NCBI GenBank assembly: GCA_040954595.2
Contig: CM082590.2
Coordinates: 5,952,001-6,016,000, forward strand
Length of the DNA stretch: 64,000 nt
Reading direction: 5' to 3'
From: Balanoglossus misakiensis
Lineage: Eukaryota > Animalia > Hemichordata
How positions within the stretch are numbered: position 1 is the first letter of the stretch; each line of letters starts with the position of its first letter. The translations under genes were made by a program, and so were the position numbers. Shown here in pieces: positions 1 through 64,000 of the stretch. The notes under the pieces are model-generated. The model saw only the letters and a list, made by a program, of their open reading frames with translations. It had not been told where the DNA came from and did not search any database.

Positions 1-151
1 AAAAAATTCCCAACCTACCTACCCTATGCATGTAATCGGAACAGCACATATTTCTTGGGGCATTATGCCAAAGTTTATTTATAGTATCACGTAGGCCTAC
101 CCATCGACTCAACGTTCGTACCTGCTGGTTTTTTTTTTTCAAATGTTTTAT

Positions 152-658
152 TAGCTCTGCGTACAGGTCTGTGTGTTCCCGGCGTTACACGGCCTCCACC
201 ACAGCCCTGCAAGGCGCCATAGAAAAAACTGGTGCTTCTGCGGTCCGGATCCGGACCGCAGCTTTTTCGGCCGAAATTCGATTTTATCGAAGCAAAATCC
301 TTTCCCTGTCTACTTCTGCCCCCTAACCGACTCCAAATATGATGCAATTAACTTGTCCTAACGTCCGAACCACTCGCGTTTGATTCATTTTTGTGTGTTT
401 ACATGTTGAGATCGCCATATTAAATATAAGGCTTACAGCGAGTTTATCTCCATGGGTAAACAAAAAAGTTTTAGAAAGCGAGCGGTTCGGACGTTAGGAC
501 AAGTTAATCGCATCATATTTGGAGTCGGTTAGGAGGCAGAAGTAGACAGGGAAAGGATTTTGCTTCGATAAAATCGAATTTCGGCCGAAAAAGCTGCGGT
601 CCGGATCCGGACCGCAGAAGCACCACGCCGGGAACACACAGACCTGTACGCAGAGCTA
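152..658. mobile_element. Fold-back non-autonomous element with long inverted arms (family C)
   Basis: TAGCTCTGCGTAC...GTACGCAGAGCTA termini; about 230-375 is the reverse complement of about 480-625; the same termini recur near 5600, 34600 and 44150. Confidence 0.7.
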
Positions 659-1182
659 GGCTAGTTCCGGCTCCCCGCTCGCGGACGGAAGCTTCAACTT
701 TTGCCCTTCTAAAAATGTCCTGACCTTTCTATAGTTAGGGCAGGTTCTCGCCTCCCGACGGGTGAGGGCGATGGAAGTGTACACGACCGAACCGGAGACA
801 AAACTCATCTCTATATGTCATCAAAATAAATCCAGCTGGAGTCAATGAACATTACTGTAAAATCAGATGTAGGGAACGGCGACGTGGTTTTTTATGCTGT
901 CGCATCACAAAAAAAAAACACGTCGCCGTTCCCTACATCTGATTTTTATCAGATTGTGAAAATTGATGTGGAACTGTCGTCTGGCACGTTGTAGTCTCTG
1001 TCTGTGTAATACACATCACGCCATTGGATAACATTTAGCGCACGTTGACTGGATACGCTTTGTCATCCAATCGGCGCTCGCGTCATATACAGATTTCGAT
1101 TCAGTGAGAGTGTGGATATGCAGTTGATATTCAGAGAAAAAAACTACAAAACGAATGAACGAAAGACAAAAATACATATATG

Positions 1183-1214
<32 letters not shown>

Positions 1215-1910
1215 CACAGACAGACAAAACAAATACTAGTAAACGAATATAAACAAACTAATACAACAAAACAAACAAACAAATATGCGCTTCGAATTCC
1301 ACAGTGTGCTTTTGTGAAGACTATATCAAGGACAGATAGACCTATAGATAGTAACTCTAAAAATGGACGCCCGGCAACAATGTCCTTGGTAAATGAAACC
1401 GATGACACTGACATCCATTGTATTCTGCAAAAAATAAAAACGTGACCAGTGATCAAAACACAATGCTACACGAACAATGCCGACCCGACCTGATACCCCC
1501 CCCCCCAATGATTATTTCTCTAATTTTAGTGGCGTTCAGCTTAATCATCGACTAAATTAACAATAGGTAAGAACACAAATACATGACCTGTGGTCCGTAT
1601 TCATTAACAGAACAGAACATACTTGTTTACATTAAGGTAGATGACTACTCAAAATTTAGAATATTGTCATTTTCCTGATAATGATGTATATATTAGTGTC
1701 TATCAATGAATTTTAAGTCCAAGAATATAGAGAAAACTGGATATTCCCATACTACTTTTTTTTAGTTAGGGGGTCTTAAATATTGCGGGAAAATGCCGAG
1801 TCAGCAATTTTCCTGCACTGCTAATGCTATAGTTTTCCTATAGAGAAAATATCGATCTGAAGATTTCTATCAAAAATCAAGTGGGGTAACATGGTGGTTA
1901 TATCATTTAA

Positions 1911-2374
1911 AGGGACAAAGTCTCTCTCGTGCTGCCCCTTTTAATTATATTTGATGCGAGACACTGTTTATGTTAGTCTTCATGTGGATATATAGTGAAT
2001 CAACGTTCAACCACACACAACTTCCATCCAACTTGTAGACACGAGAGTGAAAAACTCGCCAAAATGAATAATCGTTGTTTACCATTTATTCATTTTGGCG
2101 GGATTTTTACTCTCATCTCCTACAAACGGGATGGAAGTTGTGTGTCGTTGAATGATGATTCTCTATATATCCACATGTAGAATAAAATGAACGGTGTCTT
2201 GTATCAAACATAATTAATGGAAAAAGGGGCAGCGAGAGAGTGAGACTTTGTCCTGGGAGGTGTGTGTGGTTGATCATTGATTCTCTATATATCCACATGT
2301 AGAATAACATAAACGGTGTCTTGTATCAAACATAATTAATGGAAAAAGGGCAGCGAGAGAGAGACTTTGTCCCT
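1911..2374. mobile_element. Palindromic TTAA MITE, family A (Kolobok-like termini)
   Basis: TTAA|AGGGACAAAGTCTCTC...GAGACTTTGTCCCT|TTAA. Confidence 0.85.
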
Positions 2375-2740
2375 TTAAAAAATCTTTTGGTACCTTTTGT
2401 GAAAATTTCAAGAAAATGACAATACTAGTGTTTTCTTTATACCTTAATAATCCTCATTGGATATGCAAACGACTTATCATTGTACCTGCGGGGTGGTTGT
2501 TTAAATGAATTTTCATGTTCTCTATGTCATTACTGTTAATAATCTCTTGATAAATTAATAGGAAATCGTTTCAAAGATGTTGTCGGTTTCGTATGAAATA
2601 GCTAATTTGGAAAATGACCTAAGGGTAACGCCCCCGCAATTATATTGAGTGTTTTTTTTTCTGTTGGGATTTTTTTCTGTTGGGATTTCTGTCTGGGTAT
2701 ATTCGTGTAACGTTAGGGAATACATAGACATGGCGAGACA

Positions 2741-2956
2741 TACTGTAAAATACTTTATTTTCGCGAGCAGTACATTTTCGCGAAATAAGCGAGACCCAAA
2801 TTAGCGTGAAAATAAAAAGTCGTGTAATTTTGTTGTTGTTGAAGATAACGATGTAATGAATGAAATAAGAGAGCGCGAAAATTAATCCTCGGGAAACAGT
2901 GGCCTCTCTCGATATCGCAAAAATTTCAACTCGCGAAAATAAAGTGTTTTACAGTA
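2741..2956. mobile_element. MITE family D (TACTGTAAAA...TTTTACAGTA; TA-target, Tc1/mariner-like)
   Basis: About 215 bp with TIRs; copies at 12693-12905, 15169-15384 and 22466-22677. Confidence 0.8.
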
Positions 2957-3881
2957 GTCTGTAGTGGTTGAAACCCCGATAGCTGCCACTTTTTGAATTA
3001 TTTTCATGATTTTATTTTCCAACTTAAATTGGTCCAGCTAAATAAGCTTACTGGTATGTATACATGAACACCTTATGGATGCCTGATTGTGACTGCATGT
3101 TGCAATTTGAACACGCTATGTATTAAACAGGTGCCGCACCGATTTAATCAGCCTCCATACAAACAGTACGCAGCTATCGTGGTATGCGTCGCCAAGAGAT
3201 GGCAAACTGGTGAGGATTTTAGAGGACAGAGACTATATTTAAAGTATTTTAATGTGAACTTTGGCAGCTATAGGGGCTAAAGGGACACAGGCTCCAGTTT
3301 AGGACGTGAGTTGCGCCTTGACAATCGGTGAATGCCAAGCGTTTTATCACGAGATACCAAAATAAGAAAAATGGTTTGAAAATTAAGCGATTCGTCATTT
3401 TAATTTCATTTTGGTTCATTCTTTCAAGTGAAGGATGAAAAAATAAAATTGAGCGACGTTGTCATTTTTACTCTATTTGTGTGTACCATTTGACACGCGT
3501 TTCCAAATAAAACAAACACGATTCAAAGTACATTTGAAATATTCCATCACAATGCTATCTAATTTCGCCTCCAAGGTTTTTGCTGGCCGAGACTGTACTG
3601 AATCGACCAGCCAGCGGACGATATGTGCTTTCACGCCCCGGCCGGCGGTGTCACTCTAACATAGCTAGGGCATCCATGCTCATTCCACAACATTTCAAGA
3701 TACCCTTAATCTGGGATTTTTCATCAAAAACACCCCCTTAATTTGTGAAATATGGGAGAAAGCTGGCTTGGGACTGCCGTGGATCGAAAAAATGCCAACA
3801 CTTACTCTAACCCTGACCGTTGAATATACCTAACATGTCAACAAACAAACGTGACCATATTTATTTATTATGCCAATCAAC

Positions 3882-3882
3882 G

Positions 3883-3921
<39 letters not shown>

Positions 3922-4015
3922 GCAGCAACAGCAACAGCAACAACAACAACAACAAGAAACAAACAAACAAACAAACAAACTAACAAACAAACTAACAAAC
4001 AAACAAACAAACAAA
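3882..4015. repeat. (CAA/CAG)n plus (AAAC)n microsatellite
   Basis: Direct reading. Confidence 0.95.
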
Positions 4016-4158
4016 TCGTGGAGGGAGAGCCCCCTATGATCCACAACTCCCCCTAAAGATCAAAATGGTTCACCCCTAACGTTAATTTGCATGTGAATAG
4101 CGCGGAGATATCCTTTGAAGGTCGCTGCTAGCTTTTCCACACTGCACTAAACGACGGA

Positions 4159-4168
4159 GCGTGCACAC
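4159..4168. promoter_or_regulatory. Two overlapping, oppositely oriented metal-response elements (TGCRCNC, MTF-1 type)
   Basis: GCGTGCACAC gives TGCACAC on + (4162-4168) and TGCACGC on - (4159-4165), about 315 bp upstream of the ZIP ATG in a CpG-containing segment. Confidence 0.5.
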
Positions 4169-4481
4169 GACACGGAGCTGCTTCGCACCCATTGATTCAA
4201 AGTTTATAAATTGGAAAAAGTTTGCGGGGAGGCAACCCAGAACACTGATCAGCTTTCGACAATTGACTTGTTCTCCAACGCAAGAGGGGAAATTTTGATC
4301 GCCACCGGCTGTCCTGCTAAACATGGCGACTTCCGAATGAAGTGGTGTACTATTTAATAGAGATTACAAGCTGGTTGTAAACTTGTCTCAGGTGTACACA
4401 GGCTAATCTTACTTTAGTATTAAGTGCGTGTGAATTTATGGTCCAGGATTGTGACCAACGCGTAAAATCGGTTCTACAGCA

Positions 4482-5018
4482 ATGATGTCTGGCATGTTTA
4501 CTAACCCGACCTTGAAATGTAAGTTGCCAGTTTGGCTGCGAATTCTTCTCATCTGCGAAATTTTCAGGTTTTCTCTCGCATCCGCGGATGGGAATGTCAC
4601 TCCACCCTCTACAACAAGTACAGCCATAAAAGACAGAGGTGTGACTGACCACGCAACAGCAAACGAGAAACCAGCTTACAGAGTAGAGAACGACTGTCTG
4701 GAAGAACTGTTCCGAAAATACGGACGCGATGGCAAGTTGACTTTTGAAGGCTTCGAGAAACTCCTCTTCAATATTGGTCTCGGAAAATCCAAAGAGGGGG
4801 AGGAGGGGGAGGAGCATGATGATTCTAGCGGTGAGGAGCATCATGATATGGACCTTGACAACCACAGGGAAAAGTTGAACGACGATGTACCCACCAAAGG
4901 TTTAATCATGATCGAGACAGGCCAGAAAAAATCAGATGACAAGTACCATGATGTCTTCGGAGACTTCCATTCTGACGTCCACGCTGACAAACACACCGAC
5001 CAAGATCACATCAGTTTG
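4482..5018 (+). CDS. slc39a10: ZIP10-like exon 1 (signal peptide, ectodomain)
   Basis: ORF 4482 with a hydrophobic signal sequence and the ZIP10 ectodomain motif; donor TTG|GTGAGT at 5019, phase 0. Confidence 0.88.
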
Positions 5019-8000
5019 GTGAGTAATAACCCTGAGTTCAGAGCTGTGTGTTCCCGGAGTGAGGCTAGGTTTAAAGGGACAAAGTCTCTCTCTCGCTGCC
5101 CTTTTTCCATTAATTCTGTTTGATACAAGACACCGTTTATGTTATTCTACATGTGGATATAAAGTGAATCGACGTTCGACCACACACAACTTCCATCCCA
5201 CTTGTAGACACAAGAGTGAAAAACTCTCCAAAATGAATAATTGGTGTTTACCTTTTATTCATTTGGCGAGAATTTTACATTCATATCCTACAAAGGGGAT
5301 GGAAGTTGTGTGGTCGAATGTTGATTCACTATATATCCACATGTAGAATAACATAAACAGTGTCTTGTATCATGCGTAATTAATGAAAAAGGGCAGCAAG
5401 AGAGAGACTCTGTCCCTTTAAAGGTATACTATACAGTCACCTATGGAAAATTAACTATAGTTACCATGGCAAATTGAGATGGCACATGCGAAAAAAAGCA
5501 CCAACATATGTTCTTTAGAACGCTCAACTACTCCATTTCAGCCATATATGGGCGTATTTAAATTGGAGGTGACTGTATACCTTTAAAGCTGGGAACACAC
5601 AGACCTGTACGCAGGGCTAGGTGAGTTAATGTATGCAGTCTTAATCTGTGGCGAAAATATGTATGGTACTGGTAGCAACTCGAATAGCTCAGACAAACAA
5701 CCAGATTTACATATAGCGACCCTGTTTTTTTTGTCCTTTCTGAAAAGATAGTCTTACATGCAATTGTATTTACGTTCGGTTTATACCTTACACGTAATAT
5801 CTATTCAGACGGTTTTCAATGGGCCTTGTTCTGACTTTTATCTCAACTACAATGGCCGTCCAAAGTGGTGATTCACTTAAAGGGACATTAGCCGTAACTA
5901 TTGGCTTTAATTAATGTATTTTTGTTCTGCGTACCAAAGGGAATTTCTTGTTCTACTCCAAACAGCATGCTTATATACCCAGTACTATGCTTGTCAACAT
6001 AGCCTGTAGATCACAATGTTTTACTACTGTTACAAACAAATATGCAACTTGTATACAAAGTATATGTATAGAGTATATTTATTTATTTAGAGTAAAATGT
6101 TTTTGTTGATATTTGAATTTTTAGTGGATGGTCTTAAATACATAAATTTTGATGACAAGCTGAATATTGTGGGTTTCAACATATTGTTGGGAGTAGCACA
6201 AGAAACTTCCATGGCCACCAGAATTAATTTTCAAGCTATTTTTAAAATACCAAATTTCATAGCGGCTGCCCCTTTAAGGATGTACGTTCAGTATAATTGA
6301 AAGTATTGTCATTTTTTTAATAGTGGATTTTTGGATTCTCCTCTGTATGTATAATGAAAATCCGTAATAAAATATAGGGGTCACCGCGCTTGTTTTTGAA
6401 ATACAGAGCCATGAATTTAGTCAATTTTCCATTTTTCACCAATGATTTGTCTATGGGCAAATTTTTAAGCGCAATTTATCTCAAAATTGAGCGCGGTGAC
6501 CCCTATATTTTATTTGACCAACGAATTTATATTTACTGGACTGAGCTTTGTGTGCAATTTCGTGAAAATGACAATAGTAGAAGTTTGTTTTCTGGCGATT
6601 ATCAATGTAATCCTATGGGGAAAAGACTGGGCGCGCAGTGTTTCCGGTTTATGTTCTGCGCGTACATCCTGAAAACAATTTCTTTAAAAAAATGTGTTTC
6701 TTATACTGGTCAGGTGGATAAATATGTCACACACTGTTTTCACTGAACACTAAAGTGGTTGCCATTTTATTGACACAAATTGGACCACACTATACATCAG
6801 ATTAGACTTAGGGGTAAACCATTTTATAGGGGAGTGCAGCTTAATTTCTATTAGTTTTTTTAATAGCATTCAATTTATGTAGATTAAAAAAAGATGTTCA
6901 TGATAAATTAAATGACATTCATTTTATTAATAGTATGCTATTTAATTATTAATTATTCTATTAAGATAATTTTCCAATTTACATACATCATTGTCATTTC
7001 AACAGAATATGAGTGGAGTTATAATTAGTCTCTTCCCGAGTAAATTGAAATGTGTGCATAATATTACATTGATGAATAACAGGTAATTAAAGGTAATTAT
7101 TTACTTATAGATGAAATATGACCTTAATTAGGGTAATATGCTTCAGGGTCAGCTGTACAGAAAAAATTATAGTTCTCCAAACCTGTCAATTCTTTGATAT
7201 ATTAATGCATGTGGGGAGTCTTTTTGAAAACAAAGAAGAAAATTGTTTTCATTGTCTTTTGAAAAAAAAAATTCACCAATATATTTTACTCCATAGAGTT
7301 AATTAAGGTAATCTTGAAATTCAAATTTGAGACAATTTTGCTGTGTTATTCAGTTTTGCTCGGCGACTCTCAGAGAATTTTAGAGAATAAATTGGAGGAA
7401 AATGAAAACTGACTCTAAATAGTGGTCAATTACAGAGAAAAGTTAGGTCAACTACAGAGAAAAGATATTCTAAATTTATTTGTGTTTTTTTACCTGTTGA
7501 AAAACAAAAAATCTTGAGAAGTTGATATTTCATGTTTGCATTTTCTACATAAATCATAGCCAGACAAACTTTACTATGTGTAACCTACTTTTGAAAATAA
7601 TGTTATCAGAACAACACCATTTCTTTTCTTCAGGTTTTTATTGCTAACCTGATTGATAAAGAGTATGTACTGTGTACATACACTGAAATCATAAATTCAC
7701 AGATAACCAGACAAAGATATAGACTAACAGGACTCTAAAGGGACTATGGACTAACAAACTTTAAGGTAATATGTGCCTCAAGAACAGATGAAAAAAATTA
7801 AACATTTAAGTTCTTTAGTATATATGTGAAGAGTCTTTTTGAAATCAAGGAAAATATCATGGTGTATGTTTGCCACCTTGTTTTTCATAATTTAATTTTT
7901 TCTCCATAGACTTAACACATGCACTGGCAGCCATTTTGAAAAAAAAAGTTCAATCTCCCATACAAAATTTTGCACAGTGACCCCTAGTTTTATTTTCAAT

Positions 8001-9688
8001 TTTTAAAAGAAAATAATCTAAAGTTGCCTTGAGCAAAATATGAGAAAAAGTTGAAGATTTTGATTTTCAGGGCACATAAGTATATTAAGCATGAACCAAA
8101 TGAGACTAAACTTATTTTGGATTTCACATTTGGAAAAGTTTAATCTCTCATGTATGGTTACCCCCCCCCCCCCCCCCCCAGTTTGTATTCTCATTTTTAA
8201 CAAAGAATAGTTGAATGTGAAAAAAAGTTGAAGATTTTGATTTTTAGGGCACATAAATACCTTAACATGAACCAAATAAGAGAAATTTCTCTGACAGTGA
8301 AGGTCACAACAAGTATAAATCAAGACAGTGTGTTGACTTTGTCAACAATGTACCTGGTAAAACCCTGATCAAAACAGGATACCAAAGTTTACTTTAGGTT
8401 TTTAACTTTATCTTGTTCAGAGTTTTATAACTGCATGGCCTAAATATGTACATTTTCAACTTAATTTTATATGTAACAGGTCCTGAAAAATACTCAAAAT
8501 ATTGTCACTACATTTTGAACACATTTTAATCTGTATCCCACTAACATTCAGGAATTTTTATAATATGAGGTAATTTAAGAGAAATTTTATCGTTTTGATG
8601 TCAAAATTCAGTAAATACAGACTCCAGATCCATCAGTAACTCATATAATGACCACACATTGAAGAATGCAAAAAAGGCTTAATTATTTATCAATTAAAAC
8701 TTGCATACACGCATACTTAGGGTTTATAACACCTGTATATACTTCAGTGCATACATCTGGATTGGCGTATATTAGTACAGTTTGAAAAAAACTTTCCTGA
8801 TAATTTCACAAAAGTTACAAATATGCAAAAATGTTGCAGCTAGCTAAAAGTATGAGGTGACTTAGAGAAAAAGTCTCTATTTTTCATGTCTTATCACACT
8901 ACTTCATACACAAAAGCTTTCTCCTGCAAATATTTTGCAATCGATAACAGTGTATTTGTTCATTTGCAATAAATAACATCCTTGACCTTTGACCTGTACT
9001 AAGCTTATATACCTCAGAGTCTTTAACCTACCAGTTGTTTTACTGTGAGCATTTCAAGTTACATTGTGTACTGGTATACCGTATATATTGTACAGTTTAG
9101 TTTATTGAACTTGTAAATCTTCTCCTACAAGAACTGTAGTTTTAGGCAAAGTAATTCAACAATAGTTAGGCAAAGAAAAAAATAATTTAACACGCATATC
9201 ACTTTGATAACACTGCTTGTCAAACATTTCTGTTTGTGTCCGGCCAGATAGAACTCAACTCAATGTAATGCATAGATATTAAGCCAAATAACTGCAGAGG
9301 ACGAAGATTTTGTCCAAAACATGCGATTATTAACTGTTTAACAACTAGAGTATGCGTTAATAGTAGATTGACAATGATTGGAAAAAAAATTAAACAAAAA
9401 AATTGTGTCGTTGCCCCATTTTGGGGTAAAAGCCATGACCAGAATCATTGGAACTACAGTGACTTTATTGTATTGTAATATCACTTTTGATTTGTTTTTG
9501 CCCTTATGAAACATGTATTACAGTGTTTCATCTAGATGGGAGATGGGGGGATTCACCTCCTCTTGACGTGTTGGCACCCCCTAGCACATTGCCAGGGGGA
9601 ACCAACACCCCTTAACTTGATGATGTGACTCACATGTTGGAGATATTACATTCCCTCTTACCAAAGTGCCCCCCCCCCAAAAAAAAAA

Positions 9689-9724
<36 letters not shown>

Positions 9725-12700
9725 ATTCTGGCAAAGGGTAGCATATCCCCATCTTGGTTGAAACCCTGGTTCTATAGAGTTCAGTACCTAGATTTTGACA
9801 TTTCCATAAAATGCAATAGAAAAATGTGCCAAAATTAAAATTACATAAAACTACATAGAAAATCTATCAGCTTCTATGGAAGTACTCATTTAGGCTTTAG
9901 AATTCTATTGATATCTGTGTAAGGGTGGTTGGGTTAATAGCCAGCCCCAAATCAATACATCAGCTGGATTATAGGCATTGGTGATATCCATTTATCTGAT
10001 GGTCCCAAGAATCAAGGTTAATCTAGTAGTTGCCAGTACAGGTGATTAAATTAACTCAACCTTGACCAGAAAAATTGGCCTTTTGATGAACTATTCTAAT
10101 TAGTTACATATTTTGTGAAATTACCGCATGTATCTTGATAAAACAATATTTAGATCTTCCAGAGACTTTACTTTTACCAGTGTTTATTACGTGTATATTG
10201 CAGAGATATTATATGACAGAATATTTACCAGTGTCATGTTTATAACATGCTTATTTGCATATGAAGCAAATTAGTGCAAATTAAATCCCCCAAAATAAGA
10301 ACTTACTGAACAGTTTTTTGAAACTTGCCAAATTTCATAAATTTTAGGTGTATCTTTAACAATCAGTACTGTCATCAAAATTTGTTGCTAGTATTTTATA
10401 ATGTAAATTTTCCAGGATCTATTAACCCTTTCACCACCATGGTTCAGTCCACGCCCATTGTTTTTCTATGGTAAGTTTGGACCTCTATAGTGGGAACTGG
10501 GGGTGAAAGGGTTAAACCATGGATGAGAATATTGAATTCATATCTGGTTTACAGGATATAAACACTAGAAATATTCATAAACAATTATTTTAAAGGGACA
10601 AAGTCTCTCTCTCGCTGCCCTTTTTCCATCAATTATGTTTGATACAAGACACTGTTTAACTTTATGTTATTCTATATGTGGATATATAGTGAATCAACGT
10701 TCAACCACACCCAACTTCCATCCCACTTGTAGACACGAGAGTGAAAAACTCGCCAAAATGAATAATCGGTGTTTACCATTTATTCATTTTGGCAAGATTT
10801 TTACTCTCATACTCATATCATACAAGTGGGATGGAAGTTGTGTGTGGTCGAACATTGATTCACTATATATCCACATGTAGAATAACATAAACGGTGTCTT
10901 GTATCAAACATAATTAATGAAAAAAAGGGCAGCGAGAGAGAGACTTTGTCCTGGGAGGTGTGTGTGGTCGAACGTTGATTCACTATATATCCACATGTAG
11001 AATAACATAAACGGTGTCTTGCATCAAACGTAATTAATGGAAAAAGGGCAGCGAGAGAGAGACTTTGTCCCTTTAATATACAGAATTGACATGTATATAA
11101 TTCATTGCTTTTATTTCTGAGTTAATCATGAAATATATTTCAGCATGCATGTATTATGACTGATATAGACCGTGATATTGATTGAATAATTACGTTCTGT
11201 TTATGGGCAGCTGTTGTTTTTTTATAAATAAACGGGTGTTATTTACAATTTGAAATAAAAATATCATGGTCGAATGTATAAACAGTTCTTCACTGTACCA
11301 GGTTCGGTTTTGTGATTATCATAACAAATTAATTAGCATAAAATGATCTGTCAGATATGACCTAGTTTGTTGCAACTACCGGTATATCTGAAGAGTTGGT
11401 TTTGATTTCTATATTTTATAGCAACTAATATAGTGATCAATTAGTAGAGCTGGTAACCAAATTAATTCGCATACATGATCTGCCAGATATGACCTAGTTA
11501 TTTTGCAACTATATCTTAAAGAGTGAGTTTTGATTTCTATATTTGATGGCAACTACATGTAATATAGTGATCAATTTGTAGGGCTAGTAATTACAGTTTT
11601 AGCTTCAGTCTTCACACACATTGGTTATTGCCAACCTTAAAGGTATACAATCACCTCCAATTCACATACGCCCATATATGGGTGAAATGGAGTATTTGAG
11701 CGTTCTAAATTTTTTTCGCGTTTGACACCCCCTGAAAATCTGTGATTGGCCAGATCTCATTTTACCATGGTAACTAGAGCTAATTTTCCATAGGTGACCG
11801 TATACCTTTAAGTTGGGGATGTCCTTAAAAGATCCTGGCTCCTGAAATTAGACACAATCCTGGAAATTCTTTGGAAACTGTGGAAAAAATGGCCTTTTAT
11901 GCTATCATAATTTTGTTTTCTAAAAACTGCTGAAAAAAATATTGAAAAATACTGGAATTGTGAATGTGTATGGAGATTTGAAGTGTTGATAAAAGTGACC
12001 CAAAAGATGAAAACATAGGTGACTGTATGTCTTGTATGGTAGGTGACTATATTATTCAATTTGTTGGGCTGGTATAAATTACATTTCTAGCTTCAGTCTA
12101 TGATGTCTTGTACAGTAGGTGACTGTATACAGTGCATCACCCTTTGAGTTATGAAGATTGTTGACAATCAATCCTTTGCAAAATGATATTTTTGACCTTA
12201 AAAACCGCTGAAAAATTCATGGAAAAATACTTGAATTGTGAATGTGAATGTGTATGGAGATTTGAAGTGTTGATAAAAGTGACCCAAAAGATGATTGACT
12301 ATGATGTACATGTAGACTGTTTCTTGTACAGTAGTTGACTATAATGTCTTGTACAGTAGGTGACTGCATAGTACAGTGCATCACAGATGATTGACTATGA
12401 TGTACATGTAGACTGTTTCTTGTACAGTAGGTGACTGTAATGTCTTGTACAGTCGGTGACTGCATACAATATTGCATCACCCTTTGAGTTCAGCCATGCA
12501 TGAATCACTCCAATTCACTGGCGTGTTTTTCTCAATACAGTCTGTGATCCAATGTCACAGCATCTAAGCAGAGTTCATTCATATTGTGGATATAACCATT
12601 GTGCTTGTCTAAGCTCTTTTGACCTTTGACAAATCGTGTTCACTTCAAGAGTTTCAAAACACACACCACTGGGTCGTGCATACAACTGTACATACTGTAA

Positions 12701-15700
12701 AACACTTTATTTTCGCGAGGTAAAATTTTCGCGATATCAAGAGAAGCCACTGTTTCGCTAGTATTAATTTTTGCGTTCTCTTATTTCATTGACTGCATCG
12801 TTATCTTCAAAAAAAAATTTACACGAGTTTTTATTTTCACGCTACTTTGGCTCTCGCGTATTTCGCGGAAATTAATTGCTCGCGAAAATAAAGTGTTTTA
12901 CAGTATGTACATTCACTCTCATTGCATTGAAATTGCAGAGGCCATTTTCATGACCTTATAATTACCTGTACTTCTGTTGGTAGGAATCCAACATGTTGTC
13001 TAAAACCCCGACAGAAATTAACTCGGTTGCAGCTGTGGTAAATAAAATATGAAGTGAATTATAAAGGTGGATTTTCTCAAGCGACATATATTTGAAATGT
13101 TTCATGTTCCAGAATGTGAAATTTTGACAATGTCATACTCATGGAAGTACAAGATGTAATAAGGTCATATTGGGGTCATGTATTGGGAGAGTTATGCCTC
13201 AAGAATAACAATAACTGTGATCTAACTATTTAAAGGGACAAAGTCACTCACTCGCTGCCCTTGTTTCATTAATAATGTTTGATACAAGACACCGCTTATG
13301 TTATTCTACAAGTGGATATATAGAGAATGCACATTCAACGACACACAACTTCCATCCCGTTTGTAGGATTATACAAGAGTAAAAACTTGCCCAAAATGAA
13401 GAAATGGTAGAGAACGATTATTCATTTTGGCGAGATTTTTCACTCTCGTGTCTACAAGCGGGATGGAAGTTGTGTGTGGTGAAAGGGTTCAATTGCAAAG
13501 CTTGGCTCAGAACATCAACACCAAGACAAGCAGTTTCCAAGATTATCAACTGTAAATATGATAGTTCTTTTTGTCAAGGGAGAGAGTCAGTGTAATTGAA
13601 TTGTGAATTTTTAATAATCTGACAAGAGAATCTGTTTTGACAAATATCTGTTTTTAATTCCCTTGCTGCTTGTGAAGGCTTGGCTGCAAATGTGTTTTTA
13701 TCATCAGAGGTTATCAAATGTCGATGACCCACATCGACCCACGCAGTCATGTTGCATTCAATCATGGTGATGGCAATCTGATGTGATTATGAATTCTGTC
13801 CCATCGTAAATCCACTAATCTGCTAATCCGATCGCTAATCCTACCTGGCGATGAGAACATTTCTAGCAAAAGATGGAAGGTTAAACAAGTTGTGGTAAAA
13901 CTGTGGCTATTTGTTGATGGCTGTGTTCTCACTGATGTCTACAGGGTTTCGTCTACAGAGGGCGACAGGGGTTTTCCCTTCTGGGCCGAGTTCCATTGTG
14001 ACCCGAGTAGCCGCCGGTGACGTCATCCCATTCTAGTTAGCATGCGCATAAGCGTAACCCGGGAGATTTCAAACGAACGATACAAGTGTCGCAACCCATG
14101 TAAACTAATATGGCGACTGAGTTTGAAGATTTCTTGGTTTTGTGTAATTTTTTTGAGGATTTTGATGAATCTTTAGATTCTGCAGCAGTTTTGCAACTTC
14201 GGATAAATACTGCCATCATTGCCTCTCTGAGCTGTTTTTTTTTGCACCTAAAATACGTTCCGAAGATAAAAAAATTTGCCTAAGTTATCAAGGAATTTCA
14301 CAAAACCGTATATCCATAGATGCAAGCAATATTTCGGCATCCAGTCAAAGTTTTTCTGGGTATGTTTTTACTTTAGAACTGGCAGACACGTAACATGTAT
14401 CAGGTATGGTGCCTCATCAGCCTCATTGCATTTCGTCTGCACAGTCTTTGTCTGCACCACGTTGTTGAAGTTGCCCGTCATCTGGAAATTTGAATGTGAA
14501 CGTAACTGCCACCTGAGCGCGTCTGACGTCATTTGATAGCAAAGAATTCTTTATGGTTCATCAATAATGTGCCTGCAACCTCTGATGATGTTATTTGTGA
14601 TTCTTAAATTTTTTTCCCTGTTTTTTTTTTAGTGTATGTCTCCTGGACAGCTGATTCATGTATATGGCTTCCACCCTTGGCAGTCTTTGGACAAGTCCGA
14701 CTTCTCACAAATCTGCCCTATTCTGGTACAACAACTGGACACCCATTCATGTATACAAGAGACAGGATTGCAGGGGGAGGAACAGCACAACATGGAAGAT
14801 CGTGATATTTTTGCCATTGAAGGACACGGTCAGTACCCCCTTTTTGAATTATATATTTGAACCAATTTAAAAGGGAAGGGGTTGTTGCGCCGCATGGGTG
14901 TTCCCCTTGCACAAGTCAATAAGTGCTGCCAAATTCCTATGTTGTTTGGAAGTAAATGTCATGTCAAGAATAGTTTGACAAATTTTGTCGTGTCATTCTT
15001 AGTATATGCACATACATTCCATCTGAATCACATTTTCAATTGTGCATTTATTTAAAGCCCTAGTATAATTCCAAACTTGAGTTATTTTTTTTAATATGAT
15101 TGTTTGTGTATAAACTGGCCAGGTTTATTAATTGTTCTACACTGTGAAATATAAATAATTGCATGTAGTACTGTAAAACACTTTATTTTCGCGAGCAATA
15201 CATTTTTGCGAAATACGCAAGAGCCAAAATAGCGTGAAAATAAAAAGTCGTGTAATTTTGTTGTTGTTGAAGATAACGATGCAGTGAATGATATAAGAGA
15301 ACGCGAAAATTAATACTCGCGAAACAGTGGCCTCTCTTGATATCGCGAAAATTCTAACTTGCAAAAATAAAGTGTTTTACAGTATTTGGTTTTTCAACAC
15401 AGCAGAATTGTTGTTGGAAATTGAATACAAGTTTGGCCATGACTTCAACAATGTCAATATATTGGTTGTTTTGACAATCTGACTCTGATTAACATTTCAT
15501 AAAGCTATCCAGAGTAGAACAAGAAACAACAGTATAATACATTGGAGTAAAAATACAGAGAAAAATAGCCAACAGTTCAAGTTACTGGGGCTTTAATGGT
15601 AGTTAAACCTTCTATAATGGCCAGTCAAGGGACTTTCCTAAACTGGCCTTTATAGACACGTCAATTAATTCACATGTAAATTGCCAAGGGACAGTAATAA

Positions 15701-18700
15701 AGTTGCCACTATATAGAGGTGGCCACTAACACAGTTTGACAGTAGTGTATGATTGTAAATGCAATTAAAGGGACATTAATAGCTGTATCTTTTTGCTTTA
15801 TTTTCAGTATTTTTATTCAAATGCAATTTCTTGCTCTACTCCAAACAGCATGCTTATATATCCAGTACTCGACTTGTCAACATAGCCTGTATGTGTGTAA
15901 CGGCAAAATCTGCATTCTAGACCGGACTAGAATTCATTTGTCAACAATAGCAATGCTGATTCTATACATATTTGTTGTGTTAAAAAGCTGGACACTGGGC
16001 ATTTCATTGTGTTTTCGATACACTGAACAAAAATACTGAAAAACATAATGTTAAGTTACAGCTAATGGAGCTTTAAATGGTTTGTCTAATAGTTTAAAGA
16101 GACAAATTCCTCTCTCGATGCCATTTTCCCATTAATTATGTTTGATACAAACACCGTTTATGTCACTATACATGTGGATATATAGTGAATCAACATTCGA
16201 TCACACACACCTCCCAGGACAAAGTCTCTCTCTCGCTGCCATTTTTCCATTAATTATGTCTGATACAAGTCACCGTTTATGACATTATACATGTGGATAT
16301 AAAGTATATCAACATTCAACCACACACAACTTCCATCTCACTTGTAGACACGAGAGTGAAAAACTCGCCAAAATGAATAATCGTTCTCTCTGATTTATTC
16401 ATTTTGAGCGAGGTTTTACTCTGATATCATACAAGTGGGATGGAAGTTGTGTGTAGTCGAACGTTGATTCACTATATATCCACATGTAGAATAAGGTAAA
16501 TGGTGTCTTGTTTCAAACATAATTAATGAAAAGGGGCAGCGAGAGAGAGACTTTGTCCCTTTAATGTGCATGTGTATATGAACATTCAACCACACACAAA
16601 CTTCCATTCCCGCTGTATGACATGAGAGTTAAATCTCACCCAAAATGAATAAATGGTAGAGACCGATTATTCATTTTTTGGGGAGTTTTCACTCTCATGT
16701 CTACAAGTGGGATGGAATTTGTGTGTGGTTGAACGTTGATTCACTATATATCCACATGTAGAATAACATAAACAGTGTCTTGCAGCGAGAGAGAGACTTT
16801 GTCACTTTAACTCATGTTCCCTCATGATGCTCTATTTCCTTTCAGTCTGGGGCTATGGATTCCTTGCCATTACAGTGATCAGTGGCGTATCACTGATGGG
16901 TATACTGACTGTACCGTTTACGAAGCGATATCCCACCCTATACAGACGTCTCTTGTCGTATCTAGTGGCATTAGCCGTAGGCACTTTATCTGGTGATGCC
17001 GTCTTGCATCTTATACCTCACGTAAGTCCATGAAAGATGTATACAGTATATATACACATATTGACTGGCCATGAGGGCAATATGTGTTTTTACCTACCAT
17101 ATATACCCTTTAATACTTGGGTAAATAAAACATTGTTATTATTAAAGGGACAAAGTCTCTCTCTCGCTGCCCCTATTCCATGAATTATGTTTGATACAAG
17201 ACACCGTTTATGTTATTCTACATGTGGATATATAGTGAATCAATGTTCAACCACACAAAACTTCCATCCCGTTTGTAGGATATGAGGGTAAAAATCTCGC
17301 CAAATTGAATAAATGGTAAACACCGATTATTCATTTTGGCGAGTTTTTCACTCTTATGTCTACAAGTTGGATGGATGTTGTGTGTGGTTGAACGTTGAAT
17401 CACTATATATCCACATGTAGAATAATATAAACAGTGTCTTGAATCAAATATAATTATATGGAAAAAGGGCAGCGAGAGAGAGACTTTGTCCCTTTAAAAT
17501 AGCGTACGTCTGTAACCCGAGGTACTGGTAATCTTGCATATTAAATGACCCGACTTGACAATAGGCAATTGGGTGCCACGTGAAGAAGTTTTAATGGAGG
17601 CTTCCCGTAATGATATTGACCCCAGTCTACGACGTTCCCTGATTACGAAATCCATTTTGTATTTACAGTCCTTTACTGGTGAACACGACGATCATGACAG
17701 TGCAAAGAATGAAACTCACCATCTTGCTATTGTCTTGAAAGGATGTACTGTCCTGTTGGGAATTTATTTCTTCTTTATCATGGAAAGATTGATGAAAGTT
17801 CTGACTCACGGGAAGAAGAAAAGGGTAAGTGACTGGAACCAAGATTGTCTCAAATATGTCTTAAAGGGACAATATGGTCAAATGTGAGCTGATTCCAACA
17901 CTTGGGGATGGTTTATTGCTATCATATTATACCAGTATATTAGAATTTGGCATAAATCATTTACTAAAATGATTTATCTTTGGCACAAGTTCCAACCAAA
18001 GTATTTCATGATTAAAGGGACAAAGTCTCTCTCGCTGCCCTTTTTCCATTAATTATGTTTGATACAAGACACTGTTTATGTTATACTACGTGTGGATATA
18101 TAGTGAATCAATGTTCGACCACACACAACTTCCTTCCCACTTGTAGTTATGATTTTGATGAAAACAAGACAATGAACACCCAGTTGTCTTCTTTGTTTCA
18201 TATACTTTTTTTTTTGAAAATCTGTCTCCAAAGCCCATACTACTATGAGGTTACTACGAAGATACCACAAAGTATGCATGAGGACATAAGCGTCCGGTAT
18301 CGCCCGACGCGTAGCAGAGGGCGATGTGCTGTGCATACTTTGTGGTATTTTCATAATAACCTTATTATTATACATCTTACATCTCCGTTAATTCTTGTGT
18401 TGCATGTTACTTGGCTTTCAAAATGCCGATACAATCGATCGAAAACCGCTCAATTGACTCAGTGAGCAGCCATCTTTCTTTTTTTGTTTACGTGCGTTGG
18501 AGCGGGGGTGTCTTGAAACCGTCCGCATAACAACGCATACCTGTACACAGTGAGTTGGGGCGCCTTGAAACTTAAGGCGTATTTAACACGCGTTCCATAC
18601 GTTCCGGACAGCTCTTTTGTTGCATGCTAAATTCTATTGTTCTCGGTGCAAGATGTATAATAATAAACGTTTCTAAATCTTACTTTCTCAACAGCATGAG

Positions 18701-21337
18701 AAACACAGACATAAACACAAAGAGAGAACTCTCTTACATGAGGAAGATCGTAAATTTATTGGTGCAAAACTTCAGGGACACCATGAAAGACAAAATATGT
18801 CATGTGAATCATTACACCTGGTTACTGTGCAAACTCGTTCAGGTAAGAAAATTGAAAAAAAAACAGTGATAAAAAAGTAAATCAAAAAACAGTATAACGA
18901 AGACCGCTGGTATTTATACTAAAAAATTATAAAATATACATTAAAGGCACAAAGTCTCTCTCTCGCTGCCCTTTTTCCATTAATTATGTTTGATACAAGA
19001 AACCATTTATATTATTCTTCATGTGAATATATAGTGAATCAAAATTCGACCACACACAGCTTCCGTCCCGTTTGTAGGATACGAGAGTAAAAATCTCGCC
19101 AAAATGAATTAATGGTAGAGACCAATTATTCATTTTGGCGAGTTGTTCACTCTTGTGTCTACAAGTGAAATGGAAGTTGTGTGTGGTCGAATGTTGACTC
19201 ACCATATATCCACATGTACATTAACTTAAACGGTGTCTTGTATCAAACATAATGAAAAAAGGGCAGTAAGAGACAGACTTTGTCCCTTTAATTTCATTCA
19301 TGATGAAATCTTTGAATTCACCCTCTCGTACAGGCTCAGTTAGCTGCATTAAAGAAAGTGACTCAACGAATTCAATGAATCATTTGCATGAAAATAATGG
19401 TCACCACCATCACCATCATTATCACCATGGCGATGATCACCCGCACTACGACACCAATGAAAGCCATCCCCATGACGATGAAGATCCTGGGAAGTTGCAG
19501 CATGATGATGAAGAGACTGCCGTCCATCACCATGGACACAGTCATCACCATGGTAACCTGAAAGATCAAAGCATTGCATCTATTGCCTGGATGGTCATCA
19601 TGGGGGATGGCCTACATAATTTCAGTGACGGTATGGCTATCGGGGCAGCGTTTGCGAGCAGCTTGACAGGTGGCTTAAGTACGACCATTGCAGTCTTCTG
19701 CCATGAGCTTCCACATGAGCTAGGTAGGAACAATGTGTGATTATAATTATTATTAAAGGGACAAAGTCTCTCTCTCTCTCGCTGCCCTTTTTCCATTAAT
19801 TATGTTTGATACAGGACTCTGTTTATGTTATTCTACATGTGGATATATAGTGAATCAATGTTTGACAACACACAACTTCCATCCCACCTGCAGACACAAG
19901 AGTGAAAAAACTTGCCAAAATGAATAATCAGTCTCTTCCGTTTATTTATTTTGGTGAGATCTTTACTCTCATATCCCACAAACGGGATGGAAGTTGTGTG
20001 TGGTTGAACGTTGATTCACTATGTATACACATGTAGAATAACATAAACAGTGTCTTGTATAAAACATATTAATAGAAAAGGGGCAGCGAGAGAGAGAGAG
20101 ACTTGTCCCTTTAATGTTTATTTCAAAGTTTACATCCATATGGGAAAACAAGAACCTAATGTATATAAATAATACAGAGATCAGTGTTCTCCCTAGGAAT
20201 GTATGATAGAGTAATGGCTAATTTGCATAACAATATTATGAAATGTTATGTTAATTACGTTCTATTGTCTTCTCAAAATTAAACATGGCAGTTATTAGAA
20301 CATTTGTTGTTGTAAATACAATGATAGTTAACTTTTGCTCAAGACTGTATATGTGTATCAATAGATCATGTTTATGTTGTGATACACATAGATAATGGCA
20401 GGTAACTGCAGTTTTAAATTTTGTAAAATTTAGTGTAATACAAATAAACATAAACAATTACTTACGTTCTCTCATCAAAAATTTGGTGACCCATTAATAT
20501 TTAATGTTAATTGCGAGAGAAAATAATGTAGAGTTGTCTTGATTAAATAAATAAAAAAACTTTTATTTGCGAGGCACAATTTACCTTAGAAATTGTATAT
20601 CTGCATCTATCTATATAAACCTGACAGTGGTGATTTTGTGGTTTACAGGTGACTTTGCAATCCTTCTGACGACTGGAATGACAGTTAAACAAGCCATCAT
20701 GTACAGTCTGTTATCATCGGTTCTTGCATACATTGGTGTGTTCATAGGACTTGCATTGGGTAACATCAATACATTCAGTCTGTGGATATTTGCCCTGGCT
20801 GGAGGAATGTTTCTTTACATAGCTTTAGTGGACATGGTGAGTTCCCATTCATTTGTGACTTTATTTAAAGGGACAAAGTCTCTCTCTCGCTGCACCTTTT
20901 TCTATTAATTATGTTTGATACAAGACACCGTTTATGTTATTCTACATGTGGATATATAGTGAATCAACGTTCGACCACACACACCTCCCAGGACAAAGTC
21001 TCTCTCTCGCTGCCCTTTTCCATTAATTATGTTTGATACAAGACACCGTTTATGTTATTCTACATGTGGATATATAGTCAATCAACGTTCAACCACACAC
21101 AACTTCCATCCTGTTTGTAGGATATGAGAGGAAAAACTTGCCCAAAATGATTAGAAAAGTAATTCATATTTATTTGTTGTTGTTTTATAGATGCCCCAAA
21201 TGACCAACGCATCATCTGAAGAGAATGAAAGTCAATGCTGGCATCTTCTTCTGCAGAATCTTGGAATGTTAACAGGAATAGGCATCATGATATTAATAGC
21301 AATTTTTGAAGATCAATTTAGGAAAGCTCTTCAGTAG
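4482..21337 (+). CDS. slc39a10: LIV-1 subfamily zinc transporter, ZIP10/ZIP6-like; join(4482-5018,14633-14828,16846-17021,17669-17824,18695-18842,19334-19723,20649-20836,21191-21337), about 645 aa
   Basis: All introns are GT-AG with matching phases, and the total of 1938 nt is 646 codons. Motifs: signal peptide; ZIP10-type ectodomain [27 protein letters not shown]; CPILVQQ (CPALLY-like); [18 protein letters not shown]; [11 protein letters not shown]; the LIV-1 signature [12 protein letters not shown]; [13 protein letters not shown]. Confidence 0.93.
5075..5417. mobile_element. MITE family A
   Basis: Same TIRs, TTAA on both sides. Confidence 0.85.
5422..5582. mobile_element. TTAA MITE family B (AGGTATAC...GTATACCT)
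   Basis: TIRs and TTAA; other copies at 11641-11807 and 42750-about 42900 (truncated). Confidence 0.75.
10594..11072. mobile_element. MITE family A (duplicated right arm)
   Basis: Same TIRs, TTAA TSD. Confidence 0.85.
11641..11807. mobile_element. TTAA MITE family B
   Basis: TTAA|AGGTATAC...GTATACCT|TTAA. Confidence 0.75.
12693..12905. mobile_element. MITE family D
   Basis: Same TIRs, opposite orientation. Confidence 0.8.
13234..13480. mobile_element. MITE family A, truncated
   Basis: Left TIR and internal sequence only. Confidence 0.75.
14633..14828 (+). CDS. slc39a10: ZIP10-like exon 2 (CPxLxxQ motif)
   Basis: Poly-T AG acceptor; [12 protein letters not shown]...[14 protein letters not shown]; donor G|GTCAGT, phase 1. 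Confidence 0.88.
15169..15384. mobile_element. MITE family D
   Basis: Same TIRs. Confidence 0.8.
16098..16806. mobile_element. MITE family A, one full copy (16098-16560) plus a partial copy
   Basis: TIRs and TTAA; the partial copy ends about 40 nt before the exon 3 acceptor. Confidence 0.8.
16846..17021 (+). CDS. slc39a10: ZIP10-like exon 3 (TM1-TM2)
   Basis: [18 protein letters not shown]...[18 protein letters not shown]; donor GTAAGT. Confidence 0.93.
17146..17493. mobile_element. MITE family A
   Basis: TIRs, TTAA TSD. Confidence 0.85.
17669..17824 (+). CDS. slc39a10: ZIP10-like exon 4 (TM3)
   Basis: SFTGEHDDH...[19 protein letters not shown]; acceptor TTTACAG, donor GTAAGT. Confidence 0.92.
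18016..18146. mobile_element. MITE family A, left arm only
   Basis: TTAA plus left TIR. Confidence 0.75.
18695..18842 (+). CDS. slc39a10: ZIP10-like exon 5 (cytoplasmic loop; not in the ORF track frame)
   Basis: Acceptor CAACAG; [10 protein letters not shown]...[10 protein letters not shown]; donor CAG|GTAAGA. It bridges phase 0 to phase 1 exactly as the flanking exons require. Confidence 0.82.
18945..19287. mobile_element. MITE family A
   Basis: TIRs, TTAA TSD. Confidence 0.85.
19334..19723 (+). CDS. slc39a10: ZIP10-like exon 6 (His-rich loop, TM4-TM5)
   Basis: [43 protein letters not shown]. Confidence 0.95.
19757..20110. mobile_element. MITE family A
   Basis: TIRs, TTAA TSD. Confidence 0.85.
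20649..20836 (+). CDS. slc39a10: ZIP10-like exon 7 (TM6-TM7)
   Basis: [16 protein letters not shown]...[18 protein letters not shown]; donor GTGAGT. Confidence 0.94.
20869..21150. mobile_element. MITE family A, truncated, duplicated left arm
   Basis: Fills most of ZIP intron 7. Confidence 0.8.
21191..21337 (+). CDS. slc39a10: ZIP10-like exon 8 (TM8, stop)
   Basis: MPQM...[24 protein letters not shown]; TAG at 21335-21337. Confidence 0.92.
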   Translation: MPQMTNASSEENESQCWHLLLQNLGMLTGIGIMILIAIFEDQFRKALQ

Positions 21338-21345
21338 TCTATACA

Positions 21346-21379
21346 TGTTGTTGTAGTTGTTGTTGTTGATGATGATGAC

Positions 21380-21435
<56 letters not shown>
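21346..21435. repeat. (TTG)n(GAT)n microsatellite just after the ZIP stop codon
   Basis: Direct reading. Confidence 0.95.
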
Positions 21436-21436
<1 letters not shown>

Positions 21437-21858
21437 AAAAACATTTTAAAAAATCAATCTGTCATTTCCTGCTATTATTTGTCGATGTTGTAGATAACTG
21501 AAAAAGAACATCGTAATCGTGGAAAACACGACATCATCATCATCATCATCATCAACAACAACAACACAACAACAACATGATTCACTCCTCTATGCATGTC
21601 ATAGAGACACAAGTGCAAATATTATAAGTGGCAATCATGTCATGTTATTAGCTTTTACATGATATACTCAAGAAGTACCAGTCTTTTAAGGAAGAAAATC
21701 AGACTTTTAAAATTCTTAATATTATTAATTTTTCTTTCATATGAGATTATATAATATTAAATTTATTAAATTTACTTTTTGGCACTGCTTTTGACAGTGA
21801 AATCAAATTGGATCATGAAATTTTGCTGAAGTCAAACTGTGTTGACTTTCACATTTAA

Positions 21859-22043
21859 AGGGACAAAGTCTCTCTCTCTCACAACCCTTTTTTCCATTAA
21901 TTATGTTTGATACAAGACATCGTTTATCTTATTCCACATGTGGATATACAACATGTATAGTGAATCAACGTTCAACCACACACACCTTCCATCCCACATA
22001 CATAATTAATGGGAAAAAGGGCAGTGAGAGAGAGACTTTTCCC
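21859..22043. mobile_element. MITE family A, internally deleted (probable 3' UTR)
   Basis: Both TIRs are recognisable. Confidence 0.75.
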
Positions 22044-22465
22044 TTAATTGTCAATTTATAGATTAAATACAGAAAAGCAGTATGTTGCAATCTTTACCTT
22101 TACAATCATAAATTTTAATGGGTATAAACGAGATTTGGGTTCAATTCTCTACAGATAGCATGAGTCATTAGATAGGCCAGTGCTTTATGGAGGAAACAAA
22201 CACAAGTCGAGTGTATACCCGACTTTAGTGGGAGTTATTACTATTTTATTATATCAAAAATTTGATTTTATGGTATACTAGTATTACTGTCATGTTCTTC
22301 ACAAAACTTCATCAGAAAAACTGAATTACAGTGGTTGCATTTACGCAAAAAGTATGCGTATCTGATGCCACAAATTCTCACTTGACGCGAAAATCTTAAT
22401 CTATGCATCAATATTGATGCATAGGAAACAGCTGATCCAGTTGCACAATGGTAATACTGGCTGAG

Positions 22466-22677
22466 TACTGTAAAACACTTTATTTTCGCGATTTGAAATT
22501 TTCACGATATCCAGAGAGGCCACTGTTTCGCGAGTATTAATTTTCGCGTTCTCTTATTTCATTCACTTCATCGTTATCTTCAAAAAAAATTACGCGACTT
22601 TTTATTTTCACGCTATTTTGGCTCTCACGTATTTCGCGAAAAATGTATTGCTCGCAAAAATAAAGTGTTTTACAGTA
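22466..22677. mobile_element. MITE family D
   Basis: Same TIRs. Confidence 0.8.
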
Positions 22678-24449
22678 TGTCCAAAAATAGCACATTGTGG
22701 GCCTGGGATCAAAACAACCTCCAGAGCGTGCGAACTTTGTACTCAAAATGTAACAATTACCACCAGTGTGTGCGAACTTTGTACTCAAAATGTAGCTAAT
22801 TTTGATTAATGAATATTGAACTAAACATGTGATGATGTGTACGACACAGGCTGAAAGAAGTTTGATGCATTTTTTTTATGAATGTGTCAAAAATACACAC
22901 TCAAAAAAATGTTACCACGACCGCTGAATTAGCAGTACTGTTTTTTGCATTGCTGGTTTGACCTCACTTCCAATCAGAAGGACTAATGGTTGCATAATTT
23001 AATTTTTTTTTAAGGTGTAATGTTTTAAAGGCACCTGAGCTGAAACTGGATAAAAAAGTTAAGCTTTAAATAATATAAGGTTATTCACAAAATACCGGGA
23101 TTTATGTCCGAGTACATCGTGCAGCGCAGGTATTGTCCGAGACGCGCAGTATTTTGTGAATAACCTTATTATTATACACCTTTTCCGGACGTCCTTGATG
23201 AACGATAAAGAATAAATAGGCCGCTATCGGACTTTCTAGTTTTCAGACGCCGCCATGACGTAATTTGCATATCGAACACGCCTTCACCTCGCGCATCAGG
23301 TGATGCTAGTGTCGAGCTGCCGATGTCTCGCGCGCGACGTTCTACGCTGCAGCGATGAACGCGCTCGCCTGTTCGTTCACACATTCCTTCGACTGAAATT
23401 TCATCGAGGATTTTGACTTATTTCGCATCTTGGGCCACCAATAATTTTGTTTAATAACGACTGTGTACTTTTTATATAATTTTTTGTGAGAGTAGGTGCA
23501 ATATCATCATTGTTTACATCAGACAGCTGTGAGGTCAAAGGTCAAATATGCGTCCAATAACCCTGTGGGTTATGGGACTCCGCGTCCTCATTTGAATAAT
23601 TATTGGACGGTGATACCGCGAATTATTGTATTACGGAACTCCATAGGTTACAGCAGTAGGTGTATAATAATCTTATATATGCTTTTAATTATGTCTATTA
23701 AATGATATTTCATGATAGTATATTAAGATCAACACTTATTTATGTAAAAACGGCCAAAAAAGAAAGAAAATCGAAAATTCCTGCAATTTTTAAAAAAGTG
23801 CAATATTGCAATGAAAACTGAAAATGTAATGTCTCAGCGGTGTACATTTACTTCCATAAGTTCTAGTGGATGAGATCATGTTTCATTTATGAAGTTTCAT
23901 AGTCGGAAATGCAACGTTTTCATTGTTTCTTGCATTTTCCCATGGTGGCGGCCATATTCCTTTGTGGCAAAACTTTAATGTTTATCTGGTTAAAACTTGC
24001 ATATGCACTCATACATGTATATACGATAGTTCAGTGCCTACATCTGCATGGACTAATGAATTTATGATAATTATCCCAAAAGTTACAGCTTATGTGCCTT
24101 TAACTATCGCAATAATACTGAAATAATTCCTGAACTTGCAAATGGCTGATACAATAAAAAAAATGATGTTGGGATAGTATTATTTTAATGATTTCCGAAT
24201 GTTTTTAGTCTTTTAAGCAGAGTATCTTTCTTTGCTGACATCAGTAAATTTTAAAGTTTAAAGTTTTTCTTTAAATTTTTATAATTGTAGCTGACACTGA
24301 AGATCTTGAAAGAGAGATAGGCAGATTGGGTTTTAAATATTCTATGTGCTCGTTATGACATAATTGATTTTTGTTCAAATGTTTGTAATTTTAATAATTA
24401 TTGTTTTATTTTACATGTGGTACAGGGCAACATACTAGTATCCTATTAA

Positions 24450-24716
24450 AGGGACAAAATCTCTCTCGCTGCATTTTTCTCCATTAGTTATGTTTGATAC
24501 AAGACACCGTTTATGTTATTCTACATGTGGATATATAGTGAATCAACGTTCAACCACACACAACTTCCATCCCGTTTGTAGGATATGAGAGTAAAAATCT
24601 TGCATAAAATGAATAAAAGATAGAGACCAATTATTCATTTTGGTGATTTATTTCACTCTCGTATCTTCAGCGGGATGGAAGTTGTGTGTGGTTGAATGTT
24701 GATTCACTTTGTCCCT
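24450..24716. mobile_element. MITE family A
   Basis: TTAA|AGGGACAAAA...CTTTGTCCCT|TTAA. Confidence 0.8.
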
Positions 24717-26592
24717 TTAACTTCAGAAAACCAATCACTCTTGCAAGTTTCTTTGACCATTTTAGCCAAACAAAATCATTATACAGGAAACTTTTGAGAA
24801 TTTATGTCATTTGTTTGTAATTCCATTTTTTTCTATTTTCAACTCTTTTTAACCAGTATTTCATTATTTGCTTAAATTTGGTCTAATGAACTCAAAACTC
24901 ATAGCAGCAATTTCTATATTATTGCCTTGTGATCTTACACCTGCATCTACACATAGCAACCATTTTAGCAGTACAATCAACTAAGAAAAACACAGACTTA
25001 CAAGTGTCTATTTTCATGATTTGTTGTTTGAGGGCACACTCCACAAGTCTTAAGTCCACAAAAGGAAGTGGTCTACTCAATATTAAAAAATATTTTCATT
25101 TTCCTGATTTTTGTATATATTGTATTACCGGTATATCAATTATTTTTTAAATCACAAAATAAGAGAAAACGGTGTTCCCATTGTACTTTTCAGTTACGGG
25201 GTAAAAATATCGTGGAAAATGCTTAGTCAGCATTTTTTTGCTCACCTCAAGCTTAAGTTTTCCTATATTGCAATTATCTAAACAGCTTTATAAAAAAAAT
25301 CAAGTATGTTTTCATAAAAATCACTTCTTCAACTATTCTCTATTGAGCTTACACTGACATTGGTGGCCACTATGAATTTTAAATTTGGCTTAGTCTTGTT
25401 CTCTCATTTAAAATTTGCACCATGACCCAAAATTTTTGGTCTAAATTTAAGATTTTATCTTTCAAGGTACAAGACTACCTTAATTACTTCAACCCCATTT
25501 CCTTCTATAGAGGTCCAATTTTACTGTAGAAGACAATTAGTTGAAGCTAAACCATGGTGATGAAATGATTAAAAATATAAGTTTGAGATAAATCATTAAT
25601 TACCAGCACTTGCTTCAGCTTTATTCTACCAGAGATTTTTGAGTTTATAGATTATTTTGGATGGTCACTTGAAATATATTTGAGAAAAGCTTTACCAATT
25701 GTATATCTTATGAATTCTATCTTTTATTTTAATGAACAGTACATTAAAGGTCATTGACCACTTAAAATTGATTGTATGAGAGTGGATTCATTTCTATATA
25801 ATATACTCTGATGTTCAATCTCTCATGCAACAATTCCAAATTTTAAGGCACATTTGGCAGGAATGCCGTATTTGGCTATAATGCTACATATTGGAAAAAT
25901 ATGTGGATTTGCAAAGACGGGAAATAATAAATTTCTCAACTCTAACAGGAAATCACCCACAACTGACAAACGAAACAAAATCCTTGATAGTCAATGTAGT
26001 TGTAGACGTGAAATGATATTCACTCACAATCACATGATTACAGACACTGCTGTATTTGACAGCACAGTACATGTATACGATATCTTATACTGCACTGGGC
26101 TGTCAACTTCGACGGGGCCTATCAGTCAGTCACATACTGTCTAGCACAACACGCATTGACTGAAAGCCAACAAGGTCAAGGGTCCTTTGTAATAGCTGAA
26201 TTCATTGCCTGTCTTGTGTGTACGTCATCACAATGGAATGCAGTGATTCTCCCCCACAGTCGCACGGGGGTTGAATTGTATAACACGGCGATCGCCTATG
26301 ACACAGAAAAGTGTCATAGGTGATCGTCGTGTAAACACAACACAATCCTCATGCGACTGTGTTCTCCCCGGACACTTTTGGCTTCACTCCTCGCGTTCTC
26401 ACACCGCCAGTGGCGAACTAGTGAAGCGAGAAGAGTCTGCAAAGCGAGACTATGTCCTGTACTGAAGCTTGTGAAGTGGGAATAGGCCACTCCATTCCAC
26501 TGCTCGCACTGTCATAAAACATAAATAATCAAATCGTTGTTTAATGTGCCAACTAGTTTAGTGATTTAAACAGAAATCTAGGAATTCTGCTG

Positions 26593-26600
26593 TGACGTCA
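26593..26600. promoter_or_regulatory. Palindromic CRE/ATF site
   Basis: Perfect TGACGTCA 65 bp upstream of the kappaB site. Confidence 0.4.
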
Positions 26601-26664
26601 CCACAGTATTGAAGTGTATATGCCACACTTTATGGCGTCATGAACTTTGAACCAACTATTTATC

Positions 26665-26676
26665 GGGGTTTTCCCC
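26665..26676. promoter_or_regulatory. NF-kappaB (kappaB) site
   Basis: GGGGTTTTCCCC fits GGGRNNYYCC, about 145 bp upstream of the ANK-ROCO ATG. Confidence 0.5.
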
Positions 26677-26820
26677 AACTTGTTGTCAACATCACCTGAC
26701 CACGTAGGCGACGACGCCATTATAGAACATTTGCGAAGCTGACTTGTTCAACTCTAAAGCGGTGCTACTGATCCAGATTCTTAAAGTATTCCAACACAAT
26801 GTTAATGAAATGACGTAACC

Positions 26821-26850
26821 ATGGCTTCCGGAGACTATAAAAATCCACAG
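26821..26850 (+). CDS. ANK-ROCO exon 1 (MASGDYKNPQ)
   Basis: Strong Kozak context AACCATGG and a perfect CAG|GTAAGT donor, phase 0, matching exon 2. The exon is short, so this call is less certain. Confidence 0.65.
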
Positions 26851-29800
26851 GTAAGTAAATGTTAACTGTAGTAACTGACATTTCACACCAAATGCAACGA
26901 TGTCTGACAGTGACGCGTACGACGGCTGTTTTTATGAGTGGTTTATATTTTGTTTGTTTTTGGGGGGACTGAGGCCTGTTGTTCAAAATTTCTCCCTTCA
27001 ACCCTATGCACGTAAATTTAACCAGACATTTTGGTCACTAAACATATGACGGTTATGTTTAGACTTGTGGCGCTAGTCGGTGCCTAATAGGTGTTTTTAT
27101 TTTTCAACGGGTCAGCTTGCCCTACACACGGAATATATAGAAACTTCTAGTGTTTGTGTGTATTGCTAGATAGTGTATTCATAACTATGTAAATACCCGG
27201 TTGACAAAAACGCCACATTGATCACGATGTTTTCCGTTCACTCCAACTGGCGAAATCCCAGTCTCTATTGTATGGAGCGATATTTGACGATACTGAAGTA
27301 AGACTCGGATTCGGTTTCGGATTCGGGTTGGAGAGACTGAAAGTAGTTTAGCATTTTCGGGCAACCATCGCGGTTAGGCATCTGCAGTACGAGTATGAAC
27401 ATAACTCTGTAAAAATATGAATATATTTGATCAAACTCTCTCGACATGTTATGTATGATATTTTTGGTACCAAAACACTGTTTTTTTTTCACATAGGAAA
27501 TTGTTAAATACATATTTTATTATCGAAAAACATACTTCAATGGTAGAAAGATAATATTTTGTAATTTTCGGTTTGAATAAACATTTTTTGGGTGAGAAAA
27601 TGTCATACATAATAAGTACAGATTAAATCAAATTTATTCGTGTTTTAGTAAAGTAATTTTCATTCTTGTACTGCAGATGCCTAACCGATGCCCGAAAATG
27701 CTAAACTACTTTCAGTCTCTCCAACCCGAATCTGAAACCGAATCCGAAACTGAATCCGAAACCGAATCCGAGTCTTACTTCAGTATCGTATGTGTCTATA
27801 TATGGGGTAGTCTCGGTTACCCAGACGCCTTTGCTTCTTCCGATGCTCTCCAGAAAAGGGTCTGGGGAAATGCTATTGAAAGCTTTGTAAAACAAAATGG
27901 CCGATGTCAGGATTTTGATCATCGCCTGATTGGCTGAGCTGTCAGTATGACCCGGGTCACTGACTCTCGACAATGTGTGATTATTTGTCGTATCTTCATA
28001 TCAAGAGACCGGTACTTGTTGGTTCATGCGAAAGGCAAAAGGCGTCCTCTGTTAGCATTGTTGGAGAAATTATATGAAATATCTTTGGTAGACGATTGTC
28101 GAAATTATTGCAGTGACCCGGGTCATACTGACAGCTCAGCCAATCAGGCGATGATCAAAATCCTGACATCGGCCATTTTGTTTTACAAAGCTTTCAATAG
28201 TATTTCCCCAGACCCTTTTCTGGAGAGCATCGGAAGAGCAAAGGCGTCTGGGTAACCGAGACTATATATGGGGCAGTCAGATTGACGCCATATCAAATGA
28301 TGATAACCTTTGACCCGAAATGAGTTCATTCAAGGTGACGCAGGTATGGTGTTGGTCATAAGGGGTCGTGGATAATCATTAATTCCCCATGAGCTGACTC
28401 TATCTTCTCCGTATCCTTTGCCGACAGATGACACGACAGGTTGATGATACATGTGTGCATACCCACGAGTAAGCTTTTTAAAATGAACCAATCGAACAGT
28501 TCATTACTGACTGTGGGTTGTTGATTCCATGTTCTGACCAACAGGACGACATCCCAAATCTGTAGACTATAACAATAGAGCATCTGGACAGTGAATTGAC
28601 CATTACCTTGTTCACGTTTCTTTTATGGAAATCATGCAAGCCCTATCAAACAGTCAAAAATGCTTCTTGGGAAGCACATCAGCGACCAGGTATACAAAGC
28701 TGTCACACGACCCACACACTACTACAGCTACACAATAACTTGCTCACACAGTTTGGACAAACATTCATATGGTGATACTTTCATTGCATTTGTTCACCGT
28801 TCTCTTGAGACCGTTGCCTTATCATGAGTCCATGGGCTCATCCGGGCATTTTCCAGTACATGTATCTATATTTTGGTGTAAGCCGTGTACGTTTATGTGT
28901 AATTAGAATACTTTACCATATCATCGATGCACATGGTTTACACAATGTGATGTGACAATTTAAGTATTATTTCTTGGTGTTTGTGATTTTGTTTGTTCAT
29001 ATTCAAAGATCAGTTCAAATTCTGAAGAATTTTATATACAACGCAATATTTAAAAAACAACAATTGTATGTTTCACTGAATGTTATAGGTTCTCATTAAA
29101 GCCGCTGAGAATGGTGATGTTGCAAGGATTCGGTCGTTGATAGCTGATGGATACGACGTCAATGCAAAGGGTGCATTTCTTGGCAGGGTAAGTATTTGCA
29201 CTGCCTCACTCAGCATTTCACACGTGCAACCCAGTCACACAGGTATCGAATCTGAAGCGGCAAACGATTTGACCTTGACTCACTGATGAACACAAACCTT
29301 TCCTGTATTTGATATACAAGCTTATATGCATTTGAAATAAAAAACATGTGTCAAAAATAAAACTTGTTTCATCCTTTGTTTCTCTTATAGCTATTTGAGG
29401 TTAGAAAGAGAAATTTGAAGCCGAAACGAATAAGAAAATAATGTTGGCTGTAACGTCCATGTATCCGTATATTGTGATCAGTAACAGTCTGTGGCGCAGT
29501 TGTTGACAAATCCAGATCGATGTTTGCAAATGTCATAGAAAATAAAAGTGTTAACAAATAATTGAAACCCCAAAAGCGACACAATAGAGATTAAAAATCC
29601 CGCGTCGTAAGTCAATCCGGAATTCAGGTGAATATGGTCATGGAAAAGAGTGCCGTTGATTGCCCTTATAAACAAAAAGTGCGGATTTCTTTAGTCTGTG
29701 GTGTTTGTATTACAAGTGTATTCTTCAGGCGTGATTTGAATCTTTGAGGTTGGTCAATTGTTGATTGATTGTAATATTTATTTCCTCTGGCTCTTCGATG

Positions 29801-32800
29801 GATATCTTTGCTGTTTAAATTACTTGAGTGAATAAACACACATGTTTTGAGATGAAAGTGTTACTGTACCTCAATGGACATAGAACAATGCCAGAGTAAG
29901 GACATAGTGCTTGTCTATGGGGAATACAGGGAGAATATCAGAGTCGTGACAAGGCCAGGCTGAAATGTTTCATTTGCGGACACCCGATGAATATGTGGAA
30001 TCTGTGTCATTGCAGGCTGGAGAGTTGCCATTTGGACGAAATCTTCATCTGTGGAGGAAGCTAGTGATTACATGTGCCCCATGCATTATGTGCCATTGTT
30101 AGCTTAGAGACCGTCTCAGATTGTCACAAAACTAGCTGGTTAAATCGGATGTAGAATTAGGCGGTGTCTTTACTATGGCTGATTCTTGGCTTTACTGTTC
30201 GGAAAGGGACCGTCCACCCGAGAACGGCCAAGACAGAGAACAGAACAGCCAAAATGATCACCATAGGTAAATACAACGCCTAACTCTACATCTGATTTCA
30301 ATCAGATTGGTCACATAAATTCAACAAAGTTCTTATGTTTATTAGAAGTGCGAATTCAACTTGTTTAGTGAATTTCACTTTCACACTTATTTGCGCGACC
30401 ACAATTTTCCTTTTATGTTTTTTGTTAAATTCAGTGAACCAGACATATGTGATTTCAGTTCCCTTCTATGGATACTACAAACGCTTTTTTAAAAAAAGAC
30501 AAATTCGAGAGAAATGTCCAGACTGGTTTACACAATTCTTTTTCTGATGTTTCCTAGCAACATTAAATAATTATAACATTGAAGTAACGTAAGTACCAAC
30601 GCTAGGTCCATAGCAGGCTATACCTAAATATTAACTTACATCAACAGAGAAACAGGGGATTGTGTGTGTCGGGTGTGATTGAAAATTTCAAAATGTCCCA
30701 TGCCAATGTTGGGTTCATAGCGGGCCAGACTTCAACTTACATCAACAGAGAAACACGAGGGATTGTATATGTCTGGTGTATCACGTCCGCCATGTTTATC
30801 TGTTAGAGTACTTGGTGTGATTGAAAATTTAAACATATCAATGTAATTTATTAAACGATATTAAGACCTGTTGCACCTATGAGTCTGCATAAACATGTAT
30901 AGTGCGCTACATTATATTAGAATTTTATAGTGTTACACTTGTTAGAAAAATCTATAGGACATGTTATAAATGTTCTCTGAAACAATAGAGTGTTTTGGTC
31001 TGAAACAACTATAGATGCTACACACATTTAACTCATAATATCAGTCAACACTTAAAGTTACAAATCGATTTCAGTGAAATTATAGCCATGTCACCTTACA
31101 AGTCCAACATTGGAACATAGCTTGTGTTTATTTTAATTCAAATGAATTTGTCAATTTCAGGCTGGAGCCACAGCATTGCATGCTGCAGCCAACAAAAATA
31201 AACTGGAAGCGGCACAAGTGTTGATCGACCATGGAGCTGACGTCAATGCTAAGGATGAGGTAAGTGGCTTTACATGTTCACTCACCAATAGCCCGAATGG
31301 CCAAAAAGGTGACTCTGTACTTATATTTTGTAGCGTTGACAACCTTCGGGATGTCAATCACGTAATAAATGTTACTGCAATAAACCGACACACATAATAG
31401 GATTATGAAGAATATGAAAGAGTTTGAGGGAGAGTTTTTGGACCGTGGCTATACCTGCGGCCAAGTTAAATTCTTATCTCTTTTGAGACCATCCAATTCA
31501 CTTTTGAATATCATACCACTATAAAGCAATATTTTATTATAAGGTCAAGTATTTCGAGAGGTTGGGATCAGGGTGTTCATATCGAAATTCATAATTCTAT
31601 TTTTCGATAAATAATCTACCAATAGTTAACTTTTTGACCGGAAAGTTAGGGACCTAACCATGAATTATTGCTACATGCACGATGACACATTTATTTTATA
31701 TTTAAACAAACTGTAGTGTAATAGCTGTCAGTAACAACGGCGAAGCGAAATAAAGCTTTGAGAATAAATAATTGTAAATTGTAGGGGTGCCATGTATCCT
31801 GCACAACAGGCCGGGGGGGGGGGGGTTCTCCTATAGGAATGTGTACGGGTATGTGCCACCCAGAAGCGTCACTTTTCAACGGAAAAATCCCCAAACTTGG
31901 GATGACTTTTCAACCGAAAATCTACAAAGTGGGATTCTTTCATAAACCGTCATCATGTAGTTACCGTTATGAAACTGACTCTAAAGAAACGCCAAACCTC
32001 GCCACCCGTCGACGCCGCGCACAGGCACACGAAGTGTGTCACAAGTGGTGTCGTTGTCTCCGATGCTCGATTCTTGTGGCTTCACCGCTCGTGGCGCACT
32101 TCGTGTGGCTAAGCCATCGTTGGACAGAGAGAGAGGTCTGGCTGGCGAGACTTTAAAAAGTTGTCTGGCTGAAGTCCACCATAATCATTTGAATGTCAAT
32201 AGTGGTTCTGCATATTTCTTACCTTTCATTCATGATTGCCATTCTTTGATTGGCTAATTCCAATGCTCTTTTAAGGGGTAATGAAACTGCTGTCTAGGCT
32301 TTTATAAAATTTAGATCATTGTCAGTTTAAGGGTATTGTACAGAGGGCATCTTCAAATGAAAACAACACACGCACGTATCATAAATCTTAAATAAAGAAT
32401 ACCTGTGGTGTTAATGTACTCTCAAAGGACACTGCCCTATCACCACATCATGCATTCATGTTCATTTCTTGGGGGACTGGGATGTATCCTACTATTAATT
32501 AATCCCCCCAAAAAAACACAAAAACAACAACAACAACAACAACAACAAAGTTTCGGCAAAACATGTTGTGCCATCTCAAAAATGAATGTTTCAGAATGTG
32601 TGTTACAGTGCATGCTTAATGAAACATTGCGTGTTCCATTTTACGCTTATAGTCAGGGATTTTCAGTGACACCTTTTTGTTGTATTCCCACAGGGTGGTC
32701 GGGTACCGTTACACTATGCAGCAGGGAATGGCGATGGTGACGTGGTGAGACTTCTACTGCAATCCAATGCCAGCATCGATGTGCAGACCAACGTAAGTTA

Positions 32801-35481
32801 CTGTAATCACACAAATTCTATTCTACACTCACACATCAGTTGACATGTTTTATTATCAATAACACACATTTTTGAACATAGGTAAATAAAAATAAATAAT
32901 TAACGTCTATCCCTCTGCCTTATTCCCAACAACCCAGACGTTACAATATAATATTACCAATGACAGCCTCTCTTGTTAATTATGGATTCTTAAAAAAATT
33001 AATATTTCAATGTTTTTTTTCTTTAAAAGCACAGTTTGTCATGATTTAAAAAGAGAAATTAATTTGTTTGTTTCGTTGAATGTGAGATCAAGATCAGCAG
33101 ATTTATATGTAAATATTAGTGTGTATCATAATATAGGACCAATAAACGAGAGCCCCTCTTACTGATAACAGCATGAAAGAAATCCTCTATTCCAGTAATG
33201 ACCAATAAATATATAGCCTGCAACAGCGCATTAAATTATACAAACTGGTTATAAAACTTCAAACGGAAGCTCTCGTCACGCTGCGCATGTGTGCATTGTT
33301 TGTTGGAAAAAAAATTGCCCACAAATCCCTGAAATTCTATTTTTAGAATTATTTTTTTGAATGAAGGAAGCCGCCCACTGTAGCGTAGACTGGGCATGAT
33401 AGCAACTGAACATCCTACAAGTCGTGGCAACTGCAGTGGGGATTGCGCTGGTATAGGAGGACGTGTATCATCCATGCAGAGCGCTCGACGCGACAACCAC
33501 TCAAGCTAGAGAAGCCAGCCTTGCTAAGACTCAAATCTGCGTTAACCCGGCCCTGCATTGCATTGAGCTTGGCACGTCGGTTAGATTCCGCTGATAAACC
33601 TTATCACACTGTTGTCCGATTCCAAGTATATTTAGTCAGTCACCTTGTTGTAGAGATGACTGCAACAGGTGGTACAGGCGCTTGAATCGCGCCATTGTTG
33701 ACACGAGTATATCAACTAAGCCCTATACATGTATAGTGTGACCTACGCCTAACTGTTTATCTGTTCACAAATACTCAATATAAGCCTATAAAAAGTTTCG
33801 CGATGTTGGCTAAACAGCCGTGGACAATTGCCATAACGCGGTTGGTCGATGTCTTGAAAAATCATTCTGTATTTTGCATAAAGGCAAGGAAAAATTTCAG
33901 GGGGATTAAACCTGACAGTTTATTTCTCTGTGTTTGTACAAAGACATGAAATCATCTAGTGTAGGCGTTTCCGGGTACAGTTTGTTTTTACCGAAAAGGG
34001 CGTATTATGCAAATGAAGGGGGGAGTTAATGAAAAACGTAGATTTTTGTAAAGCAAAACATGTTCCACATCTTCCGATGCACGATGAATGGAATTAAAGT
34101 ATGTGCAAATTTCTGAAAATCCAACCTTTTCAGAGTTTGGTTCAGTAGTTGTGGAAATGCAGCTGTTCCGCCGGAGGATATGCTAATTCCGCGCATTGCT
34201 GGCTGCTAGGAAGCCCTACAAGTTCACCAATAATATCGCAATGTTCCTGTCAGAACTTGGCTTGCCACGTATTGCTGTCACCATGCGTTATATTAAATAT
34301 ATTAAATTTTATATTAAATACTTTCCCACCACGTGTAGGTAATATTGAAATCACACCGTCCCCGAAGGACTGTGATGAAACATAATCTGTTTCCTGATGT
34401 TTGCCTGTCACTTGCCTCCTCCGATGTTATTTGTCAAAATCCCGAAACGAATTTTCTGCTTGGCGGCCGTGTATGAGTCTACATGAACATGCGGTCATAA
34501 CTCTGGCTTTGCTGGAGCATTTGCCTATTTCAGTTCATGCCGAGTGCTGAGTTCTGTGTTGGGTTGTGGCGTCTGTTTCTGTGCGTACATGAATGTGTGT
34601 TCCTAGCCCTGCGTACTGGTCTGTGAGTTCCCGTCGGTAGGCGACCGGTGGAGGCCGTGTAACGCAAGCTAACAATGGGGAAGTGGTCGACTTCTATTGG
34701 ACGTAACGCTAACGCTAACGCTAACGCTATTTACTACTGTATAATTAAACTAGTTTTAAAATAGTTGCCATGGCCACCCTTTAACGTTAGCAGATATTTA
34801 GTGGCTCTCTATCGGAATTTGTCTATTACACATAAACACCCATCCGTGAGCCACTCGATATGAAAATTTGGGTTACGCCGCCCTCACTATAAGCGGCAGT
34901 CCTACTGACAAAATGATGCTCGTGCTCGTACTATCACTATCGTAATGCCGTCTCTTGTCAGTCTCAGCCCCACGAGAGCTTAAAGTTTAACACAAGAAAA
35001 CCATGAAAATTGTCCCGACTGTCACATTTCGATACTGAAGTAAATTCCAACCAGAGGCGTGGTTTGCATACAGTAGATTTGTGAAGATTCCTCCGTTCAT
35101 AAAACGAGATGAAACAGTTTTCACATGTATAGAAATGATTTAACACATAGCATTTCCTTGTAGAAATAGCTACCGTGTGTTCCATCTGTTTGTTTAGTGT
35201 ATAAGAATATCATTTTCTGAGCAGTACAGTCGGTGGGTTAAAGCAGTGGTACTCTTGAAGTCTATCTAATATTCCACTTTGTTTAATAACCTCTTATAAT
35301 GTTCGATTTCGCGTATTTGAATTGACACCAAATATCAGTTCGGATTATCTCAAACTAGAGAGATTTGAGTGTGCACACAATGCCACTCGCGTAATAGTTA
35401 CCTGTGGTTGCATGGCGATCGCAGTCATGTCATATCTGTACATGCATCGCTGTAAACTTACAGTGGACAGTGATTGTTTGT

Positions 35482-35522
<41 letters not shown>

Positions 35523-35543
35523 GATGAAATGATGATGATGATT

Positions 35544-35575
<32 letters not shown>

Positions 35576-38500
35576 AAAAATTTTTGTTAAAACACAATGA
35601 AGCATTTCTTGCTGTTGTTTGTCGATGTTGTAAATAACTGTAAAAGAGATCGCCCAACGTTGTATGGTCTCCCAGCGTCACTCCTGAGTACAATAAAGAG
35701 AAGGGTGGAATCGAGGTGCCCTGCTCCAGTCTAAATCCTTCAAGGTCCTGTAAAAACACCCCATCAACGACCGATCGATTGAAATGTGCCATCATAGGCA
35801 TTGAATATTTTCGTAAAGGGATACTGAGATATTAGACTTTGACATTAGAAATGGCCACATCAAAAGAAACTGTTGTTCGGGAAGGCTAAAATCCTAAGAT
35901 TTATCTTACGGTCCAATACTATTATAGACAGATTAAGCCGCAGGACACTTTTCCCCATAGTGATGAAATATCCGGCATTTACACATAAGGCGAATTTATG
36001 TAGCAATATTCTAAACTACCAATCCGAAACAATATTGCTTCTCTGATGTAAATGTTGTTTTGCACATAAGCCATTGATCATCACAACTGTCATGGTGTCC
36101 CATTGAAAAGTTTATGACTAGTGATATGAAAGGTATTGTAACAATAAATAACAAAACCAACAGTGTTTTTTAAATTTAATTTGCATAATTACGTACATCT
36201 TCAAAGAAACCCGAAAAGTATCTGTTTTGCTGATTACGATACATAAAAAATCCACTTTCATTAACTAGTACTGCAGTGTTGATGTCTGATATGTCTTTGT
36301 ATTTTACAGGATGGTGACACACCTATACATCGGGCAGCAGAGTGGGGTCAGGAAGGAGCAGCACTGTTATTACTGAAAGCCAAATGCTCTGTCAACATAC
36401 AAAACAAGGTAAGTTAGAACCAGCCTCGGTGCAGAAGGTGATGTAAGCGTTATAGATTGAGTTTTTTTGGTGGCTTTACTTTGGGGACAAGTTTTCGTTT
36501 GAAGGTATTATGTGTGTTATAATGTGCGTGTGTTGTGCGTGTGGCGCAGAAACGTTTGATGATTAGAAAAAACAATTTATTGGGGTCGGATCGTATGTTC
36601 AATTTGCATTCTTCCCACCCGCACCCGTTGAAGTTATTTTGAAAAATATGCCTGAAATGTCTGATAACAAAGGGAAATGTTTTTATTTTGACGATATTGA
36701 CGAGGAAGTAATTTGAGAATCGCGTAAGTTTAGGGTGAAGCAGCAGCGGTTCATTGTTGTGATAAGTTTGCATCGCGAGCACTTTCTGTAAACGGTGAGG
36801 TAGATCCCTCTCGCGGTTTACACAGTGAAGCGTGGGGCTACCCGTCACGTTTGCTTTATTCTCCTGTCTATACAGTCGCTGGCCGAGAATTTCTGGGGAG
36901 AGTGGAAACATTACTAATTTCGTTTGGTGATTTCCTGTCATTTAGTGGAAACTGTGACCACAGTGGAACTGTCTGGGCAGTGTGGTCCTTAGCTGTAGTA
37001 TTAAGCTCAACTCCCTTTTCTCTCTTCTGACGAGCGATTTGATATGTTGCGGATTTTACCCGAAATTTGCTTGAAATATGGCGGTCCGGGGCGACTTTTT
37101 AATTTGCATTGTGGACACAACTGACTCTTCCTGTTTAAGTTTCGCACGTACGCAAGAATTTTGTCTCTTTCTGGAAATATTCACGTACATTCGCGAAATT
37201 CCAACGTTTATCACCCCGTTTTCCGTTGATATTGTCGGGTACATCAGGTGGATGGTCATTGGCCGTGAAAGTACATAAGATTATTCTGACTCCCCAACAT
37301 ACCGGCTGTCTGTGTGGAAATGACTTTTGTTTTGTATCTATTCAATAGCGTTGAAGTTGGAGACAATATAGCTTTAAACATCCAAACCACGTGTACAGTA
37401 TATACCAGCAGGGTTTTGTCATTTTATTACTGTGTTTTTTTTTCATAAATGGGTAATTCGGTAACTTTTGACACTTTAGAAGAAATTTGTGAAATGCTCC
37501 AAATATTTGTCGGTCGGGCCTATTTAATTTATTTTTCTATTGATCTAATGACGGTGTATAGAGTTAAGAGTGATAACATTTAGATTCTTGAACCGGAAAA
37601 CTGAATCCAAAATTGTGTCTAAAGCAAATTTCAATGTCGTGAGAACAGGAACCTTTAGATGTTGCATTATTGAATACTACTGAAGCTGTGGAATCGGTTA
37701 TCAATGGTTGAACAGTGTTATTCTAGGATTGCCTCATTATGCAAACTTTGTTAAAATTTCACAATGACTGACAATACTGCATGGTCACACCAAAATGGTG
37801 TCAATAGACTCAAAGCCTGGCGCTGGGTTAATTTTAAGGCACAATAACTGATGAACCGCATTCGCTTCTTTCACCTCATGTTCCCTTTTCAGTTAAAATT
37901 GTCAAAATTTGTTTCAAATGTGGAATATGAAACCTGTATTGAGTGTGTTGGACGAAATTTATCACGGATTCTGTTGGACATTGTTTCACTGTTGTTGTTT
38001 TTATCAGCCTCAATGTCACTTCGAGGAAATAGTATGCTGACATTGTTTGGAGTCATCAACATCCTATTCCAGGGACAAGACCATCCATGTTAAAGCTGAC
38101 ACCTCCATAACATGTGAACGAAACGAAATTCCTTCCTACTTTGATAACGACACAGATGTTAAACACAATATTGCTCATGTGACTTCCCTAATGGTAGAGG
38201 ACCCACTGCAGCTTAAGATTGGGCTCTCCAATCAAAGAATCACGGGTCCCAACCTTTCCACAGTGGTGGTGTCCGTGTTCTTGAGCCAGGAGATATCCTT
38301 CTAGTTGCTTCTCCCAACACAGGAGTAAAAGTGAAGGACTGCAGAGATTATGATTAGTAGTGTGTTATTGCGTTACTTGTGGCTGCCGTGTAGGTACGCT
38401 GACATTGTTGCTCTATAGTCAAGTGATATTAGATCTGGAAACACAACACTCGCCATATATATATCGTCACAGAGCCCTTCGGGTTCTTTCATTCTGCTAG

Positions 38501-41500
38501 AAATTTCGAACTTATCGGATTCAAAAAACTTATATTTGTTGTAGGTGTCGCAGACAGAGTAAAGCACATTGATTAAAAGACAATTTGCTGTAATAAGTAT
38601 CAAGGTCCAACTTGTACATTTTAAACACATCAACTGTTTCAATATTTTAGAGTACCGGTACTAGTAAATATTGCACAATAACAGAATATCATGAATTCTG
38701 CACATGACATATGATACAGACCTTAGTGATGTTTAAGAAGGATGCGATTTATTCTACAGCTGTAGTTTTCATGAGTAAAGCGATCGTGAAATTTAGTCGA
38801 ACATTTTTCTTCACGGGTCATGGATGTCTGACATGTTGTTCAATGACAGAGGGAATAGTTTACAATGTACCGAACTGAACTCACTAGGTGCAACATTTAC
38901 CGGTACTGCACATGGTGCACGGTGACCGTTTTAAGCCTAGCCAGTTTAAAAGTTTCTCATTCATATATGGATCACAATCGACATGTTTTAGGTATTCACT
39001 ATTCTCGAATGCTAGATCACAGGCAAAGTCCCTCTGTCACAGGGCATATGTACATTCATTTACGCCACCTACGATCCATGATTGTCAAATTATGTTTCTT
39101 CCGATCCTGGTTGCTTATATTGCATCTCCCTTTTGCCGTTGGTGGCGGCATTGAAGGATAAAAGACTATCCGCCAGCCGACAGTGAGACTTTACGTAAAC
39201 TGAAACTGAGGAAAGCACCGGATCACAGGGAATGTGTTTGCATTGCATCAACGATGAGGCGCAAATTTGAGTTTCTTCTGATTATGGCTACTTAGTACAA
39301 CACCCTTAATCGTTGGCAGCGCTATTTGAGGATAAAATGTTATCTGTAGCCTCTAGACATGTAGACTGAAAGCGAGGAAAGCATCAGATTGGACAGGGAC
39401 ATTGTTACCGATCGATAAGAAATATTTTTTATATTTCAGATAAAAGTAACGGAATTATCATTGAGTTGCCATCATTTCTTAAACACTTTGTCTAGAAGTT
39501 TGCTTTCAGGCCCATGTGACCACCGGAATTGACCGTGGATATCTGTAAATTTATTATTAGTTTCATTTAAAGAAGGTCATTTCCACCACTCTGCCAATAA
39601 CACTTATGTTCCATGTGTTCAATATTATTACAGAATTGTGCATTCAGGTTCTAGTCTTCATTTACCTAATCACATCGAAAATATCATCCAACCACATTTT
39701 CCAGGACCCGCAACAAATCCCGATCTAAATATCAGCTACTGGAAAGCCCAATACATTAACACAGATTCTGCATGTGGCCATTAAAACTCTGTGTCTTCAT
39801 TTTGACAGGATGGCAACACTCCTTTGCACAGAGCAACAAGAAAGGATCGTGTGAATATAGTGAGGTTACTGTTGGAATACAAGGCTGATGTCAACATACA
39901 AAACAAAGCAAGTAGTATTTTTGTAATCTTTATTTATCATTTGAATCAGCATGCTCTTGAGAGGTTTGTAACTTGTTCCAACTTTGTACGCAATGTCTGA
40001 TGCAAGTTTTTTTTATCTATCATTTGAATCAGCAAGCTCTTGCGAGATTTGTAACTTGTTCAAAGGTTTTTACAAAGTTTGATACACAATTTGAACAATT
40101 GCTTGAGAGCGATTGTATGAAGCTTGAATCAAAGATGCCCTTCACACAGTTTGTATGAAGCCTGAACTGTGATTAAAGCAAATATATATGTGAAATTTGT
40201 CTCAAGTTTTGATCATTTTGGGGAGGTCTGGAATACGTTCCACTCCTGGGTGTGGTTACTTTTCATCTCTCTTCTTGGTACATTTTTATTTCTTTTAAGT
40301 TTCTGTACTTTCACTTTTAATTTATCAGAGATTTCCCCCGTCCATACCCACAAACTCCTTATCGGTGAACAAAGCTAATGTGAAAGGATTGTTGGCAGTT
40401 TTAGAAATATCCAAGTAGGGTGCAAGTCCGGGACTTAATCATGTAAAATGTTACTATCGGCTAATGTACATTTTCAACACAACACCTGACGATGATTTAA
40501 TTTACTAAATAACACTTGAAGACAAAATGTATCTTGATAATTTGTTTTTTGAAAAAGATATATGCTTTAAATGCCGCCAACAAAACCATGACAAAGTGTG
40601 TCCCCTTTTAAACATACATTCAGGGTAGCACCCTTCTCATTGCATCACTTCAAGCTCCTAAAACAATGACAACTCATCCCAGTAATAAGCCTATAATAAA
40701 TTTCGCGATGTTGGCTAAACAGCCGTGGACACTTGCCATAACACGGTCGGTCGATGTCTTGAAAAATCATTCTGTATTTTGCATTGAGGCAAGGAAAAAT
40801 GTCAGGGGGATTAAACCTGACAGTTTATTTCTCTGTGTTTGTACGAAGACATGAAATCATCTAGTGTAGGCGTTTCCTGGTACAGTTTATTGTTACCATA
40901 AAGGGCGTATTACACAAATGGGCGTCCAGCGTAGATTTTTGGAAAGCAAAACATGTCCCGAATCTTCCGTTGCACGAGGAAAGTGGAATTAAATTTCTGA
41001 AAATCGAACTTTTTCGGAGTTGGATCTTCAGTAGCTGTGGAAATGCAGCTGTTCCACTGGGGGAGGGGGAATACTAATTCCCCTCATCCCCCCCCCCGGC
41101 AGAACAGCTGCGTTTCCACAGCTATGTCTTCAGTTGATAAGTCCAGATTGCTGTTGGGAAGCCCTACAAGTTCAACAGTACGATCACAATGTTCCTGTCA
41201 GAACTTGGTTCGCCTTTTGTCACGTGTTGCTGTGGTCATGTCTAATTTTATTTTAAATACTTTCCCACCACATGTTATCGAAGTTGATGACTGTGTAGGT
41301 AATGGTGAAAATCCCACTGTCACCGCGTTTCATGAGATATAATTTGTTTCCTGTGATATTTGTCAAAACCCTGAAACAAACTTTCTGTTTGGCAGCCATT
41401 AAAAGCCAATGCAAACACGACATTCAGATGTGTATGAGTCTACATGTACATACGGTCATAACTCTGGCTTCGCTGGAGCATTTGCTGCTTTCAGTTCATG

Positions 41501-44500
41501 CCGAGTGCTGAGTTCTGTGTTGGGTTGTGTCGTATGTTTGTGTGTACCGATGCATTAATTAGATGACTTTGGTTGCGCTAAAGGTTCAGAGCCAGCAGAT
41601 GCAGTTTTCAACACATTACACACTCGGTGCGTTGCATCCGTCATTGGAGCGTGCAAGAGTCCATCCAGACGGCTGAATGCTGTTCCCTCCACCCCTTGCA
41701 TGATATTTCTGGACCGCTTCTGCATCGCCTTTTGTCTCAAGTCGGCCATCGATTTGTCTATGGTATTTCCCCAGACCCTCTTTCTGGCTGAAGTCCAGCA
41801 TAATCATTAGAATGTCAATAGTGGTTCCGCATATTTTTTACCTTTGATTCATAATTGGCGTTCTTCTATTGGCTAATTCCAATGCTCTTATAAGGGGTAA
41901 TGAAACTGCTGTCTGGGCTTTTATAATATTTAGATCATTGTCAGTTAGAGGTATTGTACAGAGGGCGTCTTCAAATGAAAACTGCAAACGCGCGTATCAT
42001 AAATCTCAAGTAATAGGAAACCTGTGATGTTAATGTACCCAAAAGGACACTGCCCTATCACCACATAATGCATTCATGTCCATTACGTGGGGGACTGGGA
42101 TGTATCCTACTTTTAATTTATCCCCCTCCCCGCCCCCCAAAAGTTTCGGCAAAACATGTTGTACCATCTCAAAAAATGAATGTTTCAGAATGTGTGTAAC
42201 AGTGCATGCTTAATGAAACATTGCGTGTTCCATTATACACTTATAGTCAGGGATTTTCAGTGACACATTTTTGTTGTATTCCCATAGATTGGTAGGGCAC
42301 CCTTACACTGGGCAGCATTGGAAGGCCATGGTGACATTGTGAGACTTCTACTGCAATCCAATGCCAGCATCGATGTGCAGGATACTGTAAGTTAATGTAA
42401 TCACACAAATTCTATTCTATACTCACACATCAGTTGACACGTTTTTATTATATTTAAATCATTGTCAGTTTGAGGTATTGTACAGAGGGCATCTTCAAAT
42501 GAAAACAACACACGCGTGTATCATAAATCTCAAGTAGAAGAATACCTGTGATGTTAATGTACCCTCAAAGGACAGAGCCCTATCACCACATCATGCATTC
42601 ATGTCCATTACGTGGGGGACTGGGATGTATCCTACTATTAATTAACCCTCCCCCCCCCAAAAAAAAAAAAAAAAAAAAACTTTCGGCAAAACATGTTGTG
42701 CCATCTCACAAATGAATGTTTCAGAATGTGTGTAGCAGTGCATGCTTAAAGGTATACAGTCACCTCCAACTTACATACGCCCATATATGGCTGAAATGAC
42801 GTATTTGGGCGTTCTAAAGAACTTATGGTTGCGCTCTTTCTTTCGCGTGTGCCACCCACTGAAAATCTGTGATTGGCTAGATCTCAATTTGCCATTGATG
42901 ACATGAGTATATCGCGTAATCCCTATATAGTGTGACCTAGGCTATCAGTTCACGATTCAAACAATGCTCAATCCAAATTGAAGGCTTAAATAACCGTAGA
43001 AACTTGCCATGAGGTCGGCCTATGGCTTGATAAATTATTATGTATTTTGCATTTATTAGGATGGGTAAAATTTCAGGGGGATTAAACCGGGCAGTTTCTT
43101 TCTCTGTGTTTCTAAGAAGACATGAAATCATCTAGTGTAGGTGTTTCCGGGTACAGTTTGTTGTTACCGTAAAGGGCGTATTATACAAATGGGCGGAAGC
43201 TAGTGAAAAGCATAGATTTTTAAAAACATTCCACCTCTTCCGTTGCATGAGGAAAGTGGAATTAAACTTAGTGCAAATTTCTGAAAATAATAACTTTTTC
43301 GGAGATGGGTCTTCAGTTGATAAGTCTAGATTGCTGGCTGCTGGGAAGCCGTAAAATTCACCAGTGCGATCGCAATGTTCATGTCAGAACTTGGCTTGCC
43401 TTTTACCACGTGTTGTCAAAACCCTGAAATAAACTTTCTGTTTGGCAGCCATACTTAAAAGCCAATGCAAACTTGACATTCAGATGTGTATGAGTATACA
43501 TGTACATACGGTCATAAATCTGGCTTCGCTGGAGCATTTGCTGCTTTCAGTTCATGCCGAGTGCTGAGTTCTGTGTTGGGTTGTGTCGTATGTTTGTGTG
43601 TACCGATGCATTAATTACTTAGATGACTTTGGTTGGGCTAAAGGTTCAGAGCGTGCAGATGCAGTTTTCAACACATTCGGTGCGTTGCATCCGTCATTTG
43701 AGCGTGCAAGAGTCCATCGAGACGGTTGAACGCTGTTCCCTTCACCCCTTGCATGATATTTCTGGATATTTCTTGCCTTTGCCACGTGTTGCTGTGGTCA
43801 TGCGTACATTTTATTTCAAATACTTTCCCACCACATGTTGTCGAAATTTATGACTGTGTAGGTAATGTTGAAAATCACACTGTCCCCGTGTGTCATGAGA
43901 CATTATCTGTTTCCTGATGTTTGCCTGTCACTTGCCTCCTCCGATGTTATTTGTCAAAACCCTCAAACGAATTTCTGTTTGGCGGCCGTAAAACCAATGC
44001 AAACTTTACATTCAAATGTGTATGAGTATTCATGTACATACGGTCATCCCTTTGGCTTTGCTGGAGCAATTTCTTCGTTCAATTCATGCCGAGTGCTGAG
44101 TTCTGTGTTGGGTTGTGTTGTATGTGTCTGTGCGTAGGTAATGTGTGTTCCTAGCCCTGCGTACAAGTCTGTGTGTTCCCGGCGTTACATGGACGATGGA
44201 GTTAATTACACATTAACACCCATCTGAGCTTTTATCACAAAATGCACAATCGATATGAAAATGTTTGTTATGCCGCCCCACTATAAGGGCATTGCACCAT
44301 GGGTGCGACTTCGCTCGAGGATCAAAACGCCTCTAATGCGACAGTCCCACTGATGATATGATGCTTGTACCATGACGTTTGCTCACCGAGTCAAACTATC
44401 ACTTTCGTAATGTCGTCTCATATCAGTCCTTCTGACACCACCCTCTCTCGCACAAAACATGTACTGTCACCATTATACTAGTAGTTGAAACTGTACTGTC

Positions 44501-47215
44501 AGTGAAACTCGCTTAATTATTATCCATAGCAGTCATTTTTTTTCTTTTGCAGAGATTAGTGAGGCATTTTGGGAAATGTGTTGATCAAAGTAGACACACT
44601 CGCGCGCAATCTCAAAACCACGAGAACTCACCTTCAATTTTTAACACTAGAAAACCATAAAAATTGAACTGTCACATTCCGATACTCAAATAAATTCTAA
44701 CCAGAGGCATGTTTTGCAAATAGTAGATTTGTGAAGATTCTATTGTACATAAAACGTGATGAAGCAGTTTTAATCAAATCATAGCAATGGGCTTAAAATC
44801 TTTTCTCCACCTTACAGTACGAAAAGACGCCTATGGATTATGCAGACGACAGAAGAGTCAAATCCCTGCTGAAGGTAATATTTCTCATAACTACAAGTAA
44901 CTGTCATATTCAAAAGGAACACTATTACTTGTAATACAACCATCAATGAGACAGAGTAATTCATATCCAGAACAAAAACCGAAAGAAACAATTTGGAGAG
45001 TGGAGATTAGTTTTTACCCCTTTGTACGCTCTAATTTAAATTTCAAAGTGAAACCACTGCTGTGGCTATATATTTGTTTAATTTACATTAATTGGTTGTT
45101 CTAAAATACTGTACTCCTTACTTTTGGGTATGTAATAGGAACTTGTGGAATTGTTGACAATACCAACAATTTTGTTGTTCCTATCATGTAACTGTTACCA
45201 ATAATCATTGTTCTAATTCAGTGTTTCATCCACAGTTCATAATCACCGCACTTTGACATGTGCATAACAAACCAGAATTTAACTAATGATTTTTTTTTCT
45301 AATATAACATGGATTATACTATTCACTTGACATTTCCATTACATATTATAATACAAGATTTGTAACATGTGCAGCATATATAACTTTCTTATAATCTGTG
45401 TGACTAACACAACTGCGAATTGAGATAGGTGCAGAGTGGCCTCCCACAAATGTTAACCATTATTAAACACTACAAGATTAAAACTGATGAACGACTTTCA
45501 TTTTGATAAACTTGGAATACATTGCATATATCTAAATGAACTAATCTGTTATATGTATGATGACTAGGCTGTCGTAGCCAAATTTTGTCATTAATGCCAG
45601 TGTAGTGTTCCTTTGATATCACAGTTCATTTTGACAATATTTGGCAAGTCTATTCACAATGATTTCTGTGCTTTTTGTTGACATCAGGCCGAACAGAGGA
45701 AGAAGAAATTCAGTGTTTTGATGAGAGAACCAGGCATCACCCGAAATAGTAGCAGAGTTCATGTCTGTGGATTTGGTGGTGTTGGAAAGACAACCCTTGT
45801 GAAATCTTTGCAACGGGTAACAATAATTTTCATATCTGTACTTATATCTTTGTCAAACATTGTATGGTCACACTGTTTTCCACTTCGACTGTTTCATCGA
45901 TGTTTCAAGTTTGTTATTTATTTATTTATTGCAGTGATACTATGAAATTATTCCTTTATTCACTTTTTTCTGAATATTGTAATGTACAGCCTACATAAAC
46001 AGTTCACCAAACTATTGTCATTATTATCTATTCAACATTATCATGATGTCCAGGTGAAATAGTTTGCTTAAATGATACAGGTGGTGTTACTCGCCCATCA
46101 GAGTCACTGTCAACACAAACGCTTACTGCAGTTTTGTGTGTACCACTTTCATACAGGGCTTCTGGCAAGCGTATTTCACTCGACGAGCTGAAGAATACCC
46201 GCCTCTACCGGACAAGACTGGGTACACACCAACACCAGGTATTGATGTAAAAACTATCGACATACCAAAGGTTGGAGAATACATTGTCATGGATTTTGCT
46301 GGACAGTGTGAGTACTACGTGACACACAACATGTTCCTGAGAGCAGAAGATGCTGTGTTTATGCTTCTGTTTAAAATAACAGAAATGGGGAAAGATGACC
46401 CAAAACATTTGAAGAAGCCTATAGAGATGTTGGAACAAGCACTGAAAGAGGTGAGACATGACCCTTCACACACAAACACACACACACACACACACACACA
46501 AACACCGGAACGAAATAGAAACTGTAAAGTATGTCCAATTTAACCTACTACATGCATGTCCACATATGGAACTAGTCATTTGAGAACGGCCACACACAAA
46601 CAAACAAACACCAACACACACACACACCGGAATGAAATCTACTTTTGAACCTACTATGTCCAAATATAGAACTAGTCATTTGAGGAGGGGTTGGGAGGTG
46701 GGGGTGGGGTGGGTGGTCCACATATGCAATGCCTAACAGATACAGACAGTTATAATTTCTTGCATGTTTTTGTAAGCTCTGAACTTAGTATGGTTTATGT
46801 GTGGCATTACAGTGCCACTATTATGAAATATTCTGCCAATTGCACCCCCAAGACAATCTTAATGTAGTGGAAGCGAAGGTCACATGTGAATTTTCTTAAA
46901 TGACTGGACGGTAGTGTATAGAAATCAATCCATACCTGGAGTGACGATTCTGAAATCAATTAAACTATTTCGAGCGAAAACCCTCAACACATGTAAAATG
47001 TGCCACAACACTTAAATATTCCCACAAATCAATACCTGTGTTATATTTAAACTAGCCCATTAGCTATAAAATTATGTTTGCATTACACAAAACAATTAAT
47101 TAATTAATTAATTAATTAATTAATTAATTAATTATTAATTAATTAATTATTAACATTGATTGATTTATTGATTTATTGATTGATTAAATTATTGATTAAT
47201 TGATTGATTAAATTT

Positions 47216-47266
<51 letters not shown>

Positions 47267-48580
47267 CAATTGTGAAATTATATCATTGTGATAATTTTCA
47301 GACCAACATATGGGCCCAGTTCTTCAAAGGCATGATAAGCAGCATACTAAAGAGTGATGATGCTTCGTCTCGGAGTGAAGACACCAAACCAACTGTGATA
47401 TTGATCGCAAGTAGAGCTGATATGTTGGATGAATCTCAACAAGAGAGTGGTAAGTAGATTACTTTGATTGCAGTTACAACATGCATATACTGTTAAACAC
47501 ACTAGTACATGCACACGCACAATCTAGCATGTACATGTAAAACCAATATTAATTTGGACAAATCTGTCTCTGCATCCAAATCTTGATGGTATTTAAGTAG
47601 CAGTTCATTGTAAGGAGATGCACGATAGTGTTTTTTTTTTTTTACAAAAGATCTGACATAAATTACTTAAAATCTTTTAGCCAGAAGGGGCATTTCCCTC
47701 CTACTTTGAATACTAGTTAAATACCGACACGCAATTTTTTCTATTTCATAGGAATAGTGACATGCCCATAAGTTCACGCAGTTTACATGTTTACATTCTG
47801 CACGTACATCCTTAAATGGGTACTGATACTTAAATATCAGTACCCATATTTTTATTTCATGTTTTCACACAGTCTACGAGTTAACGTTTTGCATGTACAT
47901 CCGTAATTACCATAACCCATTTTTTATGTTTTCTAATATAGCCAAACGGGTTGTAGAAGAGGTACGGGAAGAATTGAAGAAGAAATTTGGCAATTATTTG
48001 AATATCGTGGATGAGACAGTTTTGTTAAATTGTCATGATTCTCAAAGTGAAGCAATGGGCAGACTACGTGTGATCTTACGTGGGTTCAAGGTGAGTTTAA
48101 CATAAATGCATAACTATTTATATTAACATTTTGATTTGAAAATCCGTCTAGTCAGAAAATGATAATACTACAACAAATGTTGTATGTATGTATGTATGTA
48201 TGTATGTATGTATGTATGTATGTATGTATGTATGTATGTATGTATGTATGTATGTATGTATGTGTGTGCATGTGTGCGTGTATGTATGTATGTATGTATG
48301 TATGTATGTATGTATGTATGTATGTATGTATGTATGTATGTATGTATGTATGTATGTATGTATGTATGTATGTATGTATGTATGTATGTGCATGTGTGTG
48401 TATGTATGTATGTATGTATGTATGTATGTATGTATGTATGTATGTATGTATGTATGTATGTATGTATGTATGTATGTATGTATGTGTGTGTGTGCATTTG
48501 TATGTATGTATGTATGTATGTATGTATGTATGTATGTATGTATGTATGTATGTATGTATGTATGTATGTATGTATGTATG

Positions 48581-48611
<31 letters not shown>

Positions 48612-48758
48612 TTGTATGTATGTATGTATGTATGTATGTATGTATGTATGTATGTATGTATGTATGTATGTATGTATGTATGTATGTATGTATGTATGTA
48701 TGTATGTATGTATGTATGTATGTATGTGTGTGTGTGCATGTGTGTGTATGTATGTATG

Positions 48759-48789
<31 letters not shown>

Positions 48790-49058
48790 TTGTATGTATG
48801 TATGTATGTATGTATGTATGTATGTATGTATGTATGTATGTATGTATGTATGTATGTATGTATGTATGTATGTATGTATGTATGTATGTGTGTGTGTGCA
48901 TGTGTGTGTATGTATGTATGTATGTATGTATGTATGTATGTATGTATGTATGTATGTATGTATGTATGTATGTATGTATGTATGTATGTATGTGTGTGTG
49001 CATGTGTGTGTATGTATGTATGTATGTATGTATGTATGTATGTATGTATGTATGTATG

Positions 49059-49092
<34 letters not shown>

Positions 49093-50812
49093 TCGATTTG
49101 GAATGTATGGTCTTTTGTGCGGGATAATGGAGGATTTACAAGCATTGTCCTCTTATACAATTATCTATCGTTTATTGCATAATTACAGAAGGAAGAAAGT
49201 ATACCAAACCTATGTGCTAAAATTGCTGACAAGAAGCAGAGGTGGCTAAAAAACAAGAAGTTCCCTGTTCTCTACTGGACGAAATATGTGGAAAGAGTTC
49301 AGGAGATTGATAAATATGTTCAAGACCCATTTCTGAGGATAGCTACATCGTACCTGGAAAGCATTGGCGAGGTAACACCATCAATTCATCCACTGATCAG
49401 ACCATATATCTATGGCCTTCAACCATCATTCATTCATTCAGTCAGTCAGTCAGTCAGTCAGTCAGTCATCTTGCCTTCTCATCTCATTGATCAATACATT
49501 ATTTCTTTCAATCAACTTTTGTTAACATCTGAAGTTTATTTCATTGTCTTCTTGTTTGTTGCAGATTATCTTTGTCAAGAATCCACTTGGTGATGATATC
49601 ATTGTTCTTGATGGTCAATGGTTGTGTTCAGAAATCTTAGGTCGACTGATGGCAACTGATATATTCGTTCAATACAGCGACAAACTGCTGAAAAATCAGA
49701 AGTTCTATCACGAGAAAGAAATTGCTCGAGTATTCAGTGGTTACGGTGATACCAACTTAGTCATGGCTCTTCTCAAGCATTTTGAGCTTCTCCATGAAGA
49801 TGAGTCCAATCCAAAATCTTACATCATCCCTGGACTCTTGGAAGATAAAATGCCATCAAATCAATGGGAATCGGATCCCACTAAGCATCACTATTTTGGT
49901 AGAAGAATCGAATGCCATGATGAAACAGACAGCTTCACACCAGGTTTGTTCCCACGCCTACAGACCAGGCTCTGCCGTCACTTTGAGGAAATGGGTTACC
50001 CTCCCAGTGGAATATGGAAGAATGGTATCAAAGTCTGCCGCATCGTAGAAGGATTGGTGTACATGACAGATGGATGGACGGCAATCCACACCTGTGTCAG
50101 AGCAGAAAAGGGAGAAGACATAGGGGCATGTTACCAGTTACTGGAAATGGTGACCAATGATATCTATGACGTCATAGAGATCTGCTGTCCGGGTATCGAG
50201 GTCGACACCCATATTCTCAGCGCCCACTCGCTGCGAATTCACAGCAACCCAGAGAATGTAAGATTCTACCCAATGCAGAAAATCACAGAAGCTGAGCAGA
50301 ATGGAAGTGGAGTGTATGATGAGCAAATAGGTCAAGAAGAAGCTGTCACTGACTTGCTCTGTGCTGGATATGATACCACATTCCTCCGTAAATATGGATA
50401 TGAAAGTGATGTCAAGTGGATGCTGAAGGATGCCCTCAAGATATTTTCTAATATCATGGATATCATCCGGTTCTCCGGCAATGACTACAGGGCTATGGCA
50501 GACTTGATGGGGATCCCTCAAATGGAGGTGGCTTCATGGCAACACAGTGCATCGATTCAATCTCCCACACAACATGCTTTATCTGTTTGGTCCAAGGGCT
50601 GTGGAGGACAACAACATGCAGGCCAACAGCCAACTGCAGATAACAAATTCTGTAAGAGCAATTTTTCCAACCTGGTTAAAATTCTTGAGCAAGAAAGTTG
50701 TGATGTCTACGCTGCCAGAGAAGAAATACATGAGATGTTCCGAAAACTTGGTGTGTCAGCTGATCATCATGGTGTTGAAGGTGACATGGCTCATCTACAT
50801 CTAACGTCCTGA
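26821..50812 (+). CDS. Ankyrin-Roc-COR-death domain protein (DAPK1-like ROCO lacking kinase); join(26821-26850,29089-29187,31161-31259,32694-32792,36310-36408,39809-39907,42288-42386,44818-44874,45688-45816,46157-46450,47302-47449,47942-48090,49189-49371,49565-50812), about 943 aa
   Basis: Phases are consistent and the total of 2832 nt is 944 codons. Six ANK repeats plus a C-cap; Roc P-loop GFGGVGKT, TPGID, DFAGQ, ILIASRAD; COR motifs YLESIGE, VLDGQWLC, PGLFPRLQ, IWKNG; C-terminal death-like domain (GNDYRAMADLMG...SPTQHALSVW...NFSNLVKILEQ). Confidence 0.88.
27287..27789. mobile_element. Non-autonomous element with about 110-bp TIRs
   Basis: ACGATACTGAAGTAAGACTCGG... is the reverse complement of ...CCGAGTCTTACTTCAGTATCGT. 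Confidence 0.7.
27808..28264. mobile_element. Non-autonomous DNA transposon, about 155-bp TIRs, TAG...CTA termini, 9-bp TSD
   Basis: TATATGGGG is repeated at 27799-27807 and 28265-28273; the TIRs are near-perfect. Confidence 0.85.
29089..29187 (+). CDS. ANK-ROCO exon 2, ankyrin repeat 1 (N-cap like)
   Basis: 99 nt; VLIKAAENGDVARIRSLIADGYDVNAKGAFLGR; AG/GTAAGT boundaries. Confidence 0.88.
31161..31259 (+). CDS. ANK-ROCO exon 3, ankyrin repeat 2
   Basis: 99 nt; AGATALHAAANKNKLEAAQVLIDHGADVNAKDE. Confidence 0.93.
32164..32856 (+). repeat. Ankyrin-exon cassette copy 1 (intron-exon 4-intron)
   Basis: Directly repeated at 41783-42451. Confidence 0.9.
32694..32792 (+). CDS. ANK-ROCO exon 4, ankyrin repeat 3
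   Basis: 99 nt; GGRVPLHYAAGNGDGDVVRLLLQSNASIDVQTN. Confidence 0.9.
33780..34600 (+). repeat. Intronic repeat R (copies at about 40683-41550, 43050-43600 and 43770-44150)
   Basis: Shared blocks, e.g. GGGGATTAAACCTGACAG...ATGAAATCATCTAGTGTAGG and TTCATGCCGAGTGCTGAGTTCTGTGTTGGGTTGTG. Confidence 0.8.
35483..35575. repeat. (TTG)n(ATG)n microsatellite
   Basis: Direct reading. Confidence 0.95.
36310..36408 (+). CDS. ANK-ROCO exon 5, ankyrin repeat 4
   Basis: 99 nt; DGDTPIHRAAEWGQEGAALLLLKAKCSVNIQNK. Confidence 0.9.
39809..39907 (+). CDS. ANK-ROCO exon 6, ankyrin repeat 5 (GC donor)
   Basis: 99 nt; DGNTPLHRATRKDRVNIVRLLLEYKADVNIQNK; donor position reads GCAAGT. Confidence 0.82.
41783..42451 (+). 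repeat. Ankyrin-exon cassette copy 2 (intron-exon 7-intron)
   Basis: About 95% identical to copy 1 in the exon-flanking intron sequence. Confidence 0.9.
42288..42386 (+). CDS. ANK-ROCO exon 7, ankyrin repeat 6 (paralog of exon 4)
   Basis: 99 nt; IGRAPLHWAALEGHGDIVRLLLQSNASIDVQDT. Confidence 0.9.
42452..42749 (+). repeat. Cassette copy 3, upstream-intron part only, no exon
   Basis: Matches about 32310-32619; stops at a TTAA where a family B MITE begins. Confidence 0.85.
44818..44874 (+). CDS. ANK-ROCO exon 8, ankyrin C-cap
   Basis: YEKTPMDYADDRRVKSLLK; acceptor CTTACAG, donor AAG|GTAATA. Confidence 0.82.
45688..45816 (+). CDS. ANK-ROCO exon 9, Roc P-loop
   Basis: RVHVCGFGGVGKTTLVKSL (GxxxxGKT). 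Confidence 0.92.
46157..46450 (+). CDS. ANK-ROCO exon 10, Roc switch I/II
   Basis: TPTPGIDV and MDFAGQCEYYVTHNMFL, matching the Roc consensus. Confidence 0.93.
47095..47266. repeat. (ATTA)n/(GATT)n microsatellite
   Basis: Direct reading. Confidence 0.9.
47302..47449 (+). CDS. ANK-ROCO exon 11, Roc G4
   Basis: WAQFFK...PTVILIASRAD; donor G|GTAAGT, phase 1. Confidence 0.88.
47942..48090 (+). CDS. ANK-ROCO exon 12, end of Roc
   Basis: KFGNYLNIVDETVLLNCHDSQSEAMGRLR; donor AAG|GTGAGT. Confidence 0.88.
48181..49093. repeat. (TATG)n microsatellite, about 0.9 kb, in ROCO intron 12
   Basis: Direct reading; it is the source of the spurious MYVC/HTYI ORFs. Confidence 0.98.
49189..49371 (+). CDS. ANK-ROCO exon 13, start of COR
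   Basis: IPNLC...FPVLYWTKYVERV...LRIATSYLESIGE. Confidence 0.88.
49565..50812 (+). CDS. ANK-ROCO exon 14, COR plus death-like domain
   Basis: Long ORF 49544-50812 with DAPK-like COR motifs; death-like domain at about 50430-50745. Confidence 0.93.
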   Translation: MIFVKNPLGDDIIVLDGQWLCSEILGRLMATDIFVQYSDKLLKNQKFYHEKEIARVFSGYGDTNLVMALLKHFELLHEDESNPKSYIIPGLLEDKMPSNQWESDPTKHHYFGRRIECHDETDSFTPGLFPRLQTRLCRHFEEMGYPPSGIWKNGIKVCRIVEGLVYMTDGWTAIHTCVRAEKGEDIGACYQLLEMVTNDIYDVIEICCPGIEVDTHILSAHSLRIHSNPENVRFYPMQKITEAEQNGSGVYDEQIGQEEAVTDLLCAGYDTTFLRKYGYESDVKWMLKDALKIFSNIMDIIRFSGNDYRAMADLMGIPQMEVASWQHSASIQSPTQHALSVWSKGCGGQQHAGQQPTADNKFCKSNFSNLVKILEQESCDVYAAREEIHEMFRKLGVSADHHGVEGDMAHLHLTS

Positions 50813-53800
50813 GATGATGACATCAACATCTCAGAAGCAGACCAATGAGACGTCAGTATAACAATTTCTGGTTTGTATTGCAAAGGATGGCAGTATTTCC
50901 ATGAAAATTGTTGCAATGTCTTCGAATTTAACTGAGTAACGGAATTGGTGTGTGCAAGTGAAAAGTTCCCAACACACAAACAGTAATTATCCCCGCAGAG
51001 AAAATGAAGCCAATACACCAAACCACCCTCCAACCATGACTGTCTTCTCAATAACAAAGCCAGCCTGTGTAATGTCACACGGACAGTGATCATATATTTA
51101 GCTGTGGAACAATTGTGAATGAAAACTGTATGTTAAAGGCACATTGGTTTACTATCTTGCAGCAGTTATAAATTCCAGTAAAATTCCAGTCTTTAGTGGA
51201 TAACAAAAGGGCCGAAGATAATAGTCTGTTTACAGAGGTTCCAGGTTTATAGATATTCCTGTAACATGTGGTTCTCAATGAAAGAGAATTGACAATGTAT
51301 TCTGGTTACACTTATTTTTAGCGGATTGGCTAGGGTTTGCTGTACTTGAAATAATATAAAATAATCCAAGTGTGGCCCAATGGTAGAATCGATAGTTGTA
51401 GTACCAATAGAACATATCTACCCATATGATGCTGACACAAAATGAAGTACTTGTATGTGATACTCAAGGATCATTATCGCTCTAAGTGACGTTTTGTGCA
51501 TAGAATAGTGACATATAATCATTAGAATTACTGTGTTTGATGTTTTTGTTTTGACTAGAAATGATGTTTATTCAAGTATTATTATCACAGTATATGTGAT
51601 ATATCTTTTAGCCATGAATATGCTTTGTGTTTCAGCCGGACATATGTGATGTGTGTTTAAATGTAAGTTTTGAGTACTAGTGACAAGGTTAGCTGTACAA
51701 ACGAATGGGTTTTGTATAATGTGAAGGAAAATGCAAGCATCTCAAATGACAAGATTGTTGGTGCTGACAATACGGGCCAACACATTCAGTTAGTAAGTTT
51801 TATTCTAATACATGTAGCCTCATTTAAAATATTCATTTGTGTAAAGATTACAGTCACATTTCCTTATTTTTTGGTATGGTTATAGTTGAAGGGAAAGTTT
51901 ACTTTTCATAATGTAGAAAATCATCCACAAAACAATGTATTACAAATTGCTTTAGTTCAAAACATGTTTGGTTGTTTTCTTTGCTTGAATGCACCATCTC
52001 GAAATTTGTAAGCAGATCAAACTTTTTAATTTCAGTACCACTCAGCTCAAAAATAACATTTCTGTGATTCTTAAAACCCCACTCTTCTGGGTATATTAAT
52101 AAGAATGATAGTGTTTTAAGATTTCTACATAAACTAATAAAGAATACAGGTTGATATTTCAATTATTGATGACATGTATTTGAAGAATTCATTCCAATAT
52201 TGGCAATTTTGTGTGAATAAAATTGAGACAATATTTTCAGAATTTGTTTGCACTATATTCATTTTAAGCGAAAAATAATTTTAAAATCTAATTATGTAAA
52301 ACCTTTTGTTGGAAAGCCTTATTCATATACACTTTCAATGTTCTATGATAGGACAATGAATAGCCCATTGGTCATCATTCAAATTGTGTTTCATTTGTTT
52401 GAAATGATTTTCTTTATGTTTTCGCTAAATTATTTGAGGAATAATCTAAGCCCAAATGGATGAAAGTGCACATTGTACAAATAATTTGCGAGGCCAGGGG
52501 CTTAGGGAGCAATTCATGGTTGGGGGGGGGGGGGCAAATGTAACCAACATTCTGGTGGTGAATGACTTACAATAGAAATTTGCATCTTTGAATAAATTAA
52601 AATAATTAAATTAATATTTGAACAAATTAAAATGACATGTCATTACAATGGTTAGTAGAATTGGTAAAGACGGGTTTGGGAGTGGGTGTCCCCCTCCCAT
52701 GTTAGAAAATTGTATTAAATACAGAGCTCAAAGCTGCATTTGAATGAACTCAAAAGCAAATTAACTCAACTCTGTTGGGGAGGACAAATTTAACCTTAAC
52801 CGCTAAAAGTTAGCATTGGTGGGGGGGGGGGGGCAAGTACTCTGCCCAGGTACACAAGGCAATACATGAAAGGTGTGAAAGAATGAAAGGGGTGGGTGTG
52901 GGAAGGGGTGTCCCCCTCTGACATTAGAAAATTTTGTAATATAACAATCTCCAAACCGCAATTTTTTGTCCCTAAAGTTGAGGGGGGAGGGGCAAAAGTA
53001 TTTCTTTGCCCCCCCCCCCCCCCCCACTTCAGCATTGGAGGGGGCGAGTGACCACCCCCCTCCTGGTTCCTACGCCTATGGAGGCGAAGTTGTGGAAATG
53101 TATGTCTGCTTGGGACCATTCTGCAACGCTTTGGGGTATACTTTTGTCACTGTCAGTGTGCCCTCTAAGCCCATATGATGCACCACTGACTCACTGGTGA
53201 CTCAAGGAAATTATCCACAATACATGCAAAGTACAGACTCAGAGAATTTTTTACAAGTCTACAAATTGACTCAAAGCTTTAAAAAATTATGTTTGTTTAG
53301 AAAAAACTGCAGGTAACATTGGCAAGCAGATATGACCTAACCATATATAAATATGGAAATGTAAAAAGAAATAAACTATAGGAACATGCCCAATCAAGTG
53401 TCATGTGTCAAGGCAATCTTACAAGCAGTGCAATCACTGACCTACCACTGGTAGTTAATAAAAGAATAGCTGGTGGTCTCTGTAACAGCTGACCTAGTAA
53501 AGTTATGTAAACATGAATAATGTAAAATCTCAGTGGGGTTTCACCCACCTCATGTAAAGAGTAACTTTCAAAGAAACTGGACAAGTGGCTTAGGAGAAAA
53601 TTTGTTGAAAAAAAAGATAGAAAATTACAAAGAAATTGTGATATCAGAATAGAAGTTCTCATATATGTGTTATGAAACCTGTATCCCAAATTTCAAGAAA
53701 TGATTAAGGACCAAAAACAGCAAAAGTGGCACCAAGAACATAAACTTCACCAATATTTTAAATATCCCTAAGAATTTTCCCACCAAATTTCAAAGTAATC

Positions 53801-54215
53801 TGACAAGCAGTTTCAGAGAAAACGATTTTTGTTCAAAAGTTGCCAAATATTGCCAGAAATTTACAATATCTTACTTCAATCACAAGGAATACACCTACCA
53901 AAATTCAAAGCAATTAGACAATCGGATTCATAGACAAAATTATATTCATGAAAGAAATCAGGTATAATTCATGAACACACTCAAATTTAATGGGCCATCC
54001 CTTAGTTCCCATACTCGATACGTCTGCACCCTTGCTATTCGTAGTCACATGTTTGTCACGTGACCTGCAATGGACCAATAATGTCTCCTCGGTGGTTGCG
54101 GTCACACGGCCTGCTTCACTGCATTCAGGCTCCGCAACTGACAGCTGAATGTAGATCCCTCCCTTTTCGTACTATTAGGGAAATTGGATCGCCATAATCT
54201 ATTGATTTCCATTAA

Positions 54216-55009
54216 GATGGGTCCCTGGGATCTTTTTGCCCGTTGCTATGGGCCTTTGCAGGACATTACACCCCGATTTGGACTAAGCCGTTTTCAGAGT
54301 CTAACAAGGGGCTGGTAACTAGTTGAAAATCTGCACGATTGTGAGCGCGCGCCCCCTGACGCCATTGATATGCAAATTAGCTAGGTCAAATTTCAAAAGC
54401 CTAAGGCTTTTTATTCCGTGACCTCAAAACGAACTTGATACGTATTCATTAGTTGCTTGAACCAGGGAAGATCGTGACGGATTTTGTTTTCGAATATTAT
54501 CGTTGTATCCTACGATTTCAGCATACCCGTACCACACCTGAAAAAGTCATCGATTTTGGGTGTTTTTGGACGCACTCTTCCACCGGTATCGCTTCTTAGC
54601 ACGACGAAAACCGAAAAAACGATCCGTCACACTGTGCGGAAGTGCGTTCTCAACAAGCAGGTCAAATTTGGCTGGCCTTCGTCGCCTGGGAAAAAAGCCT
54701 TAGGGATTATCGTGAACGGTACAAAATCTCTGTGTACAAAACATTGGATTTTTAGCGTTCGATCCAGTTACTGTGGTTACAGGACGCGCACGCTATCGCT
54801 GACAGCTGCTTTGCCGTATTAGCGTGGCGGCCTATGGCCGGGCGGTAGCTGCCGTAAACATACTCGGACAGGGGGTGTGCACACAATCATGCGTATTTTT
54901 AACTAGTTACAAGCCCCTTGTCGGACGTTCATAACGGTTGCGATCAAAATTGAGTGTAGTGTCCTATAAAGGCCCATAGCAACGAGCAAAAAGATCCCAG
55001 GGACCCATC
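54216..55009. mobile_element. TTAA-target non-autonomous element with long TIRs (Kolobok-like)
   Basis: TTAA|GATGGGTCCCTGGGATCTTTTTGC...GCAAAAAGATCCCAGGGACCCATC|TTAA. Confidence 0.8.
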
Positions 55010-56443
55010 TTAACACGACCCCGGGCCTACTATACACCAATCAAGAAACATTTACACGTCTACAGGTTAATAAATGCGCCCAGAAGTTTTACTTTCAACT
55101 CGGTAATTTGAGTTTTCAATTTAATTTTATGTGCAGGCTGCAAGAGCAAGACTAAGTTAAGAAATCACTTATATATTCATGCAATTATGTTCTACTGCAA
55201 GTTTTGCGTAAATTTTCCAAGGAACTAGCCCCTTCCGTCGCTTGAAATATCATCAACACTGCACTCTGACCTAACCACTATCGACTGCTTTTGATATTTA
55301 CACCGCCATCTGAGCAGACTGGCCCGTCGCTATAACGACGGAACCGAGCTGAAAAACAAGCAACATGAAAAGACCTATGTTGACCCAAGGTTGAACCAGC
55401 ACTGACGCTAGTGCCCCGAACCAGATCTCTAACTCAAGTTGCTAGAGACCCAGAACGCTGAAGTTAGCTTTCCAAAGGCACCTGCGACAACACTTAGTCC
55501 AAGCTCAAGCAACCACAGACCACACCAAAAACCAGTCTAGTCTAGTCCTACAGTACATCATAACACACTTCCCTGGGCGGTAGCTAGTTAGGGCGGCCAG
55601 CGCGGCAGTCAACAACGTGACAGCAGGCAAAGGCTTAATTCATTCACGAATAATTCATCTGGTTCGTTTATACACCAATCTTGAACGCACTCGGCAAATG
55701 TCTGCGGTCGGACGGAACCACACTCTATACCGAAAAACAGCCAAAATTAGTTCACTCGAGCAAATGTGGCCTAGACATTGTCGCGCGCCAGATTGTCTCG
55801 TACTACTTCTACGCATGCTCAGGCAATGACATCCGGGAACGCTGGGTAGGAGGGCTCGTTCAATGTGGTAGTTTCGATCGCTTTGCGCGCCATTGCTATA
55901 TTCACACAAAACTATTCCATCTAGAAGAAGAGCCACTTAAAACATTTATGTAGAACCTCTTTGACCAATTTACTCAAAAGTGTTATCGGTGAAGCATTGT
56001 GGATTGTCATTCTGTAGTCGGTTAATGCATGTATAGTGAAGGGACGGTGGAGGCAGCTTGGATTGCACCATTATCTGGTGGGTTGCGCCGGATTCTGTGA
56101 TAGGGTAAGTGCGCGAGTCGAAGAGTTCCTGCCCAGCTACCATGTGGGCAGTGGTGAGGCTTATCCCTGGGGAGGCATGGCAGCTTACGTAAGGTCGCGT
56201 GTTGATGACATGACCCAAGGTCATTTATCATCCACCGAGAGCGCATGTGCAGCTACAGTGTACATACGGAGAAAGTACGGTGTTTTGGTGTGGGAGGCAC
56301 ATATAATTAGATATTTTACTACACTTCGTGAAAATTAACTCAGGAAAGTAAATATAACAGTTTGCCTTTGTATCAATTACGGTACTGTGACAGGAGTGTC
56401 TGGCATGCTCCGATAGAAATTATGGAATGTTTGGTTAAAGTAA

Positions 56444-57202
56444 GGCTGCATTCACAAACACCTCTGGAGGGGGGGGGGGCAGGAGAATTGAGGGGGGGGG
56501 ATTTGAAAAAATTGAGGGTATGTAAGGGGGGGATTTGAAATAATTTAGGGACTGAAAGGGGGGGACTTGAAAACTTTAACGACTAAATATTTATTTTGAG
56601 TCCACAAAAATGCAGTTTCGCGCCCTTTACACCCACCCCCTCCATTCATCAACACCTTTCAATCATTGACTGGTTTATCTAGTGTCCCAGGTCAGGGGAC
56701 TTGCCCCACCCCATGATAACTTTGAGCGGCGACGGTTAAATTTGTCCTCCCCAGCATACCGGTAGTTGAGTTAATTTGCTTTTGCCGGGTTCATTAAAAT
56801 TCAGCTTTGAGCTCTGTATTTTAGAAAATTTTCTTACGTGGGAGGGGGACACCCCCTCCCAAACCCATCCCCTTCAATTCTCAGTTTACAATGTCTCCCA
56901 ACACAGAATACAAATATATGTACTTAAAAAATAAAAACAATGTTCAGTTTTAATACCCACTGATGAGGGGAAACATCAGTTTCAAATTCTTTTCATGGGA
57001 GCGCTGTTTTTCTTTTTACAAGATAGATAGGCGATGTGTTTTGCTCTGTGAAAGAAAATGGGGGGGGGGATTTCAAAATTTTGGCAGTTCGGATGGGGGG
57101 GATTTGAAAATATTGGCAGTTCGGAAGGGGGCATGTGAAAATTAGCGGTAAAACAAATTGAATTCTCCCGCCCCCCCTCCAGAGGTGTTTGTGAATGCAG
57201 CC
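56444..57202. mobile_element. PIF/Harbinger-type MITE, TAA TSD, copy 1
   Basis: TAA|GGCTGCATTCACAAACACCTCTGGAGG...CCTCCAGAGGTGTTTGTGAATGCAGCC|TAA; the empty site AAAGTAACTGG is present in neighbouring satellite units. Confidence 0.85.
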
Positions 57203-59497
57203 TAACTGGATTACAACTTGATATAGGTAAGTAAACTAATTTCAGTTGATGGCTGGGGAAAGTAATCATGGATGAAAATTTCAGAGCATGGTTTGATGAT
57301 GACCTACCACGTGGGTGGAAAGTACTCCTGCCATGTGGGTGGAAGCCTGCTCCGATAGAAATTATGGAATGTTTGGTTAAAGTAACTGGATTACAACTTG
57401 ATATAGGTAAGTAAACTAATTTCAGTTGATGGCTGGGAAAGTAATCATCGATGAAAATTTCAGAGCATGGTTTGATGATGACCTACCACGTGGGTGGAAA
57501 ATACTCCTGCCATGTCGAAAGAGTTCCTGCCCAGCTACCATGTGGGCAGTGGTGAGGCTTATCCCTGGGGAGGCATGGCAGCTTACGTAAGGTCGCGTGT
57601 TGATGACATGACCCAAGGTCATTTATCATCCACCGAGAGCGCATGTGCAGCTACAGTGTACATACGGAGAAAGTACGGTGTTTTGGTGTGGGAGGCACAT
57701 ATAATTAGATATTTTACTACACTTCGTGAAAATTAACTCAGGAAAGTAAATATAACAGTTTGCCTTTGTATCAATTACGGTACTGTGACAGGAGTGTCTG
57801 GCATGCTCCGATAGAAATTATGGAATGTTTGGTTAAAGTAAGGCTGCATTCACAAACACCTCTGGAGGGGGGGGGGCAGGAGAATTGAGGGGGGGGGATT
57901 TGAAAAAATTGAGGGTATGTAAGGGGGGGATTTGAAATAATTTAGGGACTGAAAGGGGGGGCTTGAAAACTTTAACGACTAAATATTTATTTTGAGTCCA
58001 CAAAAATGCAGTTTCGCGCCCTTTACACCCACCCCCTCCATTCATCAACACCTTTCAATCATTGACTGGTTTATCTAGTGTCCCAGGTCAGGGGACTTGC
58101 CCCACCCCATGATAACTTTGAGCGGCGACGGTTAAATTTGTCCTCCCCAACATACCGGTAGTTGAGTTAATTTGCTTTTGCCGGGTTCATTAAAATTCAG
58201 CTTTGAGCTCTGTATTTTAGAAAATTTTCTTACGTGGGAGGGGGACACCCCCTCCCAAACCCATCCCCTTCAATTCTCAGTTTACAATGTCTCCCAACAC
58301 AGAATACAAATATATGTACTTAAAAAATAAAAACAATGTTCAGTTTTAATACCCACTGATGAGGGGAAACATCAGTTTCAAATTCTTTTCATGGGAGCGC
58401 TGTTTTTCTTTTTACAAGATAGATAGGCGATGTGTTTTGCTCTGTGAAAGAAAATGGGGGGGGGGGGATTTCAAAATTTTGGCAGTTCGGATGGGGGGGA
58501 TTTGAAAATATTGGCAGTTCGGAAGGGGGCATGTGAAAATTAGCGGTAAAACAAATTGAATTCTCCCGCCCCCCCTCCAGAGGTGTTTGTGAATGCAGCC
58601 TAACTGGATTACAACTTGATATAGGTAAGTAAACTAATTTCAGTTGATGGCTGGGGAAAGTAATCATGGATGAAAATTTCAGAGCATGGTTTGATGATGA
58701 CCTACCACGTGGGTGGAAAGTACTCCTGCCATGTGGGTGGAAGCCTGCTCCGATAGAAATTATGGAATGTTTGGTTAAAGTAACTGGATTACAACTTGAT
58801 ATAGGTAAGTAAACTAATTTCAGTTGATGGCTGGGGAAAGTAATCATCGATGAAAATTTCAGAGCATGGTTTGATGATGACCTACCACGTGGGTGGAAAA
58901 TACTCCTGCCATGTGGGTGGAAGCATGCTCCGATAGAAATTATGGAATGATTACTTTCCCCAGCTATCAACTCAAACTAGTTTACTTACCTATATCAAGT
59001 TGTAATCCAGTTACTTTAACCAAACATTCCATAATTTCTATCGGAGCAGGCTTCCACCCACATGGCGGGAGTACTTTCCACCCACGTGGTAGGTCATCAT
59101 CAAACCATGCTCTGAAATTTTCATCCATGATTACTTTCCCCAGCCATCAACTGAAATTAGTTTACTTACCTATATCAAGTTGTAATCCAGTTACTTTAAC
59201 CAAACATTCCATAATTTCTATCGGAGCAGGCTTCCACCCACATGGCAGGAGTATTTTCCACCCACGTGGTAGGTCATCATCAAACCATGCTCTGAAATTT
59301 TCATCCATGATTACTTTCCCTAGCCATCAACTGAATTAGTTTACTTACCTATATCAAGTTGTAATCCAGTTACTTTAACCAAACATTCCATAATTTCTAT
59401 CGGAGCAGGCTTCCACCCACATGGTGGGAGTATTTTCCACCCACGTGGTAGGTCATCATCAAACCATGCTCTGAAATTTTCATCGATGATTACTTTC
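57203..59497. repeat. 180-bp satellite units, + orientation up to 58949 and inverted at 58947-59497
   Basis: Unit TAACTGGATTACAACTTG...GTTTGGTTAAAG at 57203, 57383, 58601 and 58781, followed by about 3 reverse-complement units. Confidence 0.9.
57842..58600. mobile_element. PIF/Harbinger-type MITE, copy 2 (copied by tandem duplication)
   Basis: Near-identical to copy 1, with the same flanks. Confidence 0.85.
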
Positions 59498-62400
59498 TCC
59501 TATAAAAATCAATGATAAAGTTGCAACTCGCGGGGCTTTAATTAATAGAAAGATCAGAAGTTTTAAATAAATAAAAAAACTCGAGGATGGGAACGGAACA
59601 GTTACAATTTGAAAGTTCAACAATGCTGGTTTGGTAATTTGCTTAGCATAGCAACCAACAAGCATTTGTATGCAGACGTTACCAGCAAAACGGCATTTGG
59701 ATTTTCCGAAATCACCCTAGACATATAACAAACTAGTTTTATAGTTCTACAGTATTATCGACTTCTCACCCATTATTCGATATAATGGCATATCGGCACC
59801 TACCAGCATCTTTCTTTTAAAAAATTTTAACTGGGGAGTTACATGGTATTGATTTATCGAATAACAGCGGCTGCAGCTGGTCATGGACTTGACATTTTTA
59901 CCATAAAATATTAGACTATTTAATAAAGACATACATGACACTCATTACCATTTAACATTTTACAATATGTTTTCACTTAGAAATTCAACGCTATGACAAA
60001 CTGAAACCTTAGTTTCTGAATGATAATTTGTATGATGTCAAATCAGGTGTTCGTCACGATCTCTCCTATGGCATAAGACAACTAGAGAGATTGGTCAGTT
60101 ATTTTGTGATCAAATGACTTGCTAGAGACCTACTTCTACCTGTAGTAGGCTCTAGACAAAATCTTCATTTTTAGAACTTATTATCAATTTTCCCCATCAT
60201 AGACGAAATGGCATGGTATATAGACTATAGGGACCGATCATGGTGATTTTGATGATGGTAACAACAACAACAATACAACATAATACAATGCAATGCAATG
60301 TAATAATAATAACAATACAAAAACAACAACGACGACGACAACAATAATAGTAATAATAATGATGATGGTGATCATCATCATCATCATAATAATAATACCA
60401 AAGCCTCAAAAATGTTTACAGATAAAAACATAAAGTAAATACAATGACACTGCAATGAAAATATCTACCCGCAAAATAAAATCGAAATCGAACATCTTAT
60501 TTTTAAAAATTCATCACAGCAGAGTAAAAACAAAATTATAAAAGAAAACTTGTGGAGCGTTCCCATATCACAAGTAATTTATGTAAAAATGTCTAATCTA
60601 ACCTAAAACACGCGCTAAAACAAATGAAGTGGCTAGCACCCAAAAATGATAAAACATCAAAGTTTTAATCAACCATTTAAAGATTGTTAACAAAGTGTGT
60701 TTCGATGTCGTTAAACTTAGCCACAATATGAGCTGTACAAGACTTTTTTGCATTACAAAGTACAGTAATTCATTAAAATTGTCTTTTTGCTAATTGTAGA
60801 TTAAAGAGACATACTATCTCAAAAATGTCATGCTTAAAATTCAAATAGCAGCTATATTTCGTGGTTTACGTATCTTTGTTGTAGGATCGTACATCGTAAT
60901 CGTATTATGTTGGTTGGGGTATGAACAGAAACGATTACGTTAACATTTCACATTGAGGGCGTTCTCCACATGCTACCCCCCCCCCCCCTCCCTCCGCCGC
61001 TCGCTCGCTCGCTCACTTCGGACATCGTATACCACTGATACGATGGACCAACTGTCATGTCATGATAAATCGTGTAAAGAACGCAGTAAACTGAATGCTA
61101 CTTTATACAGTATACTATAGTATTTCGAGTCAATTTCCCGATCCAGTATGCCTCCATAGGTGCCCCAAATTGAGAAAGATCGCGCGTTTTTCCGACGTTT
61201 AATGTGCATCACATTCACAACGATATTTTTGAAATCTAGGCTATATTTACCCAGATCGATTTTCATGAAGTAATTTCACATCTGCACGTCGTATGTTACA
61301 GTAAATAAGGCGTTAGCATAGTGCGAACGTCGAAAGGAGAGTGCATGCGTTGGAATGCGGAACTACGTGACTATCTGTCACTCTCTCTTGCACTAACTGT
61401 GAAATTTCCGCAAATAATGGTTTTTAAATTCTTTAGACACAACGAAATAACATTTCCGTGTAGTAATTTTAAGAACTGGAGGCTGTATTTTGCATGAAAT
61501 AGTGCGAACGCGCAGACTACGAATGCAAATGTGATCTGCGTCCCCTGGGATCCACCACAGCTCTGCTCACATGGTAGGAAGGCAGGTTCTCTCTGACGCG
61601 CGCACATACAACTGGATTCTGTTAATAGGGTGACGTATCAGCTGTCTGGCATAAACGGACAGGGAAGAATCGCTGCTCTCTGGATGAAGGGACGAGGCGT
61701 TTTCCAACTAGTTTGAAAATATATTAAGTAATAAAACGTCAGGGGACATACACTGTAAAGGTGTTTGCAGTTTATCTGTCCTCTCACTACAGAGTAATGT
61801 TTGTAGAATGTTCTTTACTGCCCTCCCGGATGTGTGGTTCTTCCTTCGCACTTGAACTTTCTATACCTTTCAATTTACTCATGTTGAAGGTGAATAACGT
61901 AAAATCAGTCAATTAAATTCTTTGTATAATAATTTGTACTTTGGTTCCCAGTTGCAAGTTCTTTTGGTGAAAGAAGCCTTCTCTTCTGGCTTCAGTAAGC
62001 CCTCAACAGTCAAAGGGAAAAATCTGTACCATAATGTTGGTTGATGTACCTTGCGACAAACTAATCTACCGTTGAGGGCGCACCACCATTGGTACGTCAC
62101 TTAGGCGTACAATGGACACAAACTAAACTTGTTTCAACCATGGTCACTCCATTTCCCCAAACGTTTGCATAAATGTTTGAAGTTGTTGTGCCATATCACA
62201 AATTGATCGTTCACTGTATCTCAGTGTCTACTATCACGTTCATCCGTAGTATTTCGACCAACTGTCTCTTCTCGGCTTTATTTCTATCTTTGTTTATGAA
62301 GTTCTCCATTGTTCGGTTACTTTATTTGATTATAATTAGCCAAAATGAAGTTGTTTAAGCTTATACATGCACTACGTATGTTTCATGTGTGTTCATCGTT

Positions 62401-64000
62401 TAAAGGTTTAAATTTTACATATATGTAAATTGTCAATTGTATGGCCATGCAGACACACGATCATGTAGTCAGTGCAATGTGTCCCAGATGTAATCTTGTG
62501 TAGTACTTTTGTTTACTCATAGAGCTACTTAACGTGTCGTAGTTACTATGTACTGCTTCGAGCGGTGTATTTTTGACAGTCAGACCTGAGCGACTCCACT
62601 GAAGTCTTCGGATAATAAGCGGACACGAGTAAAAGGATTTACACACGGTCAATCCTCGACTGTGATTTACACCAAGGCCGAAACAGAGCAGCGAATCTCC
62701 ATCAATCACCCAACACTCACACAGACAGCGATCTGAAGTATAAATCAAAATACTCGGCTGTCGGCAAAGTTTAATTTACATGTGGATATATTAATGTGAC
62801 GCAGTTTCGCCAGTGCTGGAACTGACCGATTAATAATTACAAAACTGCGAATTAAACCATGGCCTATTCTGGCTTCGCAGAAAATGTTGCCGTAAAGGGG
62901 CCGTGGTTTACGACGATGTTATGGTGTAATAATTTTGTGTAATTTACAACTCTGTTCCATATTCTGAATGCTGGTATATATCGCAACATCATCAGCTTGG
63001 TCTAGTGCCCTCTATCACATCTCAGTAAGATAAGCATCACGTTGGCTTCCCGCCATCTTGGGAGCTGTTTCATTTTGTCACCTACCCACCTCATCCCCAT
63101 CTTGTTTGTTCCACTTTCTCATGCTCATTTCCATGTCGTTTTTGTTTTTATCTCTGTCTGTTTCCTTCAGCTTGCTAATCCTTTTCTGGTTCCTTGTCTA
63201 TGATATTTGGTGTACTGCTTTACTGTTGACAGTTTATTGTTCAATAAATCACTGCTTTAACTGCCAAACCCATCTTTGTGTTTGTTGTTGTAAATCCATG
63301 GCAAATAGCCGTTTGAATTCTAGCTCATGATAATCCTGACTTTATCATGATCTGGTTGAGAAGTGTTTCTTTATGCTGCTTGATTGTGTGTTTGAATGGT
63401 GGAGTATTTCTCTACCAACTAAACAAACATTCAGAGCTACATATTAAATGTGTTGCGTGGTTTCAAATGCCATAAATCTAATAGGACAAACAGCATTTAA
63501 TCTTTACGACCTAGAGTAAGATGCTTCTGATTACAAGCTGAATAGGCTGTATGACAATTAATTCAAAAACAAATCACCAGATTGGAATATCAACAAAAAC
63601 AATACTTGATGTATATAGTCCAAAACATCATAGCTGGAAGGTCAAATATATGAATTAATTTTGTAGTGGTAATGTGATGGAACGGATGTCCTCCATACTC
63701 ATTTACTTAGTACCAGTGGGAGAGCGCTGATAAGAATGAATAGTGGCTGGTCTATGTTTCAATCAATTTTAGTCAAAAGTACTAATGTGGATGAACGGTG
63801 GTGATAAATATGACACAATTAACATGGCACACATGGAGTCTCACTGACTCCAAATGTAATCAGATGAAGGTGTAGGCCATATTCTGCAAGCAGTTGTCTA
63901 ACAAAAACATTGACATTCGTTGCATATGTGAGGGCGTTGTATCCGGTTGACTTGGTGTGCGCCCAGAGAGGGGACAACATGGTACAGGGATGGAAATCAA

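Follow-up and report, generated by a model that had tools for sequence, protein, structure and literature searches.

The window, by which we mean the whole 64,000-nt stretch analyzed, carries on its forward strand a 14-exon gene at positions 26821-50812 (Table 1), whose coding sequence of 2832 nt specifies 943 amino acids and a stop codon with no internal stops. The exon-intron structure was inferred from the genomic DNA together with homology; every acceptor in the model is AG, and the donors comprise 12 GT and one GC. The layout of the 943-aa protein, six ankyrin (ANK) repeats followed by Roc, COR, and a death domain in an intact reading frame, is confirmed. The initial annotation had described six ANK repeats plus cap, the Roc motifs, COR, and a death-like domain, a description borne out by the 14-exon model, Pfam, and fold matches. 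A reading of the locus as a pseudogene or artifact was rejected, as the frame is open across the 14 exons and the product aligns end to end with annotated relatives.

At the ATG, position -3 is A and position +4 is G, and stops in the same frame lie 15 nt before it. CpG observed/expected is raised only modestly at 26.0-28.0 kb (0.75-1.17 vs a median of 0.67). The window contains 11 matches to the kB consensus vs 4.5 expected, a count that 6 of 100 shuffles reach and that is not significant window-wide. The absence of a kinase exon between a ZIP gene and the ATG, noted previously, held up: a motif search, tblastn with eight DAPK N-terminal regions, and a DAPK kinase HMM applied to 3442 six-frame fragments all failed to reveal a kinase in the 64-kb window, where the best kinase-region E values were 0.85 and 1.1. 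As a positive control, DAPK ANK regions recovered four of the six ANK exons at E ≤ 0.01. The genomic search of the window gave neither a calmodulin-regulatory region nor an N-terminal Ser/Thr kinase for the gene, and the ZIP gene, complete and in the same orientation, comes to an end 5.5 kb before it.

Table 1. Features of the ANK-Roc-COR-death gene and its flanks (positions within the window)
Feature	Position	Strand	Evidence or remark
Palindromic CRE-like motif; presumed proximal promoter	26593..26600	.	5 such sites in window
NF-kB-consensus site, ~150 nt upstream of ATG	26665..26674	+	weak lead
Exon 1, coding part: ATG + 10 aa	26821..26850	+	in-frame stops upstream; homologous N-termini shared with annotated Ptychodera paralogues P0003, P0005, P0057
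Exon 2: ANK1, degenerate N-cap repeat	29089..29187	+	99 nt, phase 0-0, Ank E 0.17
Exon 3: ANK2	31161..31259	+	99 nt, Ank E 5.9e-10
Cassette copy A (duplicated): ANK3 exon between two intron flanks	32164..32856	+	86% to 41783-42451 over 696 columns
Exon 4: ANK3, within cassette copy A	32694..32792	+	99 nt, Ank E 8.5e-9
Exon 5: ANK4	36310..36408	+	99 nt, Ank E 6e-7
Exon 6: ANK5, then GC donor	39809..39907	+	99 nt, Ank E 3.2e-11
Cassette copy B (duplicated): ANK6 exon between two intron flanks	41783..42451	+	similarity to copy A
Exon 7: ANK6	42288..42386	+	99 nt, Ank E 1.3e-9; 24/33 aa identical to ANK3
Third copy of the cassette's upstream flank, exon-less, after copy B	42443-42749		sequence similarity
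Exon 8: partial repeat / C-cap	44818..44874	+	57 nt; alignable with P0004 and P0024
Exon 9: Roc N-terminus incl. P-loop (G1)	45688..45816	+	79% to P0024 over 39 aa
Exon 10: Roc switch I (G2) and switch II (G3)	46157..46450	+	Roc E 0.0015
Exon 11: Roc G4-like motif	47302..47449	+	motif, alignment
Exon 12: Roc end	47942..48090	+	alignment
Exon 13: COR-A start	49189..49371	+	alignment with relatives carrying Pfam COR-A
Exon 14: remaining COR-A, COR-B (about 49904-50317), death domain, stop	49565..50812	+	Pfam, fold match
Death domain with low-confidence loop insertion	50375..50758	+	predicted fold, VIA-align

Roc-COR core and C-terminal domain

Roc is directly followed by COR, the arrangement that defines a ROCO protein, and the Roc motifs are all present (G1 GFGGVGKT, G2 TPGID, G3 DFAGQ, and a G4-like ASRAD). 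Per-exon Pfam searches gave E values of 0.0015 for Roc, 0.0077 for COR-A, 4e-7 for COR-B, and 0.0026 for Death; only COR-B lies above its cut-off, and the other three fall short partly because the domains are split across exons. With Foldseek (E 3e-7 to 4e-6), the predicted fold of the last exon (pLDDT 83) matched the COR domains of LRRK1, LRRK2, and Chlorobium Roco. NB-ARC gave a weak match on the P-loop exon only (E 0.0047, below cut-off), and we assign the domain to Roc-COR. The central NACHT or NB-ARC ATPase by which NLRs are defined is absent, and the gene is not an NLR by membership.

A helical death fold for the C-terminal domain is supported by structure prediction. Predicted alone, the domain has a pLDDT of 85; Foldseek returned no match at E ≤ 0.001, with death domains in all ten best rows. 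The top 12 VIA-align hits are likewise all death domains, led by MyD88 at a Z of 11.1 (rmsd 2.4, 97 aligned), which is below the value of 13 under which the program advises caution for helical bundles and agrees with the Pfam and Foldseek rows. The domain is retained in hemichordate paralogues, with 12 invariant columns among 20 rows. Neither in the gene nor in any of the 13 scanned hemichordate relatives does the Death score reach the Pfam cut-off, which suggests that the domain may have diverged from standard adaptors.

An expanded family separate from DAPK1

DAPK1-type ANK repeats, Roc-COR, and a C-terminal death domain are all found in the gene, in the DAPK1 order, and its G4 is non-canonical (ASRAD), as is that of DAPK (ATHAD/GTHxD). 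Public databases label the relatives "DAPK1-like", as had been anticipated from the sequence, though they form a separate lineage. Unlike DAPK1, the gene is without the kinase and calmodulin-regulatory region, and its Roc-COR is 25.5% identical to Glandiceps DAPK1 vs 56% to a Ptychodera family member. The hemichordate family and the DAPK clade, which excludes the gene, each received 100/100 support in a 52-row Roc-COR tree (hand-chosen rows, one long branch omitted, LG+G4, no mixture model). Joining the hemichordate family to hemichordate DAPK1, which is a separate gene, was rejected by the AU test (p-AU 2e-28). The tree and the test together largely refute orthology to DAPK1, and on Roc-COR sequence we place the gene in a lineage distinct from it. 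The initial annotation, which stressed the missing kinase, had suggested as much. Kinase absence alone is not diagnostic, however: a kinase is likewise missing from four of the five ambulacrarian true-DAPK1 models found, as annotated, and the families are told apart by the tree alone.

Support for linking the groups from hemichordates, echinoderms, and amphioxus is moderate (86/88, not starred), and placement of a kinase-less vertebrate clade with the invertebrate family (68/62) is neither established nor rejected; this clade is apparently low-copy, and no near-identical repeats were found in it. The 52-row labels of P0027, P0029, P0030, P0037, P0044, P0053, and P0062, and the label of P0109 besides, derive from tree position, not source name, and the tree groups were named after the FastTree result was known. 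That FastTree held 133 rows after removal of short-coverage rows and four skipped rows; among 138 new profile matches, 59 were Pfam-scanned and 30 looked up by name.

Membership of an expanded family with variable ANK number is supported. Clustering at 90% identity gave 18 clusters in Ptychodera flava, a count that may contain split models and haplotype copies, five in Saccoglossus, and two in Glandiceps, with ANK counts that range from 0 to 18. Eight of the 18 Ptychodera clusters are on a contig of one and the same length; the 64-kb window itself holds no paralogue.

Amphioxus and echinoderm relatives retain ANK-Roc-COR and differ in the C-terminal effector. This is CARD in P0025, P0029, P0030, P0037, and P0048; CARD plus death in P0034; CARD plus a caspase-like domain in P0035; death plus trypsin in P0050; a GT4-conflict glycosyltransferase in P0036; and tandem death in P0044 and P0054. 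The Asterias proteins P0165/P0166 carry death, CARD, and a caspase with intact SHG and QACRG motifs, and a dimerizing GTPase fused to an intact caspase may represent a proximity-activation design. Among the hemichordate relatives scanned, no effector-fused member was found. Effector swapping in relatives and the repeat-exon duplication described below are evidence beyond the initial annotation.

Duplication within the ankyrin array

Each of the six ANK exons is exactly 99 nt long and phase 0-0, with one repeat per symmetric exon, a form frequent in ankyrin genes generally. Five of the six score above the cut-off of Pfam Ank (E 3e-11 to 6e-7). The exception is the degenerate ANK1, whose best E is 0.08-0.17 and which takes the role of an N-cap; the 57-nt exon 8 encodes a partial C-cap. 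The ANK3 and ANK6 exons are two copies from one recently duplicated cassette. They differ at 19 of 99 nt in the exon vs 44 of 566 in the flanks (Fisher p 0.0012), or ~81% vs 92% alike. Duplicated intron blocks at greater distance within the array show only 66-92% similarity, so the close flanks may have been homogenized by gene conversion.

Binding-face positions of the ankyrin repeat were assigned from DARPin design. The DARPin randomized positions sit on the concave face, according to the sections available of PMC8229355 and PMC6796971. In the seven predicted binding-face codons 11 of 21 nt differ between ANK3 and ANK6, vs 8 of 78 elsewhere; 7 of the 11 changed codons differ by 2-3 nt, and codons 18-31 are identical, a run of 14 consecutive unchanged codons. 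Variability at binding-face positions is a natural tendency of ankyrin repeats, a caveat for this contrast. The NG86 estimates (dN 0.23, dS 0.21) put dN/dS at ~1 and not above 1, and the selection signal concerns this single exon pair.

Near-identical internal repeats, with a threshold of at least 20 of 33 aa, were seen in 7 of 15 proteins from hemichordates and 2 of 7 from amphioxus, in contrast to none of 14 in the DAPK clade; none was found in six echinoderm and five vertebrate members by a repeat finder that overlooked many repeats. Such repeats mark fast-evolving sensors of fungal NLRs, some of which carry ANK repeats with high internal conservation, in the available portion of PMC13449251. 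Exon shuffling of the Ectocarpus type, brought up in the initial annotation, involves spare repeat exons in introns and alternative splicing. For the first of these no counterpart was found: tblastn and blastn recovered only the six ANK exons, with no spare or decayed ones in the introns of the window.

A candidate intracellular sensor on a Roco GTPase

We consider it fairly likely that this kinase-less hemichordate ANK-Roc-COR-death protein, distinct from DAPK1, acts as an intracellular immune or danger sensor, NLR-like and built on a Roco GTPase, as suggested by the effector content and evolutionary pattern of the family. The ankyrin array would bind a trigger, upon which the Roc-COR GTPase would shift its nucleotide and dimer state; this step is modeled on ROCO biochemistry and dimerization as covered in the accessible text of PMC4104024 and PMC11378527. 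Clustered death domains could then recruit death-domain adaptors, leading to NF-kB or caspase signaling. More tentatively, and with somewhat less than even confidence, we propose that deuterostomes hold an overlooked class of NLR-parallel intracellular innate receptors. In its members an ankyrin sensor that diversifies and is rebuilt through exon duplication would be joined to a Roc-COR switch working as a dimer and to a slot for interchangeable effectors (death domain, CARD, active caspase, protease, or glycosyltransferase). The class would be expanded in acorn worms, amphioxus, and echinoderms, would survive in bichir, bowfin, coelacanth, lungfish, and amphibians as an unrecognized fifth ROCO gene, and would be hidden as "DAPK1-like".

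As an alternative, which we regard as unlikely, the protein would be a ROCO scaffold with a role outside immunity, in stress, trafficking, regeneration, or the cell death of development, in a family evolving by neutral birth-and-death with repeat turnover from unequal crossing-over and relaxed constraint. This reading accords with a dN/dS of ~1 in the sole pair tested, with the general spread of symmetric 99-nt ANK exons, with kinase-less ANK-Roc-COR-death forms within the conserved DAPK clade as well as the low-copy vertebrate one, and with the abiotic stress responses of brown-algal ROCOs mentioned in the part of PMC11378527 consulted. However, the relatives' CARD, caspase, trypsin, and GT4-conflict effectors are typical of death and conflict systems (PMC8195603, in its available sections), and the ANK3/ANK6 changes are clustered at few codons beside the long unchanged run. 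We judge it improbable that the protein, a member with neither kinase nor protease, is a decoy or inhibitor that dampens effector-bearing ROCOs or death-domain adaptors by pairing with them via its COR or death domain. Its lack of a catalytic effector and its divergent, insertion-bearing, sub-threshold death domain would suit that role, whereas the intact G motifs, the conserved C-terminal domain, and the lack of any effector-fused hemichordate target among the relatives found argue against it. Finally, a DAPK1 orthologue or kinase-less isoform whose kinase exons were missed or lie beyond the window is scarcely credible: its domain order matches the C-terminal three quarters of DAPK1, and four of five ambulacrarian DAPK1 models are annotated kinase-free, but the Roc-COR identities, the AU test, the lack of kinase signal in the window, and the position of the ZIP gene all oppose it.

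The sensor reading has partial precedents. The likeness to NLRs drawn in the initial annotation stands as regards a repeat, an NTPase, and a death fold in one chain, lineage expansion, and repeat turnover, a resemblance of working and not of membership. It fails on domain order, since the N-terminal sensor is followed by the switch and then the effector, opposite to animal NLRs, and on the switch, a Roc GTPase in place of a STAND ATPase, for which COR-based dimers and not wheels would be expected. Brown-algal LRR-ROCOs are candidate immune receptors (Teng et al. 2024, PMC11378527; also, as cited, Zambounis et al. 2012). These share with the gene N-terminal repeats at one per symmetric exon, a Roc-COR core, exon duplication, and expansion; they differ in that the gene's ANK exons are 99 nt in phase 0 vs 72 nt in phase 2 for algal LRRs, and in that the gene has a C-terminal death domain and six repeat exons with no spare ones in the window. 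Their repeat variation falls on the concave face (Teng et al. 2024, PMC11378527, as far as its available text goes).

In bacteria, AP-GTPase (Roc-COR) systems are predicted to counter invaders (Kaur et al. 2021, PMC8195603, available sections), with an LRR sensor and a variable effector slot that holds caspase, trypsin, TIR, or GT4. The plan of repeat sensor, Roc-COR, and variable C-terminal effector recurs here, with the same effectors in amphioxus and echinoderm relatives; the bacterial systems differ in being prokaryotic, LRR-based, and known by prediction only. The animal counterpart named in those sections is DAP kinase, and the present family goes unmentioned there. Trichoplax ROCOs are also kinase-less, expanded, and fused to CARD or death domains (Civiero et al. 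2014, PMC4104024); the repeats named in the available text are TPR or LRR, "ankyrin" occurs 0 times, and the deuterostome ANK family is not described there. Aplysia and anemone ROCOs bear TIR, LRR, or kinase and are not of the ANK-family type, from the available parts of PMC9334734 and PMC5094078.

The idea of Roco proteins as immune receptors is already in print for brown algae, bacteria, and Trichoplax. The literature searched contained no paper on the present ANK family; ANK-Roc-COR-death or -CARD forms may already be listed in Zambounis 2012, in the ROCO surveys by Marin (2006-2008), or in the figures and supplements of PMC11378527 and PMC8195603, and Figure 2 of PMC11378527 gives about forty animal domain combinations. 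Term look-ups in PMC6321704, PMC2575513, PMC13012124, and PMC3196919 returned no relevant mention, nor did an amphioxus poly(I:C) study (PMC5752451, main text and three supplementary files) or seven supplementary files of a hemichordate single-cell study (PMC13554239).

Were the sensor reading true, immune repertoires of deuterostome invertebrates, usually counted by NACHT, TIR, and SRCR, would omit a whole receptor class, and the idea that ROCO GTPases began as invader-sensing switches would become testable in animals. The starfish member with an intact caspase would offer a direct read-out of Roc-COR-driven activation, with a bearing on how LRRK2 and DAPK1 use this module. Whatever the function, the tree sets right a widespread mis-annotation and also points toward an additional vertebrate ROCO lineage.

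Gene model and domain architecture

The window is animal DNA, with a 24-kb gene on its + strand whose 14-exon splicing is predicted from splice signals and homology. In-frame stops lie 15 nt upstream of its ATG, and a homologous N-terminus opens three annotated Ptychodera paralogues. The inverted-repeat elements in intron 1 resemble small transposons; the DNA 3' of the gene is rich in repeats, and the ORFs tested there (52669-59340 region) gave no Pfam match.

Features of the locus (window coordinates; ANK, ankyrin)
Feature	Position	Strand	Description
Short interspersed element	about 2100-24700	both orientations	many copies, in ZIP introns and downstream; palindromic pair 24537-24708
ZIP zinc-transporter gene	4455-21338	+	multi-exon, His-rich segments; directly upstream, same strand; three exons match Pfam Zip
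ANK-Roc-COR-death gene	26821-50812	+	14 exons, 2832 nt; open frame 943 aa
Inverted-repeat elements	27305-27747, 27808-28264		intron 1; one self-palindromic, one with 170-nt arms 95% identical
Cassettes holding ANK3 / ANK6 exons	32164-32856 / 41783-42451	+	intron flank, ANK exon, intron flank
GC donor	39907-39909		after ANK5 exon
TGTA-type microsatellite	about 48180-49095		~900 nt; intron between last Roc and first COR exons
Repeated blocks	52669-52899, 56629-56869, 58025-58265		3' of gene
Tandem duplication	about 56000-59340		3' of gene

This is a real gene, correctly read in the initial annotation as six ANK repeats plus a cap, Roc, COR and a C-terminal death-like domain. The six ANK exons (ANK1 to ANK6, exons 2-7) are each exactly 99 nt, phase 0-0, and encode one repeat apiece; five reach the Pfam Ank cut-off, the first being a degenerate cap. 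The weak GC donor could favor skipping of the ANK5 repeat. Exons 9-12 encode Roc, in which G1, G2 and G3 are present together with a G4-like motif. COR is encoded by exons 13-14, as is the helical domain at the C-terminus. Modelled with AlphaFold (pLDDT 83), exon 14 matches the COR structures of Chlorobium Roco, LRRK1 and LRRK2. When the C-terminal domain is folded alone (pLDDT 85), the best 10 Foldseek rows are all death domains, none at E<=0.001, as are the best 12 rows from VIA-align (MyD88: Z 11.1, rmsd 2.4, 97 aligned); the best ESM Atlas feature match (0.95) is a cluster with Pfam Death in 98% of its members. By sequence and predicted fold, the product is a ROCO protein.

Separation from DAPK1

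The initial annotation had seen no kinase exon between the ZIP gene and the ATG, and none turned up anywhere in the 64-kb window when it was scanned for kinase motifs, probed by tblastn with eight N-terminal DAPK regions and searched with a kinase HMM (the positive control recovered 4/6 ANK exons). Searching with exon 14 returned 13 relatives, all hemichordate proteins and 36-57% identical, none with a Pfam kinase; most carry the name 'death-associated protein kinase 1-like', the label that automated annotation had been expected to give. With all 13 from hemichordates and no exact match among those listed, the source species is most likely an acorn worm. A kinase catalytic motif occurs in 6 of the 165 sequences examined locally, all six from the DAPK clade. 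However, and this the initial annotation did not consider, 4/5 ambulacrarian DAPK1 models recovered are also annotated without a kinase, and therefore the tree, not kinase absence, separates the gene from DAPK1.

Hemichordate DAPK1 is a separate gene (Glandiceps P0214), recovered with an echinoderm DAPK-clade protein as the query. The Roc-COR region of our gene is 25.5% identical to this protein versus 56% to a Ptychodera family member, and a 52-row Roc-COR IQ-TREE places it within a hemichordate clade (100/100) and the DAPK orthologues in their own (100/100). On this tree, a single clade uniting the gene's family with hemichordate DAPK1 was rejected (p-AU 2e-28). The proposed comparison with DAPK1 does not place the gene as a DAPK1 orthologue; lacking a kinase and falling in a different clade, the gene is hardly conceivable as DAPK1 itself. 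This separation, drawn from sequence comparison, is new.

We note that, among invertebrate models of true DAPK1 (P0214, P0212, P0213, P0070, P0069, P0107, P0216), many begin just before the ANK repeats and have no kinase; the Antedon and Octopus models retain it. The missing kinase points to one of three causes: a conserved isoform made from an internal promoter, a split of the gene, or an annotation error.

A family with variable repeat arrays and C-terminal effectors

The suggested ANK-ROCO family was recovered. Clustering at 90% identity gives 18 clusters from Ptychodera flava, 8 of them on contigs of identical length, plus 5 from Saccoglossus and 2 from Glandiceps; these counts come from non-exhaustive searches, and some clusters may be split models or haplotypes. 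The members carry between 0 and 18 ANK repeats. With E<=0.001 as the cut-off, a Roc-COR-death profile matched 6134 representatives. Amphioxus and echinoderm clades lie closest to the hemichordates and join them at 86/88 in the 52-row tree. Outside the DAPK1 clade, a kinase-less ANK-Roc-COR-death vertebrate clade (100/100; P0058, P0061, P0190, P0191, P0152, P0086) contains lungfish, bowfin, coelacanth, newt and frog, with bichir in a FastTree run; it may join the invertebrate family (68/62) and could be a fifth ROCO gene of vertebrates, next to LRRK1, LRRK2, DAPK1 and MFHAS1.

In amphioxus and echinoderm relatives, ANK-Roc-COR is constant and the C-terminus varies: CARD, double CARD, CARD plus death, tandem death, or death plus trypsin. 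One relative, P0035, has CARD and a caspase-like domain without the catalytic motifs searched for, and Branchiostoma belcheri P0036 ends in a GT4-conflict glycosyltransferase. The Asterias proteins P0165/P0166 are single-chain ANK-Roc-COR-death-CARD-caspase with intact SHG and QACRG catalytic motifs, a layout kept in two Asterias species; it is this caspase-fused starfish protein that hints most clearly at proximity activation driven by the module. Compared by sequence, these proteins form a deuterostome-wide family with exchangeable effectors, which is also new.

The putative sensor varies as well. The ANK3 and ANK6 exon copies differ at 19/99 nt and their flanks at 44/566 (p 0.0012), although the flank similarity could stem from gene conversion. 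Nine residues differ, codons 18-31 are identical, and the differences comprise 11/21 nt in seven predicted binding-face codons versus 8/78 elsewhere; at what we take to be the DARPin-randomised positions, 4/6 changed (p 0.034). For this single pair, NG86 dN/dS is ~1. Other duplicated intron blocks, 66-92% alike, are confined in this window to the ANK array; spare ANK exons were looked for and not found. Repeat pairs identical at 20 or more of 33 positions occur in at least 7/15 hemichordate and at least 2/7 amphioxus proteins and, by the repeat finder, in 0/6 echinoderm, 0/5 vertebrate and 0/14 DAPK-clade proteins; the finder overlooked many repeats, and these counts are lower bounds. We read this one exon pair as a new sign of putative binding-face diversification.

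Proposed function and precedents

The protein-binding repeat array has undergone recent turnover, Roc-COR is intact, the C-terminus has a death fold, and the family's last slot holds death or conflict effectors. From sequence and analogy, the gene probably acts as an immune or danger sensor, a well-motivated prediction. A trigger would bind the concave ANK face and Roc-COR would then switch state; in studied ROCOs, Roc-COR acts as a nucleotide-dependent dimer (PMC4104024, PMC11378527). Death domains would gather and recruit death-domain adaptors, leading to NF-kB or caspases. The parallel drawn earlier with NLRs holds for how this design would work, but the gene is not an NLR, having no STAND ATPase and a reversed domain order. 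A non-immune scaffold is a distinctly less probable role for the product, and a decoy is improbable.

The idea of a repeat-Roc-COR receptor is already published for brown algae (PMC11378527) and bacteria (PMC8195603), Trichoplax ROCOs have been catalogued, including CARD and death domains (PMC4104024), and ROCOs bearing TIR domains have been described from Aplysia and anemones (PMC9334734, PMC5094078). In a search of freely accessible papers and part of their supplements and figures, we found no literature on a deuterostome ANK-Roc-COR family other than DAPK1. Three further ANK-Roc-COR proteins (P0091, P0097, P0075) carry a CHB_HEX_C-like domain, one of them with a TIR domain too; P0091 belongs to a transcriptome collection of marine microbial eukaryotes, and the ANK-Roc-COR design is therefore present outside animals.

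Follow-up and report, generated by a model that had tools for sequence, protein, structure and literature searches.

Two ankyrin exons in a 64,000-nt window of the Balanoglossus misakiensis genome (contig CM082590.2, positions 5,952,001 to 6,016,000, forward strand) differ more from each other than do the introns that flank them, which raises the question of what force has diversified the exons, and to what end. The initial annotation proposed a natural variable receptor whose ankyrin binding face is under diversifying selection. We consider it probable (roughly 0.6) that the two exons are multi-copy cassettes, one repeat per exon, in a kinase-less ANK-ROC-COR-death-domain (Roco) gene, likely homogenised by duplication and intron-borne gene conversion, and that their predicted face codons 1, 3, 8, 11, 12 and 31–33 have likely been diversified by positive selection, yielding a would-be intracellular non-self sensor repertoire.

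Both cassette exons (exons 4 and 7) lie in one gene with a reading frame intact over 943 codons. Its ankyrin array uses one repeat per symmetric exon, with six 99-nt phase-0 exons. The gene model comprises the following exons, with coordinates counted within the window.

26821..26850 (+): exon 1, predicted start, 10 codons; ATG plus GT donor; the spliced model aligns with P0003 from residue 1
29089..29187 (+): exon 2, 99 nt in phase 0, ankyrin-like repeat serving as N-cap; no Pfam match on its own
31161..31259 (+): exon 3, ankyrin repeat; Pfam Ank E 5.9e-10; an exon-only contig runs from its 3′ end into exon 4
32694..32792 (+): exon 4, copy 1 of the hypervariable-type ankyrin cassette; Pfam Ank E 8.5e-9; spliced exon 3–4 contig
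36310..36408 (+): exon 5, older-type ankyrin repeat; Pfam Ank E 6e-7; 49–50/99 nt against exons 4 and 7
39809..39907 (+): exon 6, ankyrin repeat with GC donor, read directly; Pfam Ank E 3.2e-11
42288..42386 (+): exon 7, copy 2 of the hypervariable-type ankyrin cassette; Pfam Ank E 1.3e-9; open frame, canonical splice sites
44818..44874 (+): exon 8, C-cap that closes the ankyrin array; from translation and spliced-model alignment
45688-45816, 46157-46450, 47302-47449 and 47942-48090 (+): exons 9–12, ROC GTPase; from translation, Pfam Roc and tblastn with P0004
49189-49371 and 49565-50812 (+): exons 13 and 14, COR domain and C-terminal predicted death domain; from Pfam and a structure model

The ROC domain retains intact P-loop and G3 motifs in the translation of exons 9–10 and is 60–64% identical to the ROC exons of P0004 (tblastn), while Pfam Roc reaches E 0.0015 on exon 10 alone, below the curated cut-off. 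A weak Pfam match to NB-ARC (E 0.0047) is at the level of the P-loop only; the switch is ROC-COR, without a NACHT or NB-ARC ATPase. COR follows ROC directly, with Pfam COR-B above the cut-off, and in a structure model of COR and the death domain (pLDDT 83) the top 13 Foldseek matches are all Roco/LRRK (Roco COR Z 15.5). Residues 280–400 form a predicted six-helix bundle that matches numerous death domains, that of MyD88 among them (Z 11.4). The top Atlas cluster is 98% Death, and Pfam Death stands at E 0.0026, under the cut-off. A sequence search of this region against solved structures gave no relevant match, the matches of a profile search were filled by ankyrins, and single-sequence fold prediction of P0006 reached pLDDT 37. 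The predicted 943-aa model begins in register with the first residue of P0003 and lacks an N-terminal Ser/Thr kinase. A putative role as variable receptor would fit this architecture, of which the initial annotation made no mention.

The nearest relatives are hemichordate proteins named 'DAPK1-like' (41–55% identity to the closest). These entries are database predictions with automatic names. Kinase-less 'DAPK1-like' predictions occur in Ptychodera, Glandiceps, Saccoglossus, Branchiostoma and echinoderms, and no kinase Pfam domain was found on 20 homologues. The hemichordate, amphioxus and echinoderm proteins share the ANK-ROC-COR-death architecture, and several carry near-identical repeats that vary at the same positions. 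In five of the nine homologues with close repeat pairs, including Glandiceps and amphioxus proteins, 50–67% of the differences fall on seven face positions; in the other four the face share is only 0.17–0.35, near the 0.28 of distant ankyrin pairs. To our knowledge, the face positions are the most variable ones in any ankyrin. DAPK1 itself shares ANK-ROC-COR-death over its C-terminal three quarters, but the present model has no kinase, is 25% identical to the DAPK-type P0013, and is multi-copy and variable where DAPK1 is conserved. No study of the evolution or function of the kinase-less proteins was found in the literature searched.

Exons 4 and 7 are both 99 nt, phase 0 and flanked by AG and GT. 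A recount returns the reported 19 differences in 99 nt, with the same nine amino-acid changes, the same two purely synonymous codons (3 and 5) and codons 18–31 identical. When mutational paths are averaged, the count becomes 4.5 synonymous and 14.5 non-synonymous changes (pS 0.18, pN 0.20). The exon-wide dN/dS is thus ~1.1, so that any signal of selection is site-specific. Seven codons carry two or three changes, against 0.55–0.9 expected at the intron rate. By alignment to solved ankyrins and DARPins the variable codons would face a ligand; the face and outer-helix position sets come from alignment to DARPins and general ankyrin geometry. Four of the nine changed residues (1, 11, 12 and 33) are classical DARPin positions, five with position 8, and 11 of the 19 differing nucleotides sit in seven face codons (1, 3, 8, 11, 12, 31 and 33), so change 'almost only' on the binding surface was too strong a description of this pair. 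Changes at positions 4, 14 and 17 are near-private to one cassette copy. The DARPin list first used holds for positions 1, 11, 12 and 33; position 8 is a fixed Leu in library-type modules, and positions 3 and 31, which vary there, had been omitted. The list of randomised positions is reportedly that of Binz et al. 2003.

The exon is more diverged than all directly aligned flank, as first claimed (19/99 versus 42/546, Fisher p=0.0011). Next to the exon, 5 mismatches were counted in the 113 nt upstream, as before; the 65 nt downstream hold 4 mismatches and a 1-nt gap, where about 3 mismatches had been estimated. The figure of about 95% intron identity applies to the ~150 nt beside the exon (~96%); identity is ~90% further out and 85–90% beyond. 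Four features were annotated in the introns.

32164..32693 (+): intron flank upstream of cassette copy 1, homologous to 41783-42287; mismatch 4.1% proximal and 9.6% distal (32/335)
33691..35121 (+): downstream intron sequence, in blocks whose older homologues lie in introns 6 and 7; blastn to 40685-41713 and 42891-44771, most blocks with 10–15% mismatch
40685..42287 (+): downstream-type block, then the upstream flank of copy 2; vestige of an earlier tandem unit
42443..42749 (+): third copy of the upstream flank, exon-less and ending before the acceptor; mismatch to both other copies 7.5–8.9% distal, 4.3% proximal

Because identity rises from 85–90% to 96% toward the exon, gene conversion is the probable homogenising force. 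The introns hold no spare or inverted repeat exons, nhmmer over the 64 kb being significant only for the five coding exons.

Evidence for selection comes from two-sequence codon models and from per-site variant tables. Codons that are unchanged in the pair show 2 changes at 19.2 synonymous sites (10%, intron-like). When exon and flank are given the same age, a site class with omega>1, its value lying far above 1, is favoured (2dlnL 17.7–26.1, p 1.5e-4 to 2e-6), and it is still favoured over a model in which the exon is older and omega may not exceed 1 (2dlnL 8.0, p 0.018) and when multi-nucleotide mutation is allowed (2dlnL 6.0–11.9). Random-placement tests made alongside these models ignore framework constraint and were left out of the inference. 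The test weakens to p 0.047–0.10 (df 2) when codons 1, 32 and 33 are left out, and the significance of all these pair tests has to be read in the knowledge that the pair was chosen beforehand for its pattern. From the codon models, selection is likely the diversifying force.

Sister cassettes were surveyed in three contig runs, all from one sample, with variation read per site rather than per haplotype. In X1, 413 contigs match the 751-nt cassette, indicating that it is multi-copy. Summed contig depth, which we do not take as copy number, gives a hint of tens of copies (three contigs at 32329 add up to 1415, versus 21–28 for several long contigs). For exon 7 with 40-nt flanks, 25 of 27 X1 variant rows are exonic, and all four bases occur at the second position of codon 11. 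The 11 listed rows that exon 4 does not account for all fall on codons 3, 11, 12, 31 and 33, five classical DARPin positions, and on codon 8, a helix-1 position. All ten non-pair variant sites lie in the seven face codons (p 2e-8), and eight of them fall within the six codons of the classical DARPin set (p 9e-6). Overall, sister variants concentrate on codons 1, 3, 8, 11, 12 and 31–33, and are neither evenly spread nor on the convex face, either of which had been named in advance as contrary to selection on the binding face. Diversifying selection there is thus supported by the codon models and, independently of the pair, by the sister variants, against an exon-wide ratio close to one. The variant tables are biased, since summed depth is lower at variable codons and the 3% cut-off is laxer there. 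The exon 7 table missed a common R/K variant at codon 19, on the outer helix and at about half of the depth, as well as a flank site with three alleles, both seen in the 751-nt cassette table, of which 40 of 131 rows were taken in. A protein search with sister-cassette ORFs gave no match.

Because their cover is exon-only and they contain exon–exon joins, we read the X3 contigs as cDNA, their DNA label being a guess. Exon 4 is spliced, an exon 3–4 contig showing 0 differences over 83 nt. X3 also joins an exon-4-type module to another such module, to an exon-5-like module and to a C-cap; these contigs of other module order differ in sequence from the present gene and so point to sister genes or alleles. 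No X3 contig carries exon 7's own 5′ half, a blank that at this low depth is not evidence of silence.

Could the pattern arise without positive selection? An older paralogue might have donated the exon by conversion, or only the 5′ half together with the final two codons, with the introns homogenised later and the variable codons simply unconstrained. The patchiness of the differences (codons 1–17 and 32–33 differ, 18–31 do not) and the gradient of intron identity would suit such a mosaic history, the path-averaged pS lies above the intron rate, and the older-exon model is rejected at p 0.018 only. Under this account, nevertheless, the exon has to be ~4.5 times as old as the flanks (t 0.37 versus 0.08), yet the unchanged codons show differences at only 2 of their 19 synonymous sites; moreover, sister variants from outside the pair recur at those few codons, a single site showing as many as four bases. 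We regard this account as distinctly unlikely. Relaxed constraint or decay of redundant copies, coupled with the choice of a striking pair, is most improbable: exon 4 is off the ankyrin consensus at two residues (14 and 32) and intron 7 holds the exon-less cassette remnant, but relaxation cannot outrun the neutral rate, and a wholly neutral exon would show at least 19 differences with a probability of 0.0002–0.004. The 943-codon frame is also intact and exon 4 is spliced.

If face selection is real, the partner could still be non-microbial: a polymorphic self protein, in allorecognition, gamete recognition or intragenomic conflict, or else several endogenous partners. Fungal allorecognition receptors show the same signature in the portion of PMC13449251 available, but the death domain as output, and the expansion of the family in hemichordates and amphioxus, would by analogy fit immune repertoires, and this alternative seems quite unlikely. 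We give hardly any weight to programmed, templated or somatic diversification, in which an individual would rewrite or rearrange its own cassettes. One sample does show many variant cassettes, and transcripts differ in module order; moreover, parts of PMC3341825 propose such diversification as a hypothesis for Ectocarpus ROCOs. Against it, the window lacks spare or inverted donor exons, long contigs have ordinary single-copy-like depth, and germline paralogues and alleles suffice for everything seen.

The closest known systems are the LRR-ROCO genes of Ectocarpus (Zambounis et al. 2012, PMC3341825) and other brown algae (Teng et al. 2024, PMC11378527). From the sections of these papers available, they share with the present gene a Roco GTPase that carries a repeat sensor at its N terminus, exons of a single repeat each and cassette duplication, and their recombination, concave-face positive selection and proposed immune role parallel what we describe. 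The hemichordate gene differs in its ankyrins (99-nt exons) in place of LRRs, its death domain after COR and its animal host, and has no counterpart of their spare or inverted intronic repeat exons. A further brown-algal trait is alternative splicing of the repeat exons; the differing module orders in X3 are the corresponding observation here. Fungal NLRs with highly conserved ANK, WD or TPR repeats (Dyrka et al. 2014, PMC4986451; also PMC13449251, both in part) likewise have nearly identical ankyrin repeats in which some five positions, located on the inner helix and β-hairpin, are under positive selection, and combine concerted evolution with diversifying selection, as we read the cassettes here. 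Their switch is NACHT or NB-ARC rather than ROC-COR. In the present gene the repeats are separate exons in kilobase introns that join in the homogenisation, and only two non-adjacent repeats are close (24/33 aa, against 7–17/33 for other pairs), short of the threshold for fungal HIC NLRs (HNWD and ANK types), an internal repeat identity of 85% or more across 100 aa. No report of diversified ANK-Roco cassettes in animals was found, in a search that covered subscription literature thinly, and passages of PMC8195603, PMC11463336, PMC9334734 and PMC4104024 do not describe them.

In the proposed sensor, ligand binding to the array would switch the nucleotide state or dimerisation of ROC-COR, which would expose the death domain, and this in turn would nucleate the assembly of cell-death or NF-kB-type adaptors. 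The locus points to an overlooked family of diversified receptors in hemichordates and amphioxus, hidden in databases as 'DAPK1-like'. It would extend to animals the strategy of repeat shuffling and face selection known from brown-algal ROCOs and fungal NLRs, with a third switch–sensor pairing (ankyrin, ROC-COR and death domain), and would offer a testable case of Roco GTPases as immune switches, relevant to what DAPK1 and LRRK2 originally did. A bolder and, in our judgement, unlikely extension is that invertebrate deuterostomes run a natural DARPin library, in which dozens of intron-flanked cassettes are swapped fast among Roco genes and each animal, perhaps each cell lineage, has its own combinatorial sensors wired to death domains, an anticipatory system parallel to VLRs and plant NLRs. 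As in DARPins, the cassette varies at positions 1, 3, 11, 12, 31 and 33 on a fixed frame (PMC8229355, in part). Unlike them it is natural, and position 8, fixed in classical library modules, is among its most variable; the cassettes may thus serve as a natural guide to the ankyrin positions that evolution varies, position 8 in particular.

Ankyrin exons 4 and 7 of the Roco gene are each 99 nt long, in phase 0 and bounded by AG and GT, and they differ from one another more than their flanking introns do.

26821-50812, plus strand: Roco gene, 14 exons
32694-32792, plus strand: ankyrin exon 4
42288-42386, plus strand: ankyrin exon 7

Realignment reproduced 19 differences in 99 nt. All nine amino-acid changes of the initial annotation were confirmed, as were its two synonymous codons and the identity of codons 18-31. 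The claimed count of about 5 upstream mismatches also held (5 in 113 nt), while downstream there are 4 mismatches and one gap in 65 nt against about 3 claimed. The proposed intron identity of about 95% applies close to the exon and fails farther out, where 32 of 335 sites in the distal upstream flank are mismatched. Across all directly aligned flanks 42 of 546 sites differ (7.7%), so that exon divergence exceeds flank divergence (19/99 versus 42/546; Fisher p 0.0011), and most intron blocks beyond them are 10-15% divergent. Path-averaged counts give pS 0.18 and pN 0.20; the exon-wide ratio is thus about 1.1, and any selection signal must be site-specific.

Two or three changes fall in each of seven codons (0.55-0.9 such codons expected at the intron rate), and in unchanged codons 2 of 19.2 synonymous sites differ. 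When the introns set the neutral rate, the models favour a class holding about 30% of codons, with omega far above 1 (2dlnL 17.7-26.1). An older exon with omega capped at 1 fits more poorly than a model with an omega > 1 class added (2dlnL 8.0, p 0.018). Allowing double and triple mutations gives 2dlnL 6.0-11.9, and removing codons 1, 32 and 33 from these models gives borderline values of 4.6-6.1. All of these tests compare two sequences, from a pair chosen for its pattern. Diversifying selection is probably acting on the cassette.

We take the classical DARPin variable positions to be the six at 1, 3, 11, 12, 31 and 33. The initial annotation had counted position 8 among them, which was not borne out: in aligned library-type modules 3, 11, 12 and 31 vary and Leu is constant at 8. 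Position 8 sits on the inner ankyrin helix, where fungal ANK repeats carry their selected sites (PMC4986451).

The 751-nt exon-4 cassette is matched by 413 contigs of sequencing run X1 and 329 of run X2, from the same sample, and is therefore multi-copy; these contigs mix paralogues and alleles, which are not separable. The complete exon 7 variant table (40-nt flanks included, 3% share cut-off) holds 27 rows for X1, 25 exonic (19 of 99 sites) and 2 intronic (of 80 nt); depth drops at variable codons, which makes the cut-off laxer there. This table lacks a tri-allelic flank site and the common R/K variant at codon 19, both of which are present in the exon-4 cassette table. Eleven exonic rows carry a base absent from exon 4, all at codons 3, 8, 11, 12, 31 and 33. 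Variants not from exon 4 concentrate on seven face codons, the classical six plus 8 (p 2e-8), and 8 of their 10 sites lie within the classical six (p 9e-6). All four bases occur at codon 11 position 2 among X1 contigs. Among the 40 of 131 rows listed for the exon-4 cassette, codon 1 is also variable and changes at codons 4 and 14 are near-private to exon 4; in the exon 7 table the codon 17 change is near-private to exon 7.

The duplicated unit exceeds the exon and near flank. In intron 6 the upstream flank of exon 7 is immediately preceded by a downstream-type block; a third upstream-flank copy, exon-less and ending before the acceptor, lies in intron 7 (42443-42749). Identity between copies climbs toward the exon, from mostly 85-90% far out (one block, at 96%, is an exception) through about 90-92% in the distal flank to 96% adjoining it. 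From this layout we infer recurrent tandem duplication, loss and conversion. Somatic diversification of the cassettes is very improbable; no spare or inverted ankyrin exons were found within the 64-kb window. The most likely mechanism combines duplication and exchange with face-codon selection: through intron homology, cassettes would be copied and swapped both inside one Roco gene and from one Roco gene to another, which would keep frame and flanks alike, while selection would maintain diversity at face codons.

The third run, X3, has depth over exon only and contains exon-exon joins, and is presumably cDNA, although provisionally labelled DNA. In one X3 contig exons 3 and 4 are spliced together, with 0 differences across 83 nt. 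Others join an exon-4-type module to a second such module, an exon-5-like module or a C-cap; all differ in sequence from the window's gene, so transcription extends to sister genes or alleles whose modules are ordered differently. Among X3 contigs, where depth is low, none was seen with the sequence proper to exon 7. Exon 6 closes with a non-canonical GC donor (39908-39913), and skipping of that repeat could occur at this weak site.

The open frame runs to 943 codons. A short first exon is followed by an N-cap, then by five ankyrin exons (Pfam Ank E 6e-7 to 3e-11) and a C-cap; after these come a ROC GTPase, whose P-loop and G3 motifs are intact, the COR domain and, at the C-terminus, a helical domain. 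Animals commonly have one ankyrin per 99-nt exon, which is not unusual in itself. The exon 14 structure model (pLDDT 83) matches Roco/LRRK COR domains (13 of 13 Foldseek hits at E<=0.001; Z 15.5). Its residues 280-400 resemble death domains, with MyD88 at Z 11.4 (rmsd 2.1, 96 aligned), a score not by itself decisive for a helical bundle; many death domains match over this shared range, Pfam Death gives E 0.0026, and the top Atlas cluster is 98% Death. We therefore describe the C-terminal domain as a predicted death domain, to which ROC-COR would pass a binding signal. Overall, we put a non-self sensor role for the gene at roughly 0.6.

The gene is a Roco; a DAPK1 orthologue was rejected, no kinase domain being found within the 943-codon model. 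Brown-algal LRR-ROCOs (PMC3341825, PMC11378527) and fungal ANK-NLRs (PMC4986451, PMC13449251) share a similar working principle, although the Balanoglossus gene is a member of neither. Trichoplax is known to have Roco proteins that combine death domains with repeats (PMC4104024). Our literature search turned up no description of animal Rocos with diversified ankyrin cassettes.

A protein search returned 13 of 13 hemichordate matches, mostly named 'DAPK1-like' (best 53-58%), and 15 further named relatives come from hemichordates (3), echinoderms (5), amphioxus (6) and bowfin (1). Of 162 related proteins scanned, 40 have ankyrin repeats detected by the search pattern and 9 have close repeat pairs. 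In five of the nine the seven face positions hold 50-67% of differences; in the other four the share is 0.17-0.35, close to that of distant pairs (0.28). Position 8 differs in 31 of 36 repeat pairs of a Glandiceps protein, and amphioxus P0040 and P0044 show a similar pattern; such pairs are non-independent, and protein data alone do not tell selection from tolerance. The Roco relatives P0007 (Glandiceps), P0040 and P0044 carry near-identical repeats variable at the same face positions, with two repeat types alternating in P0007. The bowfin relative P0069, named DAPK1, is a 948-aa ankyrin-bearing protein, which suggests that some fishes may retain the kinase-less family.

Other features of the window are as follows.

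1906-24710: palindromic MITE-like element, 350-480 bp, in roughly ten copies or more, none of them within introns of the Roco gene
~4455-20900, plus strand: upstream gene with a His-rich loop, resembling, and from its motifs presumably belonging to, the ZIP/LIV-1 zinc transporters
27287-28264, intron 1: two inverted-repeat pairs (38 bp at 100%; 171 bp at 95%)
48177-49093, intron 12: TATG microsatellite, ~900 bp
56117-59502: 1.4-kb tandem duplication at 99.5% identity, then an array of ~180-bp units
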